DNA from: Planctomycetota bacterium
GTDB taxonomy: Bacteria; Planctomycetota; Phycisphaerae; Phycisphaerales; Phycisphaeraceae
DNA: 64,000 bases
NCBI GenBank assembly: GCA_024279865.1
Contig: JAJRRC010000109.1
Span: forward strand, 17,513 to 81,512
Reading direction: 5' to 3'
In this document: in pieces, positions 1 through 64,000 of the stretch
Numbering within the stretch: position 1 is the first letter of the stretch
How the letters are laid out: the number at the start of each line of letters is the position of its first letter
Program-made: the position numbers and the translations under genes
Notes under the pieces: generated by a model
The model's input: the letters and a program-made list of their open reading frames with translations, nothing else
Told to the model about the DNA's origin: nothing
Database searches by the model: none

Positions 1-650
1 CGGATATTCAAACGGCTGGCCGAGGCAGGCTTGGTCGTAGCTGGATTGCTCCCCCCGGAAGTTGTCTTTTGTTTAGTCGGGCGTGGGTGGGTCGGGCTTC
101 GGATATTGCGAGCACGATTAACCGTTTGACTTTCAGCACGGCCGTGGCGGTGGCGGTGGGCATTGAACAGGTCACGGGGCCGAACCTTCACATCAATATC
201 AAATGGCCTAATGATCTACTCATCGACGGCCGCAAGCTCGCGGGCATTCTCGTGGAAACGGTCAACCTTGGACAAGGTCAATTGGCCGCGATGATCGGGG
301 TCGGCATCAATATTAACATCAGGCCAGAAGACCTCACCTTAGACATTCCATCAGACGTGGCAGACCAGCTGACCAGCCTGTTTATGTGCGGCCAATCGGT
401 GGACCGGTTACAAGTGCTTGACTCCGTTTTGCAACAAATGAACGTGATTTACCAGGCAACCGACTTATCAACCGTGCTAGATGAATGGCGACAACGAAGC
501 CAACTCATTGGCCAAGAAGTCCGACTCCAAAACAACGGCCAACTCTATGAAGGCCAAGTCGTCGACCTAGACCTTGACGAAGGACTCATCCTTCGCACCG
601 AAACAGGCACGCTGGTTCACTTGCCCGCGGCAACGACGACGATTGTGTAA
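1..650 (+). CDS. birA: biotin--[acetyl-CoA-carboxylase] ligase BirA, 5' end cut by window edge
   Basis: The frame is open from nt 3. The translation contains QTAGRGRLGRSW and KWPNDLLIDGRKLAGILVE, which are BirA/BPL signature motifs. Stop at 648-650. Confidence 0.85.
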   Translation, partial: DIQTAGRGRLGRSWIAPPGSCLLFSRAWVGRASDIASTINRLTFSTAVAVAVGIEQVTGPNLHINIKWPNDLLIDGRKLAGILVETVNLGQGQLAAMIGVGININIRPEDLTLDIPSDVADQLTSLFMCGQSVDRLQVLDSVLQQMNVIYQATDLSTVLDEWRQRSQLIGQEVRLQNNGQLYEGQVVDLDLDEGLILRTETGTLVHLPAATTTIV

Positions 651-828
651 CGAAGCACGAACGTTGCTTTTCTCGTGGTTTATTTATCTATCGCGTCTCG
701 TAAGAATCACCCACCCCCCGGAAGTTCCCCCTGAAAATTCCCTCCCTGGAAGTTTTTATTGGGTTTTCCTCAAGTCGTCTGGCAACTTTTTTGAGATGCT
801 CCTTGCCTTCGGTCGTGGGTGATATTCA

Positions 829-865
829 GAATCCGGCCCTTCAGCAGACTTCAGGGCTCGGCGTT
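829..865 (+). repeat. 37-nt dispersed repeat, copy 1 (core CTTCAGCAGACTTCAG)
   Basis: gaatccggcccttcagcagacttcagggctcggcgtt matches 51757-51793 at about 30 of 37 positions, including an exact 16-mer. Both copies lie in convergent intergenic regions. Confidence 0.6.
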
Positions 866-978
866 AAAGAAAACGCAACCACGCCATCATATACATCCCA
901 CTTAAAAACTCGTGCGAATGGAGATTCGCCGAGACTGAATGAGATAAGGCTTGATAAAAATCGCAACGCAAATTTCTG

Positions 979-1013
979 CTCTGACTGATAGCTGATCACT
1001 GACAACTGATGAC
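979..1013 (+). repeat. CTGA-rich three-frame stop cluster, copy 1
   Basis: ctctgactgatagctgatcactgacaactgatgac carries five TGA triplets covering all three frames. The first 28 nt match 49624-49651 at about 25 of 28 positions. Confidence 0.6.
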
Positions 1014-1020
1014 TTGAAAC

Positions 1021-2217
1021 CTATTTCAGCGCCCGACCCAGTTGGCGGATTGCCTGGCGGATGCGGTGTTCATTTTCCACCAATGCCATGCGTACATAGC
1101 CTTCGCCCAATGCGCCAAAAGCAGCACCGGGGGTCATGGCGACTTCTGCCTCTTCCACCATCGCCATGCAGAAATCCTGTGAGCTATGGTTGTATCGGGC
1201 CAAATGCCTTGGGGCAACTTTAGCCCAGACGAACATGGTTCCATTGGGGGAACCGACATCCCAGCCCAATCGTCGCAAGCCTCGGACCATGACATCGCGA
1301 CGCTCTTGATAGATCAAGGCTTGTTTCTCGACGTGCTTGTCCCCTTCGCGCATGGCGAGGATGGCTGCGATCTGGACCGCTTGAAAAATGCCATAGTCGT
1401 AATAGCCCTTGAGCGTACCCAGTGCGTTGACCATCTCGGCATTGCCACAACAAAATCCGATACGCCAGCCAGCCATGTTGTAAGGCTTGCTCAGTGTGGT
1501 AAATTCCACGCCATACTCTTTGGCTCCAGCCACTTGGAGATAGCTGGGGGCTTTGTAGCCATCAAAACACGTTTCGCCATAAGCAAAATCGTGCATGATC
1601 ATGACTTGATGTTCTTGAGCCAAGGCCACGACCTTTTCAAAAAAAGCAGCGTCCACCGTCATGGTCGTTGGGTTGTGGGGGTAATTCAGGATCACCACCT
1701 TGGGCTTGGGAGTCAGATGCCTCAGCACATCCTCAACTCGTTTGAGAAACGCATCGTCATTGCCCAAAGGCACCGACACAGTACTCGCCCCTGCAAGAAT
1801 CACCGCATAGGTATGAATCTGAAAAGCAGGGTCTGCGACAATGGCAATATCCCCAGGCCCAAGCAAGGCCAAACACATATGGCTAAACCCTTCCTTGGAA
1901 CCAATGGTGGCAATCACCTCGGTCTGAGGGTCCAGTTCAACGCCCCATTTACGCTTGTATTTGTCAGCCATGTCCCGACGCAGATTGCTAATCCCTGCCG
2001 AGGCAGAGTAGCGACTGTTTCGTGGATCAAGCACCGCTTCACGAATTTTCTCAATCACCGCGTCCGGCGCAGCATCCTTGGGATTACCCATGTTCAGGTC
2101 TATGACATCACCGCCTGCCTGACGTCGTTCGTAAATCAACTGCTTGAGCTGACCAAGGACATAAGGGGGCAAACGGAGTAAACGATTCGCAGGTTCAATA
2201 TGCATCTCAAATACCAA
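1021..2217 (-). CDS. class I/II PLP-dependent aminotransferase (AlaA/DapL-like)
   Basis: 398-aa ORF with the motifs NYPHNPTT and SKPYNMAGWRIGF (PLP-lysine region). An alternative ATG lies at 2205. Confidence 0.85.
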   Translation of the reverse strand: MVFEMHIEPANRLLRLPPYVLGQLKQLIYERRQAGGDVIDLNMGNPKDAAPDAVIEKIREAVLDPRNSRYSASAGISNLRRDMADKYKRKWGVELDPQTEVIATIGSKEGFSHMCLALLGPGDIAIVADPAFQIHTYAVILAGASTVSVPLGNDDAFLKRVEDVLRHLTPKPKVVILNYPHNPTTMTVDAAFFEKVVALAQEHQVMIMHDFAYGETCFDGYKAPSYLQVAGAKEYGVEFTTLSKPYNMAGWRIGFCCGNAEMVNALGTLKGYYDYGIFQAVQIAAILAMREGDKHVEKQALIYQERRDVMVRGLRRLGWDVGSPNGTMFVWAKVAPRHLARYNHSSQDFCMAMVEEAEVAMTPGAAFGALGEGYVRMALVENEHRIRQAIRQLGRALK

Positions 2218-2254
2218 CTTCTCATAAAATCATGGCTTCAATGGCCGAGCCTGA

Positions 2255-2310
2255 TAGACCCATCGGGTATGATAATTCCCGCGATGAAAGTCGTTTGAAC
2301 GCTTAAAACA
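2255..2310 (-). repeat. conserved ~55-nt 5' intergenic element, copy a
   Basis: The reverse complement reads ttttaagcgttcaaacgactttcatcgcgggaattatcatacccgatgggtcta. It aligns with 23865-23925 and 31420-31484 and ends about 38 nt upstream of the aminotransferase ATG. Confidence 0.7.
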
Positions 2311-2388
2311 AACCGCCACGTACAAAGGGAAACGGGAAAACTCGATTGCGATTGGTATAGTTTACGACGATTCCTCAAACAGGTGTAC

Positions 2389-3990
2389 TCAGCACACTTC
2401 AAGCAAGTAATACGTCAGGGCATCGGTGATGGCTTGCCAGGAAGCATCCACGATATTTTCATTCACGCCCACGGTGCTGAAGTATTTGGGCTTTTCGTTG
2501 CCTCGGTCGGAAAACTGAGCCAATACCCGCACCTTGGCGGCCGATTCGGCAGTGGGATTCACCACGCGAACTTTGTAGTCACGCAAATGAACATGCTCAA
2601 TGGCAGGATAATGTTTGAGCAAGCATTGGCGTAATGCGCCGTCTAGGGCATTGACTGGGCCGTCACCTTCTGCGACACAATGCTCGATCTGGCCGTTGAC
2701 ATTGAGCTTGACGATTGCTTCGGTGATCGGGGGCTCACCATTTCGACGAAAAATTACACAACGATAATGTACCAGCTCCCAAAATTGCTTGCGGGTGTTC
2801 ATTGCTTCGTGCAATAACAATTCAAAGCTGGCCTCAGCCGCTTCAAATTCAAAGCCCTGATGTTCCATCTTCACCACGCGGGCGAGGACTTTTCGTTGCA
2901 ATTCTTTGTCGTCAGCAATGTTAAATTTCTCACCCAACGTCGCCACGATGTTACTCGCGCCTGAAAGCTCGCTGACTAGGATGCGACGGGTATTGCCCAC
3001 CGAGTCAGGCGTCACATGTTCATAGCTATGGGAAATCCGCTGAACTGCGTGAACGTGCATTCCGCCTTTGTGAGCAAAAGCGGCCGTCCCCACATAAGGT
3101 TGGCCTGAGGGGATGGATTGATTGGCCAATTCATAGACGTACCGGCTGATTTCAGTCAATCGGGCCAATGATCCATCTTGGAGACAGGTATAGCGATCAC
3201 CCATTTTCAATTGCAGGTTGGCTGCGATGGTGGTCAGGTCCGCGTTGCCGCAACGTTCACCGATGCCGTTGATGGTTCCTTGGACCTGGGCACAGCCCGC
3301 TTCCACAGCCGCGAGCGTATTCGCCACGGCCAAGCCTGCGTCATTATGCGTATGAACGCCTAGTTGGACTGCTTCCCCGAGTTTTTGTTGGATTGTTTTG
3401 GTCACGCGTAAGACCCATGAAGGCAAAGAACCCCCGTTGGTATCACAAAGGATCAGCCGGGTGGCCCCGCCTCCAATGGCAGCTTCAAGGGTTTGAATCG
3501 CATATTGGGGGTTCGCCCGATAGCCATCAAAGAAATGTTCTGCATCGTAGAATACTTCTGGCCCGGATTCTGCGCAAAAGCCCACCGAGTCACGAATCAT
3601 CGCCAAGTTTTCATCGCGTTCGACCCGCAGGACCTCGTCAACGTGCAAATCCCATGTTTTGCCGACAATGGTGATCACCGGAGCCTGGGACCCAACCAGA
3701 GCTTGCATACCCGCGTCTTCACGGGCATGAATCCCACGTCGTCGGGTCATGCCAAAGGCACAGACCTTGGCGTGCTGAAGGTCCAAGTCACGCACCTGTT
3801 CAAAATAGGCTTGATCCTTGGGATTCGAAAGAGGGTAGCCTCCTTCGATAAAATCCACGCCCAGAGCATCAAGACGACGGGTAATTTTGAGTTTATCGAC
3901 CAAAGACAGGGAAACTCCCTGCCCCTGCGTGCCGTCTCGGAGGGTCGTGTCGTAGATTTCTATGTGTCGTTTTTCTGTCTGTGGGGTCAT
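2389..3990 (-). CDS. cimA: (R)-citramalate synthase (LeuA-family, CimA type)
   Basis: IEIYDTTLRDGTQGQGVSLSLVDKLKITRRLDALGVDFIEGGYPLSNPKD is the CimA-type N-terminal signature, and a LeuA-like C-terminal regulatory domain is present. The start is set at ATG 3990 (MTPQTEKRH) because the TTG-extended ORF up to 4095 would run through an intrinsic terminator. Confidence 0.85.
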   Translation of the reverse strand: MTPQTEKRHIEIYDTTLRDGTQGQGVSLSLVDKLKITRRLDALGVDFIEGGYPLSNPKDQAYFEQVRDLDLQHAKVCAFGMTRRRGIHAREDAGMQALVGSQAPVITIVGKTWDLHVDEVLRVERDENLAMIRDSVGFCAESGPEVFYDAEHFFDGYRANPQYAIQTLEAAIGGGATRLILCDTNGGSLPSWVLRVTKTIQQKLGEAVQLGVHTHNDAGLAVANTLAAVEAGCAQVQGTINGIGERCGNADLTTIAANLQLKMGDRYTCLQDGSLARLTEISRYVYELANQSIPSGQPYVGTAAFAHKGGMHVHAVQRISHSYEHVTPDSVGNTRRILVSELSGASNIVATLGEKFNIADDKELQRKVLARVVKMEHQGFEFEAAEASFELLLHEAMNTRKQFWELVHYRCVIFRRNGEPPITEAIVKLNVNGQIEHCVAEGDGPVNALDGALRQCLLKHYPAIEHVHLRDYKVRVVNPTAESAAKVRVLAQFSDRGNEKPKYFSTVGVNENIVDASWQAITDALTYYLLEVC

Positions 3991-4003
3991 TCTTTTTTCC
4001 CAT

Positions 4004-4032
4004 AAAAAAAACCCTGCCTCTTGGCAGGGTTT
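4004..4032 (-). terminator. intrinsic terminator inside the cimA 5' leader (attenuator terminator)
   Basis: The minus strand reads aaa-ccctgcc-aaga-ggcaggg-tttttttt: a 7-bp GC stem, a 4-nt loop and eight T residues. It ends 13 nt before the cimA ATG. Confidence 0.75.
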
Positions 4033-4064
4033 GGCTTGATCGGTCTTAACTGACAACGCCATCC

Positions 4065-4130
4065 CTACCGCTTTGGCGGTGAAATCATAATCCAATGAAT
4101 CGCAGCAATCGCGTTAAGGGCAGTTGTCAT
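4065..4130 (-). CDS. putative Ile-rich leader peptide MTTALNAIAAIHWIMISPPKR
   Basis: This 21-codon ORF has four ATT Ile codons within nine residues. Its TAG stop lies inside the anti-terminator 5' arm. It is positioned as in classical ilv/trp attenuators. Confidence 0.5.
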   Translation of the reverse strand: MTTALNAIAAIHWIMISPPKR

Positions 4131-4138
4131 AGCGGCCT

Positions 4139-4166
4139 ATTGTATCGTTTGGCAACCGCGCAGCAA
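4139..4166 (-). promoter_or_regulatory. candidate sigma70-type promoter for the cimA leader
   Basis: The minus strand reads TTGCTG-N16-TACAAT. The -10 element ends 8 nt before the leader-peptide ATG, which would give a nearly leaderless leader mRNA. Confidence 0.25.
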
Positions 4167-4341
4167 GCAAGGTTTTGCAACCAAAGGCTAAAAACGGTAA
4201 AACTATGTGCCTCCAGACTGTGATTTGGAGGGTCTGTCTGTGCCTCTTTCCCGCTGCATGACCAAGTCATGTGCCGTCATGGATGACGGAAGGCCAGTCA
4301 GTTTTTTTGGCTTCCACTGAAATAAAAAAGTAGAGCGTCTT

Positions 4342-7300
4342 ATGCCCGTATCGACGGAAAATTTTTGGAATATCAAGAAACTTAACATTGCTTTTTTGCT
4401 CACTGCGGCATTGCTGTTCCTCGGCACGCAAATGTTTGTGGTCAAAGACTATTGGCGTAACTGGCGTACCTACCAACGCCAAGCCCGTGTCTGGAAAACA
4501 GCCATGACGCATGAAGCCATGCTCCTCGTGGACACACCCACGATGCATCGCAAGATTGCCGAGGTCCAAGCCCAAATTGAAAAACTGCAAAAAGAGTTGC
4601 CTCAGCAAGAACTCGCAGAGCTACAACGTCAAATTGATGAAGCTGTCAGTGAGCAAAACAAGCGGGCTCTCAAAATGGCGGTGGTCAAAGGCGAAATCGG
4701 CCCCAAGATTCAGATTCTCGAACGATCTGTTTTAAGCTTGGGCAAAGATCATCCGGACACGGTCAAAGTCCAAGTCGAGCTGGCAGCCATTCAAGCAAAC
4801 TATGATCAAAAGTTTGCTGCCATGTCGACCCTCACAATTCAGGTTGGTGAGCTGAGCAAAACACTACGTGACAAACAACTCGCCGTCACCAATACCCAAA
4901 AGAAACTTTCTGAGCTGACGGACCTCAAAGCAGTCCTCGTCGAAAAACTAGGCAAGTCCGATCCTCAAGGTCTGCACAAGATCGACGAAATCGCACGGAA
5001 CTTACCTCTTTTGGACTGGCTCAACCCCTCTGAAAAAGTACAACAAGTTGTGATTCCTGATGTGCTCAGCGATTATCACTTTGTGCAAATGGAAACCATT
5101 GACCGGTGTAATACCTGTCACGTCAACATTGCTGACCCCGCCTTTGAGCCAACGGCTCTGTTGAGCTTTGTCGAACGCCAGATTGCCGTCACCGAGGGAC
5201 AAGACATTGATCAGCTAGGCAATGTCAAGCCTGTGGTTCTCTTGGATTTCTGGTTACAAGCTGCCGAGCATGGCTCCCTCCAGCTCAGCAACGCGACCGA
5301 TGCCGTCGCCAAACAGGCCATGGGTCGACTCAACACCTTGCGTGAAGAAGCTGGGCTTGAAACCCTTGAGTCTGCTGAGCAAGTATTGGCCCAGTTGAAA
5401 AAGGGAATCACCAGCACGGTTGATTCCAAGCAATACGCCCAGACCCGCTACTACCTAGACGATCTCCAGGGTGCCATTGAAAAGGTGCTTGGAAAAACAG
5501 AATTTGGCAAGCTCAAAGATCTGTACCGCCAAACCGCCATCGCCCAATACAATGCTGCTCGCAGCGAACAAGGCCTCTCCCAAGTCAGCGCAGACCCGGT
5601 CCTGATGGGCCATCCCCGCATGGACTTGTTTGTGGAAGTTCAGTCCAAGCATCCCATCAACACCATGGGCTGTACCGTCTGTCATGAAGGGGCTGGACAG
5701 GAAACTGACTTTACCCATGCCACCCATACCCCACGCAACATGTGGGTCGATCAAGCGACAGGCACCCCGATCCCAGACCTGCTCGTCGGCGACCGTATCG
5801 GAACAGCCCACACCATCGCCAAAATGATCCGCGCCGGTGGAGAAGCTCAATCCCATGCGTCAGAAGGCGATCATGATAAAAGTCATGGCCAATACACCCA
5901 TGCGGACTTGAACCTCAACAACCCCGAAAACCCAGCTCCCTTTAGCCCAGTCCATGACCCCCATGGCAACACCGCAGCCTACCGAGACCCCACTTCAGGC
6001 GAACTTCGTCCTGCGGTGAAACAGGCAGACTTCTGGGGCAAAAAGCACAACTGGCATGAAGTCACCTACATGCACTGGGAAAAACCCATGCACTCACTGG
6101 ACTATGTCGAGTCTGGCTGCGCCCGTTGTCACACCAAGATTTTTGATATTCAAGACGCAGCCCCCAAACTCTTTGAAGGTCGCAAGCTCTTCGCCCAACT
6201 TGGCTGTGCCAATTGTCATGGCGTTGAAGATCTCAAAGAAGCCAAAGACACCAAGCAAGTAGGCCCAAGCCTCGTTCATGTCAAAAACAAACTCAGCTCT
6301 GAAATGATGGCCAGTTGGATATGGGCTCCCAAAGCCTTCCGACCCACCACCCGCATGCCTCACTACTTCATGCTTGAAAACAATGCCTCCTCCATCGACA
6401 TCCTGCGGACTCGCGTGGAAGTGGCCGCGATCACCCATTACCTTCAGTCCACCCCGACCGCCAAGGATGCTGCTCCGTACACGCCCCAGCAAGCTCCCGA
6501 GCAAACCGGCGATGTCGAAGCGGGCCGTCAACTGTTCAAAACCGTGGGTTGCATGTCCTGTCATGCCAACATGACCGAATTCGGCGATCAATGGATCCTC
6601 GAAGACCTCGCCACCAATCAAGGACTCTCCACCCCGCAGGCCAAAGAACGCCACCAAGCCATGTCCTACAACCAGAAGCACTGGTATGCCATGGAGCATC
6701 TAGAAGACAAGTTCTCCTTGGTGGGCCCCGAACTGTCCGGCGTAGGAACCAAGCTCAAAGCCGACCGCACCCCCGAAGAAGCCCGCGCCTGGCTGTTCGA
6801 CTGGTTACGCCATCCCAATCACTACTCCAGCTACACCATCATGCCTAGCTTCCGACTCGACGATGCTGAGGCCAATGATCTGGCTGCTTACTTGTTAACC
6901 CTTGAACGTCCGGGCTACAAAACCCAGGACTTCATGAAACTCGATGACCCCTCCAAACAAATGCTGCTCAAGCTCGTCTCAAGCCTCAAGGTCGGGCAAA
7001 TGACCATTGATGCTTCAGAAACGCTCGTCAGCGGGTCCATGAACGAACAAGAACAACTTGCCTACCTCGGCGGCAAGATGATCACCCACTACGGCTGTAA
7101 CGGCTGCCATGCAATCAACGGCTTTGAAGATGCCCCTTCAGCCTGTGCCAATCTCGATGGCTGGGGTGTCAAAGATCCGCATAAAATTGACTTTGGCTAC
7201 TTCGATCACGCCTTTGACAAACAGCGAACCAAGCCCCTCAGCATTCAAAAAGTTGACCACGAAGGACTCCAGGCCGATGCGCCGCAGATCACCGCCAACA

Positions 7301-9594
7301 GCGACAAAATCCATGAAATACTTGTGCAATGGGAACATTTGCCTGCCGCACGTCGACCTTGGCTGTACCAGAAATTGCACAACCCGCGTTTGTTTGATCG
7401 TGGCCGCACCTCCTACGATGGCAAGCAAGACGAGCAAGGCAAGCTCGATGTCGGCCGCCCTTACGACAAGCTGAAAATGCCGAAGTTCTTCCTCAAAGAT
7501 AGAGAGGCTGATGCCTTGGTGACCTATGTTACCAGTATCCGCCAGCCACTGGTCAGCCAGCGAATGCTCGATGCCACCTACTCCCCTGCCGCCAAACGTG
7601 CGGCAGAAGGACGGCAAATCGCCACGGTCTACAACTGCTACGGCTGCCACAACATCGAAGGCAATGACACCACCGTTGGCCAATTCTTTGACACGCATAA
7701 TCCAGATGGTTCATTCAAACAGGACAACCTCAACTGGGCTCCGCCTCGCCTCATTGGCCAAGGCTCTAAAACCCAGCCTGACTGGTTGTTTAGCTTTATG
7801 CAGAATGTTCAACCGATTCGACCTTGGCTGGAAATTCGTATGCCCAGCTTCCCACTTGATGGGCATGACGCTTCTGCCGTGGTCGATTACTTTTCCGGGT
7901 CCACGCAGTTGCTCGGTGAAGACCTCGCGCAAATTCTTAAACCCATTGACAAGTTCCGAGCCAATGCACCCCAGGCGCCTTGGTACGAAGTTCTTTCACT
8001 CACAAGCCCTGTCTCTAAACTACGAGACTTTGCCGTCACAGCGGACTTGACCACACAGGCCAGTCTTGACCCACGCACCACCGATGCCGACACGCTCAAG
8101 GAAAATTGGAATGCCATTTTAGCCAAGGTTCGTACCTTGACAAATGTGTATCAGACTTCCTATCCCTACACCGGTCACTACTGGCCTAAGAGCAATGAAA
8201 TGGAACTGGTTCGTGGTGAACGGCTCTTCACCCAGATGGGCTGCATGGCTGGTGCCTGTCATCGCATGGGCGACGAACAAATCCTCGGCGACGCGGGTCT
8301 GCTCGTCGGTCAACCCGTGGCTTCTGCTGACGACGACGAAGGCGATGATGACGGCTACGGCGACGACGATGAAGGCGATGACGACGGCTACGGCGATGAT
8401 GATGAAGACGGCGATGACAATTTTGCCATGGTCAGCATCGCTCCACAAAAAGCCCCAGAGGGCGCTCCCAACTTGATGCATGTCGCAGGTCGACTTCAGC
8501 ATCAATGGGTCCGTCAGTGGCTTGAGCATGCCGCCGCCATTCAGCCTGGCACCCGAATGCAGGAGTTCTGGCCTCACGGCGACTCCTTCTTCAAGCCTTT
8601 CCCCGCGGACATGCGCCAGCCCAAAGAAGCGATCTTCGGCCAGACCGGGCAGCAACAAAAAGACCTGATGCTTCAGTTCCTTTATTCTGCTGGCCCCAAG
8701 CGGATCACCTACAGCACCGATGGCTCACGACTGGGCCCGGGTAAAAGCAATGCTTCGAATATCAAACTTGAAGCCTTGAAAGTGACAGCACCCACATCCG
8801 ATGCCCCCGCGGCAAATCAGCCTGCTCCAGAAGAACCCAAAGCGGCTGTGATTGCAAAACCTCAAGCAGTCGCCCCCGTGGCTCCCAAGCCAGTGGTGCT
8901 CAAATCTGCCATTGAACTACACGACGGTTCAATCGCCACCGATACCCAAACCCGTATCGTGGGTGTGGTGAGTTATGAAGGTAAAAAATCGCGACGCAAG
9001 AAAATCCGTATGTCTGCCGACCCCATTTGTGCGAAATATCACAAAACAACTGGCATCATTCCCTTGCGTGAAGATTTCATCGTGAACAAAGATGGCTCCT
9101 TCACCAATGTCTTCATTCATGTGATCAAAGGCCCTGTCGGTTCACCAACGGTTCCCACCAAGCCCGCTGTCTTGGACCAAGTCGGCTGCGTCTACCATCC
9201 TCATGTGATGGGTGTCGTCGCTGGCCAACCCGTAAAAATTCTCAATAGTGACCCGACCTTGCACAATGTAAAGTTCACCAGCAAGAAAAATGGCAAGTTC
9301 AATGAAGGCATGCCCGTCAAAGGCATGGTCATCAACAAAGTGTTCAGTAAGCCTGAAATGAGCATGAAGCTCAAATGCGATGTTCATGCCTGGATGGGCG
9401 GAACCATCCATGTGGTGGACACCCCCTACTTTGCGGTAAGTGACGTGCAAGGACGCTTTGAAATCCGTGGCCTACCACCTGGCCAATACACCCTCAAAGC
9501 AGTGCATGAAAACAAACGAATCGCACCAGTTACATTTGATGTGACCGTCAAGCCACAAACCTCAATCCGGGCAGATATCACTCTCACACGATAA
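4342..9594 (+). CDS. membrane-anchored giant multihaem cytochrome c fused to a C-terminal cupredoxin plus CarboxypepD_reg-like module
   Basis: 1750 aa with an N-terminal TM helix and a coiled-coil region. Seven CxxCH motifs are present (CNTCH, CTVCH, CARCH, CANCH, CMSCH, CNGCH, CYGCH) plus one CMAGACH. RMP-type Met-ligand loops recur. The C-terminus carries LHNV...CDVHAWM, an amicyanin-like type-1 Cu ligand pattern. Confidence 0.85.
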   Translation: MPVSTENFWNIKKLNIAFLLTAALLFLGTQMFVVKDYWRNWRTYQRQARVWKTAMTHEAMLLVDTPTMHRKIAEVQAQIEKLQKELPQQELAELQRQIDEAVSEQNKRALKMAVVKGEIGPKIQILERSVLSLGKDHPDTVKVQVELAAIQANYDQKFAAMSTLTIQVGELSKTLRDKQLAVTNTQKKLSELTDLKAVLVEKLGKSDPQGLHKIDEIARNLPLLDWLNPSEKVQQVVIPDVLSDYHFVQMETIDRCNTCHVNIADPAFEPTALLSFVERQIAVTEGQDIDQLGNVKPVVLLDFWLQAAEHGSLQLSNATDAVAKQAMGRLNTLREEAGLETLESAEQVLAQLKKGITSTVDSKQYAQTRYYLDDLQGAIEKVLGKTEFGKLKDLYRQTAIAQYNAARSEQGLSQVSADPVLMGHPRMDLFVEVQSKHPINTMGCTVCHEGAGQETDFTHATHTPRNMWVDQATGTPIPDLLVGDRIGTAHTIAKMIRAGGEAQSHASEGDHDKSHGQYTHADLNLNNPENPAPFSPVHDPHGNTAAYRDPTSGELRPAVKQADFWGKKHNWHEVTYMHWEKPMHSLDYVESGCARCHTKIFDIQDAAPKLFEGRKLFAQLGCANCHGVEDLKEAKDTKQVGPSLVHVKNKLSSEMMASWIWAPKAFRPTTRMPHYFMLENNASSIDILRTRVEVAAITHYLQSTPTAKDAAPYTPQQAPEQTGDVEAGRQLFKTVGCMSCHANMTEFGDQWILEDLATNQGLSTPQAKERHQAMSYNQKHWYAMEHLEDKFSLVGPELSGVGTKLKADRTPEEARAWLFDWLRHPNHYSSYTIMPSFRLDDAEANDLAAYLLTLERPGYKTQDFMKLDDPSKQMLLKLVSSLKVGQMTIDASETLVSGSMNEQEQLAYLGGKMITHYGCNGCHAINGFEDAPSACANLDGWGVKDPHKIDFGYFDHAFDKQRTKPLSIQKVDHEGLQADAPQITANSDKIHEILVQWEHLPAARRPWLYQKLHNPRLFDRGRTSYDGKQDEQGKLDVGRPYDKLKMPKFFLKDREADALVTYVTSIRQPLVSQRMLDATYSPAAKRAAEGRQIATVYNCYGCHNIEGNDTTVGQFFDTHNPDGSFKQDNLNWAPPRLIGQGSKTQPDWLFSFMQNVQPIRPWLEIRMPSFPLDGHDASAVVDYFSGSTQLLGEDLAQILKPIDKFRANAPQAPWYEVLSLTSPVSKLRDFAVTADLTTQASLDPRTTDADTLKENWNAILAKVRTLTNVYQTSYPYTGHYWPKSNEMELVRGERLFTQMGCMAGACHRMGDEQILGDAGLLVGQPVASADDDEGDDDGYGDDDEGDDDGYGDDDEDGDDNFAMVSIAPQKAPEGAPNLMHVAGRLQHQWVRQWLEHAAAIQPGTRMQEFWPHGDSFFKPFPADMRQPKEAIFGQTGQQQKDLMLQFLYSAGPKRITYSTDGSRLGPGKSNASNIKLEALKVTAPTSDAPAANQPAPEEPKAAVIAKPQAVAPVAPKPVVLKSAIELHDGSIATDTQTRIVGVVSYEGKKSRRKKIRMSADPICAKYHKTTGIIPLREDFIVNKDGSFTNVFIHVIKGPVGSPTVPTKPAVLDQVGCVYHPHVMGVVAGQPVKILNSDPTLHNVKFTSKKNGKFNEGMPVKGMVINKVFSKPEMSMKLKCDVHAWMGGTIHVVDTPYFAVSDVQGRFEIRGLPPGQYTLKAVHENKRIAPVTFDVTVKPQTSIRADITLTR
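8329..8418 (+). repeat. in-frame 33-nt tandem repeat (about 2.7 units) encoding DDDEGDDDGYG
   Basis: gacgacgacgaaggcgatgatgacggctacggc repeats directly inside the cytochrome gene. Confidence 0.9.
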
Positions 9595-9706
9595 AAATTG
9601 ACCATTGATAACCCAACCATGCAGCCTAGAACCTCTTTGGGGTGTAGGGATCAATAAACACAAATACAAAACTCTCTCTTTTTAGTTCCTGAAAGGACTA
9701 CATCTG

Positions 9707-10495
9707 ATGTCAAGAAAAATAATGACCCTCACGCTGGCTCTCGTCGTGGCCACAGCCCTCATCGGCCTGTCAGCCCAGCAAGCAACCGCGAACGAAGGAA
9801 TCAACATCGGCGGCTCCACCCTTGCAGGTGGCTCGATCAAAGGCTCCGTCAAATTTGAAGGCAAACAGGTCAAGCGCCGCAAGATCAAAATGTCGGCAGA
9901 CCCTTATTGCGCCAAATCTCACGCGAGCAATATTTCTCTAAATGAAAAATTTGTCTTTGGCGACCACAACACCCTCCAAAACGTCTTCGTCTGGGTCAGT
10001 GGTGGCATTGCCAAAGGTGACTATCCTCCCATTCACACCAAACCCCTGCTCGATCAAACCGGCTGCATGTATGTCCCTCACGTCAGTGGCGTCGTGACAG
10101 GCCAAGAATTTACCATCCTCAACAATGATGAAACCCTGCATAACGTGAAAGTTAATCCCAAATTGAACAAACCCTTCAACGAAGGGATGCCTGTCAAGGG
10201 AATGACGCTGAAAAAAACCTTCACCAAAGCTGAAATGGGCGTGCACTTTAAATGTGATGTCCATGCGTGGATGAGCGCTTTTATACATGTGGTGGACCAT
10301 CCCTTCTTTGCTGTCACCCAACAGGATGGCACCTTTGAAATCCGTGGCTTGCCTGCTGGCGAGTATGAAGTAAGCGTGTGGCATGAGTTCAAACGATTTG
10401 CTCCCACAGCCAAAACGATCAAAGTCACCGTCGAAGCAGGTAAAGCAAGCGACGCATCTTTCACCTACAGTCCCAAGAAGAAGAAAAAGAAGTAA
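9707..10495 (+). CDS. secreted cupredoxin (type-1 Cu) plus CarboxypepD_reg-like domain protein
   Basis: A Sec signal ends ...SAQQATA. The protein is about 55% identical to the last ~220 aa of the upstream giant cytochrome (MSADPxCAK, GCxYxPHV, LHNVK, KCDVHAWM, FEIRGLP). It ends in KKKKKK. Confidence 0.8.
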   Translation: MSRKIMTLTLALVVATALIGLSAQQATANEGINIGGSTLAGGSIKGSVKFEGKQVKRRKIKMSADPYCAKSHASNISLNEKFVFGDHNTLQNVFVWVSGGIAKGDYPPIHTKPLLDQTGCMYVPHVSGVVTGQEFTILNNDETLHNVKVNPKLNKPFNEGMPVKGMTLKKTFTKAEMGVHFKCDVHAWMSAFIHVVDHPFFAVTQQDGTFEIRGLPAGEYEVSVWHEFKRFAPTAKTIKVTVEAGKASDASFTYSPKKKKKK

Positions 10496-10637
10496 AAGAT
10501 GATTAAGTCTTTTTAAGATCAGTAGATATAAAATTAGACAAACAACGCCAAGCAAGTCATAATTCCGTTTTATTGGACTTGAGCAGGGAAGCATCAATTC
10601 TTTGGTAGCTTCCTACACTTGGCATGGATCATGATAC

Positions 10638-10673
10638 CCAGGCCGCAGTCCATTGACTGCGGCCTGGTTTTTT
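10638..10673 (+). terminator. strong rho-independent terminator
   Basis: ccaggccgcagtc-catt-gactgcggcctgg forms a 13-bp stem and is followed by tttttt. Confidence 0.85.
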
Positions 10674-10689
10674 GTCATAGGAGCAACAT

Positions 10690-11700
10690 GTGCAAAGCAA
10701 ATTGATTTCTTATCTCATGATGATGGCTGGCGGCCTTGGACTGGTCACTTCACCCGTTTTAGCACAACAATCACCTATCACTGAATCCCAGGCTGATCCG
10801 GGCTGGTGGCTTCCAGCGGACTTTTCAACCGAAGGTCACCGAATTGATGAACTCTTCAACATCATCTTTTATCTAACCAGCGTAGTTGGACTAGCGGTCA
10901 TGCTCTGCCTAGTCGTCTTTTTGTTTCTCTACCGCTACCGAGCAGGAAGACAGGCCAAATTTGTTCATGGCAACTTAAAACTCGAAGCCGTCTGGACCTT
11001 AATTCCCACGGTGATTTTGGCCGTCATTGCCGCCTATGGCCAGTCTACCTGGTCGATGATGAAATACACTGAATCACTACCCTCTGGCGATGAAGTGATC
11101 CGCATCAATGTCACAGGCAGACAGTTCCAATGGTTCTTCCACTACCCCGGCCGAGACGGCAAGTTTGGAAAGACCCATCCCCAATGGCGACAAAATACAG
11201 GCGAACCTGACCGGGAAGTCGGCCTCATGCGTGGCGATGCTGAGGATATCTTCTCTGAAGAACAATACGCAGCCATTGCAGCAGACCCCGCTCGCAAACA
11301 CCTGCTCGAAACAGACCCCGCTGCCAAGGATGATATTGTCATTGGCCAAATGGTGGTCCCCCAAGGGAAAAAAATCCTTTGCACGCTTAACAGCATCGAC
11401 GTGATCCATAGTTTTTACTTGCCACAGTTTCGCGTCAAGCAAGACCTCGTGCCTGGCCTGCTGACCACAGCATGGTTTGAAGCCACCGCCACCAGCGGCG
11501 AATACGTCGGCCGCTCAGCAGACCAATCCCCCACGCTGGGCTATGCAAAACCTTTTGACATTGTTTGTGCTGAACTCTGTGGCCAAGGACATTTCAAAAT
11601 GCGAGGCCAACTTTTTGTCGTCACCGACGATCAATACAAAGCCTTCCTCGCTGAACAGGAAGAAGACCTAGACCTCAATTCAGAAGAAGACAGTTATTAA
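10690..11700 (+). CDS. ctaC: cytochrome c oxidase subunit II (CuA)
   Basis: GTG start preceded by AGGAG. The protein has a signal or TM region, two TM helices, DVIHSFYLPQF and the CuA motif CAELCGQGHFKM. Confidence 0.9.
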   Translation: MQSKLISYLMMMAGGLGLVTSPVLAQQSPITESQADPGWWLPADFSTEGHRIDELFNIIFYLTSVVGLAVMLCLVVFLFLYRYRAGRQAKFVHGNLKLEAVWTLIPTVILAVIAAYGQSTWSMMKYTESLPSGDEVIRINVTGRQFQWFFHYPGRDGKFGKTHPQWRQNTGEPDREVGLMRGDAEDIFSEEQYAAIAADPARKHLLETDPAAKDDIVIGQMVVPQGKKILCTLNSIDVIHSFYLPQFRVKQDLVPGLLTTAWFEATATSGEYVGRSADQSPTLGYAKPFDIVCAELCGQGHFKMRGQLFVVTDDQYKAFLAEQEEDLDLNSEEDSY

Positions 11701-11747
11701 AAGCAATCAGTAAGAAAAGAAAAAACGGCTTCGGGCCCTTGCTCTTT

Positions 11748-11770
11748 TACTCTGACTGACAACTAACAGC
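11748..11770 (+). repeat. CTGA-rich stop cluster, short variant
   Basis: tactctgactgacaactaacagc lies 40 nt upstream of the ctaD ATG. Confidence 0.4.
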
Positions 11771-11809
11771 TTAAAAAGCGAATCGCTTTTTAAAAAAGGA
11801 TATTTCTCT

Positions 11810-14716
11810 ATGAGCGACGCTGGACACCATCAAGAACCGACCAACTTCTGGCAGAAGTGGGTCTTTAGCACTGACCACAAAGTCATCGGCCTGCAATTTT
11901 TGTTTGCAGCGATCCTGTTCGTCCTGCTGGGCGGATCGATGGCCATTGCGGTTCGATATCAACTTGCCTGGCCTAGCCAGCATGTGCCTTACTATCAGAT
12001 ACTCCCTGGGGATATGACCAGTGAAGCGCCTGAAGCCAACGTGGCCCACTGGCATATTGGCGATGAAGTTCACTTCACCGCCTCGGTCCAAGGGTTGCCC
12101 ATTGGAACGGTCGCCACCATCACCGACTTCCCTCAAGGCGTTGCCGTCACCGTGCCAATCGGTACACATGTGCAAACTGCCGCCGGCCTAGTCAAAGTCG
12201 TCCGTGAAGACACCCACGCCACCGTGCCGATCTCACGCATCATGGGCGGCTACCAATATGCCCAGCAAAACGCCCTCGTCGGCCTCGGTCAACAGGTCAC
12301 ACTTGCTGATGGTGAAACATGGACCATCCTCGGCCATGAAATTCATGTCGCAACTGGAATCAACAGCGAACAGATCACCTTGAAAAAAGAACCTGTTCGT
12401 CTTCCCGTCCGAGCGGCTGACACCGTCGTGAGCATTGAAGTTCTCGATCAAGAGGTCGTCAATGACGACGGTGAATCTCAAGCCGTTCAAGGTCAAAGTA
12501 ACCTCGCCGTCAAAGCCACCGAAGTCACCGTCCTCAAAGAGGCCTTGACCACCGATGCCTATCTGCAACTGTTCACCATGCACGCCACGATCATGGTGTT
12601 CTTCGTATTGATGCCTGTGCTGTTGGGTGGGTTTGGGAACTTCTTAATTCCTTTGATGATTGGCGCTCGGGACATGGCGTTCCCCAAACTGAACATGCTT
12701 AGCTTTTGGATTTCTGTTCCTGCGAGTCTGATCATGCTACTGAGCTTCTGGGTGCTGCATGGCCCTGCTGGTGGTGGCTGGACAATGTATCCGCCGTTGT
12801 CAGGACTCGGTTTTATCAAGCCTGAACTGGGAACGACCTTGTGGCTTGTCTCCATTGCATTGGTGGGCTTTACCACGATTGTCGGCACCCTCAATTACAT
12901 CACCACCATTATCAACATGCGAGCCCCGGGCTTGGACATGTTCCGCTTGCCATTGACCGTCTGGTCCTTACTGGTCACCTCGGTGCTGGCCTTGTTTGCC
13001 ACGCCTGTGTTAACGGCTGCGGGCATCATGCTTCTCATGGACCGCACGATGGGAACGATGTTTTTCATTGCTGAAAAAGGTGGCCAACCGTTGCTGTGGC
13101 AACATCTGTTCTGGTTTTTTGGTCATCCTGAAGTGTACATTTTGATTTTGCCTCCGATGGGAATCACCAGTGACATTTTGGCCACGTTTTGCCGCAAGCC
13201 GATCTTTGGTTACAAGCCGATGGTCTTCGCCATGAGCGCGATTGCGGGTCTGGGCTTTATCGTCTGGGGACATCACATGTTCCAGTCAGGCATGAACCCC
13301 TTGTTGGGAACCACCTTCATGGCTGCCACGACCATGATCGCAGTCCCATCAGCCATTAAAACTTTTAACTGGCTCGGAACCATCTGGGGCGGCAACGTGA
13401 AATTCGAAGGACCCATGCTTTGGGCTCTTGGCTTTGTCAGCATGTTCGTCATCGGCGGTTTGTCTGGCATCTTCATGGCATCAGCCCCTGTGGACATCCA
13501 CATTCACGATACGTACTTCATCGTTGGCCATATCCATTACGTCTTCTTTGGTGGAACGATCATGGCGACCTTTGCGGGCGTTTACTACTGGTTCCCCAAA
13601 ATGTTCGGCACACAGCTCAACCAGAAATGGGTCAAAGCTCACTTCTGGATGACTCTCATCGGCCTTAACGGAACCTTCTTCCTGATGCACGTTCTAGGCG
13701 TTGCGGGTCATCCCCGTCGTTATGCCTCGATCATGGAATACCCCACGCTTGAACATTTGCAACCGATGAACGTCATCATGACGATCTGGGCGATTGCGTT
13801 GGGCATTGCACAATTACCCTTCTTTTTTAACCTCTTTGCATCGATGCCTCGGCGTGGCGGTCGTGCGGTGGCCTCTGTCTTTGTGGCCATGCTCGGCGGA
13901 ACCACCTTTGCCGGGCTGACCTACTGGAATAAATTCTCCGAAGCCCAGTCCGTACTCGGCAAACTGGCCTACGGCCTTGTCGGCTATGGAACCGACACCG
14001 GATTTAGCAATACCCAGGCATGGGTTGGCTACCTCATTCTTTTGATTGTCATGCTTTGGATCTTTGCCAGCATGGTTAAAGGCCTGGTCCCAGGCGGAAA
14101 AATTGCCACGGTCATCTGTGGTGGTCTCACCTTGGCGGGAACCCTTTACTTGATGAACAAGCGGATCACAGGCAAGCTTGCGGACCCTGATATCACTGAT
14201 ATTGTCACGCAAGCCTTGGCTGCGACGAGTGATCTTTGCATCAGCATGGGCTTTGCGTTTGTGTTCATGGCCTTGGGTGTGGCGTTGGTGTATCTCATTT
14301 GGGCCATTGGCGGTCGTTTGAAGATGGTGCGTGTTTTGAATATCGCGTTGCACATCTTCATGTTGCCGATGTTCTTGTCACCGCTGGTTCTCAAGCCTGA
14401 CCTGTGGATCATGCGTGGCATGACACAGATGCTGGACCTGCGTTGTCTGATTTTGGGTTTACTGTGTTTGCCTGGCTTGTTTTACTGGCTGATCAAACGA
14501 CCTGCCGACCAATTTGGTTATGAACCAGGGGACAACCCATGGAAGGCCAACAGCCTGGAATGGACGATTACGTCACCACCTCCGTTCATTAACTTTGAAG
14601 AAATCCCAACGGTCTACCGTGGCCCTTATGAATTCAGCAGTCCCGCTTCGGATGAAGATTACCTGACCCAGGTCACGGAATTGCCGCCAGGCGTTGTTGA
14701 ACCCAAGGGTCATTAG
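11810..14716 (+). CDS. ctaD: cytochrome c oxidase subunit I (A-type haem-copper oxidase) with two large insertions
   Basis: Canonical motifs are present: WFFGHPEVYILILP, GHHMF and HDTYFIVGHIHYVFFGG. The length is 968 aa versus about 530-560 aa for typical enzymes. Confidence 0.9.
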   Translation: MSDAGHHQEPTNFWQKWVFSTDHKVIGLQFLFAAILFVLLGGSMAIAVRYQLAWPSQHVPYYQILPGDMTSEAPEANVAHWHIGDEVHFTASVQGLPIGTVATITDFPQGVAVTVPIGTHVQTAAGLVKVVREDTHATVPISRIMGGYQYAQQNALVGLGQQVTLADGETWTILGHEIHVATGINSEQITLKKEPVRLPVRAADTVVSIEVLDQEVVNDDGESQAVQGQSNLAVKATEVTVLKEALTTDAYLQLFTMHATIMVFFVLMPVLLGGFGNFLIPLMIGARDMAFPKLNMLSFWISVPASLIMLLSFWVLHGPAGGGWTMYPPLSGLGFIKPELGTTLWLVSIALVGFTTIVGTLNYITTIINMRAPGLDMFRLPLTVWSLLVTSVLALFATPVLTAAGIMLLMDRTMGTMFFIAEKGGQPLLWQHLFWFFGHPEVYILILPPMGITSDILATFCRKPIFGYKPMVFAMSAIAGLGFIVWGHHMFQSGMNPLLGTTFMAATTMIAVPSAIKTFNWLGTIWGGNVKFEGPMLWALGFVSMFVIGGLSGIFMASAPVDIHIHDTYFIVGHIHYVFFGGTIMATFAGVYYWFPKMFGTQLNQKWVKAHFWMTLIGLNGTFFLMHVLGVAGHPRRYASIMEYPTLEHLQPMNVIMTIWAIALGIAQLPFFFNLFASMPRRGGRAVASVFVAMLGGTTFAGLTYWNKFSEAQSVLGKLAYGLVGYGTDTGFSNTQAWVGYLILLIVMLWIFASMVKGLVPGGKIATVICGGLTLAGTLYLMNKRITGKLADPDITDIVTQALAATSDLCISMGFAFVFMALGVALVYLIWAIGGRLKMVRVLNIALHIFMLPMFLSPLVLKPDLWIMRGMTQMLDLRCLILGLLCLPGLFYWLIKRPADQFGYEPGDNPWKANSLEWTITSPPPFINFEEIPTVYRGPYEFSSPASDEDYLTQVTELPPGVVEPKGH

Positions 14717-14846
14717 TTTCAACGGTCCAAGTATTGATTGTCCGTCACCTGTAAAAAGGAGAGGTCAGGCTGGGCTTTAAAAGATTCCAGAATCGACAAT
14801 TGGTTATAAGCTATCATGATTCGGATTCCCGTTTAAAGCGGCCTTC

Positions 14847-14883
14847 GTCTGATTGATCACTGAAAACCAGTCACTGAAAACTT
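14847..14883 (+). repeat. CTGA-rich stop cluster
   Basis: gtctgattgatcactgaaaaccagtcactgaaaactt ends 7 nt before the ctaA ATG. Confidence 0.45.
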
Positions 14884-14889
14884 CTTAAA

Positions 14890-15957
14890 ATGAACCAATC
14901 AACTTCCCCATCTTCTCCGGACAAAACACCCTCAAGCATCCTGCTACACAGGTTTGTCTTGGTTCTTTTAGCCATGACATTGGTTTTGCTACTGCTTGGC
15001 GGAACGGTCACGAGCCGTGACGCGGGATTGGCGGTTCCGGATTGGCCGACAAGCTATGGCTATAACATGTTCTTGTTCCCCGTTTCCATGTGGAAAGGTG
15101 GAATTTTCTGGGAGCATACCCATCGGCTCTGGGCCAGTGGGGTTGGCATGATGACCATTGTGCTGGCGGTCTGGTTGTGGGTTTCAGAAAAAAAACGACC
15201 TTGGCTACGCTGGTTCGGCGTGGGCATGCTCGCGATGGTCATTGGACAGGGAATTCTAGGCGGTTTACGCGTCACTGAAATTGACTGGCGACTGGGAATC
15301 TTTCATGGCATTTTTGCTCAAATGTATCTCTGTGGCATCGTCATCATTGCCGCTGCGACAGGTCGGGTTTGGCATCGCGATGCCCATCAGCTTGATCTGG
15401 CCCAATTGGCGGGACCACGTCGATGGATCAAAGTGCTACTGGTGGTCATGCTCATTCAATTAAGCCTAGGCTCTGCCATGCGGCACGGCGAAGCAGGCTT
15501 GGCGATTCCAGACTTCCCAACCTTCTATGGCCAATGGTATCCCCCAATGACCCATGAAGCCCTTGAAGAACGACTCCACGAAATCCCCTACGACGAAATC
15601 CATGAACAAACTGAACACGTTCAGCTCTGGCAGGTCCACCTGCACATGGCCCATCGCTTTTGGGCGCTGAGTGTGGTGGTGGCGTTGGTCATCTTGCTCG
15701 GTAGCTTAAAAAATGTTCTGGCGGACAATCGTTCACTGATTGCCCCGAGCTTAACGCTGGCGGGATTGCTGATCGTTCAGCTTGGACTGGGTGTGAGTAT
15801 CATCTGGTCCCAACGCCATCCAGAAATCGCCACCGCCCATCAGATGATCGGTGCGATCATGCTGGCGGTGGCCACCCAACTAGCGATTCGCATTGGACGA
15901 TTAACCCGTGTCCAGCCGATGATGGATACGATACCGACAAGAGGGGTGACAGCATGA
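14890..15957 (+). CDS. ctaA: haem A synthase (COX15/CtaA)
   Basis: Polytopic membrane protein with paired His motifs (WEHTHRLWA, HMAHRFWA). It lies within the cox cluster. Confidence 0.8.
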   Translation: MNQSTSPSSPDKTPSSILLHRFVLVLLAMTLVLLLLGGTVTSRDAGLAVPDWPTSYGYNMFLFPVSMWKGGIFWEHTHRLWASGVGMMTIVLAVWLWVSEKKRPWLRWFGVGMLAMVIGQGILGGLRVTEIDWRLGIFHGIFAQMYLCGIVIIAAATGRVWHRDAHQLDLAQLAGPRRWIKVLLVVMLIQLSLGSAMRHGEAGLAIPDFPTFYGQWYPPMTHEALEERLHEIPYDEIHEQTEHVQLWQVHLHMAHRFWALSVVVALVILLGSLKNVLADNRSLIAPSLTLAGLLIVQLGLGVSIIWSQRHPEIATAHQMIGAIMLAVATQLAIRIGRLTRVQPMMDTIPTRGVTA

Positions 15958-16895
15958 CCCAACTGGCCCCGGACAATTTGATGGCATCAACCCAAATACA
16001 AGATATACCCCGTTTGCCTAGCTTGGCGGACTTTCAAATCCTGACCAAGCCTCGCATCACCGTGTTGGTCATGGTCACTGGCGCGATTGGTTTTTTCATG
16101 GGGGGCTATGCTGAATCGGGCATTGCCTTTTCTGCCAATTGGCCATTGTGGACCTTGATCGGAACCCTCTTGGGAATTGGACTGTCCTGCATGGGCGCTT
16201 GTGCAATCAATCAGGTCATCGAACGCCACACCGACAGCCTCATGCACCGCACGGAAAACCGCCCCCTTCCCATGGGCCGTCTGCATCCAGCCTCGGCCAT
16301 GTGGATCGGCGGTCTCTTATCCATCATGGGAGTCGGAACCTTGTGGTTCGTCGCCAACGGGCTCACCGCTCTGCTCTCGGCTGCCACCATTCTTAGCTAC
16401 AGTTTCATCTATACGCCAATGAAACGGCACAGCAGCTTGTCCACCCTCGTCGGGGCTGTCCCTGGCGCACTTCCTCCAGTCATGGGGGCTGCGGCCATCT
16501 CCGGACGCATCGGAACTGAAGCCATACTCCTGTTTGCCATCATGTTCCTCTGGCAGTTGCCTCACTTTTTAGCCATTGCCTGGCTATACCGTGAAGACTA
16601 CGCCCGTGCGGGGATTCAGGTTTTACCCGTCGAAGACCGTGATGGCCAAAGCACCTTCCGACAAGCCGTCCTCGGATCAGCCGTCTTACTGCCACTGGGC
16701 TTGCTTCCGACCATGATGGGGATCACCGGCACGACCTGCTTTTTTGGCGCATTGGCCTTGGGTGTTGGGTTTTTAATCAGTAATTTATGGATGGCCTTCA
16801 AACAAAATCGGCAAAGTGCCCGAATCTCTTTTTTCGCATCGTTGATCTATTTGCCTGCCGTTTTTTGTTTTATGCTCGCAGACCAAATCGTCTAA
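15954..16895 (+). CDS. ctaB: protohaem IX farnesyltransferase (haem O synthase)
   Basis: UbiA-family motif NQVIERHTDSLMHRTENRPLPMG. It overlaps ctaA by 4 nt. Confidence 0.85.
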   Translation: MTQLAPDNLMASTQIQDIPRLPSLADFQILTKPRITVLVMVTGAIGFFMGGYAESGIAFSANWPLWTLIGTLLGIGLSCMGACAINQVIERHTDSLMHRTENRPLPMGRLHPASAMWIGGLLSIMGVGTLWFVANGLTALLSAATILSYSFIYTPMKRHSSLSTLVGAVPGALPPVMGAAAISGRIGTEAILLFAIMFLWQLPHFLAIAWLYREDYARAGIQVLPVEDRDGQSTFRQAVLGSAVLLPLGLLPTMMGITGTTCFFGALALGVGFLISNLWMAFKQNRQSARISFFASLIYLPAVFCFMLADQIV

Positions 16896-16913
16896 TCAAT
16901 AGGAATTTGATCT

Positions 16914-17558
16914 ATGTCCCAAACCGCCTCTCATTCGCATAACGATCCGCCCGCTGCTCCTGAAGAAGATATCATTGCTCACGGGACGGTTCTGCAAACA
17001 GGTATCCATAACGGCAAAATGGCCATGTGGCTGTTCCTCGGATCAGAAATCATGTTCTTCACCGGCCTCATCGGTGCGTACATCGTCGAACGCTTCGGCC
17101 AAGGTGTTGATAACTGGCCAGACCCCGCCCAAGCCCTCAATGTTCCGCTCACCGCAGCGAACACCTTCCTGTTGATTTGCTCCAGCGTGACCCTCGTCTG
17201 GGGATTGCAAAATATCCAACTGGGCAATCGCAGCAAAGGCAGTTGGGGGTTACTCCTGACCACGCTTCTGGGAGCGATGTTCGTCGGTGTCCAAATTTAT
17301 GAATATGTCGAACTCTATGCCACGGGCTTGACCCCCGATGTGAACATCTTCGGAAGCTGCTTCTATCTGATGACCAGCTTCCATGGCCTGCACGTTTTCC
17401 TCGGCGTTGTGGCCTTGGCGGTCTTGACCGTCATGAGCTTCAAAGGAAAATTCGGACCCGAATACCACCAGCACGCTGCGGTCGAACTGGTCGGCCTGTA
17501 CTGGCATTTTGTCGACCTCGTCTGGATCATTCTCTTCGCCATCGTCTACCTCATGTAG
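16914..17558 (+). CDS. ctaE: cytochrome c oxidase subunit III
   Basis: 214 aa with multiple TM helices and a typical COX3 C-terminus (LYWHFVDLVWIILF). Confidence 0.85.
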   Translation: MSQTASHSHNDPPAAPEEDIIAHGTVLQTGIHNGKMAMWLFLGSEIMFFTGLIGAYIVERFGQGVDNWPDPAQALNVPLTAANTFLLICSSVTLVWGLQNIQLGNRSKGSWGLLLTTLLGAMFVGVQIYEYVELYATGLTPDVNIFGSCFYLMTSFHGLHVFLGVVALAVLTVMSFKGKFGPEYHQHAAVELVGLYWHFVDLVWIILFAIVYLM

Positions 17559-17567
17559 GATAAGCCC

Positions 17568-17972
17568 ATGAATCAATCCGCCAAAAATCATCATCCAATT
17601 AATATAAAAAACTGTTTTATCATTCTTCTGGCCTTGACGGCAGGGGAAGTGGCCTTGTTTGAAATCTGGTCACAAACAGCGTTTGTCCCCAAATATGTCA
17701 TGGTTCTAATGCTCCTGGTCTTGACACTTCCCAAGGCTGCAGTTGTCATGATCTACTTTATGCACTTAAAATTTGAGAAACAATTTGTGATCGCTTTAGC
17801 GATCTTCCCGATGATCCTGGTTTTCATTTGTGTCTTGCCAACCCTTTGGGATGCAGTTCGTTTGCATAACGTTGGAAAATCACAAAACCATGTCATCGGC
17901 CTCAAAGATTGGACTCCACCCAATGGACACAGCCACGCTCGAAAAACAGACGACCCCACAGTCAGCCACTGA
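17568..17972 (+). CDS. ctaF: cytochrome c oxidase subunit IV (prokaryotic caa3/aa3 type)
   Basis: Small three-TM protein immediately after ctaE. It has a hydrophilic C-terminal tail. Confidence 0.6.
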   Translation: MNQSAKNHHPINIKNCFIILLALTAGEVALFEIWSQTAFVPKYVMVLMLLVLTLPKAAVVMIYFMHLKFEKQFVIALAIFPMILVFICVLPTLWDAVRLHNVGKSQNHVIGLKDWTPPNGHSHARKTDDPTVSH

Positions 17973-18936
17973 AGCACTTCGCGTAACAGACCTGACGCAT
18001 CACTATCCCAAACGACGCGGGGAAAATGCGCCCCAAGCGGATCGGCCCGCACTGAAAAACCTATCCTTCACCGTCAACACCGGTGAAATCTTCGGCATCC
18101 TCGGACCCAACGGCGGAGGGAAAACCACCCTCTTCAAAATCATTGCCACCCTATTGCGACCCACCGAAGGAACCGTCACCGTCAGTGGACATGATGCCAT
18201 CAAAGACCCCAGACTCGTCCGCCAACATCTAGGCGTGGTCTTTCAGTCCCCAAGCCTAGACCTCAAACTCACCGCATCTGAAAACCTCATGCACCACGGC
18301 CATCTCTATGGCATCACCGGCAAAGACCTTCAAGATCGACAAGCCCACGCACTCGACCGCGTGGGCCTCACCGACCGAGCCCATGACTTTGTTGAAACCT
18401 TCAGTGGCGGCATGAGACGACGGGTCGAAATCGCCAAGGCCATGCTCCATCAACCCAGAGTCCTGCTCCTTGATGAACCAGACACCGGGCTGGACCCTTC
18501 TGCCAGGCGAGACCTGTGGCAACACCTCAAAACACTGCGAAATGATTTCGGCGTGACGGTCCTCATGACCACCCATCTGATGGAAGAAGCTCAGAAATGT
18601 GACCGCCTCGCCATCGTCAACAAAGGGCAACTTGTCGCATTGGATACCCCCGACAATCTCAAAAGCCATATCGGCGGCGACGTGATCACCATCCACACGA
18701 CCCACCCAAGCGAATTGGTCACTCAAATTGCAGAGCAATTCAAGATGCAGCCTGACAGTGATGAACTAAAAGTCCGCGAAGACCACATCCTTGTTGAACA
18801 TCCTGATGGGCCAGCTATGGTGGCTCAACTAGGCGCTCTTTTTGGAAAGGAAATCCAACGCATCACCGTCGGTCGCCCGACCCTTGAAGACGTTTTCGTT
18901 CACATGACAGGCGATACACTCAGCGATGCCAGCTAA
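17923..18936 (+). CDS. ABC transporter ATP-binding protein (ABC-2/CcmA-like); no permease adjacent
   Basis: Walker A GPNGGGKTT, signature FSGGMRRR and Walker B LLLDEPDTGLD. The start was chosen at ATG 17923, about 18 aa before the first conserved strand, and overlaps ctaF by about 50 nt. Confidence 0.8.
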   Translation: MDTATLEKQTTPQSATEALRVTDLTHHYPKRRGENAPQADRPALKNLSFTVNTGEIFGILGPNGGGKTTLFKIIATLLRPTEGTVTVSGHDAIKDPRLVRQHLGVVFQSPSLDLKLTASENLMHHGHLYGITGKDLQDRQAHALDRVGLTDRAHDFVETFSGGMRRRVEIAKAMLHQPRVLLLDEPDTGLDPSARRDLWQHLKTLRNDFGVTVLMTTHLMEEAQKCDRLAIVNKGQLVALDTPDNLKSHIGGDVITIHTTHPSELVTQIAEQFKMQPDSDELKVREDHILVEHPDGPAMVAQLGALFGKEIQRITVGRPTLEDVFVHMTGDTLSDAS

Positions 18937-18965
18937 AGCGTGTTGCCTCATTTTTTGCCCCCTCT

Positions 18966-19010
18966 TAGACGCGCACGTAGTATGCGTGCGGCTACTTTTC
19001 AAACGGCCCA
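18966..19010 (+). repeat. REP/terminator-like hairpin element, copy R1
   Basis: agacgcgcacg-tagtatg-cgtgcggctacttttcaaacgg lies 30 nt after the ABC ATPase stop. Confidence 0.7.
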
Positions 19011-19169
19011 CCTAGTCAGAGGCCGTAAGAAATGATGCAAAATGCTCTAACGTAATAGCCTTTCACAAAAATAAGACGCGGCAAATAATCGTGCAAAAGA
19101 CGCAATCACAACGCCGAAGAGTCGGATTCCTACCCAACGCGACCGTTGGATTGATGACGCATTGACGTG

Positions 19170-19210
19170 GGTTGCCCGTTTGAAAAACAGCCACGCGCGA
19201 GCTGTTTACG
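19170..19210 (-). repeat. degenerate inverted copy of the REP/terminator-like element (R2)
   Basis: The minus strand reads aaacagc-tcgcgcgtg-gctgtttttcaaacgggcaacccac. It shares the TTTTCAAACGG tail with R1. Confidence 0.45.
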
Positions 19211-19380
19211 CCTCAACCAAACCCCCAAGCCTGTTTCAACAGGTGCATCCCCAAGGCCACCTTGTTACCATAAAGACAATCAAGAACGTGAAGGTCCGCA
19301 TCATTTGAGCCCTCCGGTGATGTCGTTCCTTGTTGTACTTCATGTTCTTCCTCTTGATTTTCCTTCCACCCTTGGGGCTC

Positions 19381-21375
19381 ATGCCCATGACCACCACGCC
19401 GGTACAATCTGATTTGGCTCTTTGGACGACGCTTCGCACGCGTCGTCGTCATGTGGAGCAGTTGCGTGGGATTGACGCGATGGCGGGTCGTTGGATCACG
19501 CGGACGAAGCATTCGCGTAAGGGGATGTCTTTTCTCAATGAGCAGGCGGATCATGTTTTGGCTTTGGGGGATCAATGGAAAGATTACACTGAAGATCAGC
19601 TTGATGAACGGGTGATGGATATTCGTCAGATTTTTGCTCGCCGCGACTATACCGACGCGCATGTGGTGGTGGCGATGGCGGCCATTCGGGAAGTGGCTCG
19701 CCGAGAGCTTGGGGAATATCCGTACAAGGTTCAGGTCATGGGGGCGATGGGTTTGTTTCATGGCCAAATTGTGGAAATGGTCACCGGTGAGGGTAAGACG
19801 TTGACAGCCGCCTTGGGCGCGAGTTTGCTGGCGTGGCTACGACGGCCGATCCATGTGGTGACGGTGAATGATTATTTGGCTCAGCGTGATGCGGACACCC
19901 GCAAGCCGATTTATCGCCGTTGTGGGTTGGCAGCTCAGGGGATTGTCAGTGATACCCCGCCTGAGGAACGTCAATCGTTGTATCGTTTGCCGATTGTGTA
20001 TTTGACACAGAAGGAATTGGTCGCTGATTGGCTCAAGGATCAACTGAAGCTGGGTCGAATTGTGGACCCGGTTTCTGCACGTTGGCGTTCGTATGCCATG
20101 GCGGGCGGTTCAAAGGCTTCGCAGGGCGTGATGATCCCGGGCTTGTTTGTGGCCTTGGTGGATGAACTCGATGCGGTGTTGATTGACGAAGCGGTCACGC
20201 CGTTGATTATCGCTCAGGCCCGGGGTGCTGACAGTCAAGGCGAGTTGTACCTGCGTGCCCGTGAGTTAGCGATGCAGCTTGTCCCCAATGAGCACTTTGT
20301 GGTGGACTTGCGGAAGCGACGTGTGAAGCTGACTGAAGAAGGTCGCTATCAGGCAGAAGATTTGCTCGGCGAGCAGGATGATATTTTCAAACGTTCTCCC
20401 CGCCGACGTGAGGAGATGTTGGAGCAGGCGTTGGTGGCGGAGCATTGTTATTTGATTGGCGACCAGTATCAGGTAGTCGAAGACGAAATTGTGATTGTCG
20501 ATGAATACACGGGTCGCTTCATGGAAGACCGTCAGTGGCAACACGGGCTGCATCAGGCAGTCGAAGCCAAGCATGCTTTGGAAGTCACCGAAGACCGTGA
20601 CACACTGGCGAGCCTGAGTTTTCAGCGGTTTTTCAAGCAATACCCTCATCTTTGTGGCATGACAGGCACTGCCGCCGAGGCCATTGCCGAATTGGAAGCG
20701 ACTTATAGTTTGCCTGTCCGGGTGATTCCGACCAATCGGCCGATGCAACGAAAAATGTTACCTGATTTGATTTTCGCGCGTTCTGAAGATCGCTGGACTG
20801 CTGTCGCCCAAGAAGTGCGACAAATGCACCAGCAAGGACGGCCCGTCCTCATCGGAACCCGGTCCATTGAGTCCTCTGAACAACTCAGTGAACTACTCAC
20901 CAAGCAAGGACTCGAACATCAAATCCTCAATGCAGTCCACCATGAAGAAGAAGCTCCCATCGTCGCCAAGGCTGGGCAACTTGGCGCGATTACCGTCGCT
21001 ACGAATATGGCTGGACGCGGAACCGACATCAAGCTCGGCAAAGGTGTCACCGATATCGGTGGACTCCATGTGATCCTCACCGAACGCCACACCGCTCGAC
21101 GGGTCGACCGCCAACTCTACGGCCGCTCCGGTCGTCAGGGAGACCCAGGCTCCGCTCGCAATATTGTCAGCCTTGAAGATGAACTACTCATCAAATTTTC
21201 AGGCAAACTTTCAGCAGCCCTGCGAACGAGGTTTGCCGCCCGCCACACCCCGCTGCCAGCATGGACCAAAAGAGTCTTTGATCGGGCACAACGCAAAGCC
21301 CAAAACCAAGCCTTCAAAAGTCGAGCCCAAGTCCTTCGCCAAGATGAAGAACTCGACCGCACCTTGCCACGATAA
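19381..21375 (+). CDS. SecA-family ATPase paralogue, C-terminally truncated (~665 aa)
   Basis: MVTGEGKTLTAAL, VVTVNDYLAQRDA, LVDELDAVLIDEAVTPLII, TNMAGRGTDIKLG and RQLYGRSGRQGDPG are present. The protein ends after the first HSD helix. The start is uncertain (19330 TTG, 19381 or 19387 ATG). Confidence 0.8.
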   Translation: MPMTTTPVQSDLALWTTLRTRRRHVEQLRGIDAMAGRWITRTKHSRKGMSFLNEQADHVLALGDQWKDYTEDQLDERVMDIRQIFARRDYTDAHVVVAMAAIREVARRELGEYPYKVQVMGAMGLFHGQIVEMVTGEGKTLTAALGASLLAWLRRPIHVVTVNDYLAQRDADTRKPIYRRCGLAAQGIVSDTPPEERQSLYRLPIVYLTQKELVADWLKDQLKLGRIVDPVSARWRSYAMAGGSKASQGVMIPGLFVALVDELDAVLIDEAVTPLIIAQARGADSQGELYLRARELAMQLVPNEHFVVDLRKRRVKLTEEGRYQAEDLLGEQDDIFKRSPRRREEMLEQALVAEHCYLIGDQYQVVEDEIVIVDEYTGRFMEDRQWQHGLHQAVEAKHALEVTEDRDTLASLSFQRFFKQYPHLCGMTGTAAEAIAELEATYSLPVRVIPTNRPMQRKMLPDLIFARSEDRWTAVAQEVRQMHQQGRPVLIGTRSIESSEQLSELLTKQGLEHQILNAVHHEEEAPIVAKAGQLGAITVATNMAGRGTDIKLGKGVTDIGGLHVILTERHTARRVDRQLYGRSGRQGDPGSARNIVSLEDELLIKFSGKLSAALRTRFAARHTPLPAWTKRVFDRAQRKAQNQAFKSRAQVLRQDEELDRTLPR

Positions 21376-21473
21376 CCGCAAAGCACCCCCCTACCAAATT
21401 AAACACTGAACCATGATTTTTATCATTGCTCCATGCCCCACACACGTCTATTTAACATGTATAATAATGGGTT

Positions 21474-22907
21474 ATGAGTACGCAACCCAATATTTTATTG
21501 TTTTTGACCGATGACCATGGCGCCTGGGCCTCTGGATGCTACGGCAACACCGAACTGCAAACCCCGGCCATGGACCGCTTGGCTGCTGAAGGCACCCGAT
21601 TTACCAATGCTTTAACCCCAAGCCCCGTCTGCTCGCCTGCAAGAGCTTGTCTGCTGACGGGCCGAACGCCCTCCCAAGTTGGAATTCATGACTGGCTCCA
21701 GGAATCACACGAAGAAATCGCCAACCATAACTGGCTTGCCGATGAAATCACCTTGCCTCAGATCCTTGGCAAAGCTGGCTACTATTGTGCATTAAGCGGC
21801 AAGTGGCATCTGGGCGGTTCGCATCAAACACCCCCGGGCTTTGATGATACGTTTGGATTGCCTGGCGCTCAGGGATCGCACAACACGCCCAATACCTATG
21901 TCCTGAACAATCAACCCCTACAAGCAGATGGCAATAAAAGCCAGCACATCACCGATCATGCCATCGACTTCCTGGAACAGGCTCCCAAAGACAAACCCTT
22001 TTTCCTGAACGTCGGCTACATTGCGACCCATTCACCCTATGAAGCCAAAGCACACGATCCTCAACTGACCCACCTCTATGAGGAGGCAACCTTTTCAGAT
22101 ATTCCGCCTTACCATCCGCACCCTTGGCATCAAAATGAAGGACTCTCAGGCGGACGCCATGCAGACCCCAAGGATCTGCGGTCTCGATACCAAGGGTACT
22201 ATGCAGCCGTCACTGAAATTGATCGAAACATTCAACGCATCACAGACTACCTCGAACAAACAGGCCAACTGGACAACACCATCATCATCTATACCAGCGA
22301 TCATGGCTGCGCGTTGGGCCATCAAGGATTCTGGGGCAAAGGCAATTCCACACGCCCTTTGAACATGTACGAAGTCTCCCTCAAAGTTCCCCTGATCATC
22401 CGATATCCAAAAAGCATTGCCCCAGGCCACGTCGAAGACCGGGCCGTCGATCATTACGATACTTTCCAAAGTATCTGTCAATGGGCTGGCGTGGATCTAT
22501 CGACCCCCGAATATGCAGACCGAGCTTATCCGGGCAATCACTACTTACCCTTGATTCAAAACAACCCAGACAACACCTTCCAATGGGACCAGACCAAGTA
22601 CGGCGAGTACGGCGACTTGCGGATGATCCGCACGCCACAATACAAATACGTCAAGCGATATCCCCAAGGCCCCTACGACTTATTCAACCTACAAGAAGAT
22701 CCAAACGAAATGCTCAACCGCGCAGGCTGGGACCATGAAGCAAACGCACAACAACAACTCGATGCGCAATTGACCCAGTGGTACAGCCAATACGAATCAG
22801 ACCAACACACAGGACTCAAGGTCAAACAAGCTCGACAGCATAATTATGGTTGTGAGGCATGGCGTGACGGCCGCCGAGAAAAACGCGGCCTACAAGTTTA
22901 CGATTAA
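21474..22907 (+). CDS. sulfatase (arylsulfatase A family)
   Basis: LLFLTDDHG and the formylglycine motif CSPARACLLTGR. Confidence 0.9.
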   Translation: MSTQPNILLFLTDDHGAWASGCYGNTELQTPAMDRLAAEGTRFTNALTPSPVCSPARACLLTGRTPSQVGIHDWLQESHEEIANHNWLADEITLPQILGKAGYYCALSGKWHLGGSHQTPPGFDDTFGLPGAQGSHNTPNTYVLNNQPLQADGNKSQHITDHAIDFLEQAPKDKPFFLNVGYIATHSPYEAKAHDPQLTHLYEEATFSDIPPYHPHPWHQNEGLSGGRHADPKDLRSRYQGYYAAVTEIDRNIQRITDYLEQTGQLDNTIIIYTSDHGCALGHQGFWGKGNSTRPLNMYEVSLKVPLIIRYPKSIAPGHVEDRAVDHYDTFQSICQWAGVDLSTPEYADRAYPGNHYLPLIQNNPDNTFQWDQTKYGEYGDLRMIRTPQYKYVKRYPQGPYDLFNLQEDPNEMLNRAGWDHEANAQQQLDAQLTQWYSQYESDQHTGLKVKQARQHNYGCEAWRDGRREKRGLQVYD

Positions 22908-22950
22908 CCCCCACCCCCACCCCCACCCCCGGCTTCCCCCGACTTCCCCC
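22908..22950. repeat. C5-tract repeat: (CCCCCA)3-CCCCC followed by GGCTTCCCCCGACTTCCCCC
   Basis: It starts directly after the sulfatase TAA stop. The complementary strand is GGGGGTGGGGGTGGGGGTGGGGG. Confidence 0.9.
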
Positions 22951-22977
22951 GGACGCGCACGCTGTAAGCGTGCGGCT
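22951..22977 (+). repeat. REP/terminator-like hairpin element, copy R3
   Basis: ggacgcgcacgc-tgtaa-gcgtgcggct is the exact reverse complement of 27972-27998. Confidence 0.85.
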
Positions 22978-23110
22978 GTGGCAAAGTCGGATTCATTTAA
23001 CCGCTACAGATAAAATCATCATGCTCTATCAAGATGAGTGCCCATGAGCTAAGCGTCCTTTCTTGGAATCAAACCACAGAACACCCTCACCAACAGCATT
23101 GCGGTGATTT

Positions 23111-23791
23111 TTATTTCAATTTTTGTGGAACCATACCCGCAGCCGGCCCGGGGACAATGCCATAGTGGCGTAGACGGCTGGCAATTTCTTGATTGTCAGG
23201 GTTGATCCAATGAGCCCGTCGCAGTGCATCAATGACCTTGGCCTTGTCACCAATCTGTTCGTAAAAAGCCACCATCGCGATATAGGGTTCTGCATCATGA
23301 TCGTCTGCAAACTGAGCTGCTTTGAGATACGCAATGTGGGCTTGATCAATTTCACCTAGTTTGACGAGGTAATTGGCTTGCCTTAGGAAGTCACTGCTCT
23401 GGCCATAAGTTTGAGTTGCGTCTTGGAGCATGGTCCGCAAGGCAAGTGAACGATGCTGCTCAAACAAACATTGAGCAAGACTGTCAAGCCACGTTGAACG
23501 CAACGCATGGTCCGGCTGAATACTCAAAACCCGTTCATAGGCATGTTGAGCATCAATCCATTGCTGCTGCTTCGTGTAATATTTGGCCATGTACGCCAAG
23601 GCTCGCCAGTCGGTGGGGTTTTGCTTCAAGGCCTGTTGGTACAAAGCCACCGCTGCGGGTTGGTCCGAACGACGCAACGCATCCACCGCTCTGGATCGCA
23701 AAATCGCATTGGTCGGTTGACAGCCTGTCAGAATCGACAGCCCCAGAAAAACGGCGATCACTACCCACAAACTTGTTCGGTTATGATACAT
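23111..23791 (-). CDS. TPR-repeat lipoprotein
   Basis: The N-terminus is a signal sequence with lipobox LSILTGC, followed by TPR-like repeats. The start is set at the internal ATG (MYHNRTSLWVV). Confidence 0.65.
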   Translation of the reverse strand: MYHNRTSLWVVIAVFLGLSILTGCQPTNAILRSRAVDALRRSDQPAAVALYQQALKQNPTDWRALAYMAKYYTKQQQWIDAQHAYERVLSIQPDHALRSTWLDSLAQCLFEQHRSLALRTMLQDATQTYGQSSDFLRQANYLVKLGEIDQAHIAYLKAAQFADDHDAEPYIAMVAFYEQIGDKAKVIDALRRAHWINPDNQEIASRLRHYGIVPGPAAGMVPQKLK

Positions 23792-23864
23792 TCGGTTGAT
23801 CCTTATTCTTTCAATGGTATGCCAATCGCGATTGAATTTTCCGTTTGCTTGTGTGCGCATCATG

Positions 23865-23925
23865 TTTTTTCAAGCATCGCGTCCAAACGGTTTTCATCGC
23901 AGGAATTCTCATACCCGATGGGTAT
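23865..23925 (+). repeat. conserved ~55-nt 5' intergenic element, copy b
   Basis: ttttttcaagcatcgcgtccaaacggttttcatcgcaggaattctcatacccgatgggtat is about 85% identical to copy c. Confidence 0.7.
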
Positions 23926-23932
23926 AAACACG

Positions 23933-24328
23933 ATGCAATGTTTACAGACGGTTATTCTACACCACCAGACGCTGAAAGACAGCCACTACGACTGGCTTTG
24001 GGTGAATCCGAACCATCAGGACCAGTTAACCGGATTTCGCATGCCAATTTCTGCCACACATTGGCAGGCTCAACAAGCATGGCCTTTGATTCCATTGCCG
24101 CCACATCGGATGATCTATTTAGACTATCAGGGGAGTATTAGTGGCAATCGAGGCACGGTGGTGCGTGTGGCTCAAGGGTGGCTCACGCCCTTGCTTTGGG
24201 CTCAAGGACGCTGGCGTTTGGAAGTCCATTTAACCGCTGCTCTGGGCAACCCTCAAGAGCTTGCTTCAGTGCAGGTATCAGGTCAATCTCTCTCAAACAT
24301 CCTTTGGCAAGCGCATGTCTGTGAATAA
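23933..24328 (+). CDS. LigD_N (3'-phosphoesterase-like) domain protein
   Basis: HHQTLKDSHYDWLW and HRMIYLDYQGSISGNRGTVVRVAQG match the HxDxxLE ... HRxxYLDYEGxxSxxRGxV pattern of small LigD_N-family proteins. The 5' part of ORF 23507-24328 is antisense to the TPR gene and was discarded. Confidence 0.55.
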   Translation: MQCLQTVILHHQTLKDSHYDWLWVNPNHQDQLTGFRMPISATHWQAQQAWPLIPLPPHRMIYLDYQGSISGNRGTVVRVAQGWLTPLLWAQGRWRLEVHLTAALGNPQELASVQVSGQSLSNILWQAHVCE

Positions 24329-24393
24329 AGTGGGCATCTTTGCTAGAATAAGTGGTTATGTGAGATACCCTTTGGACTTTTAGAGATTTAGCC

Positions 24394-24834
24394 ATGACTT
24401 GTCGAACCCGTATTCTTTTTCTCTGTACTGGCAATTCTTGCCGCAGCCAAATGGCGGAAGGCTGGGCCAAAGAGCTCAAAAGTGACACCATTGAAGCCTA
24501 TTCTGCGGGGATTGAAACGCATGGGCTTAATCCCCATGCCGTCAGCGTGATGGAAGAGGTCGGCATCTGCATCCGCGAGCACCACTCCAAAACCCTTGAT
24601 GAACTCAAACATATCCAGTTCGACTACGTGATCACCGTCTGTGGCCACGCCCATGAAACCTGCCCCGTCTTCCCCGCCAAAGCCACCATCATTCATCACG
24701 GCTTTGATGACCCACCCAAGCTGGCCGTCACCGCCTCCCACGAACAAGAAGCACTGGATCACTACCGACGTGTGCGCGATGAAATCGAAGCCTTTATCCA
24801 GACCCTGCCTCTATGCAATCCTGAAAAGTATTAA
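24394..24834 (+). CDS. arsC: arsenate reductase, LMW-PTP/thioredoxin-coupled type
   Basis: ILFLCTGNSCRSQMAEGW (CX5R P-loop), about 146 aa, with downstream Cys residues. Confidence 0.85.
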   Translation: MTCRTRILFLCTGNSCRSQMAEGWAKELKSDTIEAYSAGIETHGLNPHAVSVMEEVGICIREHHSKTLDELKHIQFDYVITVCGHAHETCPVFPAKATIIHHGFDDPPKLAVTASHEQEALDHYRRVRDEIEAFIQTLPLCNPEKY

Positions 24835-24835
24835 G

Positions 24836-24985
24836 ATTGCAGTGGCTCAAGACGAGTTTGGCGTCACGTTAAAGCAAACCGCTTACGCCTTCGACTCGGC
24901 CACGATCAATCTGTGCCTTGCCTTATTCCCATGGGCGAAGTTTCGCAAACACAAAGGCGCGATCAAACTTCATACGCTGAGTGTT
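24836..24985 (+). pseudogene. relic fragment of an IS4-family DDE transposase
   Basis: The translation FDSATINLCLALFPWAKFRKHKGAIKLHTL matches the conserved IS4-family N-terminal block. Only about 47 codons remain, and no inverted repeats or full ORF are present. Confidence 0.6.
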
Positions 24986-25074
24986 TATATATGTTTCAGA
25001 TGCATAAAAACTTGGGTCATTAAGGACCAAGTGGTTGCGACTGTCTGGCGGGGGGGGTAAACTTGGACATTACG

Positions 25075-25605
25075 ATGAGAACCAAACGTTTCAACGTGGC
25101 TCGGTGGTGCCTTTGCGGAGTAATTCTGGCGGGAGGGTTATTCGGTTGCCAGGGGCATAAAACTGCCTATCCGTTCCCTTTTTCAGATGAATGGCGATAC
25201 CTCTATCCACAGCCTGCACCAGGCGTGGTGGGATTGGCTCGCCCCCTGATTCCGGATGTGGGACAACCCATTGGATTCAAAGCATTGGTCAAGCAATCCC
25301 ATGCCACCGTCGATGGCTCAGCCCGCAAGGTGAAGCACGTCTATCAAGGACGGGCGCGTTTGCAGGATGTTATCGATTTTTACCGTCGCAACCTCACACG
25401 ATTTAACTGGAAAACAGTCAGTCAGGAACATCAGGCAAATGGCTTCGTCGTGAACAACACCAAAGGGGTGGAACGGCTGCGATTGCTGTTTTATACCGAT
25501 GGAGATCGCGTGACTGTGGTGATCATGATCGGCCCAATTCATTATCCTCCAGCCCCAGCAGCAAACTCACCGAAGCCAATTCTTGAACTCGGTGGCGTGG
25601 GCTAA
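25075..25605 (+). CDS. hypothetical lipoprotein
   Basis: Signal sequence with lipobox GGLFGC. No recognisable family. Confidence 0.5.
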   Translation: MRTKRFNVARWCLCGVILAGGLFGCQGHKTAYPFPFSDEWRYLYPQPAPGVVGLARPLIPDVGQPIGFKALVKQSHATVDGSARKVKHVYQGRARLQDVIDFYRRNLTRFNWKTVSQEHQANGFVVNNTKGVERLRLLFYTDGDRVTVVIMIGPIHYPPAPAANSPKPILELGGVG

Positions 25606-25667
25606 TACAAAATAATTGATTGACCTCACAAGAACCCCTGATCTTTTTTGCAAGAGCAACAGTACTT

Positions 25668-26525
25668 ATGGACTCGAAACACAGACACGAACTGGAACAG
25701 AACGACTTGGCAACCTTCATCGGCCATTTTGGCGAATGGTGGGCTAAATGGGGACATGTGACTTTGCTCTCCGTCTTGCTGGTGGTGGCAGCCTTTACCG
25801 CGGTACGTTTTTACAATGTGCGGGTTGATACCGCTCGTGAAACAGCATGGGGCGGCCTTGCCTCAAGCACCAGCCCTGAAGTCTACCGATCAGTGGCTCA
25901 GTCCAATGAAAACCCCGTGCGGGCTTTGGCCTATCTACGCGGTGCAGATTTGCTGTTGCAAAAAGCAGCTATTCCCGCACCCCCGGCACCCCCGGCACCC
26001 CCGGCACCCCCCAAACCCCAGGAAGTGACAGCCGAACCAGGCAAGACCGTCGATGCAACCGAGTCCACCTCCCAGGCCCAGCCAGCAACCCCAACCACAG
26101 ATACCGCTGATACAGCCGATGCTCCTGTCCAGGTTGCTTTGGCCGCTCAGAGAGAGCAGGACCCCGCGATCATGCTCGACGATGCTAAGTTGATGTACCA
26201 GGCAATCGTCGACGATAAAACGGCACCACAGATCATTCGACTCAATGCCAAACTTGGGCTTGGCGCTATTGCCGAGGCAAAAAAACAGTGGGATCAAGCT
26301 CACACCCTCTATCAGCAAGTTACTGATGAAGCGGGCGATGTCTATGTTCAGGTTGCCCTCAATGCCACGGATCGTCAAGCACGCATTGAACGCCTTAAAA
26401 CCCCGGTGCGTTTTGCCAAAGCTCCCGTGGCTCCCAAGGTGATTTTGCCTGACATGCCGATGGCAGAAATTGAAACCAAGTTGGACCTGTCCAACCCCCT
26501 CCCACAGCCCGCAGTTGCGCCATGA
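25668..26525 (+). CDS. membrane-anchored YfgM/TPR-like protein with a Pro-rich linker
   Basis: The N-terminus reads ELEQNDLATFIGHFGEWW followed by a TM helix (YfgM-like), and the C-terminus is TPR-like. The PAPPAPPAPPAPP linker is encoded by a 9-nt repeat. Confidence 0.55.
   Translation: MDSKHRHELEQNDLATFIGHFGEWWAKWGHVTLLSVLLVVAAFTAVRFYNVRVDTARETAWGGLASSTSPEVYRSVAQSNENPVRALAYLRGADLLLQKAAIPAPPAPPAPPAPPKPQEVTAEPGKTVDATESTSQAQPATPTTDTADTADAPVQVALAAQREQDPAIMLDDAKLMYQAIVDDKTAPQIIRLNAKLGLGAIAEAKKQWDQAHTLYQQVTDEAGDVYVQVALNATDRQARIERLKTPVRFAKAPVAPKVILPDMPMAEIETKLDLSNPLPQPAVAP
25977..26012 (+). repeat. in-frame 9-nt tandem repeat (GCACCCCCG)x4
   Basis: Read directly from the sequence. It encodes PAPPAPPAPPAP. 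Confidence 0.9.
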
Positions 26526-27796
26526 CCGACTCCCAGCCCCCGGAAGTTTCTCCGGACTCCCAAGATGTTTCTGAAAATCCCTCCGGAGATTCTCCAGAAA
26601 CATCGCCCCCGGCCGATCCAACGCCCGAACGCATTCTGATTAAGCGTGATGTTCACACACGCCTTGACAGCTATCTGCAACAACGGCTCAAGGGAATTAG
26701 CCGTAGCCGCGTCAAAAAAATGATCGAGGCGGACATGGTCAAGGTCAATGATAAAAAACCCAAGCCCAGCACCATGATTCGTCGGGGTGACGTGCTTGAA
26801 ATCTCACTGCCCGCACCGGCTGTGCGGACCATTGAACCCGAACCCGTGCCGATTCAAGTTCTCTATGAGGAAGATGGGTTTCTTGTTCTCAACAAACAAG
26901 CAGGCATCCTCGTCCATCCCGCCCGCAACCATCTCTCAGGCACACTGATCAACGGCTTGGCGTACCGCTTTCAACAAAAAGTCCAAGCAGAAGGGCTCAC
27001 CTTTGTGCCTCACCAAACCCGAGGCTTCAAGAAAAACAAACGCGGCGAAGTCGAAGGACTCAGTGATGTCGGAGCGGCTGAATTCCGACCGGGAATCATT
27101 CACCGACTCGATAAAAATACCACAGGTGTCCTCGTCGTCGCCAAACAAGAAGCCTCACACTGGGCCATTGCCAAGCAGTTTGAACATCGCAAAACCATCA
27201 AAGCCTATTTGGCCGTTGTTCATGGCAATTTTGATGAGCCAGGCAGTGTCGTCGAGCAGCCCATCGGCAAGCATCCCACCGTCCATGAAGCCTACTGCGT
27301 TCGCCAAGGCCATCTAAGCAAAGACGCGGTTTCCATTTACCGCGTGCGGGAACAATACGAAGGGTATAGTTTGGTCGAGGTCGAACTCCGCACCGGTCGA
27401 ACCCACCAAATCCGCGTGCATTTGTCCTATTGCGGTCACCCCATCGTCGGCGACATCATGTACGGCGGCGAGCCCGTCGGCGAACCCGAAATCCTAAACC
27501 CACCCATGGCTGCGGGCGCAAGACGTTTTCTCAATTACGCTCGCAAAAAAGATGAAGGCAAACTCCTCGAAGCAACCTCTGCCGCCCGTGAAGATATGAT
27601 TATCGCCCATCCTTCATTGCACGCAGCTCTACTTGGATTTGCCCATCCAGACACCCAAGAACCCATGCGTTTCACTGCACCCTTGCACGAACCGATGGCA
27701 ACCCTCGTCCGCAAGCTCAGAGAGCATCGTCGCCCTGATGCAATCGTCGCTGAAAATGGTACCTGGATTGACCTTGAGCAGGCGGTGCCTCAGTAA
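26522..27796 (+). CDS. rluD: RluA/RluD-family 23S rRNA pseudouridine synthase with S4 domain and an acidic/Pro-rich N-terminal extension
   Basis: HRLDKNTTGVLVVAK and GRTHQIRVHL motifs. ATGA overlap with the upstream gene. Confidence 0.85.
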   Translation: MTDSQPPEVSPDSQDVSENPSGDSPETSPPADPTPERILIKRDVHTRLDSYLQQRLKGISRSRVKKMIEADMVKVNDKKPKPSTMIRRGDVLEISLPAPAVRTIEPEPVPIQVLYEEDGFLVLNKQAGILVHPARNHLSGTLINGLAYRFQQKVQAEGLTFVPHQTRGFKKNKRGEVEGLSDVGAAEFRPGIIHRLDKNTTGVLVVAKQEASHWAIAKQFEHRKTIKAYLAVVHGNFDEPGSVVEQPIGKHPTVHEAYCVRQGHLSKDAVSIYRVREQYEGYSLVEVELRTGRTHQIRVHLSYCGHPIVGDIMYGGEPVGEPEILNPPMAAGARRFLNYARKKDEGKLLEATSAAREDMIIAHPSLHAALLGFAHPDTQEPMRFTAPLHEPMATLVRKLREHRRPDAIVAENGTWIDLEQAVPQ

Positions 27797-27901
27797 AACG
27801 TGAAGCATGAACCCCGTTGCTGCAAGTATGCAGATACGGAAAAACAATAGTCACAAAAAATACAAAAAAAACACGAAAATCAGAAGGTGGAAATAGTTGT
27901 C

Positions 27902-27932
27902 AAAATAGCTGCACACTCGAGTGTGCAGCATC
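27902..27932 (-). repeat. REP-like hairpin, copy R4 (compensated stem variant)
   Basis: aaaatagctgcacac-tcga-gtgtgcagc shares its flank and stem architecture with R5, but with paired substitutions in the stem. Confidence 0.55.
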
Positions 27933-27960
27933 AATCATTTCCATTTATGTTCGAATGAAT

Positions 27961-28000
27961 CGTTTAAAAATAGCCGCACGCTTACAGCGTGCGCGTCCGG
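27961..28000 (-). repeat. REP/terminator-like hairpin element, copy R5
   Basis: The minus strand reads ccggacgcgcacgc-tgtaa-gcgtgcggctatttttaaacg. It lies downstream of the minus-strand kinase operon. Confidence 0.85.
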
Positions 28001-28054
28001 TAGGGCAGTAAGAATTCACATTTTTGATTGGTGATAAATTTTGTCCATCTCAAG

Positions 28055-28090
28055 TCAGACACGCAAGCAAGTTTGCTTGCGGCTAAAATC
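28055..28090 (+). repeat. REP-like hairpin, copy R6
   Basis: cagacacgcaagc-aagtt-gcttgcggctaaaatcc has the same stem variant (cgcaagc/gcttgcg) as R7. Confidence 0.65.
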
Positions 28091-28198
28091 CGAATCCATT
28101 TACAAAACCAGACTTGACAACCCATATCGCCCAATCTCTATCTCTTGTTTTTAGTGTCTTTAATGGTGTTTTTCGTGGCGATTGTCTGGAATCAACCA

Positions 28199-29113
28199 TC
28201 ACGCAGCCACACTCGCCTGACGGGGCATGATCGATTCAATCAATTCGCAACTCGCTCCCAAGTCCCCCGACTCCAAACGATAGCAATCAGCATGGCGACA
28301 AATTTCAGAAAGAATATTGATCGCACGGCGACCAAAAGATTGGCGGTTAAATGACATACGGGCCAATTCAATCGCGGCTTCACTGCGAGCCATCGGCGTG
28401 AGCAACGGACGGCTCGCTGCAACATAACGTGGGAAAATAATGCGGCGAATCGTGCAAGGCTGATCCATTACCTCACGACTACGCACATTGGGACGAACAT
28501 AAGCAACCCGCCCTTTGAACGCTTTGGCGTAGTGTTGGCGTTGCCACAAGGGCAAACCCATTTTCTTTACAACGGGGAAAGACCCTTCTTTAACACACAA
28601 CGCTTTGGGAAACGCACGCAGCTGATGGGTCAACGGATCAATCAATGCAAACTCATCGCAAAGATATCGCCAATCTCGAGACATCAATCCACACGCCAAG
28701 GTCGATTTGCCAGAGCCTGATCCGCCCGCAAGAATCAATCCCGCGCCGTTTTTCTCAAGCGTTGCAGCATGCAATTGTAAAAAAGACTCGCCTCGAGCAA
28801 TGATCCGCCAATTCACCGCCCATTCCATGTAAGGCAAAATTTCGTTGGATCGCAAACAAGTGAACAACTCTTTGCCATCACCATGCACGGCAAAACGCTT
28901 GCGCCAAGGTAACTTGGATTTCCAAGGCAACGCATCCACACGGATCGTGGTTTGGGGATCAATCTCGTCCGCTGCCAAATCAGGCATGCGAAAATCCTGA
29001 TACAAATGACTTAAGTCTTCCGTGGCCTGAGGCATGATGCTTCGGACGGCCACACGCATCGGGCCAATCTGGAAATGCGTATAAAAATCAGGTTCAGAGG
29101 CAGATTGCTTCAT
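28199..29113 (-). CDS. HPr kinase-related (HprK-like) P-loop serine kinase
   Basis: LHAATLEKNGAGLILAGGSGSGKSTLACGLMSRDWRYLCDEFALID fits the HprK-related kinase architecture. Its start is coupled to the PqqD-like gene by an ATGA overlap. Confidence 0.75.
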   Translation of the reverse strand: MKQSASEPDFYTHFQIGPMRVAVRSIMPQATEDLSHLYQDFRMPDLAADEIDPQTTIRVDALPWKSKLPWRKRFAVHGDGKELFTCLRSNEILPYMEWAVNWRIIARGESFLQLHAATLEKNGAGLILAGGSGSGKSTLACGLMSRDWRYLCDEFALIDPLTHQLRAFPKALCVKEGSFPVVKKMGLPLWQRQHYAKAFKGRVAYVRPNVRSREVMDQPCTIRRIIFPRYVAASRPLLTPMARSEAAIELARMSFNRQSFGRRAINILSEICRHADCYRLESGDLGASCELIESIMPRQASVAA

Positions 29114-29433
29114 GGATTCAAAAGCCCATTGTTCGCTAGCATTGCCACCATTTGCTGAACATGGTCCGAAGCAGTGGCCCGGTCAATTTCATACTCATTG
29201 CAAACATCATCGACAAGATCAGAATACGTTCGGGTGGGCTGACATCCTTCCCAAACAATCAAGGCAGTACGATTTAATCGAAATGTTCCGCCCGTGGCTG
29301 AATCAAAAAGCAACGCTTCGTCATCTAAAATTTGTAAACTCACATCACTACGCTGGGATGGACAAGGCAACAAAGCCTCCTCCAATACCCACGGCGAGGT
29401 CAACGGATAAGAATCGGTAGATAACTGAGGCAT
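29110..29433 (-). CDS. PqqD-family (RRE-type) peptide-binding protein
   Basis: LQILDDEALLFDSATGGTFRLNRTALIVWEGC...YSDLVDDVCNEYEID...VQQMVAMLANNGLL is a typical PqqD fold signature. The start is set at the internal ATG (MPQLSTDS) so that it does not overlap the peptide gene. Confidence 0.75.
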   Translation of the reverse strand: MPQLSTDSYPLTSPWVLEEALLPCPSQRSDVSLQILDDEALLFDSATGGTFRLNRTALIVWEGCQPTRTYSDLVDDVCNEYEIDRATASDHVQQMVAMLANNGLLNP

Positions 29434-29482
29434 GGGGGCTTCTCTGTAAACATCAATCAAACGAAGACAAGCGGCAAATAAT

Positions 29483-29740
29483 TTAGGACGGAGCCCCCGA
29501 CACACTGGCAAAAGCAGTCTTGTTGGCCGTTAATGCAATGACCACAGGAGCGACATAAGCAGCTTTCTTGGCCATGCTACGCACAAACTGTCGCCGCGTT
29601 GCCGCGTTGTCCACCGGAAATTTCTCCCCCGCAAGACCCCCCGGCTCCCCCGGTTCCCCCGGTTCCCCCGAATCATCGGTTGGCCGTGGCTTGTGTGGTT
29701 TACGTGAAGGCGTGTTGGATTGATTCATAGCATTTTCCAT
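29483..29740 (-). CDS. small peptide (85 aa) with a twin-arginine-like motif; candidate substrate of the cassette
   Basis: The peptide contains TRRQFVR, the hydrophobic stretch AAYVAPVVIALTA and an AFA site, and then only SVSGAPS before the stop. It sits between the nucleotidyltransferase and PqqD genes on the same strand. Confidence 0.45.
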   Translation of the reverse strand: MENAMNQSNTPSRKPHKPRPTDDSGEPGEPGEPGGLAGEKFPVDNAATRRQFVRSMAKKAAYVAPVVIALTANKTAFASVSGAPS

Positions 29741-29794
29741 CCCATTGGATCTATCGACATTTGGACCAAGGGTCCTCAGTAAAACTTATCGGTT

Positions 29795-31165
29795 TTAGGC
29801 AGCTTTTTGTGAGATCAAAGTTGTTTGGCCCTGCTTTTTGAGTCCGGTAACGTCCGTTGAGCGTTCAAGATTCACGCAAATAGCCTCTTCAGAGCAGATT
29901 CGCTTGATGGCAATGAGCTGATAGCCGTCAAATCGGGCGTTGGGCCTGACGGAGGTGCTGACAAATCGCATCTTGCCTCGCATGGTAAATCGCTCGGTTT
30001 GGCCGTCGTTGTATTGGCGGGTGACCGAGAAGCGGCTGGAGCCGTCCCATGCTCGCACTGCATATTTGCCGATGGTTTGACCTGCGTGAATGGTGCGACG
30101 GGCAGTCAGACAGAGGCTCCCGTCTTCCTGACGCAGGACTTCGGTTTTGGATAAAAAGGCCCATAAAGGCTTGAAATATTTGGTGATTGGGCGGGTCAGG
30201 CGACACACATGGGCCGTCGGCAACCAACCCCAATGTTCATGGGCGTACCATTCACGCATGTGCTTCTGGTCTGGCACGGTTGCCGCGTAGAGATAGCCCA
30301 GTACAAAGCCGATGCCAGGCGTGGTTAACACATTGGCTAAAACATGGGCCAACGGATGCGCGTTGTCTCGCGGTGCTTGGCGAAGGCAAAGTCGGTCCCG
30401 CCAATTAACAGGGATTGTTTTGAGAGCCTCTCGCACTTGGGGAGGAATCAGTTGCTTGCCTTGGGCTGCTGCATCGAGTCCGCTCAGCACGGGCAAACTC
30501 AATCGCCACTGGCGGGCTAGTTGTAAGAACAAATCCCAGTTCATTTCACGGGAAAATTGCTTGGTCCAGCTTTGAATATCGTCACGCCATTTTTGACTGC
30601 TGTTGCCATGCACCGCCAGGTGGGCGGTGAGATGGATTAACATTCGCGCGGGTTCTGGAACCCAGACAAACGCATCATTCATAAAGACTTTTCGAGCATC
30701 GGTCCACAGTGCTTCGGTAGGCATGAATTGGGCATACCGCAAAGGACGCAGCGGCCGCACATGCACATCCATCACCACAGGCATCACATCGCCCACGGTG
30801 TATTCTGCTTCGTAATAAAACCGAGGAAAGAAATCTTCCCGCATCAAAATTTGGCTGCGATACCCACCCATCGATTCAATGATTTCAAACGCACGATCCA
30901 TGTCCGCTGGGCGAATCAGTAAATCTAGATCGCTCATCGAACGGGCCGCGGGATCGTCATAGGTGGTCAAGAGCAACGCTCCACCTTTGAGGAGCATCAG
31001 GTCAATCCCCGCCTCGTTGAATTGCAGAGCAAGCCGTCGCAGAAAGTGCATCATTCGCACATTGCGGGTCGCAACGCCAAGTCCCGCTCGGTCACTGGCC
31101 AAGGGCTTAGTAAGATGCGTAAGCGGTGTCGGCTCTTGAAGCATGTCAGATTCACAATGAGACAA
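29795..31165 (-). CDS. PF14907-type nucleotidyltransferase with a C-terminal degenerate SET-like domain
   Basis: The N-terminal half contains LLKGGALLLTTYDDPAARSMSDLDLLIRPADMDRAFEIIESMGGY (the uncharacterised nucleotidyltransferase family). The last ~100 aa (LTARRTIHAGQTIGKY ... RFVSTSVRPNARFDGYQLIAIKRICSEEAI) resemble a SET domain that lacks NHSC. An alternative start lies at 31144. Confidence 0.65.
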   Translation of the reverse strand: MSHCESDMLQEPTPLTHLTKPLASDRAGLGVATRNVRMMHFLRRLALQFNEAGIDLMLLKGGALLLTTYDDPAARSMSDLDLLIRPADMDRAFEIIESMGGYRSQILMREDFFPRFYYEAEYTVGDVMPVVMDVHVRPLRPLRYAQFMPTEALWTDARKVFMNDAFVWVPEPARMLIHLTAHLAVHGNSSQKWRDDIQSWTKQFSREMNWDLFLQLARQWRLSLPVLSGLDAAAQGKQLIPPQVREALKTIPVNWRDRLCLRQAPRDNAHPLAHVLANVLTTPGIGFVLGYLYAATVPDQKHMREWYAHEHWGWLPTAHVCRLTRPITKYFKPLWAFLSKTEVLRQEDGSLCLTARRTIHAGQTIGKYAVRAWDGSSRFSVTRQYNDGQTERFTMRGKMRFVSTSVRPNARFDGYQLIAIKRICSEEAICVNLERSTDVTGLKKQGQTTLISQKAA

Positions 31166-31419
31166 TCGAATAACTCCTGGCGGTTTTAGAGTTCCTAGTT
31201 AAACGATTTATCGGTAATGGACCCCCGGATTCGCCATACTTATAGCCAAAGCCCGATAAGGAAACGGGTTTTGGGGCATCTAAATAGGTATTCGAATTAT
31301 GATCGTACTGGTGGCTTGCCCTAAATTTTTGAGCCAATTGTGAGGAGATTCCGTCTATAACCAGTCACCATTGATTATTTCCATTTTCCCCCGGTTTTTT
31401 ACGTCTTTGGCATCTTGTT

Positions 31420-31484
31420 TTTTTTAAGCATCGCGTTCAAACGACTTCATACCGCGGGAATTTTAATGCCCGATGGGTCTAAAA
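31420..31484 (+). repeat. conserved ~55-nt 5' intergenic element, copy c
   Basis: ttttttttaagcatcgcgttcaaacgacttcataccgcgggaattttaatgcccgatgggtcta. Confidence 0.7.
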
Positions 31485-31549
31485 GAATATCTAGAGACTG
31501 CTAAAGGGAGCAATCGCAACAGATTACCCGAAATAGCAATTTATTCCTC

Positions 31550-31578
31550 TTGAAATCTGACCCTCTTCCGGGATAATT
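31550..31578 (+). promoter_or_regulatory. candidate sigma70-type promoter of the DegT operon
   Basis: TTGAAA-N17-ATAATT lies about 65 nt upstream of the ATG at 31642. An AGGAG RBS sits at 31629-31633. Confidence 0.3.
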
Positions 31579-31641
31579 CTTACAGTTGGCCTACCAGTGT
31601 GCAGGCCCTTAGTATAGAACCATCTCAAGGAGTCAATCAAT

Positions 31642-32940
31642 ATGTCTTTAACATCCACAGAATCAACTCTGGCAATTCTTGGCGGCTCACCAGCGGCCCC
31701 TCAGGATATCGTGAAACCCTGGCCTCCGATTGACGATACAGATCGCCAGATGGTGCTTGATTCACTCAACGGAACCAATCACGCCTTCGGCCCCAACTGC
31801 CAAGCCTTTTCAAAAGAAATGGCTGAGTGGAACGGTAACAAGCATGCCATCTTCACCAACAGTGGGACGGCAGCCTTGCACATGGGACTCGTCGGTTGTG
31901 GCGTGGGTGCGGGCGATCACGTGATCGTCACCGGCTACTCTTGGTCTTCAAGTGCAACCTGCATTATCCATCACAATGCCATCCCCATTTTTGTCGATAT
32001 TGACTTCGATACCATCAACATCGACGTAGACAAAATTGAAGCAGCCATCACCCCCAAAACCAAAGCCATCGTCGCGGTCCACTTGCATGGCCTGGCGATC
32101 AATATGGAAAAATTGATGGAAATAGCAAACAAACACAATCTCAAAGTGATTGAAGATGCTTGCCAAAGTCATGGTGCTGAATACAAAGGTAAAAAAGTTG
32201 GCACGATGGGTCACTGCGGTGCGTTGAGCTTTAACCAAAACAAAAGTCTTTGTGCGGGTGAAGGCGGGATGTTCCTGACCAATGATGAAGAAATTCTCGC
32301 AGGCGCTTCGAGCCTTTGGTCCTTCGGCGAAACTCGCACGCCTTCAGAAGACCGCGATTTCCATGCGTATGCATTGGGTTGGATGTACCGCGCGAACGAT
32401 CTGACGGCCGCCTTCGGCCGAGCACAGCTCAAAAAGCTCACTGGCTACATTGAAACCGAACGTTCAAATGCAGATGCGTTGCGTGCCGTACTTGAAGGTA
32501 CACATGGCCTGATCATGCCGACGGAGCCTGAAAACCATTTACATACTTATTACAACTTTAGTATTCGTATTGATATGGACGCGATTGGCTGGACGGGTGA
32601 GCCCACGCGTATGCGAGACGCATTGCTTAAAGCAATGGCCGCTGAAGGTGCTCACCCTGTTGTTTGGCAGCGATTTATTTTGCCTAGCATGACGGTGTTT
32701 CAAGCGAAGAACGCTTATGGCAAGGGCAGTCCTTGGGCTGAGCATGATGCGTTGGATGTGGATTATAACCCTGCGAATTTTCCTGTGTCCCAGCATCACT
32801 CTGATACGCACTTTGCGATCATTATGCCGTTGCGTGCCCCCAATGGTCCTGAAGTTGCTCAGGTGATGGGCCAAGGCATCCGCAAGGTTTTTGAGAATAT
32901 TGAGAAAATTGATCCCGACCAGATTCTCGACGAAAAATAA
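31642..32940 (+). CDS. DegT/DnrJ/EryC1/StrS-family PLP aminotransferase
   Basis: 432 aa with the typical family layout (FTNSGTAALHMGL ... SFNQNKSLCAGEGG containing the PLP Lys). Confidence 0.85.
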   Translation: MSLTSTESTLAILGGSPAAPQDIVKPWPPIDDTDRQMVLDSLNGTNHAFGPNCQAFSKEMAEWNGNKHAIFTNSGTAALHMGLVGCGVGAGDHVIVTGYSWSSSATCIIHHNAIPIFVDIDFDTINIDVDKIEAAITPKTKAIVAVHLHGLAINMEKLMEIANKHNLKVIEDACQSHGAEYKGKKVGTMGHCGALSFNQNKSLCAGEGGMFLTNDEEILAGASSLWSFGETRTPSEDRDFHAYALGWMYRANDLTAAFGRAQLKKLTGYIETERSNADALRAVLEGTHGLIMPTEPENHLHTYYNFSIRIDMDAIGWTGEPTRMRDALLKAMAAEGAHPVVWQRFILPSMTVFQAKNAYGKGSPWAEHDALDVDYNPANFPVSQHHSDTHFAIIMPLRAPNGPEVAQVMGQGIRKVFENIEKIDPDQILDEK

Positions 32941-32974
32941 GTTCCAACAGAAAAAAATAAAAGAAGGAAGTGCC

Positions 32975-34285
32975 ATGATTATTCACACGGGTGCGGCTTC
33001 GGTCGTCATTACCCCGCCTTTGGGAACTCAGATTCAAGGGGCGGGTGTTCCCGATCAGCCCGCCAAAGTCATTCGTGATGAGCTTGAAGCCAATGCGGTT
33101 TATTTTTGCAGCGACGATGAGGCTGTTCTGTTGGTCAGTTGTGATGTAGGGATGTTGCCGACGGATTTTGTGATTGCTACGCGAGCGGCGATAGGCGAGG
33201 CGATGGGGCTGGCTGAGTCGAACGTGATCATCAGTGCCACGCACACCCATTCGGCTCCTTCGGTATCAAGGACCAATTGGGTCAAGCCGGTGGCGGAGGA
33301 TTTCCTCAAAAATCTCCGCGATCAGTTGATGGCCGTCGCTTGTCAGGCAAAGCAGTCTGCGGTGGTGTCGAAAATCGGATGGGGGTTGGGGCACACTCAA
33401 CTTGGCTACAACCGAAGGTGCTGTTGGTCTGACGGCTCACATAGCATGTACAACCCCACGGGTCGGACTGATTTTACTGGATTTGAAGGGCCAGAAGACT
33501 CTGCTCATGTTGCGTTTTTTGCCTGTGATATGGAGGGAAAACTTCTGGCGGTGATTCATCAGAATACGGCTCATCCGACTTGTTTTTATGCAGGAGATTG
33601 CTTCTCCAGTGATTTTCCAGGCGCTGCGCGAAGCCACCTCAGAGACTCTTTTGGCGATATTCCCGTGTTGTTTTTTAATGGCGCTCTAGGCGACATTTGC
33701 AGGCAGGAAACCATGGGGATAGGTCAATCTGAAACCTCCGAACAGGTTCTCAAACGCAATGGGCATCTTCTCGCAGGTGAAACACTGCGGTTATTTCACC
33801 AGGCCCCATTGCACGATGATGTGGCCTTTGGTCATGTGTATGAAGACCTGACGGTGGACGTGCGATTGCCTGATCCCAAACGGCTCGCTTGGGCGAGAGA
33901 GGTGGTCGCTTTGGCTCAGTCGGGCAAAGCGAGCAAGCCTGAAAATTATATTGCAGCATGGGGCATCGCGTTACTGCAAGATGAGTTTGGCGAGAATCCG
34001 GTTGACACGCTGCGTTTGCATGTGGTTCGTCTCGGTGATGTGGCTTTGGTGACTCAGCCGTGCGAGCTTTATTGTCAGTTTGGCTTGGATATCAAGCGTC
34101 GCAGTCCCGCTCCGATTACCAGTGTTTCATCCCTGACCGATGGCTACGGAGGCTATTGCCCGACGATGTATGGCATTTTGGGCGGTGGGTATTCCGGTGA
34201 GTCTTACCAATGGTGTCGCCTCGCTCCCGAAGCGGGCTACCTGCTTGTGGATGTGGCTTCTCGTATGTTACGCCAACTTTGGTAA
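32975..34285 (+). CDS. short neutral/alkaline ceramidase-like amidohydrolase, paralogue 1
   Basis: ITPPLGTQIQGAG ... LLVSCDVGML ... ISATHTHSAPS matches the ceramidase N-terminal domain pattern. At about 437 aa it lacks the ceramidase C-terminal domain. Confidence 0.7.
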   Translation: MIIHTGAASVVITPPLGTQIQGAGVPDQPAKVIRDELEANAVYFCSDDEAVLLVSCDVGMLPTDFVIATRAAIGEAMGLAESNVIISATHTHSAPSVSRTNWVKPVAEDFLKNLRDQLMAVACQAKQSAVVSKIGWGLGHTQLGYNRRCCWSDGSHSMYNPTGRTDFTGFEGPEDSAHVAFFACDMEGKLLAVIHQNTAHPTCFYAGDCFSSDFPGAARSHLRDSFGDIPVLFFNGALGDICRQETMGIGQSETSEQVLKRNGHLLAGETLRLFHQAPLHDDVAFGHVYEDLTVDVRLPDPKRLAWAREVVALAQSGKASKPENYIAAWGIALLQDEFGENPVDTLRLHVVRLGDVALVTQPCELYCQFGLDIKRRSPAPITSVSSLTDGYGGYCPTMYGILGGGYSGESYQWCRLAPEAGYLLVDVASRMLRQLW

Positions 34286-34335
34286 AATCAGTCAACAAAG
34301 AAATAAAATAAACAACCCCGAAAGGTTTTTAACCC

Positions 34336-35163
34336 ATGAAACTATCCATGATGTCCTACACGATGAGCCGCCAGCCCAAGTTTTTTGATTTGGCCCAGAT
34401 GTTTGATCTGACCGCAGAGCTGAAACTTGATGGCATTGACATGGTGACCCTGCACGGCAGCACTGCCAAAGAATTGCGGAAAATGGCCGACGATCGCGCC
34501 ATTCCCGTGGTCTGTCACACTTTTATAGCGGACCTGAACTTTCCCACGACTGCCGAGCGAAGTAAAACTGTGGATGACGCTCGCCGTGGGATTGATGCGG
34601 CAGTGGAACTGGGCGCTCCGACGGTCATGATCCCCACCCCCGCCAAAGCAGGCGTGGACCGTGATGTCTCTCGCAAAAACTGGATCGCCGGTTTACAGGA
34701 GGTGATCCCTTACGCCAATGAGGCAGACATCATCTTAACGGTGGAAAATTTTCCCGGTGCGGGTAGCCCCTTCGTCATCGCCACCGATCTGCTCCAAGCG
34801 GTGCGAGAAGTGCCAGGCATGAAAATAACCTATGACAACGGCAACGCCTTCTCCGGCGAAGAACCAATCCAGTCCTTCAAGGATGTGGCGGAGCATACCG
34901 TGCATGTCCATTTCAAGGATTGGGATATCGTCGAAGAAGGCCAGGGCATGGCCATGCTTAACGGCACAACCATGGCCTCCGCCTTGATCGGCGAAGGCGA
35001 TATAGATACCAAAGGTTGTCTCAAAGCTCTGACTGATGCCAACTATGATTTCTGCATCAACCTTGAATACGAAGGCAACAAATACAATCCCACCGAAGGC
35101 GTTCGCAAAGCAACCGAATATCTTCGAAACGCCTATGCAGAATTAACCGCGACATCGGTCTGA
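34336..35163 (+). CDS. sugar phosphate isomerase/epimerase (xylose isomerase-like TIM barrel), copy 1
   Basis: 275 aa. It is a tandem paralogue of the next gene. Confidence 0.75.
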   Translation: MKLSMMSYTMSRQPKFFDLAQMFDLTAELKLDGIDMVTLHGSTAKELRKMADDRAIPVVCHTFIADLNFPTTAERSKTVDDARRGIDAAVELGAPTVMIPTPAKAGVDRDVSRKNWIAGLQEVIPYANEADIILTVENFPGAGSPFVIATDLLQAVREVPGMKITYDNGNAFSGEEPIQSFKDVAEHTVHVHFKDWDIVEEGQGMAMLNGTTMASALIGEGDIDTKGCLKALTDANYDFCINLEYEGNKYNPTEGVRKATEYLRNAYAELTATSV

Positions 35164-35193
35164 CTTTAAAGTCAAACAAGAAAGTTTTAGCTC

Positions 35194-36030
35194 ATGAAAT
35201 TGTCCATGATGTCGTTTACGATGAGTTTGCAGCCGGAGTTTTTTGATCTGACGCAGATGTTTGACCTAACGTCCGAACTGAAACTCGACGGCATTGATCT
35301 GGTCACGCTTCACGAAACCCCCGCAAGCGAATTGCGGAAAATGGCGGATGATCGTGGCATTCCCATTGTGTGCCACACTTTTCGGGCGGACTTAAATTTT
35401 CCCACTGCCGCGGAACGACAGCCCGCTGTGGACCTTGCTCGTAAAAGTCTTGACGCAGCCGTCACGCTGGGCGCTCCGACGGTGATGATTCCCACGCTTC
35501 CCAAAGCAGGTGTGGATCGTGATCTATCTCGCAGAAACTGGATTGCCGGTTTACAGGAACTGATTCCCTATGCCAATGACGTGGGAGTCGCTTTAACCGT
35601 GGAAAATTTCCCCGGCGAGGGGAGCCCCTTCGTCATCGCCACTGATTTGCTCCAAGCGGTACGAGAAGTGCCAAGCATGAAAATAACCTATGACAACGGC
35701 AACGCCTTCTCTGGCGAAGAGCCAGCCCAGTCATTTAAAGATGTCGCTGAGCATACGGTGCATGCCCATTTCAAAGATTGGGATATCGTCGAAGAAGGCC
35801 AAGGCACAAAAATGCTCGACGGTCGCACCATGGCCCCCGCTCTGATCGGTGAGGGAGCCATTGATACCAAAGCCTGTCTCAAGGCTCTGGCTGATGCGGG
35901 TTATGATCGCTATATCAACATTGAATACTGTGGCAGAAAATACAATCCCACCGAAGGCGTTCGCAAAGCAACCGAATATCTACGTCGGATAAATGAAGAA
36001 CTGACAACCGCGACGCCTGTGGTGAAATAA
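35194..36030 (+). CDS. sugar phosphate isomerase/epimerase (xylose isomerase-like TIM barrel), copy 2
   Basis: 278 aa and about 70% identical to copy 1. The two copies share exact nucleotide runs of 36 nt or more. Confidence 0.75.
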   Translation: MKLSMMSFTMSLQPEFFDLTQMFDLTSELKLDGIDLVTLHETPASELRKMADDRGIPIVCHTFRADLNFPTAAERQPAVDLARKSLDAAVTLGAPTVMIPTLPKAGVDRDLSRRNWIAGLQELIPYANDVGVALTVENFPGEGSPFVIATDLLQAVREVPSMKITYDNGNAFSGEEPAQSFKDVAEHTVHAHFKDWDIVEEGQGTKMLDGRTMAPALIGEGAIDTKACLKALADAGYDRYINIEYCGRKYNPTEGVRKATEYLRRINEELTTATPVVK

Positions 36031-36114
36031 AGATGGCGCTTGGGTTGAATTACAATAGACATGCCCATACTTATTGATGAAATAAGGGGCTCTTTTCAAA
36101 AGAGATAGATAAAG

Positions 36115-37437
36115 ATGATTACCGTAGGAAGCGCTTCTGGAATTATTACAAATGAATTAGGTACCGATATCCAGGGCGCAGGATGCGGCGGGAAAGCTGC
36201 CTACATTCGAGACGAATTAGAAGCTAGCGTGATGTATATCAAGCAGGGAGATACCGAAGTCATGTTCGTTAGTTGTGACTTGGGAGGATTGGAATCTGAC
36301 ATCACCGTTGCCACACGAAATGCCATGGCTGAAGCCTCTGGGATCAATCCACGGTCCATCATTATTGGTGGTACACACACAGGAGGCCCTTCGGTCCTTC
36401 CCTCTAACCGTCAAAAACCGGTCGATCTAATATACCTTGAAAAACTAAAAAACATACTCACGGACTTGGCGAAAAAAAGTGTGCAATCCATGGTCCCCGC
36501 CACGTTAAGTGTGTCTCAAGGTCATGCGAAAATTGGTTACAACCGAAGGACCTGCTGGAGTAATACAAGCCATCAAATGTACGGCAAGGCACAGGGAAAA
36601 ATAACGTTCACCGGCAACGAAGGGCCCGAAGACCCCCAGCAATTTGTCTTGTATGCGGTGGATGAAAACAATCAGATTTTAGCAGTGTTGCATCAAAATA
36701 CATCCCACCCATGTACTTTTTTTGGTGCTGATTTTTACTCAGCAGACTATCCCGGACTCGCACGAACTTACCTTCGGGAAGCACTGGGCGATATCCCCGT
36801 TCTCTTCTTTAACGGTGCTCTTGGCGATATCGGGCAAAGTCTAACAAATGAAAACTCATTTGGGGGAACTGACAAAGAAATGATGATCAGGCGATGCGCA
36901 CTGTCGTTGGCGGGAGAAACACTGCGTTTGATTCATGAAAATCCACCCACAGCAAACAATCGCCTTCAACACATCTGTCAGGATTTAGAGGTGGCTGTCC
37001 GATTGCCAACACCACAAAAACTGGCATGGGCAGAAGAAACCATCGCCAAAATAGATGCGGGAGAATCGCTTCCTCCTTTTGATCAAATTTTTTCCCATGG
37101 TGCCAGCTTACTTCAAAAGCGTTTTGGTGATCACCCAATGGACTCTCTTCCAATTCATGCGATTCAAATTGGACCTGCAGCAATCATTACTCAACCCACA
37201 GAACTTTTTTGTTATTTCGGCCTTGAAATAAAACGTCGTAGTCCATTTGCCATTACCAGTGTCTTCAGTCTCTGTGATGGGTATGCGGGATATTGTCCCA
37301 CCTACGATGCAATTGTTGGAGGGGGCTATTCTGGAGAGCCGATCTATTGGACTCGTTTTACGCCTGAAACAGGCTATCAAATGGTTGATGAATCATCTCG
37401 CTTGTTGTTCCAGATGCAACAAGAAAACGAGGGATGA
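36115..37437 (+). CDS. short ceramidase-like amidohydrolase, paralogue 2
   Basis: Colinear with paralogue 1 (IGGTHTGGPS, VLFFNGALGDIG, GYAGYCPTYDAIVGGGYSGE). Confidence 0.7.
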   Translation: MITVGSASGIITNELGTDIQGAGCGGKAAYIRDELEASVMYIKQGDTEVMFVSCDLGGLESDITVATRNAMAEASGINPRSIIIGGTHTGGPSVLPSNRQKPVDLIYLEKLKNILTDLAKKSVQSMVPATLSVSQGHAKIGYNRRTCWSNTSHQMYGKAQGKITFTGNEGPEDPQQFVLYAVDENNQILAVLHQNTSHPCTFFGADFYSADYPGLARTYLREALGDIPVLFFNGALGDIGQSLTNENSFGGTDKEMMIRRCALSLAGETLRLIHENPPTANNRLQHICQDLEVAVRLPTPQKLAWAEETIAKIDAGESLPPFDQIFSHGASLLQKRFGDHPMDSLPIHAIQIGPAAIITQPTELFCYFGLEIKRRSPFAITSVFSLCDGYAGYCPTYDAIVGGGYSGEPIYWTRFTPETGYQMVDESSRLLFQMQQENEG

Positions 37438-37490
37438 AAACGTAGAGCCTGCTGGTTATTTTTTAATGAACAAAGGATCAAAAATAAACC

Positions 37491-38900
37491 ATGAAGCAAC
37501 CTAATATTTTATTTGTGATGACCGACCAACAACGAGGTGACTGTCTCGGCGTGGAAAACCACCCAGTTCTGATGACGCCTGTGATGGATGATATGGCTGC
37601 TCGTGGCGTGCGGTTTACCAAGTTTTATTCTGCTTGTCCTAGCTGTATTGCCACCCGACGCGCGATCCTCTCAGGCATGTCACCTCAACGCAACGGCATG
37701 GTTGGGTACAACGGCAACGTTGAATGGCATCCGCCTACCACCCTGCCTGGCATCCTTGCTGATCACGGCTATCAGACCGGCCTTGTGGGGCGTTCGATGC
37801 ACCAATATCCGCCTGAAAAACATTTTGGCTTTGGAGACATGACCAGTAATCAATACGCGACCATCCCAGGAGATGACTACAACAGTTGGCTCGAAAAAAC
37901 AGGTCCCCAAGGCAATGGTGGTTGGTTCGGCGGCGGGGTGATGCACAATGACCACACCGCCCGGCCATGGCCTCTAGAAGAACACCTGCACATGACCAAT
38001 TGGACCATGACGCGATCCCTGCAATGGCTCCAAGAACGAGATCGAAGCAAGCCGTTCTTTCTCAACGTTAGTTTTATTGCACCCCATCCGCCACTTCAGC
38101 CACCGGAATTTTATTTTGAACGTTATATCCGCACCGGTGTACCTGAGCGGTTTCTTGGTGATTGGGCTTCTCCGCCGGAGTTTGGCAGTGCGATAGACGT
38201 TGTGTCGGCAAGCTGTATGGATCTCAAAGGTGAAGCCTTGCTCAGCGCTCGGGCAGCTTACTATGGGTTGATCAATCATGTGGACAATCAGTTGCGACGA
38301 TTGTTTAACCCTGTTTTGGGCATGGATCAAGAGACACGTAAAAATACCATTGTGATCTTCACCAGTGATCATGGCGAAATGCTTGGCGATCATTATCGCT
38401 GGCGTAAAAGTTTAGCCTATGAAGCCTCTGCGCGTGTGCCGTTTATCATGTATGCTCCTGAGCGGTTCGGCATTAAGCGGACGTCCACCATTGATGCGGT
38501 GGCGACCCATGCGGACATTATGCCGACGTTGTTGGATATGGTGGGCATTGATATTCCGGATCATTTGGATGGCCAAAGTTTGATGCCGTTGATTCATGGC
38601 GAACAAACGCAATGTCGGGAGTATTTACATATTGAACACTCACCAGAGCAACAGGCGTTGACTGATGGTCGTGAAAAATTCATTTGGATGCCTGCCGACG
38701 GCCGTGAGCAATTTTTTGATTTAACCATCGACCCCAATGAATGCAAGAATTTGGTGGCTGATTCAAATTATGCCGATCGCGTGACGTTGTGGCGTGAACG
38801 AATGATCAATGCATTAGCAGATCGACCAGAAGGTTTTACCGATGGAAAGTCTTTGATTGCCGGGCGGCCGTATGGTTCAATGATCCCGGGGCGTTCTTAA
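37491..38900 (+). CDS. sulfatase (C-x-A-x-R variant)
   Basis: ILFVMTDQQRGD, CIATRRAILSG and SDHGEMLGDH. Confidence 0.85.
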   Translation: MKQPNILFVMTDQQRGDCLGVENHPVLMTPVMDDMAARGVRFTKFYSACPSCIATRRAILSGMSPQRNGMVGYNGNVEWHPPTTLPGILADHGYQTGLVGRSMHQYPPEKHFGFGDMTSNQYATIPGDDYNSWLEKTGPQGNGGWFGGGVMHNDHTARPWPLEEHLHMTNWTMTRSLQWLQERDRSKPFFLNVSFIAPHPPLQPPEFYFERYIRTGVPERFLGDWASPPEFGSAIDVVSASCMDLKGEALLSARAAYYGLINHVDNQLRRLFNPVLGMDQETRKNTIVIFTSDHGEMLGDHYRWRKSLAYEASARVPFIMYAPERFGIKRTSTIDAVATHADIMPTLLDMVGIDIPDHLDGQSLMPLIHGEQTQCREYLHIEHSPEQQALTDGREKFIWMPADGREQFFDLTIDPNECKNLVADSNYADRVTLWRERMINALADRPEGFTDGKSLIAGRPYGSMIPGRS

Positions 38901-38940
38901 TTTTTTCACCATCATCTTTTTACAAAGAAAGTTTTTTCAA

Positions 38941-40392
38941 ATGGCACCGAATATTTTATGGATTTGCACTGACCGACAACGCTGGGACACCCTTGGCTGT
39001 ATGGGCAATCCCCACGTCAAGACGCCGAACCTGGATCGCTTGGCAGCCAACGGCATTCTTTTTCGTAATGCCTTTTCTCAATGCCCGGTGTGCAGTCCCA
39101 GCCGAGCCTCTTTTTTAACTGGACGCTATCCCAGCACCACCAGGCTCAACCGAAACGGGCAAACGATTCCCTCCAGCGAACGGCTCATTTCCCGTTTACT
39201 CGCGGATAATGATTATATCTGTGGCCATGCAGGGAAAATGCATCTGTCCGCCAGTTCACCCAATAGTGTTCAATGGTCCGAAAAACGAATTGATGATGGA
39301 TACAGTGTGTTTGACTGGTCGATGCATCCCCCGGATGTGCCGATTTGTGCCTATACCGCCTGGCTGATGGAGCATGATATTGAGTTTAAGCGAACGCCTG
39401 TGGGTGATAGCAAGCATATTACTTTTGGGATGCCCAAAGAAACCAACAACACGACATGGATTGCGCAGCGTGCGATTAATTTTATGAAGTGCAATGAGCC
39501 ATTGGATCGCCCGTGGTTTTTTACGTGTGACATTGAAGACCCGCATGCGCCTTATGATCCGCCGCAAGAATTTCTTCAGCCCTATCTTGATAAGCTTGAT
39601 GAGATTGAGTTGCCTCATTACACCGATGGCGAACTAGAGAACAAACCTCCATTCCAGATGACTGATCGGCACGGGGTTTACGGCAGCGGTGGTGGACATT
39701 TTGCAGCAGCGGATATGACCGACCAAGAACACCGTCTTATTCGTGCAGCCTATTGGGCGATGATTGACCATGTGGACTATCAAGTTGGACGCATGATCGA
39801 AGCACTCGAACAAAGTGGCCAATTGGACAACACATTGATCCTTTTTATGTCCGACCACGGCGACATGCTGGGCGATCATGGCATGTACATGCAAGGCCCC
39901 TATTTTTACGATGAAATGGTCCATGTCCCACTGATTATGCACTACCCGGACAAAATTAAAGCGGGGCTCGATAGTTCTGCCATGGTTGAGCTGACCGATA
40001 TCTCGCCGACCCTGATGCAAGCGGCTGGCCTTGATGTTTACGAGGGAATGCAGGGGAAAAGTTTTTGGCCATTAATGACGGGCGACGCAGATCTCCAAAC
40101 ACACCGTGATTCGGTCTACCATGAATACCATCAGGCCATCCCTCCTGTGGTATGCCATCAAAAAACAGGGGGCGCGTATATCACCGGCGTTCGCAATGAA
40201 AATTATGCACTGAGTTGTGTTCATAACTTTGATGATGGCGAGTTGTACGATCTGAAAAAAGATCCGGGCATGATCCAAAACCTTTGGCATGATCCAACAA
40301 GAGCTACCGAACGGGCTCAGATGTTACAACTATTATGTCAACGCATGGCAGGGACCATTGATCCCTTGCCGCCGACCACAGATTCCTATTGA
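38941..40392 (+). CDS. sulfatase
   Basis: ILWICTDRQRWD, CSPSRASFLTGRYP and SDHGDMLGDHG. Confidence 0.9.
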   Translation: MAPNILWICTDRQRWDTLGCMGNPHVKTPNLDRLAANGILFRNAFSQCPVCSPSRASFLTGRYPSTTRLNRNGQTIPSSERLISRLLADNDYICGHAGKMHLSASSPNSVQWSEKRIDDGYSVFDWSMHPPDVPICAYTAWLMEHDIEFKRTPVGDSKHITFGMPKETNNTTWIAQRAINFMKCNEPLDRPWFFTCDIEDPHAPYDPPQEFLQPYLDKLDEIELPHYTDGELENKPPFQMTDRHGVYGSGGGHFAAADMTDQEHRLIRAAYWAMIDHVDYQVGRMIEALEQSGQLDNTLILFMSDHGDMLGDHGMYMQGPYFYDEMVHVPLIMHYPDKIKAGLDSSAMVELTDISPTLMQAAGLDVYEGMQGKSFWPLMTGDADLQTHRDSVYHEYHQAIPPVVCHQKTGGAYITGVRNENYALSCVHNFDDGELYDLKKDPGMIQNLWHDPTRATERAQMLQLLCQRMAGTIDPLPPTTDSY

Positions 40393-40509
40393 TCTGATGC
40401 GTGGCCCGCGTATGTTAAAGTCATGATGCGGTATTAAAAACAATCGAACCGCAAGCCGCTTTAAGACGATTTGTTTCTCAAACTTTTCCCCCTTAGAAAG
40501 AATTAGACC

Positions 40510-41952
40510 ATGGATAAGAAACGCCTGAAAATTGGTTGGAACACGCAAGATATCACACCTCAAGGGAAGGTCTCTTTGCGGGGGCAATTTTATATCAGGA
40601 TCACCGATGAAATTAATGATCCGTTGACGACCACCGCCATGGCGATGGAATCTGAAGATGCCAGCGAGCAGGCCATTGTTGTTTCACTCGCAGCGATTGC
40701 GGTGAGCGATTACATCTTGGCTGGCTGTCGAGAAATTCTAGCTGAAAAACTCGAGGGTTTTAACCCTGAAAAATTGTTGATCAGCACGACACATCCACAC
40801 ACCGCACCGGAATATGCCGTTCCTGAAATGCTAGGGAAAGGCCTTCCCCTAGACGATGATGTAATGACGGATCAAGCGTATGGCAAATTGCTGATTGAGA
40901 AGATCAGTCTCGCAGCAATCAATGCTTGGAATAGCCGTCAGTTGGGTGCTTTGAGCTGGGGGTGTGGTCATGCGGTGGTTGGGTTCAACCGGCGAATTAC
41001 CTATTTTGACGGCACATCGAAGATGTATGGCCAAACTGACACGCCTGATTTTTCTCATATTGAAGGCCACGAAAACCACGGCCTCGACATGCTTTTTACC
41101 TATGACACCGAACATCGTCTGACGGGAATTTTGATCAATGTGCCCTGTACCGCTCAGTGTTCTGAGGGACGAAACTTCATCTCTTCAGACTATTGGCATG
41201 AAACCTGCCAATTGATTCGCCAACGTCATGGTGAACATATCCACATCTTGCCCCAATGCGCTGCGGCTGGTGACCTTGTGCCTCGGCCTATGATTGGCTC
41301 CCGCGCGGCTCGCCGTATGTTGGACTTAAAAGGCTATAGCGAAAAAAATGACATGGCATACCGCCAACATATTGCAGATAAACTTGCTGGAGCGGTGGAT
41401 GAAATTCTGCCACTGGCGTCCAAGGAAATTCACGATGAGGTGGCTTTTGGTCATGAAGTCATCCAAATCAGCGTGCCGCGTCGCCTTGTCAGTGAAGAAG
41501 AACTCCTCGCGGCTCAAGCTGAAATTGCTTCGGTGAATCAGAAGCTAGAAGAAATAAAGGACATGGACCCTTACTCCGTTGAATATTCGGGAACCTTCCG
41601 CCGTGGTAATTTTAACCAACTGACGGTCGATTGGTATCAGGATCAACAGCAAGGCAAGCAACTTTCCAGACCTGTTGAACTGCATTGTTTGCGGATTGGG
41701 GACATTGCGATGTGTACCAATCCATTTGAGTTTTATATCGACTTTGCGGCACGCATCATGGCTCGCAGCAAAGCGTTGCAAACTTTCGTCGTCGAACTCG
41801 CTGGCAGTGGAACCTATTTACCAACCGAGCGAGCCAAACAAGGCGGTGATTATAGCGCTTTTGTCGCGAGTTGCCCGGTTGGGCCTGAAGGTGGTCAAAT
41901 AATCGTTGAAGAAGAAATCAAAGCGATTAACCAGATGTTTTCAGAGAATTAA
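40510..41952 (+). CDS. ceramidase-like amidohydrolase, divergent paralogue 3
   Basis: The same N-terminal layout is present (ITPQGKVSLRGQF ... LISTTHPHTAPE), and the C-terminus AGSGTYLPTERAKQGGDYSA parallels the other paralogues. Confidence 0.55.
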   Translation: MDKKRLKIGWNTQDITPQGKVSLRGQFYIRITDEINDPLTTTAMAMESEDASEQAIVVSLAAIAVSDYILAGCREILAEKLEGFNPEKLLISTTHPHTAPEYAVPEMLGKGLPLDDDVMTDQAYGKLLIEKISLAAINAWNSRQLGALSWGCGHAVVGFNRRITYFDGTSKMYGQTDTPDFSHIEGHENHGLDMLFTYDTEHRLTGILINVPCTAQCSEGRNFISSDYWHETCQLIRQRHGEHIHILPQCAAAGDLVPRPMIGSRAARRMLDLKGYSEKNDMAYRQHIADKLAGAVDEILPLASKEIHDEVAFGHEVIQISVPRRLVSEEELLAAQAEIASVNQKLEEIKDMDPYSVEYSGTFRRGNFNQLTVDWYQDQQQGKQLSRPVELHCLRIGDIAMCTNPFEFYIDFAARIMARSKALQTFVVELAGSGTYLPTERAKQGGDYSAFVASCPVGPEGGQIIVEEEIKAINQMFSEN

Positions 41953-42065
41953 TTTTTTTTGTTTGCTGCGATCACAACGCAGAAATCGGAGATTTACCGA
42001 AGAGTCTGTTTTTTTTCAGACGCTACGCTTGGATTAAAAATGCTCTAAATGCACGAGCCTTGAAA

Positions 42066-43208
42066 TTAAACCGTAACGGTTGATTGCTGTGCTTGGGATT
42101 CCAATGCTGCGGTAAACAGGCGATGGCTTAAAGCCACTTCATCAAGGGTCACACAACCGCCGAATTTGGTGATGGGTTTGCCATGTTCGAGTTCGTATAA
42201 AAAGGCAGCCCACATTTGCTGGATGGCATCTGAGAATCCAAATTCAAAGATGCCGCCGGTGATACTGGGGTAAGCAGTGTCGATTCCCATGTCGATTTGG
42301 CCCCAGGTTTGTTCGCTGCCGTCGTATTTCATGACTTCGAGCAATTTGGGGTTTTTGGTGGAGAATCGCACGGAAGTTTTCGTTCCCAGAATTCTGACGT
42401 ACCAGGTATTTTTTTCTCCGGGGGCGATGCGGAAGCTCTTAAACGTCCAAGGGAACGTGGCATCGGTCGCGGGGTCGTGCATATCACACAAGAGGGTTCC
42501 GTTGTCCCATGTTTCACAAGGGACGGTGTTGCCTTGGCCATCAGGTCTTGTTGGCACGAGGTTACTTAAAATCGCGCGAACGTTTTTAGGCTTCCATCCT
42601 GCACGGAACGGCACATGACATGCGTGCATGCCCAGATCGCCCAGCACACCATATTCACCATTAAATTCAATCATCCGTTTCCAGTTGATCGCTTTGTCGG
42701 TGTTCATGTCACTTGAATGCAGGAAGCCGGTTTCGACTTCAATGATCTGTCCCAGTTCGCCGGACTCAATGATCTGGCCGATCTTCTGAACGCCTGGGAA
42801 AAACGGCATCTGTGAACAACAACGCACAAACACGTCAGGGTGTTCTGCGGCACAAGCGGTGATTGCTTCGTTGGCAGCCTTGTCGATGCCAAAAGGCTTT
42901 TCACCCATCAGATGCTTGCCCGCTTTGATGGCATCGGTGTAGATCGCTTCATGCTGATCGTGAGGCACAGCAATGTAAACCGCATCCACTTCTTCATTGG
43001 CGAGCAATTCACGGTAATCGTTGGTGGTCTGCTTGATTGAAGGAAAGTTGGACGTGAACCACGCAAAGGGTTTGTCCGAACGATTGCAGATCGCGACGAT
43101 TTCAGGTCGTGCAGGCATGTCATTGAGATGACACCAGCGTGCTGCTGACGAGGCAAATTCGCGACCCATCAGGCCGCAACCAATAATTCCAAAGCGAATG
43201 GTTTTCAT
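42066..43208 (-). CDS. Gfo/Idh/MocA-family NAD(P)-dependent oxidoreductase
   Basis: MKTIRFGIIGCGLMG Rossmann N-terminus and EKPF motif (LMGEKPFG). Confidence 0.85.
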   Translation of the reverse strand: MKTIRFGIIGCGLMGREFASSAARWCHLNDMPARPEIVAICNRSDKPFAWFTSNFPSIKQTTNDYRELLANEEVDAVYIAVPHDQHEAIYTDAIKAGKHLMGEKPFGIDKAANEAITACAAEHPDVFVRCCSQMPFFPGVQKIGQIIESGELGQIIEVETGFLHSSDMNTDKAINWKRMIEFNGEYGVLGDLGMHACHVPFRAGWKPKNVRAILSNLVPTRPDGQGNTVPCETWDNGTLLCDMHDPATDATFPWTFKSFRIAPGEKNTWYVRILGTKTSVRFSTKNPKLLEVMKYDGSEQTWGQIDMGIDTAYPSITGGIFEFGFSDAIQQMWAAFLYELEHGKPITKFGGCVTLDEVALSHRLFTAALESQAQQSTVTV

Positions 43209-43339
43209 AGTGATATTCACATCAATTCAAGTACAAAATTCAAATAAACTCAAAGCAAAAAAAGAAAAAGTGCAGAAGAAAAGAGTGTCCACCCCCCATA
43301 TCCTCCAAAGGCCCTGGGGGGATGCTCCACTTCCGGGGG

Positions 43340-44719
43340 TTATGCCATTCCCAATTCACGGGCAGTTTCACCGATGGCTTCATCGATCATATCTAGGCCC
43401 TTGAGAAGTGTTTTTTCATCCATCACAATTGGAGGACTCATACGCAAAATATGGCCCGCAGGAATCCAGGCCAAGCCCTTGGCGAAAGCTTTCTGATAGA
43501 TCAAAGTGCCAGCTTTGTCGAACGGCTCTTTGGTGATGCGATCCTTGACCAATTCGATGCCCATGAGGCAACCCTTGGCACGAACGTCGCCGATGATCTT
43601 GTGTTCAGCTTTCATCTGTTCCATACGCTTAAGTGCGACTTCACCGAGATGAACAGCATGATCCAAGAGGTTTTCTTCTTCGATGACTTCGGTGGATGCC
43701 AGTGCTGCTGCACAAGCCATGGGATTACCGCCATAGCTGCTTGAAGCGCTGATGGATTCAAAGCTTTCTTTGTATTGGTCACGCACTGCCACACAGGTCA
43801 CAGGGAAACCGTTACCAAAACCTTTACCCAAAGTCACGATGTCCGGAACCACATCCCAGTGTTCCATGCAGAGCCATTTGCCAGTACGACCCCAACTGCA
43901 AAGCACTTCGTCGATCATCATCAGAAGACCTTTGTCGTCGCAATACTGACGCAGCTTGGGGAAGAAGTCATCGGGAGGCATGACCGAACCGCCCCAGCCC
44001 TGAATGGGTTCAAGGACAAAACCAGCGACGTTTCCGACGGTTCCCTTGTTGATGTATTCATCGTAAAAAGTAATGTATTTGTCGGTATCAATGGTGCCAT
44101 CTTCTTTGGACCAGACTGGACGATAGGTGTCTGGACGTGGGACCATGTGTGCGCCGGGGGCGCGAACTGCACCGTAGACAGGAGAGCGAATGTGTCCCAG
44201 TGACACGCCGCCATAGGTTTTGCCATGATAGTCGTAGAAACAACTGATCATTTCGTTTTTACCCGTGGCAGCCCGCAAAACGCGGAGTCCAGCTTCGACG
44301 GCCGTGGTGCCTGAATCATAGAACTGAAAGCCGTTGAGGTCGCCTGGCAAAACTTCAGCGAGTTTTTCGACCAGGGCAGTCTTGATCGGGGTGGTGAAGT
44401 CATGAGCGTTCATCAGTTGGCTGGCATGCTTGGCGATTGCTTCACTGATCTTTGGATGGCAATGGCCCAGGGTGGTAACGTAGATCCCTGAGCTGAAGTC
44501 GATATAGCGATTGCCATCGACATCGGTCAAGACGCAGCCTTCGCCACTTTCAAAGGCCACGGGGAACAGTTTGACCTGGCCGGAGAGACCTTTGAAGTAT
44601 TTAGTGCAACGTTTGTGATAACTACGAGATTTCTCGCCTGGCACAGAGGTCATCATGTTTGGAACTTGGTCGAGGTCCACAGAGCCCCAGTCAAGTGTGG
44701 AAAAAGTAGCAGTGCTCAT
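43340..44719 (-). CDS. class III (omega-type) PLP aminotransferase
   Basis: 459 aa with FDSGTTAVEAGLR, MIDEVLCSWGRTGKW and TLGKGFGNG (PLP Lys). Confidence 0.85.
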   Translation of the reverse strand: MSTATFSTLDWGSVDLDQVPNMMTSVPGEKSRSYHKRCTKYFKGLSGQVKLFPVAFESGEGCVLTDVDGNRYIDFSSGIYVTTLGHCHPKISEAIAKHASQLMNAHDFTTPIKTALVEKLAEVLPGDLNGFQFYDSGTTAVEAGLRVLRAATGKNEMISCFYDYHGKTYGGVSLGHIRSPVYGAVRAPGAHMVPRPDTYRPVWSKEDGTIDTDKYITFYDEYINKGTVGNVAGFVLEPIQGWGGSVMPPDDFFPKLRQYCDDKGLLMMIDEVLCSWGRTGKWLCMEHWDVVPDIVTLGKGFGNGFPVTCVAVRDQYKESFESISASSSYGGNPMACAAALASTEVIEEENLLDHAVHLGEVALKRMEQMKAEHKIIGDVRAKGCLMGIELVKDRITKEPFDKAGTLIYQKAFAKGLAWIPAGHILRMSPPIVMDEKTLLKGLDMIDEAIGETARELGMA

Positions 44720-44722
44720 GGT

Positions 44723-45655
44723 TTAATATCCTTTATCCCATGTGTCTTGAATATCAGCAGCGATATTCTCGGTAATATAACAGTCTGTACGAAGTATTTG
44801 GTGAATGCTAGAGGGGAGTTTGGGGGTGACTGGGCCGTGGTAGCAGAGTCGTGCGATCATGCGTTCCCAACTGACGTCGGTTCCAGCGACCCCAATAGGG
44901 GCGACTTCAATTCGGTGTCTGGCCGCGATGACTTCTTTGGGTCCGATGGTGGCCGCCTTGGGCGGGACCGCAGCAAGGTCACCGCTGAATCCCATGCTGC
45001 CATGGAGTGAATTTTGTGCAATGGTAAAAGGGCTGAGCGTGGAAATCCGAGCGCCCATGGTTTTCCACTCTTCGAGCGGTGCGTCAAATTCAGGCGCGTC
45101 AGGATCGACAAAGGCCAAATGTCCCGTCCAACCCGGCCCGGTGTAGCTGATGTCCAGTCCGCCAGCCTCTTGCATGAGGTCGTAATAATGATCGAGGTTG
45201 TCATTGTTAAGGCCGAAAACCTGGCTTCGTGGCGGGCGCAGTTCTTCGTCCACTTCACTCCACAAAAACCGAAGCATGGCATAGGTAAACCCGCGAGGCC
45301 AATCTTCTGGCGCCACGCGGCCGTCTTGGTCGGCATACTCGTCCATGGCAAACCACCACACATGCTTACATGACAGTTTGGCTCGATTAATCATGCGTGC
45401 CAAATTGCAATAGCCAGGCCAAGGGTTTGGCATCAGCATCACGCAAGGCTTACCCGCATCGCGTGCTTCTTTCATGCGCCAGAACATATCGCCGAGCCAG
45501 ATATGCACAAAGTCTTCATCTGGGACCACGCGGATTTGAAAATCGGGGTTGGGATGATTCTCTATTTCAGAGCGTTTGATTGCTCGGCAACGCGCAATTT
45601 CCGCTTTGTCACGAAAAGGAACGCAAGGGGATGGATCATAATCAAAGTGACTCAT
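44723..45655 (-). CDS. NagB/6-phosphogluconolactonase-superfamily protein (glucosamine-6-phosphate deaminase-like)
   Basis: WWFAMDEY and GPGWTGHLAFVDP resemble the NagB motifs. Confidence 0.6.
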   Translation of the reverse strand: MSHFDYDPSPCVPFRDKAEIARCRAIKRSEIENHPNPDFQIRVVPDEDFVHIWLGDMFWRMKEARDAGKPCVMLMPNPWPGYCNLARMINRAKLSCKHVWWFAMDEYADQDGRVAPEDWPRGFTYAMLRFLWSEVDEELRPPRSQVFGLNNDNLDHYYDLMQEAGGLDISYTGPGWTGHLAFVDPDAPEFDAPLEEWKTMGARISTLSPFTIAQNSLHGSMGFSGDLAAVPPKAATIGPKEVIAARHRIEVAPIGVAGTDVSWERMIARLCYHGPVTPKLPSSIHQILRTDCYITENIAADIQDTWDKGY

Positions 45656-46476
45656 GAACAGCGACCTCCAGCATGCTGTGCCTTTTTGGTAGACGAAAGC
45701 ATGATTGGGATTTTGTGGGTTTCTAATTTTTGTTTGAATAGCGAGCTGATTTTTTCATCACAAATCAGGCCGTCCCAATCCTTGAGATTGGCGTATCGGT
45801 AAAGCTCATGGCGATCGAGCTTGGTATGGTCTGCGGTGGCGTAAACGCGGGTGGCGGCATTGGCCATGCGTGCGAGCATACACCCGATTTCGGCACTGAC
45901 ATTGTAAAGATTGCCCTGGGCATCAATGGCATCCGCCCCGATGAAGGCCACGTCTGCTCGCAAGTTTTCAAGGTTGCTATCGGTAATTGCGCCCATGAGG
46001 TCGGGGGTGTTTTGTCGCAGTACCCCGCCGAGTAGTAGGACGGTGACATTTTCCTGGCCAAACAGTTCTGATGCAATGGGGAGTGAGCCGGTAATAACGG
46101 TGATATTGTTTAGAGTTTTGAGTTGGCGGGCAATGGCCAGAGTCGTCGTACTTGAATCAAGCATGACGGTATTGCCATGGGAGATTAGGCTTAGGGCGGT
46201 CTTGGCGATTTGTTTTTTTTCTTCAGCTTGCTGTCGAGCTCGTTCAAGGAATCGAAATTCAAAGCTGACACGGGTGGCGGCGGTTGCGCCGCCGTGGGTG
46301 CGAATCACTTGGCCGTCATCGGTGAGGTCTTGGAGGTCTCGGCGAATGGTCATCCCGCTGACCCCGAAGTGGTCTGCAAGCAGATCGACGGAACATTCGC
46401 CATTGGCATCGAGCCATTGGACCATTTTCGCTCGACGCGAGGCAGGACTGAGGGTTGCAAGAGGCTGTTCATTCAT
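45652..46476 (-). CDS. DeoR/GlpR-family transcriptional regulator
   Basis: N-terminal HTH (VDLLADHFGVSGMTIRRDLQDL) plus a DeoR C-terminal sensor domain. It overlaps the downstream gene by 4 nt. Confidence 0.85.
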   Translation of the reverse strand: MNEQPLATLSPASRRAKMVQWLDANGECSVDLLADHFGVSGMTIRRDLQDLTDDGQVIRTHGGATAATRVSFEFRFLERARQQAEEKKQIAKTALSLISHGNTVMLDSSTTTLAIARQLKTLNNITVITGSLPIASELFGQENVTVLLLGGVLRQNTPDLMGAITDSNLENLRADVAFIGADAIDAQGNLYNVSAEIGCMLARMANAATRVYATADHTKLDRHELYRYANLKDWDGLICDEKISSLFKQKLETHKIPIMLSSTKKAQHAGGRCS

Positions 46477-46534
46477 GTTAATATATGTTTATATTGAACA
46501 CGCAGGCTTTTGTCAACTCTTTTGAGAAGGAATC

Positions 46535-47872
46535 GTGAAAATGGCTGATTCTGTGAAACAAACCTTGATTGCGGGGGCATCAGAGGTTGATATTACGCCT
46601 GACAAATCCATGTTTCTGTTTGGCTATCCCCATGTGCAGCGGATGAGTACGGGGGTTCACGATCCACTTTTAAGCTCAGCGTTGTATTTGCACAACGGTT
46701 CGTCAGGCATTTTGTTCATCGCCCATGATTTAATTTGGGTTCCACGAGATGTTTCTGAGCGGGCACGTCAAAGGATTGTGCAAGAAGTCCCGGTCACGGC
46801 CACAGAGATCATGATTACCGCGTCTCACACCCATTCGGGACCGATTACCGTTTCGGTGCTCAGCAATGAGGCAGACCCGGTTGTTCCCAAGCCAGACCTT
46901 TCATACCTACAGATGCTCGAAGACAAGATTGTCGAAGCTGCGGTGCTGGCGTACCGCAATGCCAAGCCCGCAGAAGTGGGGCTCGCTTGCGTGGATGGCT
47001 CGATGGTGGGAACCAACCGTCGTTCGCCCGAGGATATGAGTATTCCGCAAACACCTGTCATGGCGGTGCGGGACGTGGAATCGGGATCATTGGTTAGCCT
47101 GATGGTGATTGCGAGTATGCACCCGACGGTGCTGCACGAAGACTCGACATTGATCAGTGGCGATTGGCCGGGCTTGATGCGAAGGTATTTACAGGAAGAA
47201 GTCGTTGGCGCGTCTTGCCCGATTGTTTATCACATGGGAGCTTCAGGCAACCAAAGCCCCCGACATGTGACCCAGTCCAATACCTTTGCTGAGGCAGAAC
47301 GGCTTGGCATTGCTTTGGGCAAAGCAGTGGAAGAGGCGTTGCCTGGGATGAATTATCTCAATGAGGTTGATCTAAAAAGTAAGTCCACCGCCATTGAGAT
47401 ACCTCTGCGTCGTTTCCCCAGTATTGAAGATGCCAAGAGAGCGTTCGATGCTGCACAAGCAAAATTTACAAATCTCCAAGCCTCAAATGCTCCGGCAACG
47501 GAAGTCCGAACTGCCGAGTGCGATGTTTTTGGAGCTGAAGAAACATGGACGCTCGCCAAAGCAGCCCAAGCGGGGCGATTGCAGGAGGTCGCTCAGTCCT
47601 ATTTGCCGATGGAAGTTCAGGTTGTGCAAGTTAGCGATTGGCGATTCCTTGGCTGGTCTGGTGAAGTGTTTGTTGAATTTGCTCTCCAAATCATGGCCAA
47701 CCACCCTGATACCTTTATCATCACGCTCGTCAATGGCGACATGCAAGGCTATATCGTCACCGAACAAGCGGTAGCAGAAGGGGGCTATGAAGCTTCTAAC
47801 GCGCTGTTTGAAAGCCCCGCCAGTGGTAATCTTCTGGTAAAAGCTTCTGAGCAGCTCTTGACAAATCTATAA
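46535..47872 (+). CDS. ceramidase-like amidohydrolase, paralogue 4
   Basis: ITPDKSMFLFGYP ... ITASHTHSGP. It is divergent from deoR. The start is GTG 46535 or ATG 46541. Confidence 0.65.
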   Translation: MKMADSVKQTLIAGASEVDITPDKSMFLFGYPHVQRMSTGVHDPLLSSALYLHNGSSGILFIAHDLIWVPRDVSERARQRIVQEVPVTATEIMITASHTHSGPITVSVLSNEADPVVPKPDLSYLQMLEDKIVEAAVLAYRNAKPAEVGLACVDGSMVGTNRRSPEDMSIPQTPVMAVRDVESGSLVSLMVIASMHPTVLHEDSTLISGDWPGLMRRYLQEEVVGASCPIVYHMGASGNQSPRHVTQSNTFAEAERLGIALGKAVEEALPGMNYLNEVDLKSKSTAIEIPLRRFPSIEDAKRAFDAAQAKFTNLQASNAPATEVRTAECDVFGAEETWTLAKAAQAGRLQEVAQSYLPMEVQVVQVSDWRFLGWSGEVFVEFALQIMANHPDTFIITLVNGDMQGYIVTEQAVAEGGYEASNALFESPASGNLLVKASEQLLTNL

Positions 47873-47969
47873 CTTATCATCGGCAAGGCAATTGGGTTTA
47901 TCGGACGAGTTGCAAACAGGGATGCTTTTAGGGTCAATTAAATTCCACCCATTGGCCGATATCTCCTGC

Positions 47970-48914
47970 ATGGGCTGGTTTTTGAAAAAGCCGAAAAGGG
48001 GGGCAACGAGCAAGAAGGTCACTCCTCGGTTGGCCTTATGTTCAAAGTCTAAGCCTCTGTCGAGTCGATTGCCCAGCATCAAAGCCCGTTGGAGCATGCT
48101 CGCGTGCTTGGGCCTGATGACTTTGGGGGGGCTGGGTTGGCAGTTCACCCAGAAATCTTTGGTTGCTTATGTTGCCAGACAGCACACCGAGCCACTCAAT
48201 TCACAACAAGTTCAGCTCATCGACATGCCCACATGGATGAGTCCGCTTCTACAAGCTCAATTACAGTCATTGATTGTCAGGGAATTGGCTTTAAGTCCGA
48301 TGAATGGGTCGAGTTTGGAGTCGACGGTTGATTTGTTGGCGGCAAATCCTTGGGTCGAGCAGGTCCATCGTCTTAGTCGCACGTCTGATGGCCAAATTTG
48401 GGTTGCTGCCACTTACCGTGAACCCGTTGCGATGGTTCGGTCTGCGGGAGCTTACCATTTGATTGATAATCATTGCCGAAGGCTTCCGGGACGATATTCT
48501 CAAAAACAAATGATTCAAGTGGGTTTGCCATTGATCGAGGGCGTTGGGGAGAAGCTTCCTGGGGTTGGAGAAATTTGGCGTAGCGATTCACTTCAGAGCG
48601 GCTTATCGTTGGCGCATTTGGTGGATCATCAGCCCTATACGGATCAGATCCGGGCGATTGACGTGAGCCAACGTGATCGTCGCGGGCGATTGCGGATGCA
48701 ATTGGTAACCCATCGGGGTGGCCAAGTACGCTGGGGGCGTGCTCCGGGCCGAGGCTATCCGATTGAATCAACCGATGAGGTGAAATTGCAATCCTTACAA
48801 AGCCTTTTTGAACGATGCGGCCAGATCGACGCTGGGGGGAAAAAAGTAGATGTTTTCAGCAAAACAGTCCTCATTCATCAGCCGGTGCAGGTTCAAACCG
48901 CACTGGCTCGCTAG
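47970..48914 (+). CDS. FtsQ/DivIB-like POTRA-domain membrane protein
   Basis: Basic N-terminus, one TM helix and a POTRA-like block NPWVEQVHRLSRTSDGQIWVAATYREPVAMV. Confidence 0.45.
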   Translation: MGWFLKKPKRGATSKKVTPRLALCSKSKPLSSRLPSIKARWSMLACLGLMTLGGLGWQFTQKSLVAYVARQHTEPLNSQQVQLIDMPTWMSPLLQAQLQSLIVRELALSPMNGSSLESTVDLLAANPWVEQVHRLSRTSDGQIWVAATYREPVAMVRSAGAYHLIDNHCRRLPGRYSQKQMIQVGLPLIEGVGEKLPGVGEIWRSDSLQSGLSLAHLVDHQPYTDQIRAIDVSQRDRRGRLRMQLVTHRGGQVRWGRAPGRGYPIESTDEVKLQSLQSLFERCGQIDAGGKKVDVFSKTVLIHQPVQVQTALAR

Positions 48915-48959
48915 CCTGATGGCGGGCCTTTTCGTGACTGGGGGGTATACTATCTATCC

Positions 48960-49583
48960 TTGAGTGAACCAACTTCCAACGAGCCGCCTTCGCCACGTTT
49001 TCTCGTGCTTTTGTGGTGCCTGTATTTGCTGGGCATTTGGTTGCTATCACTTCAACTGGACAATCCGCTTTGGGCGGGGCGTTGGATGTTCTGGTGTTTG
49101 TTGGCAGGATTGATTCTTTTGTGGCCTGCGTTGCGATTAAGCCAGCCGATCATGTCTCCTGCTCGCATTTGGGTTGACTGGGTTTGCTTGGCCTTTGTCT
49201 TTGAGACGGTTTGTTGGCCTTTGAAAATTATTTTAGAGTGGACGATTCCGCAGATGCTTTGGCTCAATGGGGCGGTTCTTGCCTGGAGCTTGCTGGCGGG
49301 TTTGTTTACCGCTGCGGGGGCTCGGTCGTCTTATAGCCGTCATCGGTCAGCAGCCATACTCTTGTGTGTGGGTGTACTTCTGGGGGAACCCTTACTCCAA
49401 ATCATCTTGGGGATTCCTTGGACCATGCGGGTAAGCCCGATTCAAACCGTCTGGGCTTTGCTCCAAGGCAACATCACCGCCACGATCAAAGTTCACATTC
49501 TAAGCGTCGCCATCGGCAGCTCAATCGGCTGGCTGCTACTGTGGCATCATGACTGCAAGGTCAAACGCCAACGGCCTGCGTAA
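48960..49583 (+). CDS. hypothetical polytopic membrane protein
   Basis: 207 aa with about six hydrophobic segments and a TTG start. Confidence 0.45.
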   Translation: MSEPTSNEPPSPRFLVLLWCLYLLGIWLLSLQLDNPLWAGRWMFWCLLAGLILLWPALRLSQPIMSPARIWVDWVCLAFVFETVCWPLKIILEWTIPQMLWLNGAVLAWSLLAGLFTAAGARSSYSRHRSAAILLCVGVLLGEPLLQIILGIPWTMRVSPIQTVWALLQGNITATIKVHILSVAIGSSIGWLLLWHHDCKVKRQRPA

Positions 49584-49623
49584 AGACTGGCCCCGCTGAT
49601 TCCACCTCTCTATTCTGCTTCCC

Positions 49624-49665
49624 CTCTTACTGATAGCTGACCACTGATAACTTAAAACTGATCGC
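49624..49665 (+). repeat. CTGA-rich three-frame stop cluster
   Basis: ctcttactgatagctgaccactgataacttaaaactgatcgc ends 10 nt before the mutL ATG. Confidence 0.6.
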
Positions 49666-49674
49666 TTTGTTACA

Positions 49675-51723
49675 ATGGCTCCGATGCCAATACGTAAACT
49701 CCCCTTACTTTTAATCAACCAGATCGCGGCGGGCGAAGTGATTGAACGGCCAGCCAGTGTCGTCAAAGAACTCGTTGAAAACAGTCTCGATGCCCATGGG
49801 ACCCAAATCGATATCCAAATCGAAGAAGGCGGCCGTCAACTGATCCGAATCAGCGACAACGGCACAGGCATTCCCGAAGACGAACTCCCCCTCGCCATCG
49901 ACGCTCATGCCACCAGCAAATTGCAAACCGTTGACCAGCTCGAAGCGATCAATACCATGGGCTTTCGCGGCGAAGCGATTGCGTCCATCGCCAGCATCAG
50001 CCGTTTACGTATCACCAGCAAAGCAACGCTCAACGGCATTGCCTGTGAATCCGGGGCCATGCTCGAAGTTCATGGCGGACAGATACAACCCATCACCCCC
50101 GCAGCCTGTGCGCCGGGGACCACGCTTGAAGTCCGCGACATCTTTTTTAACACCCCTGCAAGGCTTAAATTCATGCGGGCTGCCAGTACCGAGTTTGGGC
50201 ATATTTCCAGCATCATCAGCCAAATCGCAATGGTTCAACCTCAAGTTGGATTCACCTTGACCCACAACGGCCGCAAGACGCTGGATGTGAGCCCTGATAG
50301 TTCACACCGAAGGCGATGTATTCAATTGCTAGGTAAAGAGCTTGATGATGCCATGCTCGAGTTTGAGCATGTCGACCCACCCACCGAAAACGCGTCGCCG
50401 AATAGCCCCCCACCTCCGAGGTTGTGGGGTTTGGCGGGCATGCCTGCGGTCGCTCGCGCGACGACAAAATTTCAGTATGTCTTTATCAATGGCAGGCCCA
50501 TCAAAGACCGCAGTCTCAACCATGCGATCAAAGAAGCTTACCGCGGCCTCATCCCTCATGACAAACATCCCATGGCCATTCTCTGTATCGAAATCGACCC
50601 CACCACCGTGGACGTCAATGTCCATCCCACCAAATCACAAGTCCGCTTTCGTGAACCTTCACGCATGCATGGGCTAATCCTCCATTCACTGCGACAATGT
50701 TTACTTGCCAATGACCTCACCCCCCAGGCAAGCTTGGGAGGATTTAACAGAGCCGGAGCGATGACCGGCGGAGGCATTGCCGGGAGTGGAACTTCCGGGG
50801 GGGCCGGGAAAATTTCCTTCTCACGGTCGGGGGGGTCGTCAAGTTCATCGGGAACAAGCCCTTCTGCTTTTGTACAACATTTTCGGGAAATGGATGCCGC
50901 TCAAAAAGGCTTCATCTACCAACAGATCAAAGAAGCCCTCCCCCCGGTTCCCCCGGCCCCCCCGGAAGCTACCCAAGGGCTTCTCCCACAAAATGCAGCC
51001 CAGACCACCGACCCAAGCAACCCGGAGGCCTCCAACGGACCACCCTCTGAACTTCCGGGGGGGCCGGGGGCATGGGAATTGGCACAGCGAAATTCTCCAG
51101 GCGGCGCGCCGGCTCTGCCGATCCTTCAGCAATACAATATTTTGCAAGTGCACAATAGCTATCTCGTTACCCAAGACGACCAAGGGATTCTCATCATCGA
51201 CTAACATGCTCTGCATGAACGGGTCATGTTTGAACAACTCAGAAATCGCATCCTGGGCCAAAACAAAAACCTTGAAAGCCAGCGTCTGTTAATGCCTGCG
51301 ACGATGCCTGCTTCGCCTGGTCGTCTGGACCTTGCTGAGCAACTGGGTCCTCTCTTTGAGCGCATTGGGATTGAAGCTCAGCCCATTGGCAAAGAGAGCT
51401 TGGCGATTCATGCGTTCCCCACGTTGTTGTTTGACCGCAAGGTAGACCCGATTACCTTCATGGAAGAGCTTCTTGATGAAGCTGAAGATGGCAAGGTGGA
51501 TCTGACCAATCCGAATCTTGACGAAGCGGTGCTTCACAAGGTTCTGGACATGATGGCCTGCAAGGCAGCGGTCAAAGGCGGCGATGCCATGACCCAGGCG
51601 GAGCTTGCAGCCCTGCTCGCCAAGCGAGATGAGATTGAACGGTCGAGCAATTGCCCCCACGGCCGGCCCACGAGCCTGAGGTTGAGCCTTGCGGATCTTG
51701 AAAAGCAATTCATGCGAACGTAA
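49675..51723 (+). pseudogene. mutL: DNA mismatch repair endonuclease MutL interrupted by an in-frame TAA at 51202-51204
   Basis: The N-terminal GHKL ATPase is present (INQIAAGEVIERPASVVKELVENSLDA). The two ORFs 49675-51204 and 51226-51723 are in the same frame. The stop replaces Q in ILIID-*-HALHERVMFE (the DQHAX2EX4E motif). CPHGRP is retained downstream. Confidence 0.85.
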
Positions 51724-51756
51724 ACCAAGTTCGAACGCAAGCATTGGACCGGGGAA

Positions 51757-51793
51757 GAATCCGTCGCTTCAGCAGACTTCAGCATCCGGCATT
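51757..51793 (+). repeat. 37-nt dispersed repeat, copy 2
   Basis: gaatccgtcgcttcagcagacttcagcatccggcatt. Confidence 0.6.
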
Positions 51794-51912
51794 GTGATCA
51801 CAACAAGCAAACTTTCACCCCCGAGGACAAGTCTGTCTGTCTATCCATCCATCACAAACGCGATTGCTGAATTCACAAGGGTCTGACAATCATCAATCAG
51901 CAACGGATTGGT

Positions 51913-52629
51913 TTATCTGCCGTGGCGGATCACGCGGCCGTTGGTTTTTTGTAAATCACGGGCATTGTCAAAAGAAAACAAGGATTGAAAAGCCTTGATT
52001 TGCTCGGATGAAACCGTGAGGGGTTCGTCAAGAACGGTCCATAACACACCTTCGGTACAGGGTGGCATGGTCAGTGAGCCGTAGTATTGATAGCGTGTGA
52101 GGTTCGTTGGCAATAGCCTAGCGGGGTTGATTAAAACGTCCTTGGTCTGGTACTGCTTCCCTTCGGGGGGAATGCAGTTCCAGATTTTTTCCAGCTCGGC
52201 ATTGGCCTCACCTTCGACAAAAAAAACGCCTACCACCGCAAGACGACAATCGGCATGTTGATGTACCAAGTGCATTTCCAAGGGGTGACGAATACCCTTG
52301 ATCGCATGTTCACTAGGCGTATGAAAGTGGAATTGAAGAAGTTTGAACGGCTCGTGATTGAGTTGAAAGTGGCCGCCTGCATTAACCTGAATCGTGCGGC
52401 CGTTGTTGAACAAGTCCAATACAACAGGCTGATAGTCAAAAGAAATGACATCAGGTTGACCCTTTGCATGCTCATTACATAAGTCAATAGGAGATTGGTT
52501 CTGGCCTGTCTGGCCAGGCCAAGTCGAGGGTCCGGTTGGGCCGTCATAGCTCCAGCCGGGAATTTCACAGTTTGAACAACACTTACCTGCCAAGAGTGAA
52601 TTCAACATTGTGGTGTCGGTTCCTTTCAA
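51913..52629 (-). CDS. alpha-class carbonic anhydrase
   Basis: QSPIDL, LLQFHFHTPSEH and LEMHLVH provide the zinc-binding His triad context. Confidence 0.85.
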   Translation of the reverse strand: MKGTDTTMLNSLLAGKCCSNCEIPGWSYDGPTGPSTWPGQTGQNQSPIDLCNEHAKGQPDVISFDYQPVVLDLFNNGRTIQVNAGGHFQLNHEPFKLLQFHFHTPSEHAIKGIRHPLEMHLVHQHADCRLAVVGVFFVEGEANAELEKIWNCIPPEGKQYQTKDVLINPARLLPTNLTRYQYYGSLTMPPCTEGVLWTVLDEPLTVSSEQIKAFQSLFSFDNARDLQKTNGRVIRHGR

Positions 52630-52684
52630 AAAAGAGTGGTATTCCCCTGATCATATCAAAAAAGAATACTTTTATATCTTTTTG

Positions 52685-54730
52685 TTATCCATATCCCAGC
52701 CAAGCGGCTGTTTGATAAACCGTAAATGCAGCGGAGTACGCCAGCACGGTCATGTATGTAAATTGGAAGGCAGCCCATTTCCAGCTACCTGTGATGCGGC
52801 GGGTGACCACCTGTGTGGGCAAGCATTGCATCGCCAAAACATAAAAGGTCAGCAAGCTCAAGCACGTCGCGGTGGTAAAGACGACCGAGCCGTCGGCACG
52901 CTTGGATTGACGCAAACGTTCTAAAAGAGCTGCATCGTTTTCTTCAATCGCATCCTCGCCCACGCCATACACAATCGCCAAGGTGGACACGATCACTTCG
53001 CGGGCGGCAAAAGAACTGACCACGCCGATGCCGATCTGCCAATCAAATCCCAACGGCCTGACCACGGGTTCAATGGCTTTGCCCAGGCGACCCGCGACAG
53101 AATAAGCCAACGCATGACGATTGCTTAATAATTCTGCTTCATGCAAAAGCTGGTTGGAGCCTGCGATATCACCGGCTTGTGCAAGGATCGCTGCTTGGGA
53201 CTGCATCTGGACCACTTCTGCCGGTGGCGAACTTTTGGGATAGGTGGCCATGGCCCAAAGCAGAACTGAAATCATAAGAATGGTGGTCCCAGCTTTATGA
53301 ATAAATATTTTGGCGCGTTCAAGCGTTGTCAGTAAAGCGGTCCGCAAACTGGGGATTTTATAACTTGGCAGTTCCAGGATCAGCGGCTTGGGTTGGCCTG
53401 GCAAAATGGTCCGTTTAAAAACAAACGCACAAGCGAGAACTGCAAAGATACCCATACAGTAAGCTGCGGTGAATAGAAGAGCTGCTTCAAGAGGTTGCTC
53501 GCCAAACAGGAGGCCGATGACCATGGCATAGACAGGCAAACGGGCTGAGCAGGTTAACAACGGCAAGGTTAAAATGGTGATCAACCGGTCGCGTTTATCT
53601 TCAATGGCTTTGGCGGTCATGATGCCTGGGATCGCACAGGCGTGAGCAGAGAGCATGGGAACAAACGCTTTGCCTGGCAGGCCGACGTGCTGCATCAGCC
53701 GGTCCATGACAAAGGCTGCTCTGGCGAGATAGCCTGTATCTTCGAGCAATGACAGAACAAAAAACAAGATGCATATCTGAGGCAAAAAGACCAGTACCCC
53801 GCCGATGCCGCCGATGATGCCATCGACCACAAGGCTGTTCACTTCACCTTCGGGCAACCACTGACTCACCAAGGCCTGTGCATAGCCAAACCCTGCGTCA
53901 ATCAAGTCCATCGGCACACTGGACAGCGAAAAGATCAACCAAAACACGCCTAGCATAATGGTGAAAAATCCAAAGACGCCCGCAATGGGATGGGTCAGAA
54001 TTTGGTCCAGCTTTTCAGTCTGACGACCAGCCTGGACCGCATGAGAAGAAGCCAGACAGGTATCAGCCACCTGCTCAGCCCAGTCATATCGCCCCTTAAA
54101 CGGACAACTGCACCCCGCACAGGAATCTTGCAATTTCATCGGCGGCTCTGCTGTTACTTCAGCATCCTGATGCAACGTTAGATGAATCAATTGGCGAAGT
54201 TGTTCAACCCCACGACCCGTACGGGCAGAAACCGCTTCAACCGGACAGCCTAGCTCTTGAACCAAAGCATCCACATCAATCTGAATGCCAGAGGATTCAG
54301 CAAGGTCGATCATGTTCAAAGCCACGATCACAGGAACCTGCAACTGAATCACCTGACTCACCAAAAACAAATTTCGCTGTAAGTTTGTTGCATCCAGCAC
54401 CACCACCACCGCAGCAGGCTTGGCAAGACCCTTGGATTGCCCAAGAAGCACATCACGACTGACCCGCTCCTCATCGGTCGCCCCAGCCACCGAATACAAC
54501 CCAGGCAAGTCTACCAGATTCACTTCCTCGCCATCGGCAAAGGACATGATTCCTTCGGTGCGTTCAATGGTAATGCCAGGAAAATTGGCGGTCCTGGCCC
54601 GCAAACCTGTCAAACGGTTAAAAAGAGTCGTTTTGCCTGCATTGGGATTGCCAATCATTGCAATGATTGGCCGACGATCAGAAGATTGAAGAACCGGCAA
54701 GCCTATCGATCTAGACGTGGAGGTACTCAT
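52685..54730 (-). CDS. feoB: ferrous iron transporter FeoB
   Basis: G-domain GNPNAGKTTLFN followed by a polytopic C-terminal region. ATGA overlap with feoA. Confidence 0.9.
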   Translation of the reverse strand: MSTSTSRSIGLPVLQSSDRRPIIAMIGNPNAGKTTLFNRLTGLRARTANFPGITIERTEGIMSFADGEEVNLVDLPGLYSVAGATDEERVSRDVLLGQSKGLAKPAAVVVVLDATNLQRNLFLVSQVIQLQVPVIVALNMIDLAESSGIQIDVDALVQELGCPVEAVSARTGRGVEQLRQLIHLTLHQDAEVTAEPPMKLQDSCAGCSCPFKGRYDWAEQVADTCLASSHAVQAGRQTEKLDQILTHPIAGVFGFFTIMLGVFWLIFSLSSVPMDLIDAGFGYAQALVSQWLPEGEVNSLVVDGIIGGIGGVLVFLPQICILFFVLSLLEDTGYLARAAFVMDRLMQHVGLPGKAFVPMLSAHACAIPGIMTAKAIEDKRDRLITILTLPLLTCSARLPVYAMVIGLLFGEQPLEAALLFTAAYCMGIFAVLACAFVFKRTILPGQPKPLILELPSYKIPSLRTALLTTLERAKIFIHKAGTTILMISVLLWAMATYPKSSPPAEVVQMQSQAAILAQAGDIAGSNQLLHEAELLSNRHALAYSVAGRLGKAIEPVVRPLGFDWQIGIGVVSSFAAREVIVSTLAIVYGVGEDAIEENDAALLERLRQSKRADGSVVFTTATCLSLLTFYVLAMQCLPTQVVTRRITGSWKWAAFQFTYMTVLAYSAAFTVYQTAAWLGYG

Positions 54731-55038
54731 GAAACTTCTCCACCAGTCTGACAACCGGGCTTCTCACAAGGATCAACCACAATTTGCTTGGCAAGACGCC
54801 TGGCGAGTCCCAGACGAGACCCGAACACACGAATAATCAAAGGGTTACCTTGTTTGATCAACTCAATCTGACGGCCAGTGCAAAGCCCAAGAGATTTCAT
54901 GCGGTCGGCCTGAACCGGGTCCGTTTCACGAACATCAAGAATCACACCCACCTGGCCGGGACGAAGATCGCACAACGAAACTTTTGAGTCAGATTCCTGA
55001 AGAACCGTCAGAGGATTGCAATCAATAGGTTGTCCCAT
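54727..55038 (-). CDS. feoA: FeoA-family protein
   Basis: SH3-like FeoA pattern (LCDLRPGQVGVILDV ... LGLCTGRQIELI). It lies directly upstream of feoB. Confidence 0.8.
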   Translation of the reverse strand: MGQPIDCNPLTVLQESDSKVSLCDLRPGQVGVILDVRETDPVQADRMKSLGLCTGRQIELIKQGNPLIIRVFGSRLGLARRLAKQIVVDPCEKPGCQTGGEVS

Positions 55039-55226
55039 AGTCTGTCTCAATATTCCAAATGACGTTCAACACAAGGTATCCTACCTTACTTTTAATTGCG
55101 ACACAATATCAATTACGCAATGATTCCAAGTAGTATTTTTTGTTGAACCACCACCCCCATCCCAATCAAAGAACAAGCGACTTGTCGATTCTTGCTCCCT
55201 GTTTGGTCTTGTGTCACCCGCCATCA

Positions 55227-56216
55227 CTAAATTTGATAGGGCACAGATCGCATCAAGCCCGTCGCCCGCCACTTCAGCCATGCCATGGTGAGAAACGCAG
55301 CGAGGAATAAAAACACATGCACTGCCGCCATCACCCATTGCCCCGCACCAAGCATCCAGCCAGCATCGTAAAGGATCAGCCAAAGGGTCGAAATTCGTAA
55401 AAACTGATGGGCTGCCTGGCGGCGAGTCCGAAAATTCCCTGCATGTTGATACAAAAAAGCGGTGGCTCCCACGCCAAAAACCACCAATGCCGCAAACGGC
55501 CACACCCACAACTTGGGATACGCATGAAGCACCAACGTGCCACGCCAGCCCATAAACATCACCAGCAAGGTTGTCCAGAACAAGGAACCGGCCACCACTT
55601 GAGCCAATTCAAACCCATGCAGACGCGGCCGTCGCCCTTCCATCACATACGCCACCGCAGAACAAACCATCACATGCCCCATTGCCAGACACACCGGCCA
55701 AGCGTAGCCGAGCTTGGGCACTGCGATAAACATCAACATAGCCCGAATCAATGCCATGCTGATAATTCCCGTCGCAGGCAGGAACTTGCCAAACACATTA
55801 AAAAAAAGAATTGCCCCGGCCGTGAAGACACACATAAAAGTAGAATGTTCTCCTAAGAAGGTGGCTGCCCCAATCGCTCCAAGCACACTGACCAAAGCCA
55901 GCGTGATGGCGGTCGGGACCGCGATTCGCCCCGTTGATAAAGGGCGATTGGGACGAAACGCCCGGTCATGCGTCATATCTAATATATCGTTGAGGCAAAT
56001 GCCATACACACACAAACCCGTTGCGATCACCATCGTCAGCCCCATCGCAAACCAGACAGGCCACTGCATCAAATATTCATTTTGGCGATCTGCCGACTCA
56101 AGCCCAATGGATAACGCCACCACCAGCCAACTGTTGCTGATGGCTGAAATTACATACTCAGGCCGAAACAGCCTCAAAAAATCAACCATGCCAGAACGTG
56201 TCATCAGAATATTCAA
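55227..56216 (-). CDS. UbiA-family prenyltransferase-like membrane protein
   Basis: NDILDMTHDRAFRPNRPLSTGRI (NDxxDxxxD motif) in a polytopic protein. Confidence 0.6.
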   Translation of the reverse strand: MNILMTRSGMVDFLRLFRPEYVISAISNSWLVVALSIGLESADRQNEYLMQWPVWFAMGLTMVIATGLCVYGICLNDILDMTHDRAFRPNRPLSTGRIAVPTAITLALVSVLGAIGAATFLGEHSTFMCVFTAGAILFFNVFGKFLPATGIISMALIRAMLMFIAVPKLGYAWPVCLAMGHVMVCSAVAYVMEGRRPRLHGFELAQVVAGSLFWTTLLVMFMGWRGTLVLHAYPKLWVWPFAALVVFGVGATAFLYQHAGNFRTRRQAAHQFLRISTLWLILYDAGWMLGAGQWVMAAVHVFLFLAAFLTMAWLKWRATGLMRSVPYQI

Positions 56217-56315
56217 TCATACCCACTTAAGCGCATGCTGAAAACCAGAGCCATTTTCCACACACACAAAATGAACTTCTAGCCCGCCATCTGCGTACAA
56301 CCAATAGATTAACCC

Positions 56316-56990
56316 ATGAATCAAGTGAGAAACATCATGCAAAAAGCATTCTACTGTACCCTGCTCATTTCCATTGGCCTTCTAGGAGCCTGCGATCCGT
56401 TCAACAACAATCAAGCCAGCACCTCCTCGACAGCAGGCTCTATCGCCGTGGTAAACCTTGAGCAAGTCGCCCAAGCCATTGGCCAAAACAAGCTATTCGA
56501 ACAAAAAATGCAAGAAGTTCAAGAGCAAACCACCAAACAACTTGACGCTCTCAAACAACAATTCAATCAACAAATCCAAGAAAAGCAAAAGAGTTTGGGC
56601 GAAAAACCCACGCCTGCCCAGCGTCAAGAATTGATCAATCTGTCCACTCAATTGCAACAACAGTATCGCCAGGGCCTTGCTCAGGCACAAGAGCTCCAAG
56701 GCCGCACGCAAGTCAATCTCATTGGTGAATTCCGACGTAAAATTAAACCCGTCGCACAAAAAATCGCACAAGACCAAGGCTATACCGTGGTCCTGATTCG
56801 CAGTGAAGTGATCCTCGTGGCCATCCCCGCTGTAGACATCACCACACAAGTCATCGCACAACTCCAACAAGTTCACACCAGCGAGAAAAGCCCTCTAAAC
56901 TTCGGCCAATCCCTCCTCGGAACCCCCACCCCCGGAAGTGCCCCCGAAAGCGCCCCCGCGGTTCCTACCACCGCACCGGCTGTCCAGTGA
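56316..56990 (+). CDS. OmpH/Skp-like periplasmic chaperone (lipoprotein)
   Basis: Lipobox LLGAC, a Gln-rich coiled coil and QGYTVVLIRS ... DITTQVI, which is a typical OmpH-family end. Confidence 0.65.
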   Translation: MNQVRNIMQKAFYCTLLISIGLLGACDPFNNNQASTSSTAGSIAVVNLEQVAQAIGQNKLFEQKMQEVQEQTTKQLDALKQQFNQQIQEKQKSLGEKPTPAQRQELINLSTQLQQQYRQGLAQAQELQGRTQVNLIGEFRRKIKPVAQKIAQDQGYTVVLIRSEVILVAIPAVDITTQVIAQLQQVHTSEKSPLNFGQSLLGTPTPGSAPESAPAVPTTAPAVQ

Positions 56991-57065
56991 CCCCTCACTT
57001 TGGTTCATAAAGCGATGAGCCTACTAGAACACTTCGCACAAATAATCTCCTGTCCGATTCAAAAA

Positions 57066-57104
57066 CCGGACGCGCAAGCTGTAAGCTTGCGTCTATTTTT
57101 AAAC
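57066..57104 (+). repeat. REP/terminator-like hairpin element, copy R7
   Basis: ccggacgcgcaagc-tgtaa-gcttgcgtctatttttaaac lies 76 nt after the skp-like stop. Confidence 0.8.
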
Positions 57105-57195
57105 AACAAGTGGAGATGACTCATGCGAAATGCCCTAGAACGCTGTCCGTTCTGATTTGGTGACTATCTCACCCCACCACCACAAGCCACACGCT

Positions 57196-58725
57196 CTAAG
57201 CATGAGCAATGCGTGGCTGACGGGTAGGCTCGCGGCATAATTCCGCATTGATAAACTGATGCAAAAGCGTGGCCTTGATTGATGCGAATTCCGGATCATC
57301 CCAGTGATTGATCATTTCATCCGGATCGTTTTTCAGATCGTACAATTCGCCATAGGGCTGATCTCGGTAGACCGTCATTTTATATTGCTCGGTAATAAAG
57401 GTTCGTAGATGAAACTCGGTGGGCTGATGACGATGCTCGCAGATTATGTTGTTGCGTGCCTGTTCAGAATCACCACGCCACACATCTAATTGATCCACGC
57501 CTTGCATTTGGCCAGGAATCTTAATTCCCGCAGCACGAAGAAATGTTGAGGGCAAATCGATCAATCCCTGCATGGCTTGATTGGTCACCCCCGCAGGAAT
57601 TTGGCCAGGCCAACGAACAAGAAACGGTAAACGCAAGAGGTCTTCATACAAATGGCACGCCTTCTGCCACAAGCCATGTTGGCCGAGGAAGTGGCCATGG
57701 TCTGTGGTAAAGACCACGATGGTGTTGTCGGCGAGTCCTTGTTCGTCTAGTGCATCGAGAATACGGCCGATTTGTTGGTCCATGAAACTAACCATGCCGT
57801 AGTAGACCGCCATGTTTTTACGAGCCTGGTCTGGATCGGTGACCTGATAGTTTAGGCCGTGATTGGCGAAGGGAGTTTCTTGATAGACAGACCAGTCGGC
57901 ATTGGGGTCTTGGGTCATTGCAAAATGCGGGGGTTTATCGTCAAATTCACCTAGCTGGTGCTGGCCGATTTGCATCTCCTTTGGATCGTACATGTCTGAC
58001 CAAGGCGAGGGAACCAAGTAAGGCGGGTGTGGATCGTGAAAACTCGACCAACAGAAAAACGGTTGATCGCTGTCAGCCGCTTGCTTGATTGATTCAATGG
58101 TTTTCTCGGCAGTCCAGACGTTGTAGTGATACTCCTCGGGCAAATCCCAACGATGTTCACGCTGAGGAGCCTCTGGATTCGGCGGATAGTCCTGGAAATA
58201 ATCCTGCCACTGGGTCAATCCCTTTTCTTCCATCCACAAAGCGTAATGCCCACCCACATGGGCTTCATCTGTGTGCATACGAGCTGTTTCGATATGGTCA
58301 AAGCCATACCAAGGGCCATGAAAATCTCGCCAAAAGTCCAAGTCTCGCAACGTGGGCTGACTTTCAATCGAAGGGGCTTCTTCGCGTGAAACCAATGGTT
58401 GAAAATGTGCTTTGCCGACCAAGGATGTTGCATAGCCTTGCTTGGAAAAGGATTCCCCCACCGTCGGTACATCCTCTGGCAACTTCATCCCAATCGTCCA
58501 ACAACCATGCCAAGATGGATATTGACCGGTAATCATCGTCGCCCGCGAGGGACTGCACACCGGGTTGTTGCAATAGGCCCGCGTGAAGTGGGTTCCTTCA
58601 CGGCCAAGGCGATCCAACGCGGGCGTTTGAATCCGTGGATTGGCAAAGCCCAGCGTGCTGTAGTGTTGTTGGTCTGAAGTAATCAGTAATATATTCGGCC
58701 GCGATGGCGAGGAGGAATTTTTCAT
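57196..58725 (-). CDS. sulfatase
   Basis: NILLITSDQQH, CSPSRATMITGQYP and TDHGHFLGQHG. The start is set at MKNSSSPSRPN, because the longer ORF would overlap the upstream ABC gene. Confidence 0.9.
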   Translation of the reverse strand: MKNSSSPSRPNILLITSDQQHYSTLGFANPRIQTPALDRLGREGTHFTRAYCNNPVCSPSRATMITGQYPSWHGCWTIGMKLPEDVPTVGESFSKQGYATSLVGKAHFQPLVSREEAPSIESQPTLRDLDFWRDFHGPWYGFDHIETARMHTDEAHVGGHYALWMEEKGLTQWQDYFQDYPPNPEAPQREHRWDLPEEYHYNVWTAEKTIESIKQAADSDQPFFCWSSFHDPHPPYLVPSPWSDMYDPKEMQIGQHQLGEFDDKPPHFAMTQDPNADWSVYQETPFANHGLNYQVTDPDQARKNMAVYYGMVSFMDQQIGRILDALDEQGLADNTIVVFTTDHGHFLGQHGLWQKACHLYEDLLRLPFLVRWPGQIPAGVTNQAMQGLIDLPSTFLRAAGIKIPGQMQGVDQLDVWRGDSEQARNNIICEHRHQPTEFHLRTFITEQYKMTVYRDQPYGELYDLKNDPDEMINHWDDPEFASIKATLLHQFINAELCREPTRQPRIAHA

Positions 58726-58763
58726 AATCCCTTCATCGTAATTTATTTGCAGTAAATGGCAAA

Positions 58764-59810
58764 TTAAGCCGTCGTCGAGACAGGCGGGATATCCGCAAGC
58801 GAGGCGTTCCCTTGATCGCAGCCCGTTCCATGCCAGCAGGCTGCCCAATGACGTGGGAAAACCTCTTGCAACGGTGGAACCGCTTGGGCGCATTGCACAT
58901 CTTCTTGCCAATCTCGACAGCGTGGATGAAACGGACAACCCGACGGCAAATTGCCCGGGTCTGGAACGTTCCCTTCAATGGTACGCAAGCGGTGTTTTTC
59001 TTCACCTAGCCGTGGCATCGAATCGAACAAGCCTCGCGTGTAGGGATGTTGCGGCCGATCAAAAACATCATGCACCGAGCCATACTCCACCACGCGGCCG
59101 GCATACATCACCGCCACCACATCAGCGTTCTGAGCCACCACACCCAGGTCATGTGTAATGAGCATGATCGACATGCCTCGCTTGATTTGTAACTCACGCA
59201 ACAGTTCTAAAATTTGTGCTTGGATCGTCACGTCCAACGCAGTGGTCGGTTCATCAGCAAGCAATAATTTAGGTTGGCACGCCAAAGCCATCGCGATCAT
59301 GACCCGTTGGCGCATGCCGCCGGACAGTTGATGGGGATAGGTTTTAAGTCTACTACGTGCGTCGGCAATGCCGACATCTTCCAACGCGGTCACGGCAATT
59401 TCAATCGCCTGGGCTCGCCCCACTGCCTGATGCAAAAGAATCGCTTCGAGAATTTGCTCACCCACGGTGTAAACGGGGTTGAGGCTTGTCATGGGTTCTT
59501 GAAAGATCATGGCAATATCGTTGCCACGGATCGACTGCATTTGTTTTTCAGTCTGGGTCAGCAGATCCACGGGCGGTTCACCCTTGGCGGACCACCAGAT
59601 TTTGCCTCGTTCATAACAGCCCGGCGGCGTGGGGACCAACTGCAATGTCGACAACGCGGACACACTCTTGCCACACCCTGATTCCCCCACCACGCCAAGC
59701 GTTTGGCCCGGATAGATCGATAGATGAACGCCATTGACAGCCTTGACCACGCCACTGGGCGTATCAAAATTCACCGCCAGATCTTCAATTCGTAACAGAG
59801 GTTCGGTCAA
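58764..59810 (-). CDS. Opp/Dpp-type ABC transporter ATP-binding protein
   Basis: [28 protein letters not shown] and a C-terminal oligopeptide-ABC extension with Cys residues. Confidence 0.85.
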
Positions 59811-61003
59811 AGGTGTGATGCCTTTTTCAAATGGGGATCAATCGCGTCGCGTAACGATTCACCCACGAGGTTGTATGCAAAAACAGTCAGAAAAATCGCC
59901 AAGCCCGGATAAATCCCCATCCACCAGAAAAACGAGCCGCCTAACCCACGGGTCTCATTGAGCATCTGCCCCCAACTGGGTTCTTCAACGAGTCCCAATC
60001 CCAAAAAGCTCAAAGTGCTTTCACTGAGGATCGCCCCTGCGACCCCAAAGCTCGCACTGACCAACACAGGGGTAATCCCATTGGGCAACATGTGACGAAA
60101 CAAAACCGACCGCAACGGTAAGCCACACGCAATAGCAGCCTGCACAAAGTCCTGTTGACGTAGTTTTAAGAATTCAGCCCGCACAAAAACCGCATAGCCC
60201 ACCCAGCCGGTCAGGCCCAGAATCACCATGATGAGGTATAAATTCCTGCCATAGAACGCCACAAACGCGATCAGCAAAAAGATCGTGGGAATCGCACTAA
60301 AAACTTCCACCAATCGCATCCCAAGTAAATCGACGATACCTGAAAAATAGCCCATCAACCCGCCAATCGTCACACCCAAAACCAACGCAATCCCCGTGGC
60401 AATAAAACCAATCGCCAACGCAATGCGGCAAGCGTGAATCATGCGGCTTAACAAGTCTTCCCCCGATCCCGTCGTCCCCATCCAATGTTCACCACTGGGC
60501 GAAAGCAATCGCATCTCTTCAACACGTTCACGAAACCGGTCCGTCGGCGAATAAGGAACCACTGCAAAAAAAGCATACTGAGCATCCCCACTAGCTAAAA
60601 TTTCGCGGTAATGGCTATACACAATCGCTTTGGGAGGCTTCACAAAAGACAAGCTCAACACCGTCAGTACGAGCAAGCTAAAACACCAAATTTTAAACCA
60701 CGGATACTTCACCCACATTCGAACAATTAAAAGCAGCCCCGTCCAAAAGGTCATCACCAGTAAAATCACATCGACCGCAGAGAGATGACGCAACATGGGA
60801 CTGGTCCATTGACCATCAGCCGTCTGCAATAAAATGGGATGACTTGAGGCAATCACCGGAGCAAAAATAGCGCAAAACGCCACAATACCAATCCATAACA
60901 ACCCCGCTCGTGCGCCCCAACGCCCCATCGTGTCCAGCAAAATACGGGCAGCGTAACTTCGCGGCAAAGCTGAATCGGATTTTGTTTGTAGGTCTTTTGT
61001 CAT
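59807..61003 (-). CDS. Opp/Dpp-type ABC permease (OppC/DppC-like)
   Basis: Contains the EAA-loop region and has a long N-terminal extension. It overlaps the ATPase gene by 4 nt. Confidence 0.8.
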   Translation of the reverse strand: MTKDLQTKSDSALPRSYAARILLDTMGRWGARAGLLWIGIVAFCAIFAPVIASSHPILLQTADGQWTSPMLRHLSAVDVILLVMTFWTGLLLIVRMWVKYPWFKIWCFSLLVLTVLSLSFVKPPKAIVYSHYREILASGDAQYAFFAVVPYSPTDRFRERVEEMRLLSPSGEHWMGTTGSGEDLLSRMIHACRIALAIGFIATGIALVLGVTIGGLMGYFSGIVDLLGMRLVEVFSAIPTIFLLIAFVAFYGRNLYLIMVILGLTGWVGYAVFVRAEFLKLRQQDFVQAAIACGLPLRSVLFRHMLPNGITPVLVSASFGVAGAILSESTLSFLGLGLVEEPSWGQMLNETRGLGGSFFWWMGIYPGLAIFLTVFAYNLVGESLRDAIDPHLKKASHL

Positions 61004-61006
61004 CTT

Positions 61007-62374
61007 TTATTCGTAACTCACACGCGGGTCCGCTGCTGCATAACAAATATCACGCAGCAATTCACTGGCCAACCCCAACAGGCCACCTAGCAAAGTGGTT
61101 CCCATGACCACTTCACGGTCCTTCATAAAAGCAGCTTCCACGCCGAGCTTGCCCATGCCTGGGATACTGAAAATATTTTCCACCACCACCGAACCCACAA
61201 ACAACGCAGGCAAAATCGAGGCTGATACCGTAATCAAAGGCAGCAAACTATTACGCAACACATGACGGAATAAAACCGTGTGCTCGCTCACGCCTTTGGC
61301 TCGAACGGTTCGCACATAATCGCAACTGATGTTGTCTAAAATTGAGCCACGGGTCAGTTTGGATAACACCGCAAAGCCCCCATAGGTCAAACACAAAATC
61401 GGCAAAGCCAAATGCCACGCAGCATCCAAAAGCCAGCCCCGCTCAAAACCTTCAGGTCCAAACGAAGGCAAAAAACGCATCGTATCGGCTTCTAACGCAT
61501 GGAGGCCATCGGTTGGAAAAAACTTCCAATATTGTGTGTTGGCAAAATAGCCGATGAGCATCACACCCACCCAGATCACCGGCAAACACCACAGCCCCAG
61601 CATGATAAAACCACTGATAATATCAAACGCGCGGCCGCGATATCTTGCCGCCAGAATCCCCGTCACCAAAGCAATACTGTAAATAATCGGAATCGTAATC
61701 AGATTCAATAGCAACGTGATCGGCACCGCCTCACCAAGCAACTGCGTGACCCGCCGACCTCGCAAACTTTGCCCCAGATCAGGCATCTTCACCGCAGGAC
61801 GAGCAAATAAAATCCGCTGACGGCCCGCCAATTCCAATAAAAGCAACGCGGCCGTCGTCTTGGCTGTAAGCGGAGATTTAATCTCCACCTCAGGATTGAT
61901 CTCTTTGAGCAAGTTTTCACCTGCCGAGGCCTCGCCCAAAGCATCATTGAGTAAACGCGTGGCCTCTAAAGGAGAAATATCCTGATACTTGGCGAGCATT
62001 TCCGCCAAAGCGAGCATGTGACCAGGCCTACCTTTGAGGCTGCCAAACAAGGGATCTGCATCAATGGCGGTCTGGGCCTCGGCCAACTGTTCGTGGGTGA
62101 ATTGGATCTGTGAAGATGTTAAAAAACCCACGGGGGAAACTTGATTCAACCAGCGGCCGTATTGAATGATTGCAGGTTGATCGAGGCCATATCGGCGATT
62201 GAAATATTCACGGATACGACGAGATTCTTCGCCTTCGTTTTGAGAGCCCTGTTCATTGAGAACCGACCCACCAAAGCCCCCCGGGGCCAAGGCCATGATA
62301 AAAAACACCACAGCCGTCACGCCGACAAGCGTGGGAAGCATCAAGGCCAATCTGCGAAAGATGTAAGTCAGCAT
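61007..62374 (-). CDS. Opp/Dpp-type ABC permease (OppB/DppB-like) with an enlarged periplasmic loop
   Basis: MLTYIFRRL N-terminus and DYVRTVRAKGVSE EAA motif. It has about 130 extra residues after TM1. Confidence 0.8.
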   Translation of the reverse strand: MLTYIFRRLALMLPTLVGVTAVVFFIMALAPGGFGGSVLNEQGSQNEGEESRRIREYFNRRYGLDQPAIIQYGRWLNQVSPVGFLTSSQIQFTHEQLAEAQTAIDADPLFGSLKGRPGHMLALAEMLAKYQDISPLEATRLLNDALGEASAGENLLKEINPEVEIKSPLTAKTTAALLLLELAGRQRILFARPAVKMPDLGQSLRGRRVTQLLGEAVPITLLLNLITIPIIYSIALVTGILAARYRGRAFDIISGFIMLGLWCLPVIWVGVMLIGYFANTQYWKFFPTDGLHALEADTMRFLPSFGPEGFERGWLLDAAWHLALPILCLTYGGFAVLSKLTRGSILDNISCDYVRTVRAKGVSEHTVLFRHVLRNSLLPLITVSASILPALFVGSVVVENIFSIPGMGKLGVEAAFMKDREVVMGTTLLGGLLGLASELLRDICYAAADPRVSYE

Positions 62375-62418
62375 GAAAAAGTAATATCACCAAAAGACAA
62401 AGACACAGGGAAACGACG

Positions 62419-64000
62419 CTATTCACTCCAATGTTGAAGTGCTCGCGGGACGTACCATTCTTCGATGCCGTTGAGGCCTGTCTTGACGCGTTGAATGTTT
62501 TTGAAACGTTTGTCGACGAACATAACCGCCCGGGAGGTCCACAGAAAAGTGTACGGTTGATCTTCGTGCAAGATGCTATGAACCTGATGCCAAATTTTCA
62601 TTCGTGTATCTTCGTCCATGGTCACTCTGGCCTGATCGATCAGACGGTCAAGGTCTTTGTTGATGTAGTGGACATAGTTGTCGCCGCCGTCGGAAACTTG
62701 ATCCGAATGGAAGATTTGAAAGGGATCGCCCTCGACGCTGCCGCTCCAACCGAGGGTCATGGCATCAAATTTTCGTTGGCCGATCCGCTGCAACATGATC
62801 GTCCATTCCAGCGGGTCGGGTTCCATGACAATCCCCGCGCGGGCGTAAGCATCTTTGAGATAAAAGGCCATCTGTTGATAGTTTTTACTCGATGCGGGGT
62901 AGATCAACTTAAATTCAAAGGGTTCGCCTGTCGCGCTTTCGATGATGCCGTCGCCGTCACGATCTTTGAAGCCAGCCTCAGCCAGCAATGCTTTGGCCTG
63001 CTTGGTATCGTAAGGCCACAGCTGGACATCCGGGTTCGCCTGTGGGCCAAGCCTGTGAAAAGGACTCGACGTGGGTGTTGCCAGGCCAACCATCAACCGC
63101 TTGGCCATTTGCTGACGATTGGTCAGTAAGGTCATCGCACGCCTCACACGCTTATCTGCAAAACGGGTGGGCACGCCCTCTTTCATCTGATTCCAAGCCA
63201 AGTAACGGTAGCCACCGGTAATGGTTTCATATTCAAAAAACTGTTTTTGCTTGCGAAGCTGAGGGTCTTTTTTCAAAGCCAAGTATTGTTCAGGTGTTGG
63301 GTTGTACCGATCCAGTTCGCCGTTGCGGAAAGAAACCAGCCGAGCTGTATCATCGGTAATTTCTCGATAGACGATTCGGTCCATCGCCGGCTGCACGCCC
63401 CAGTATTGATCATTGCGAACCAGTTCAACCTTGCCTGTGCCTGGCTTCCACTGTTTGGGATTCACCGATAGTTTGTAAGGGCCACTGCCAAAAAGCAGAC
63501 CCGGCGATTCATTGAACTGTTCTTCAGTAAATTGGTTGTAAAAATGCTTGGCCATCACACTCAAGCCCCCACAAATATCAAAGCCTTTGAAGTAGGCTTC
63601 TTTGAGTGTGAAGACCACGCGATATTTGCCCTCAGCTTTGACGGTCGCGAGCTTGCTGTAATAGGCTCGGTCACGGGGTGCTGCAATTTTGGGATTCATA
63701 ATCCAGTCATAGGAAAAGACAATATCCTCGGCTGTCAAAGAGACGCCATCAGAAAAATGAACGTCCTCACGCAGTTCAAATGTGATGGTTAAACCGTCCT
63801 CACTGACCGTCCAGCTCTTGGCGATCCAAGGCTTCCACGCCAGCGTGACCGGGTCACGGACTGCCAAGCTTTCGAGAACCTGACTGGCAATCACACTCTG
63901 ATACACATCAGCCGAAACCAACGGCGTCAGCTTCCCCACCGTTGAACCAAAGGGATACACAAACCAGTCACCCTGCGAGAAATCAGGCTTCGCCCGAACT
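62419..64000 (-). CDS. ABC substrate-binding protein, family 5 (OppA/DppA-like), N-terminus beyond window
   Basis: Family-5 SBP pattern. The frame stays open past the GTG at 63960 through nt 64000. Confidence 0.8.
   Translation of the reverse strand, partial: VRAKPDFSQGDWFVYPFGSTVGKLTPLVSADVYQSVIASQVLESLAVRDPVTLAWKPWIAKSWTVSEDGLTITFELREDVHFSDGVSLTAEDIVFSYDWIMNPKIAAPRDRAYYSKLATVKAEGKYRVVFTLKEAYFKGFDICGGLSVMAKHFYNQFTEEQFNESPGLLFGSGPYKLSVNPKQWKPGTGKVELVRNDQYWGVQPAMDRIVYREITDDTARLVSFRNGELDRYNPTPEQYLALKKDPQLRKQKQFFEYETITGGYRYLAWNQMKEGVPTRFADKRVRRAMTLLTNRQQMAKRLMVGLATPTSSPFHRLGPQANPDVQLWPYDTKQAKALLAEAGFKDRDGDGIIESATGEPFEFKLIYPASSKNYQQMAFYLKDAYARAGIVMEPDPLEWTIMLQRIGQRKFDAMTLGWSGSVEGDPFQIFHSDQVSDGGDNYVHYINKDLDRLIDQARVTMDEDTRMKIWHQVHSILHEDQPYTFLWTSRAVMFVDKRFKNIQRVKTGLNGIEEWYVPRALQHWSE

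Follow-up and report, generated by a model that had tools for sequence, protein, structure and literature searches.

Gene Content and Organization of the Locus

The analysed window is a stretch of 64,000 nucleotides from a Planctomycetota bacterium, 16 kb of which encode 13 proteins that all lack a signal peptide and are thus predicted to be intracellular (Table 1). ORF calls and family profile searches reproduce exactly the gene order, strands and families of the original prediction, and a gene scan agrees with it that neither a transporter nor a glycoside hydrolase lies within the locus; a kinase is likewise missing among the locus genes. At 9 kb downstream of the locus, genes for an ABC importer of the Opp type run in the same direction as a sulfatase gene, and a further intracellular sulfatase is encoded 9 kb upstream. 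The plus-strand genes are separated by gaps of 30-117 nt, while deoR and Cer4 diverge from each other with 58 nt between them.

Table 1. Genes and predicted regulatory sites of the locus, with positions counted from the first nucleotide of the window.
Feature	Position	Strand	Module	Remarks
Promoter-like site TTGAAA-16-GATAAT	31550..31577	+	A	10/12 consensus matches
DegT/DnrJ/EryC1-family PLP sugar aminotransferase (DegT)	31642..32940	+	A	PF01041, 291 bits
Cer1	32975..34285 (alternative start 32891)	+	A	predicted ceramidase-fold Zn amidohydrolase, full catalytic set
TIM barrel 1 (TIM1), xylose-isomerase-like (AP_endonuc_2)	34336..35163	+	A	PF01261, 115 bits
TIM barrel 2 (TIM2), xylose-isomerase-like (AP_endonuc_2)	35194..36030	+	A	PF01261, 122 bits
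Cer2	36115..37437	+	A	ceramidase-fold paralogue, second His of HxH absent
Sulf1, Cys-type S1 sulfatase, S1_46-like	37491..38900	+	A	PF00884
Sulf2, Cys-type S1 sulfatase	38941..40392	+	A	PF00884 + SGSH_C
Cer3	40510..41952	+	A	ceramidase-fold paralogue, third Zn-ligand His absent
Gfo/Idh/MocA sugar dehydrogenase or reductase (Gfo)	42066..43220	-	B	PF01408 + PF22725
Class-III PLP aminotransferase-family enzyme (AT3)	43340..44719	-	B	PF00202, 307 bits
NagB-fold putative amino-sugar-phosphate deaminase/isomerase	44723..45655	-	B	weak sequence matches + model
DeoR-family regulator	45652..46476	-	B	HTH_DeoR + DeoRC domains
Conserved motif TGTTCAATATAAACA	46486..46500	-	B	immediately 5' to deoR; candidate promoter -10 element and/or operator for DeoR
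Cer4, predicted ceramidase-fold Zn amidohydrolase	46535..47872	+	B	full catalytic set; PF04734, 36 bits

Ceramidase-Fold Proteins

Pfam recognizes only Cer4 above the cut-off (32.1 bits), with Cer1 falling below it (24 bits) and the other two unseen, and the NCBIfam neutral ceramidase model, whose cut-off is 1200, gives 25 bits. The four proteins align end to end, with identities to Cer1 of 50% (Cer2), 29% (Cer3) and 24% (Cer4), and their joint profile matches the neutral ceramidases 2ZWS and 4WGK (E 1e-16) in the catalytic domain only, as expected from the earlier description of a ceramidase fold without the C-terminal domain. For the AlphaFold model of Cer1 (pLDDT 93.6), Foldseek returned neutral ceramidases alone (TM 0.71-0.75, 16% identity). 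The four Cer proteins are true homologues that share the neutral-ceramidase catalytic fold.

Cer1, for which alignment to homologues makes the ATG at 32975 the likely start, keeps equivalents of all of H97, H99, R160, H204, E411, Y448 and Y460 of the Pseudomonas aeruginosa ceramidase PaCD. In Cer2 the HxH motif is replaced by a “THT-GGPS” variant, which is kept in all five sampled matches of 52-71% identity (P0002, P0010, P0015, P0017 and P0026). An exact copy of Cer2 is present on the NCBI contig JAJRZF010000205. Cer3 has no histidine at the position of PaCD H204, and one residue before it carries a conserved cysteine common to the orthologues L058:4285, L073:4806 and L060:15059. Each being short of a catalytic or Zn-ligand histidine, Cer2 and Cer3 may not be hydrolases. 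Each of the four proteins represents an old subfamily of its own that has orthologues in other genomes, so that the “four-fold expansion” formerly proposed was misleading. The presence of four family members within 16 kb is not due to chance; at least two Cer copies were also found in 15 of 80 related loci. A putative role as de-N-acylases fits the gene context.

Sulfatases and the Neighborhood of Cer Genes

Sulf1 scores 498 against the arylsulfatase model NF010322 (cut-off 481), and the formylglycine motifs read C-I-A-T-R in Sulf1 and C-S-P-S-R in Sulf2. The best solved relatives of Sulf1, aligned over the full length, are 7OZ8 (283 bits) and 9KOQ (274 bits), and those of Sulf2 are 7OZ8 (171 bits), 4UPI (157 bits) and the GlcNAc-6-sulfatase 5G2V (156 bits). 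7OZ8 is BT1918, an N-acetyl-dependent 3-O-sulfo-GlcNAc exo-sulfatase of family S1_46 from Bacteroides thetaiotaomicron, whose sugar- and N-acetyl-contacting residues Y94, N174 and R327 are retained in Sulf1, whereas Y408 is lost. Carbohydrate sulfatases of Bacteroides are generally exported, unlike Sulf1, which has no signal peptide. 9KOQ is the Mn arylsulfatase of Enterococcus faecium (PMC12421950). Sulf1 shares its C-x-A-x-R variant with a minority of S1_46, where its frequency is ~10%, and marine members of the family are reported to vary at the N-acetyl-binding residues and may act on other substrates (bioRxiv 10.1101/2021.07.23.453482).

A sulfatase lies within 10 kb of a Cer gene in 38 of 80 Cer loci. 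Among these loci, which are not phylogenetically independent and often lie on short contigs, and with PVC genomes being generally sulfatase-rich, sulfatases account for 20 of the 165 genes adjoining Cer and for 24 of 473 at least three genes away (odds ratio 2.6, p 0.003), and DegT for 7 of 165 and 3 of 473, respectively (odds ratio 6.9, p 0.004). Furthermore, Cer and sulfatase domains are joined in secreted proteins of several architectures, with either domain first; all sampled fusions keep HxH, and all except P0121 match the strict formylglycine pattern. By neighbor enrichment and fusion proteins, the co-occurrence of short Cer-like proteins with sulfatases and DegT that the original prediction called for is real. 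In the reverse search from Sulf1-type sulfatases, Cer-like and Gfo proteins were the two commonest neighbor families, with a Cer gene present in just 9 of 67 loci, so the link is statistical rather than obligate. In SusC/D loci of Bacteroidota, Cer genes stand alongside sulfatase, GH3, esterase, PIG-L and NagB-like genes, CE4 or PIG-L deacetylase genes are found in related Cer operons, and NagA-like and NagB-like genes accompany Cer4-type genes.

Further fusion partners of Cer domains are DUF7133-HEAT-cytochrome c dehydrogenase-like proteins, ThuA, a DLH esterase domain and a GNAT domain, and DUF7133 proteins adjoin Cer genes in six loci. Given these recurrent ties to sugar dehydrogenases (DUF7133-cytochrome c, ThuA and Gfo), the substrate could be an oxidized sugar, e.g. 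an N-acyl aminoaldonate or a lactone. The same fusions and neighbors, the Gfo family being as frequent as Cer beside Sulf1-type sulfatases, and the lipid amide substrate of the parent family would also suit a scheme in which the Cer-like proteins cut other bonds (those of sugar lactones or O-acyl esters that arise as glycans are oxidatively degraded, or of sulfated N-acyl lipids) and the amine-removing enzymes serve an unrelated branch. We consider this improbable, as the Zn/His/Glu/Tyr amidase site is retained, the window proteins are soluble and without signal peptides, no lipid-metabolism genes were seen near Cer genes, and the SusC/D glycan loci together with the NagA-like, NagB-like, CE4 and PIG-L neighbors indicate N-acetylated sugars.

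Aminotransferases, TIM Barrels, Gfo and NagB-Like Protein

No curated equivalog cut-off is reached by DegT, AT3, Gfo or either TIM barrel. The best solved relatives of DegT are the unnamed DegT 8GYH, followed by scyllo-inositol and perosamine aminotransferases, with NtdA also among the matches; its orthologues (587-846 bits) are found beside or near Cer genes in the three relatives with module A (see below) and in five Omnitrophota loci. The Omnitrophota Cer-DegT pairs are surrounded by housekeeping genes. TIM1 and TIM2 are 79% identical; TIM1 matches sugar epimerases or IolE weakly, well under the cut-offs, and the best solved relative of TIM2 is “Art22” (8Z1I/9KOJ, 123 bits). Gfo has distant matches only, to scyllo-inositol, levoglucosan and glucuronide-3 dehydrogenases. 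AT3 has orthologues of 884-992 bits in Planctomycetota module-B loci and of 630-640 bits in Bacteroidota SusC/D loci, there beside a sulfatase and a Cer gene. The NagB-like protein matches weakly by sequence (NCBIfam 45 bits, PDB 33 bits), but its AlphaFold model (pLDDT 86) is closest to GlcN-6-P deaminases (TM 0.62-0.66, query-normalized), which upholds its earlier label. It is 60-89% identical across Planctomycetota, with the invariant stretches F-x-x-DEY and G-H-L-A-F-V-E-P, which we take to correspond to the D72, H143 and E148 motifs of Escherichia coli NagB.

Two Separately Conserved Modules

The 16 kb consist of two separately conserved modules and not of one DeoR operon. Module A (31642-41952) comprises DegT, Cer1, the two TIM barrels, Cer2, Sulf1, Sulf2 and Cer3, and module B (42066-47872) comprises DeoR, the NagB-like protein, AT3 and Gfo together with Cer4. 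A relative from the Phycisphaeraceae and members of the Victivallales share the synteny of module A (L013, L058 and L073), with CE4-like deacetylase genes within the operon in L013 and L058 and an AraC regulator alongside in Victivallales. Module B recurs across Planctomycetota (L082, L083 and L085-L087). In these five loci Cer4 orthologues (296-507 bits) neighbor genes for DeoR or GntR, NagB-like, AT3 and Gfo proteins, Gfo orthologues reach 592-622 bits (L083, L086 and L087), and DeoR orthologues head the module in L083, L085, L086 and L087. A gene for a NagA-like deacetylase is present in four of the five and an FGGY kinase in four, both absent from module B of this genome; symporter and aldolase genes also occur in these relatives, and L086 contains a glutamate dehydrogenase gene. 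In the closest relative the modules lie on different contigs (A in L013, B in L083), Pirellulales have module B without module A, and among the genomes compared the two stand side by side in this one only.

Module A has its own conserved, predicted promoter: the relative L013 keeps, ahead of its DegT gene, the promoter-like block TTATTCCTCTTGAAATC and the GGGATAAT box 9 nt downstream of it, and a deoR-type motif was not found at this site. The exact TGTTCAATATAAACA motif occurs at deoR only in the whole window. Near-identical elements precede deoR in L083, L085 and L086, each with a TTGAC box upstream as in the window, and a partial one in L087. TGTTCAATATAAACA is a candidate promoter -10 element, an operator for DeoR or both, and would also serve the divergent Cer4. 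The nearest named models of DeoR are GlpR and AgaR, each below its cut-off.

The original prediction had proposed a single DeoR-regulated regulon of 16 kb, in which inositol-pathway-like enzymes would process one substrate, perhaps an amino-cyclitol, along a linear route. The blocks do adjoin physically, Cer paralogues are present in each, some Bacteroidota loci combine AT3 and NagB-like orthologues with Cer genes and sulfatases, and scyllo-inosose aminotransferases are among the relatives of DegT. However, the separate conservation of the modules, the AraC regulator of module A in Victivallales and the promoter of DegT without a copy of the deoR-proximal motif argue against it. The resemblance to inositol enzymes is at the level of the fold, with equivalog scores far under the cut-offs for IolG (58 vs 355) and IolE (22-28 vs 290). 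We judge a single regulon improbable, slightly more so than hydrolysis of other bonds by the Cer-like proteins.

Proposed Substrate and Pathway

The reading we favor, with about even confidence, is that of two adjacent, separately conserved intracellular modules catabolizing sulfated, N-acylated amino sugars that are imported as monosaccharides or very small oligosaccharides. Such a substrate, already proposed in the original prediction, is the best reading because of the link of Cer to sulfatases and DegT, the CE4/PIG-L deacetylase, NagA-like and NagB-like neighbors, and the likeness of Sulf1 to BT1918; the amino-cyclitol part of that proposal, which rests on folds, is not retained. We infer the individual catalytic steps and their order, the substrate and the joining of both modules in one pathway as follows. 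In module A, Sulf1 and Sulf2 would strip O-sulfate, Cer1, Cer2 and Cer3 would cleave N-acyl (probably N-acetyl) amide bonds, and DegT would transaminate the freed amine to yield a keto sugar, which the twin TIM barrels may isomerize or epimerize. Module B would be controlled by DeoR via the conserved motif in the divergent deoR/Cer4 region; an N-acyl group would be taken off by Cer4, amino groups would be removed by the class-III PLP enzyme (2-oxoglutarate/glutamate) and the NagB-fold enzyme, and the sugar may be oxidized or reduced by Gfo. If so, this is a breakdown route for a sulfated, N-acylated amino sugar not described before, involving a large and uncharacterized Cer family. That the locus instead makes or remodels an amino-sugar or aminocyclitol metabolite is very improbable: DegT and Gfo-DegT pairs are classic in amino-sugar biosynthesis (kanosamine NtdA is among the DegT matches), Art22 is a natural-product-style name and Omnitrophota Cer-DegT pairs lie amid housekeeping genes, but the locus holds two sulfatases, four hydrolases and a DeoR-type regulator, no glycosyltransferase, nucleotidyl-transferase, NDP-sugar dehydratase or exporter was seen among its 13 genes, and relatives lie in SusC/D uptake loci, beside NagA-like genes, kinases, aldolase and symporters.

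Comparison With Known Systems

Cer1 shares the catalytic-domain fold of the neutral/alkaline ceramidases (PF04734), its sole PDB matches (PaCD, 2ZWS/2ZXC; human ASAH2, 4WGK), and the chemistry of the Cer-like proteins is presumably the same Zn-dependent amide hydrolysis. The Cer proteins differ in being ~440 aa long and ~16% identical, without the C-terminal Ig-like domain, in the loss of the H99 equivalent in Cer2-type and of the H204 equivalent in Cer3-type proteins, and in their context of sulfatases and amino-sugar enzymes instead of lipid metabolism, with the window copies intracellular. The Gfo/Idh/MocA and DegT pairs of kanosamine (NtdC/NtdA) and GnnA/GnnB belong to the same families; run backwards, such enzymes could convert the hydroxyl, keto and amino forms of a sugar carbon into one another. 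Those pairs work in biosynthesis, on sugar phosphates or UDP-sugars, whereas Gfo and DegT of the locus score below the equivalog cut-offs and lie in different modules on opposite strands.

In the Ong pathway of Pseudoalteromonas, a non-canonical route for the oxidized chitin product GlcNAc1A, an intracellular de-N-acetylase (OngB, D-aminoacylase family) is followed by PLP-dependent amine removal (OngC, D-amino-acid-deaminase type) and a kinase, under control of a repressor and with a sodium:solute symporter (PMC9537276). Symporter and aldolase genes of module-B relatives resemble this arrangement; OngB and OngC are not homologous to Cer and AT3, and the Ong pathway has no sulfatases, so that the likeness is an analogy of logic alone. 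Compared with the canonical NagA/NagB (GlcNAc-6-P) and Aga pathways, module B adds class-III PLP, Gfo and ceramidase-fold enzymes, its relatives use an FGGY (ketose-type) kinase and not ROK or PTS, and the window copy has neither kinase nor NagA-like gene; its NagB-like protein shares only ~20% identity with NagB and scores under the cut-off of the model. Module B resembles these pathways in its DeoR-type regulator, whose nearest named models include AgaR, the DeoR-type repressor of the Aga pathway, and in its putative NagB-fold deaminase with conserved catalytic motifs, and their logic of deacetylation followed by deamination matches that of module B, most relatives of which have a NagA-like gene.

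Organization of the Locus

The listing of open reading frames and the profile searches left the originally predicted gene map unchanged. The plus strand carries, with intergenic gaps of 30–117 nt, a series in the order DegT aminotransferase, Cer1, two xylose-isomerase-like AP_endonuc_2 TIM barrels, Cer2, two S1 sulfatases (Sulf1 and Sulf2) and Cer3. The minus-strand genes encode a Gfo/Idh/MocA protein (Gfo), a class-III PLP aminotransferase (AT3), a 310-aa NagB-like protein and DeoR, from which the fourth short ceramidase-like (Cer) gene, Cer4, is divergent (Features of the locus and its surroundings). The TIM-barrel genes form a tandem pair of duplicates, 79% identical to each other, and none of the 13 locus proteins has an N-terminal signal peptide. 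The nearest relatives are Phycisphaeraceae MAGs, and an exact copy of the Cer2 protein is encoded on NCBI contig JAJRZF010000205 of assembly GCA_024275395.1. Neither SusC/D nor glycoside hydrolases are present in the window, which sets it apart from a polysaccharide utilisation locus (PUL) of the Bacteroidota type; tRNAs are likewise absent from it. A riboswitch or other RNA in the 477-nt DegT leader was considered and discarded, since a scan of the whole window brought no Rfam family above its threshold. Immediately upstream, the genes bordering the locus encode an HPr-kinase-like P-loop protein, a PqqD-family protein and an NTP_transf_5 nucleotidyltransferase, a trio reminiscent, by analogy, of accessory genes for peptide (RiPP) maturation. 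Elsewhere in the window, a protein of 1,750 aa that combines multiple cytochrome c domains with a CarboxypepD_reg domain precedes a cytochrome oxidase cluster (COX2, a 968-aa COX1-containing protein, CtaA and a UbiA/CtaB-like gene), and a SecA-like protein of 681 aa, shorter than canonical SecA, comprises the DEAD, preprotein-binding and P-loop domains.

Features of the locus and its surroundings (window positions)
Feature	Position	Strand	Remark
Cytochrome c protein and cytochrome oxidase cluster	4342-16895	+	
SecA-like protein	19330-21375	+	
Further S1 sulfatase	21474-22907	+	Cys-type, CSPAR
HPr-kinase-like, PqqD-family and NTP_transf_5 genes	28199-31165	-	
Promoter-like site	31550-31577		upstream of DegT
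Inverted repeat	31586-31620	+	between DegT promoter and start codon
DegT	31642-32940	+	first gene of plus-strand series
Cer1 start	32891 or 32975	+	ORF listing gives 32891; homologue alignment favours ATG 32975
TIM-barrel genes	34336-36030	+	
deoR start codon and motif	46474-46500		motif ends about 9 nt upstream of start codon
deoR motif	46486-46500		immediately upstream of deoR
Cer4	46535-47872	+	58 nt between Cer4 and deoR
Opp/Dpp-type ABC importer, then sulfatase	57196-63960	-	co-directional

The Short Cer Proteins as a Branch of the Ceramidase Superfamily

The four Cer proteins can be aligned over their full length, with Cer2, Cer3 and Cer4 sharing 50, 29 and 24% identity with Cer1, respectively. 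A joint profile built from them finds the neutral ceramidases of Pseudomonas aeruginosa (PaCD, 2ZWS) and human (4WGK) with E ~1e-16, in the catalytic domain only. A Foldseek search of the PDB with the AlphaFold model of Cer1 (pLDDT 93.6) likewise returned only neutral ceramidases, at a query-normalised TM of 0.71–0.75 and 16% identity. The scores against family models are low: PF04734, with a gathering threshold of 32.1, gives 36.0 for Cer4, 24.2 for Cer1 and no match for Cer2 and Cer3, and NCBIfam ceramidase_neut (NF041649) gives 25 against a cut-off of 1200. As originally predicted, the ceramidase C-terminal domain is missing: the proteins comprise 436–480 aa compared with about 650–700 aa in full-length neutral ceramidases, the matches span chain residues 5–490 of the ~646-aa 2ZWS, the Ig-like domain is absent and no C-terminal Pfam domain was detected.

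When the active site was mapped by transferring the HMMER alignment to PaCD numbering, counterparts of H97/H99 (THTH), R160 (NRR), H204, E411, Y448 and Y460 were all found in the Cer alignment. The catalytic set is complete in the Cer1 type, which is common in many phyla, and in the Cer4 type, the form that belongs to module B (described below). The Cer2 type has lost the second histidine (the H99 equivalent, THT-GGPS), a change seen in all five sampled matches at 52–71% identity, while the Cer3 type has no histidine at the third Zn-ligand position (H204) and a conserved cysteine one residue earlier, as do its Victivallales and Prolixibacteraceae orthologues. What had been described as a four-fold expansion is a set of representatives of four subfamilies, not of recent duplicates.

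A search of 1.84 billion representatives with the family profile yielded 6,625 clusters (50% identity) at E <= 1e-30 and 19,684 clusters at E <= 1e-10, the latter set being expected to include true ceramidases. The matches comprise leaderless forms, forms in which the match begins ~30–45 residues in, and many giant multidomain proteins, and those listed are named only “hypothetical protein,” “neutral ceramidase” or [quoted passage not shown] A search of literature largely outside the subscription journals for a short ceramidase family connected with sulfatases, PULs or Planctomycetes returned nothing relevant, which is weak evidence of absence. The short Cer proteins constitute a large branch of the ceramidase superfamily that is apparently uncharacterised.

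Association with Sulfatases and Aminotransferases

The genomic context of the Cer family was sampled at 80 loci around Cer1/2-type genes in species-representative genomes, with open reading frames scored by the window proteins; the set is biased to the Cer1/2 subfamily because homologues of this type were used for the scan. A sulfatase lies within 10 kb at 38 of the 80 loci, and at least two Cer genes are present at 15. That Cer genes co-occur with sulfatases and DegT is supported by enrichment at the adjacent gene position compared with positions three or more genes away, both for sulfatases (20/165 vs 24/473; odds ratio 2.6, p 0.003) and for DegT (7/165 vs 3/473; odds ratio 6.9, p 0.004), although these p-values are indicative because shared ancestry is ignored and PVC genomes are rich in sulfatases. 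The pairing is not obligate: in a reciprocal scan from Sulf1-type sulfatases in metagenomes, a Cer gene was found at 9 of 67 loci, so that the link can only be called frequent, with Cer and one Gfo family being the two commonest neighbour families of these sulfatases. Omnitrophota loci (L072, L074, L077, L078 and L080) show conserved pairing of a Cer1-type gene with a DegT orthologue (~610 bits) amid housekeeping genes (sigma-70 factor, MBL-fold protein, glyQ), and no sulfatase lies nearby, indicating that the link between Cer and DegT is independent of sulfatases. Bacteroidota Cer genes with signal peptides occur in SusC/SusD loci (L037, L045, L048, L051, L053 and L060), where the neighbouring genes encode sulfatases, GH3, an esterase and a PIG-L deacetylase as well as a NagB-like homologue and, just ahead of a DhnA-type aldolase, an orthologue of AT3.

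Gene fusions provide stronger evidence for a Cer–sulfatase link than the neighbour statistics. Cer and sulfatase are joined in a single open reading frame at two Verrucomicrobiota loci, and the protein database holds Cer–sulfatase fusions of ~955 aa and 843 aa, Cer–LamG–sulfatase fusions of ~1,200 aa in at least eight clusters, and a 971-aa fusion in the reverse order, sulfatase–Cer. All of them have a signal peptide and the HxH motif in the Cer domain, and the strict formylglycine pattern is matched in all sampled fusions but one. The existence of both domain orders implies that fusion occurred independently. Other fusion partners are DUF7133–HEAT–cytochrome c dehydrogenase-like proteins, ThuA, GNAT and a DLH esterase. 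The DUF7133–HEAT–cytochrome c proteins are fused to Cer in, or adjoin it at, the database proteins P0135, P0241, P0270 and P0315 and the loci L007, L023, L026, L027, L034 and L051, and P0264 is a ThuA–Cer fusion; these associations suggest a possible link of the family to periplasmic sugar oxidation. P0135 has HxH motifs at residues 118 and 596, which suggests that it may hold two tandem Cer domains.

Two Separately Conserved Modules

The original prediction treated the genes as a single DeoR locus. In relatives, two modules recur, each conserved separately and not as one unit: the plus-strand series from DegT to Cer3 (module A), and DeoR, NagB-like, AT3, Gfo and Cer4 (module B). In the Phycisphaeraceae relative NORP295 they lie on different contigs (loci L013 and L083, respectively). 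Module A of NORP295 reads DegT–Cer1–TIM–TIM–Sulf1–Sulf2–CE4 deacetylase, with Cer2 and Cer3 missing, and in Victivallales (L058 and L073) the order is DegT–[CE4-like]–Cer3 type–another Cer–[TIM]–Sulf1–TIM–Cer1 type, preceded immediately upstream of DegT by an AraC regulator, which diverges from DegT in L073 but has the same orientation in L058. The promoter-like site of module A is conserved in L013 together with its flanks, and was the only promoter retained, as terminator and promoter scans within the locus gave fewer sites than shuffled controls. The inverted repeat downstream of it (GGCCT...AGGCC; GGCTT...AGGCC in L013) could form a 5′-UTR hairpin or a binding site.

Module B is recurrent across Planctomycetota. 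Its order is FGGY–DeoR–NagB-like–AT3–Gfo–Cer4 type in NORP295 and FGGY–DeoR–NagA-like–NagB-like–AT3–glutamate dehydrogenase–Gfo–Cer4 type in L086; in L085 and L087 a Cer4 type and FGGY are divergent from a series beginning DeoR–NagA-like, and in Adhaeretor mobilis (L082) a Cer4 type is divergent from GntR–NagA-like–NagB-like–AT3–aldolase–symporter. L084, with only a weak Gfo neighbour, is the exception. The NagA-like and FGGY genes of these relatives are absent from module B of the window. Orthology across these loci is clear from the scores for AT3 (884–992 bits), Gfo (592–622 bits) and the Cer genes, which reach 296–507 bits against Cer4 compared with no more than 83 bits against Cer1, Cer2 or Cer3. 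The NagB-like protein, with 60–89% identity across the Planctomycetota lineages of module B, scores 45 bits against TIGR00502 (cut-off 237) and has no Pfam match. Its model shows the NagB fold, and the top 26 Foldseek matches are all NagB-family chains (query-normalised TM 0.55–0.66), 20 of them named GlcN-6-P deaminase and six belonging to 6NBG, whose sequence record reads GlcN-6-P deaminase. Its invariant stretches include DEY and GHLAFVEP, which correspond to the catalytic Asp/His/Glu motifs of E. coli NagB.

The regulator combines HTH_DeoR (PF08220, 67 bits) with a DeoRC sensor domain (PF00455, 152 bits), the architecture of the DeoR family. The motif TGTTCAATATAAACA upstream of its gene recurs in conserved form in L083, L085 and L086, with partial conservation in L087, and a TTGAC box further upstream is common to the window, L083, L085 and L086. 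No second credible copy of the motif was found in the window or upstream of DegT, which indicates, together with its conservation alongside module B, that DeoR is a feature of this module. The deoR/Cer4 region and the region upstream of DegT have no common words longer than 8-mers. Co-regulation of module A by DeoR was dropped as an assumption, since no operator common to the two was found. The motif lies so close to the deoR start codon that a ribosome-binding site would barely fit between them, and the deoR mRNA may be leaderless or nearly so.

Sulfatases, Sugar Enzymes and the Likely Substrate

Sulf1 and Sulf2 score 173 and 165 bits against PF00884 and carry the Cys-type formylglycine motifs CIATR and CSPSR, respectively. 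Among solved structures, Sulf1 is closest to 7OZ8 (283 bits), which we infer from its residue numbering to be BT1918, an exo-sulfatase of subfamily S1_46 that acts on 3-O-sulfo-GlcNAc and depends on the N-acetyl group (bioRxiv 10.1101/2021.07.23.453482). Sulf1 has equivalents of Y94, N174 and R327 of BT1918, lacks Y408, and shows the C-x-A-x-R variant, which has a frequency of ~10% within S1_46 (bioRxiv 10.1101/2021.07.23.453482). The E. faecium Mn arylsulfatase, a promiscuous enzyme (PMC12421950), is nearly as close to Sulf1. For Sulf2, the top matches are 7OZ8, 4UPI (a member of the sulfatase family) and a GlcNAc-6-sulfatase. The window encodes further sulfatases: one with a CSPAR motif and no signal peptide, and a Cys-type enzyme with the probable start MKNSSS... 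and hence no signal peptide, which follows an Opp/Dpp-type ABC importer (SBP_bac_5 binding protein, two permeases and an ATPase with an oligo_HPY domain) that could take up a sulfated small molecule. All four window sulfatases thus appear to be intracellular, a location that is unusual among carbohydrate sulfatases.

No curated equivalog cut-off is reached by DegT, AT3, Gfo or the TIM barrels, and the solved relatives of these proteins act on keto and amino groups of sugars or cyclitols or on generic amines. For 8GYH (the best DegT match) and Art22 (PDB 8Z1I/9KOJ, the only good solved relative of the TIM barrels), no function was found in the literature. The score is 58 bits for the IolG model (cut-off 355) and 22–28 bits for IolE (cut-off 290), so that the inositol flavour exists at fold level only; the proposal of an inositol-like or amino-cyclitol pathway was rejected as unsupported by these scores. 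The remainder of the original pathway idea, catabolism of a sulfated, N-acylated amino sugar, has partial support. The presence of two types of deacylase (Cer and NagA-like) and two types of amine remover (NagB-like and AT3) suggests either a substrate bearing at least two N-acyl amines or a pathway with two points of entry; in one relative, glutamate dehydrogenase is encoded beside the amine-removing genes. The recurrent dehydrogenase links may reflect an oxidised intermediate, e.g., an N-acyl aminoaldonate.

Proposed Pathway and Significance

A sulfated N-acyl amino sugar, imported speculatively by the Opp-type ABC system, would be desulfated by Sulf1 and Sulf2 and de-N-acylated by the Cer enzymes. 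The freed amines would then undergo transamination by DegT and AT3 or deaminating isomerisation by the NagB-like protein, and the resulting keto sugars would be rearranged or reduced by the TIM barrels and Gfo. The finding is real and exceeds annotation noise. Anatomy, folds, motifs, synteny and fusions were observed directly, while all chemistry is inferred, and a role of the locus in amino-sugar and sulfated-glycan catabolism has in our view roughly even chances of being correct. The Cer context points to a putative new family of carbohydrate de-N-acylases and a non-canonical amino-sugar route. More tentatively, and with the balance somewhat against it as a whole, the short Cer proteins may form a new de-N-acylase family of the carbohydrate-esterase type that is paired with sulfatases, sometimes as single bifunctional secreted enzymes, with an intracellular route in Planctomycetota and Lentisphaerota in which transaminases, not NagB alone, take the amines. 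Under this de-N-acylase reading, the four Cer proteins would represent four specificities or catalytic and non-catalytic partners, and the substrate would be multiply N-acylated and sulfated.

Sulfated glycans make up a large share of marine carbon; their specialist degraders are PVC bacteria and Bacteroidota, in whose sulfatase-rich gene content a large part is still without an assigned role. The Cer family, which comprises thousands of clusters and recurs beside sulfatases and fused to them, is a concrete candidate for a missing de-N-acylation step. If confirmed, this role would add a new enzyme family to the annotation of glycan degradation, help to explain a conserved planctomycete operon and provide reagents to edit sulfated amino sugars. 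N-acetylglucosamine is used for isolating planctomycetes, and the operon may bear on this practice. Experiments on the question are within reach, given the conserved deoR motif and the availability in culture of Adhaeretor mobilis, which carries module B (CP036263).

Comparison with Known Systems

The locus is not categorically new, being on the present reading an amino-sugar and sulfated-glycan catabolic locus, but its core is a large, apparently uncharacterised branch of the ceramidases. An N-acyl aminoaldonate intermediate would be a parallel to the Ong pathway for GlcNAc1A (PMC9537276). With the neutral ceramidases the Cer proteins have the fold of the catalytic domain in common, while the Ig-like C-terminal domain and the full length are features of the ceramidases only.

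Follow-up and report, generated by a model that had tools for sequence, protein, structure and literature searches.

Hypermutable Pseudomonas aeruginosa were reportedly described by Oliver et al. in 2000. Mutator alleles of the LTEE in Escherichia coli include mutS Q606* and mutL (TGGCGC)n (PMC7523724), and mismatch-repair (MMR)-deficient lines of P. aeruginosa showed 98.8% transitions together with a 230-fold rise in homopolymer indels (PMC4702332). The locus described here, a planctomycete mutL gene with an in-frame TAA, resembles these mutator alleles in being a single MMR-gene lesion in an otherwise healthy genome; like mutS Q606* it is a nonsense change at a Gln codon, a lesion for which same-site reversion is possible. 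In contrast to the LTEE and P. aeruginosa mutators, the organism is uncultured, the allele is known from one assembly, and the genome shows neither a transition excess nor homopolymer indels.

The closest structurally described counterparts of the interrupted domain are the MutL proteins of Neisseria gonorrhoeae (NgoL; 3NCV, 8e-24) and Bacillus subtilis (3GAB/3KDK, 2e-21), to which the C-terminal 207 residues align. The C-terminal domain of B. subtilis MutL (3GAB/3KDG/3KDK) and NgoL have in common with the locus the endonuclease motif D-x-HA(X)2E(X)4E, the AC(R/K) and CPHGRP motifs, and the clamp-binding motif. The His and Glu residues of the endonuclease motif are zinc ligands, and its Asp is essential for nicking (PMC10366529, PMC2965676). 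The second residue varies: B. subtilis has Gln there, whereas N. gonorrhoeae MutL, which is active in nicking, has Met (DMHAAAERVNYE), with its side chain facing the protein interior (PMC2965676); in the present gene the residue is replaced by a stop, and in its nearest relative by His. Residue 510 is structural and not a metal ligand; the initial annotation, which had called the motif metal-binding, was right about the motif as a whole but not about the Gln itself.

The interrupted mutL gene

The window, the whole stretch of 64,000 nucleotides that was analyzed, corresponds to C14:17513-81512 of a 3.42-Mb assembly of 122 contigs that is 95.7% complete, and was placed in the Phycisphaeraceae (Planctomycetota) by its named homologs; no other species of the same genus occurred among the genomes searched. 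Outside mutL, the window consists of long, densely packed open frames, among them two tandem paralogous AP_endonuc_2 (xylose-isomerase-like TIM barrel) genes at 34336-35163 and 35194-36030 with about 79% DNA identity, both also found in the corresponding contig of the nearest relative. The gene for the MutL partner, mutS, is intact, with 925 codons and no stop.

The mutL frame opens with the ATG at 49675, continues in one frame throughout to its natural terminator, and contains a sole internal stop, which replaces Gln510 in a gene that would otherwise comprise 682 codons (Table 1). Positions 51196-51231 comprise the codons atc gac TAA cat gct ctg cat gaa cgg gtc atg ttt gaa, or I D (stop) H A L H E R V M F E; all motif residues are present (D509, H511, A, L, H, E515, R, V, M, F, E520) except the Gln.

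Table 1. Features of the interrupted mutL locus, in window coordinates.
Feature	Position	Strand	Remarks
mutL upstream piece, codons 1-509	49675..51201	+	ATPase, transducer, linker, motif Asp; product if TAA terminates
Endonuclease motif D-(stop)-H-A-L-H-E-R-V-M-F-E	51199..51234	+	codons 509-520; consensus DQHA(X)2E(X)4E
Premature TAA, codon 510	51202..51204	+	relatives CAA/CAG (Gln); sister assembly CAC (His)
mutL downstream piece, codons 511-682	51205..51720	+	same frame; remaining dimerisation/endonuclease domain
Possible restart ORF	51226..51723	+	ATG = codon 518, 165 aa
Clamp-binding QRLLMP	51280-51297	+	mutL downstream piece
ACK motif	51556-51564	+	mutL downstream piece
CPHGRP motif	51652-51669	+	mutL downstream piece
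Natural mutL terminator, TAA	51721..51723	+	same ending in the sister's gene

This reading bears out what had been noted at the outset, that the TAA falls exactly on the motif Gln, that the pieces on either side lie in one frame and are otherwise intact, and that the GHKL ATPase, the CPHGRP motif and the C-terminal end are all there. The 509-residue upstream piece matches HATPase_c_3, HATPase_c and DNA_mis_repair (PF01119, 3.7e-32), and comprises in order the GHKL ATPase, the DNA_mis_repair transducer, a Pro/Gly/Ser-rich linker, the first strands of the C-terminal domain and the motif Asp; GHKL motifs I-III are intact (ELVENSLDA at residue 32, DNGTGI at 61, GFRGEA at 96). The 172-residue downstream piece matches MutL_C (PF08676, 1.7e-20) and carries QRLLMP at residue 536, ACK at 628 and CPHGRP at 660, motifs present in all 119 homologs checked. 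In a model search the PF08676 match spanned the stop at 105 bits and was the only one in the whole genome; a second mutL copy could lie in the missing roughly 4%. The gene accordingly has the GHKL ATPase, transducer and MutL_C domains and the AC(R/K), C(P/N)HGRP and beta-clamp-binding QxxLxP motifs of the MutH-independent MutL endonuclease family, and lacks an uninterrupted DQHA(X)2E(X)4E in one polypeptide, the stop standing at position 2; the gene is a member of the family by descent, and its encoded product is not. The protein collection holds the 509-residue product (P0003), and the 165-residue restart product is called separately in the public record (P0123).

In alignments with seven related genomes, the counterpart of the interrupted codon is CAA or CAG. 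With the nearest relative left out, Gln occupies position 510 in 118/118 full-length and 120/120 fragmentary Planctomycetota homologs. The TAA therefore genuinely interrupts a conserved gene, at a residue that is strictly conserved, and is not a chance boundary of open frames.

Several features of the gene and its homologs were noted in passing. Within the linker (50940-50963), runs of C6, C5 and C7 encode PPVPPAPP; similar tracts (25-54 nt, 80-100% identical, most of them 25-30 nt at 90-100% identity) recur about 14 times elsewhere in the genome, on no fewer than 10 other contigs. At 51475-51495, the MutL segment LAIHAFP has His in 49, Gln in 35 and Arg in 2 of the 86 among 119 homologs that match a crude pattern; the MutL proteins of N. 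gonorrhoeae (LAVRAAP) and B. subtilis (YIVRCHP) have Arg where the window clade has His or Gln, and the active-site surroundings of this clade may differ from those of the solved MutL structures. C-terminal MutL pieces of 179-273 residues, all carrying the motif with Gln, were found on 33-538 kb contigs in other Planctomycetota assemblies (P0134, P0151, P0156, P0148; P0148 and P0156 are labeled "partial"); these may stem from contig ends or represent additional mutL genes with interruptions.

Termination at TAA is ordinary in this genome. Of 2556 stop-to-stop frames with 200 codons or more, 1245 (49%) close with TAA, which makes it the most frequent terminator; mutL itself closes with it too. 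Its share among adjacent same-frame open segments split by one stop (159/349, or 46%) shows no excess; these 349 genome-wide pairs mix broken genes with neighboring genes and were used only for stop-codon shares. An ARAGORN search of the genome returned 44 tRNAs and a tmRNA, and no stop-reading anticodon among the tRNAs; the RNA 3' of the stop folds no better than shuffled sequences (z=0.47). The possible restart product is devoid of D509, H511 and E515, two of which are zinc ligands, and no Shine-Dalgarno-like sequence is visible upstream of its ATG; as had been anticipated, translation could restart there only with loss of the motif residues, and from its sequence the restart piece could not be expected to form the metal site.

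Comparison with a near-identical genome

At 90% identity, the truncated product falls in a cluster of three: the 509- and 165-residue products of the window and the 682-residue P0124 of a sister genome, GCA_024275395.1. P0124 is identical to the read-through translation of the window gene at 681 of 682 positions, the sole difference being His at codon 510, which is CAC in the sister (L010:6107-6109, contig JAJRZF010000119.1) and gives DHHALHERVMFE. This His is the only non-Gln sense allele observed, against Gln in 238/238 other Planctomycetota homologs. At the DNA level, three bases distinguish the two mutL genes, a synonymous one at 49854 and a pair within codon 510 (TAA vs. CAC), and codons 511-682 encode the same protein sequence in both. 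The sister was compared on three contigs (L010; L012 + L013, covering window 8673-37573; and L014, adjoining mutS), and SNPs were tallied from collinear alignments only, with cross-matches between tandem paralogs excluded. L010 shows 12 mismatches against window 45096-58848, without gaps, the final 149 mutS codons are the same in both assemblies, and over 46,660 bases there are 22 substitutions and no indels (99.95% identity); within the window part, codon 510 aside, 12 SNPs are synonymous, 5 missense and 1 intergenic.

Since any error in either of these two independent assemblies would appear as a difference, both are accurate per base; neither can exceed about 5e-4 errors per base, a ceiling reached only by counting all differences as errors. 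The window lies on a contig of 84 kb, compared with 4-29 kb for the sister contigs, which suggests good coverage. No further record of the locus emerged from exact-pattern scans of metagenome and genome contigs, run first with a free base at codon position 1 and then with all three bases free, and no protein above 65% identity turned up in a fragment-sized search; by these scans and this search, public data hold only two assemblies of the species. The closest MutL in the collection searched, the sister copy aside, is 63% identical. The comparison with a sister strain that the initial annotation had proposed thus shows that the only near-identical genome has an open frame, with CAC, and that the stop is not common to both; the stop is private to the window assembly and younger than the 0.05% divergence.

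The differences between the two genomes also bear on the mutational footprint of MMR loss. The ratio of transitions to transversions is 12:10 (55% transitions; 46.7 kb). For the 20 SNPs of the window part, the probability of 11 or fewer transitions is 8e-13 under a 98.8%-transition spectrum, 0.004 if half of the SNPs arose under MMR deficiency, and 0.049 if a quarter did. None of the 73 homopolymers of at least 6 nt in the 42.65 kb compared within the window differs from the sister; eight of them lie inside mutL. With the SNPs unpolarised, there is neither a transition excess nor an excess of 1-bp G:C homopolymer indels. In these alignments, the divergence carries no MMR-deficient footprint, and the spectrum of transition bias and homopolymer indels that had been expected of a mutator did not materialize; a very short mutator phase would be compatible with the unpolarised SNPs. 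As a rough inference, and with a rate of about 2e-8 per base per generation taken over from P. aeruginosa (PMC4702332), the time without repair would not exceed a few thousand generations. The missing footprint fits a very young allele, and equally well an artefact.

Two observations on the same data are recorded separately. Among the 22 differences (window 8673-58848 and G000:C59:34660-38665 vs. the sister), 10 are transversions, and six of these are G:C<->T:A, a class tied to oxidative (8-oxoG) damage, in numbers that are too small, and too unpolarised, for interpretation. The eight mutL homopolymers would be prime slippage sites if repair were lost; all are in frame and the same in the sister.

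Candidate origins of the codon 510 alleles

The reading that we prefer, with a probability of about 0.58, is that of a real, very young and private null (mutator) allele of mutL, and not of recoding or a functional split gene. A single C-to-T transition at 51202 would have converted CAA (Gln510) to TAA, in the window lineage, in an otherwise canonical mutL of the endonuclease type; this origin of the stop had been proposed from the sequence at the outset, and the CAA and CAG codons of the relatives agree with it. Translation would end after residue 509, retaining the ATPase and linker and losing the dimerisation/endonuclease domain. [quoted passage not shown] The allele would be private, and probably transient, in a natural Phycisphaeraceae population, and the sister's His would represent a second, independent change from CAA. 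The change is considered very young because the remainder of mutL and mutS is undamaged, the sister frame is open and a mutator signature is missing. Of the earlier proposal of a very recent inactivation giving a hypermutator lineage, the very recent inactivation thus stands as the best reading, and the hypermutator lineage is not supported by the 12:10 ratio and the unchanged homopolymers.

Neither assembly has the Gln codon of the family at position 510. A single substitution in an ancestral CAA suffices for either allele (TAA by C to T, CAC by A to C), and two independent hits are the most parsimonious history, retained here as the default. Two of the 20 SNPs in 42,654 bp of the window fall in this codon, and no other two lie within 2 bp of each other; with 20 SNPs placed at random, a pair that close would arise with a probability of about 0.017, and the prior for a second independent hit in the same invariant codon is roughly 3e-4. 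The coincidence is improbable for independent random hits, and hints at something specific to the site that is not understood; the alternative histories are no more likely than independent hits. A templated mutation at a quasi-palindrome was considered by eye and rejected: AACATG (51203-51208) pairs with CATGTT (51225-51230), which would give A at 51202, and not T or C.

The alternative that retains most weight, although we consider it unlikely, is that TAA is not the genotype of the organism and that its MutL works; the stop would be a consensus or assembly error, or a minority variant fixed by the assembler at a polymorphic codon. The lesion resembles single-base consensus errors of MAGs in being a one-base lesion in one record, located in an essential-looking gene without downstream decay; the assembly of 122 contigs looks metagenome-derived, the mutator footprint is wholly absent, and the sister's different codon at this position points to local heterogeneity. 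An error at this site in one assembly would have a prior similar to that of the second independent hit. Yet consensus errors in MAGs are mostly homopolymer indels, whereas this lesion is a substitution outside any homopolymer, and the 22 differences in 46,660 bases, with no indels, show that random substitution errors are rare. The prior for a random error that hits codon 510 and makes a stop is below about 1e-3, and a random error creating exactly this stop is unlikely. Moreover, variants 2 bp apart would be linked in any k-mer or read, so that in a de Bruijn assembly TAA should not be a chimera of two haplotypes.

Alternatively, CAC could be ancestral, as a tolerated Gln-to-His change, and a single multi-nucleotide mutation from CAC to TAA could then have produced the same null allele. 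One event would account for both differences, and His at a structural position that is no metal ligand, and that is Met in an active homolog, is conceivable; but the Gln of 238/238 other Planctomycetota homologs makes a neutral Gln-to-His change unlikely a priori, and no stop lies one step from CAC. Multi-nucleotide events constitute a small share of mutations, and no other SNP pair within 2 bp occurs in 42.7 kb. This history is regarded as improbable.

Improbable to a slightly greater degree is the notion that codon 510 acts as a recurrently selected switch, with Gln-to-stop changes turning repair off and His pseudo-reversion turning it on, or with both alleles as independently selected modulators of repair. 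Slightly more improbable still is a related history in which TAA was ancestral to both assemblies, with repair off, and the CAC of the sister is a selected pseudo-revertant, making the codon an on/off site for mutation rate. Selection that reopens a stop must strike that very codon, which would place two of 20 SNPs there; mutL mutator alleles revert at the same site in LTEE population Ara-2 (PMC7523724), and the Met of N. gonorrhoeae MutL shows that non-Gln residues are tolerated at the position in an active enzyme. Against this, TAA to CAC takes two substitutions, including a transversion, when one transition (TAA to CAA) is enough to restore the wild type; an ancestral TAA also predicts transition-dominated divergence and homopolymer indels, neither of which is seen (P=0.004 with half of the SNPs).

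Finally, the view that the TAA is bypassed or harmless, being read as Gln through reassignment or programmed read-through, or separating two pieces that form a working MutL as the initial annotation had thought less likely, is close to refuted: both mutL halves are undamaged and in one frame, an in-frame ATG follows 8 codons downstream, and Gln can, very infrequently, be inserted at UAA by near-cognate read-through, but recoding, programmed read-through and a functional split MutL are rejected because of the terminator usage, the tRNA complement, the RNA folding and the Asp509, His511 and Glu515 missing from the restart piece, and the sister has an ordinary sense codon at 510.

Significance of the mutL stop

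The event belongs to a well-known class, the MMR-gene null allele, to which clinical P. aeruginosa mutators also belong, and the lesion is of an ordinary kind; the only unusual element is the double hit on an invariant codon. As a caveat for similar cases, a stop codon in a repair gene does not by itself justify the label of hypermutator; the expected footprint is absent here. To our knowledge, mutation-rate variation in planctomycetes has not been studied. If the codon were indeed a selected switch, the two genomes would capture, directly in sequence, the cycling of mutation rate in an uncultured bacterium from the environment. If the preferred reading of a young private null allele is real, the window captures a null allele of mismatch repair in nature, by rough estimate no more than a few thousand generations after it arose, in an uncultured planctomycete. 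Two non-Gln alleles at an invariant codon, in genomes that are 99.95% identical, would then constitute a natural experiment on the importance of the second residue of the endonuclease motif.
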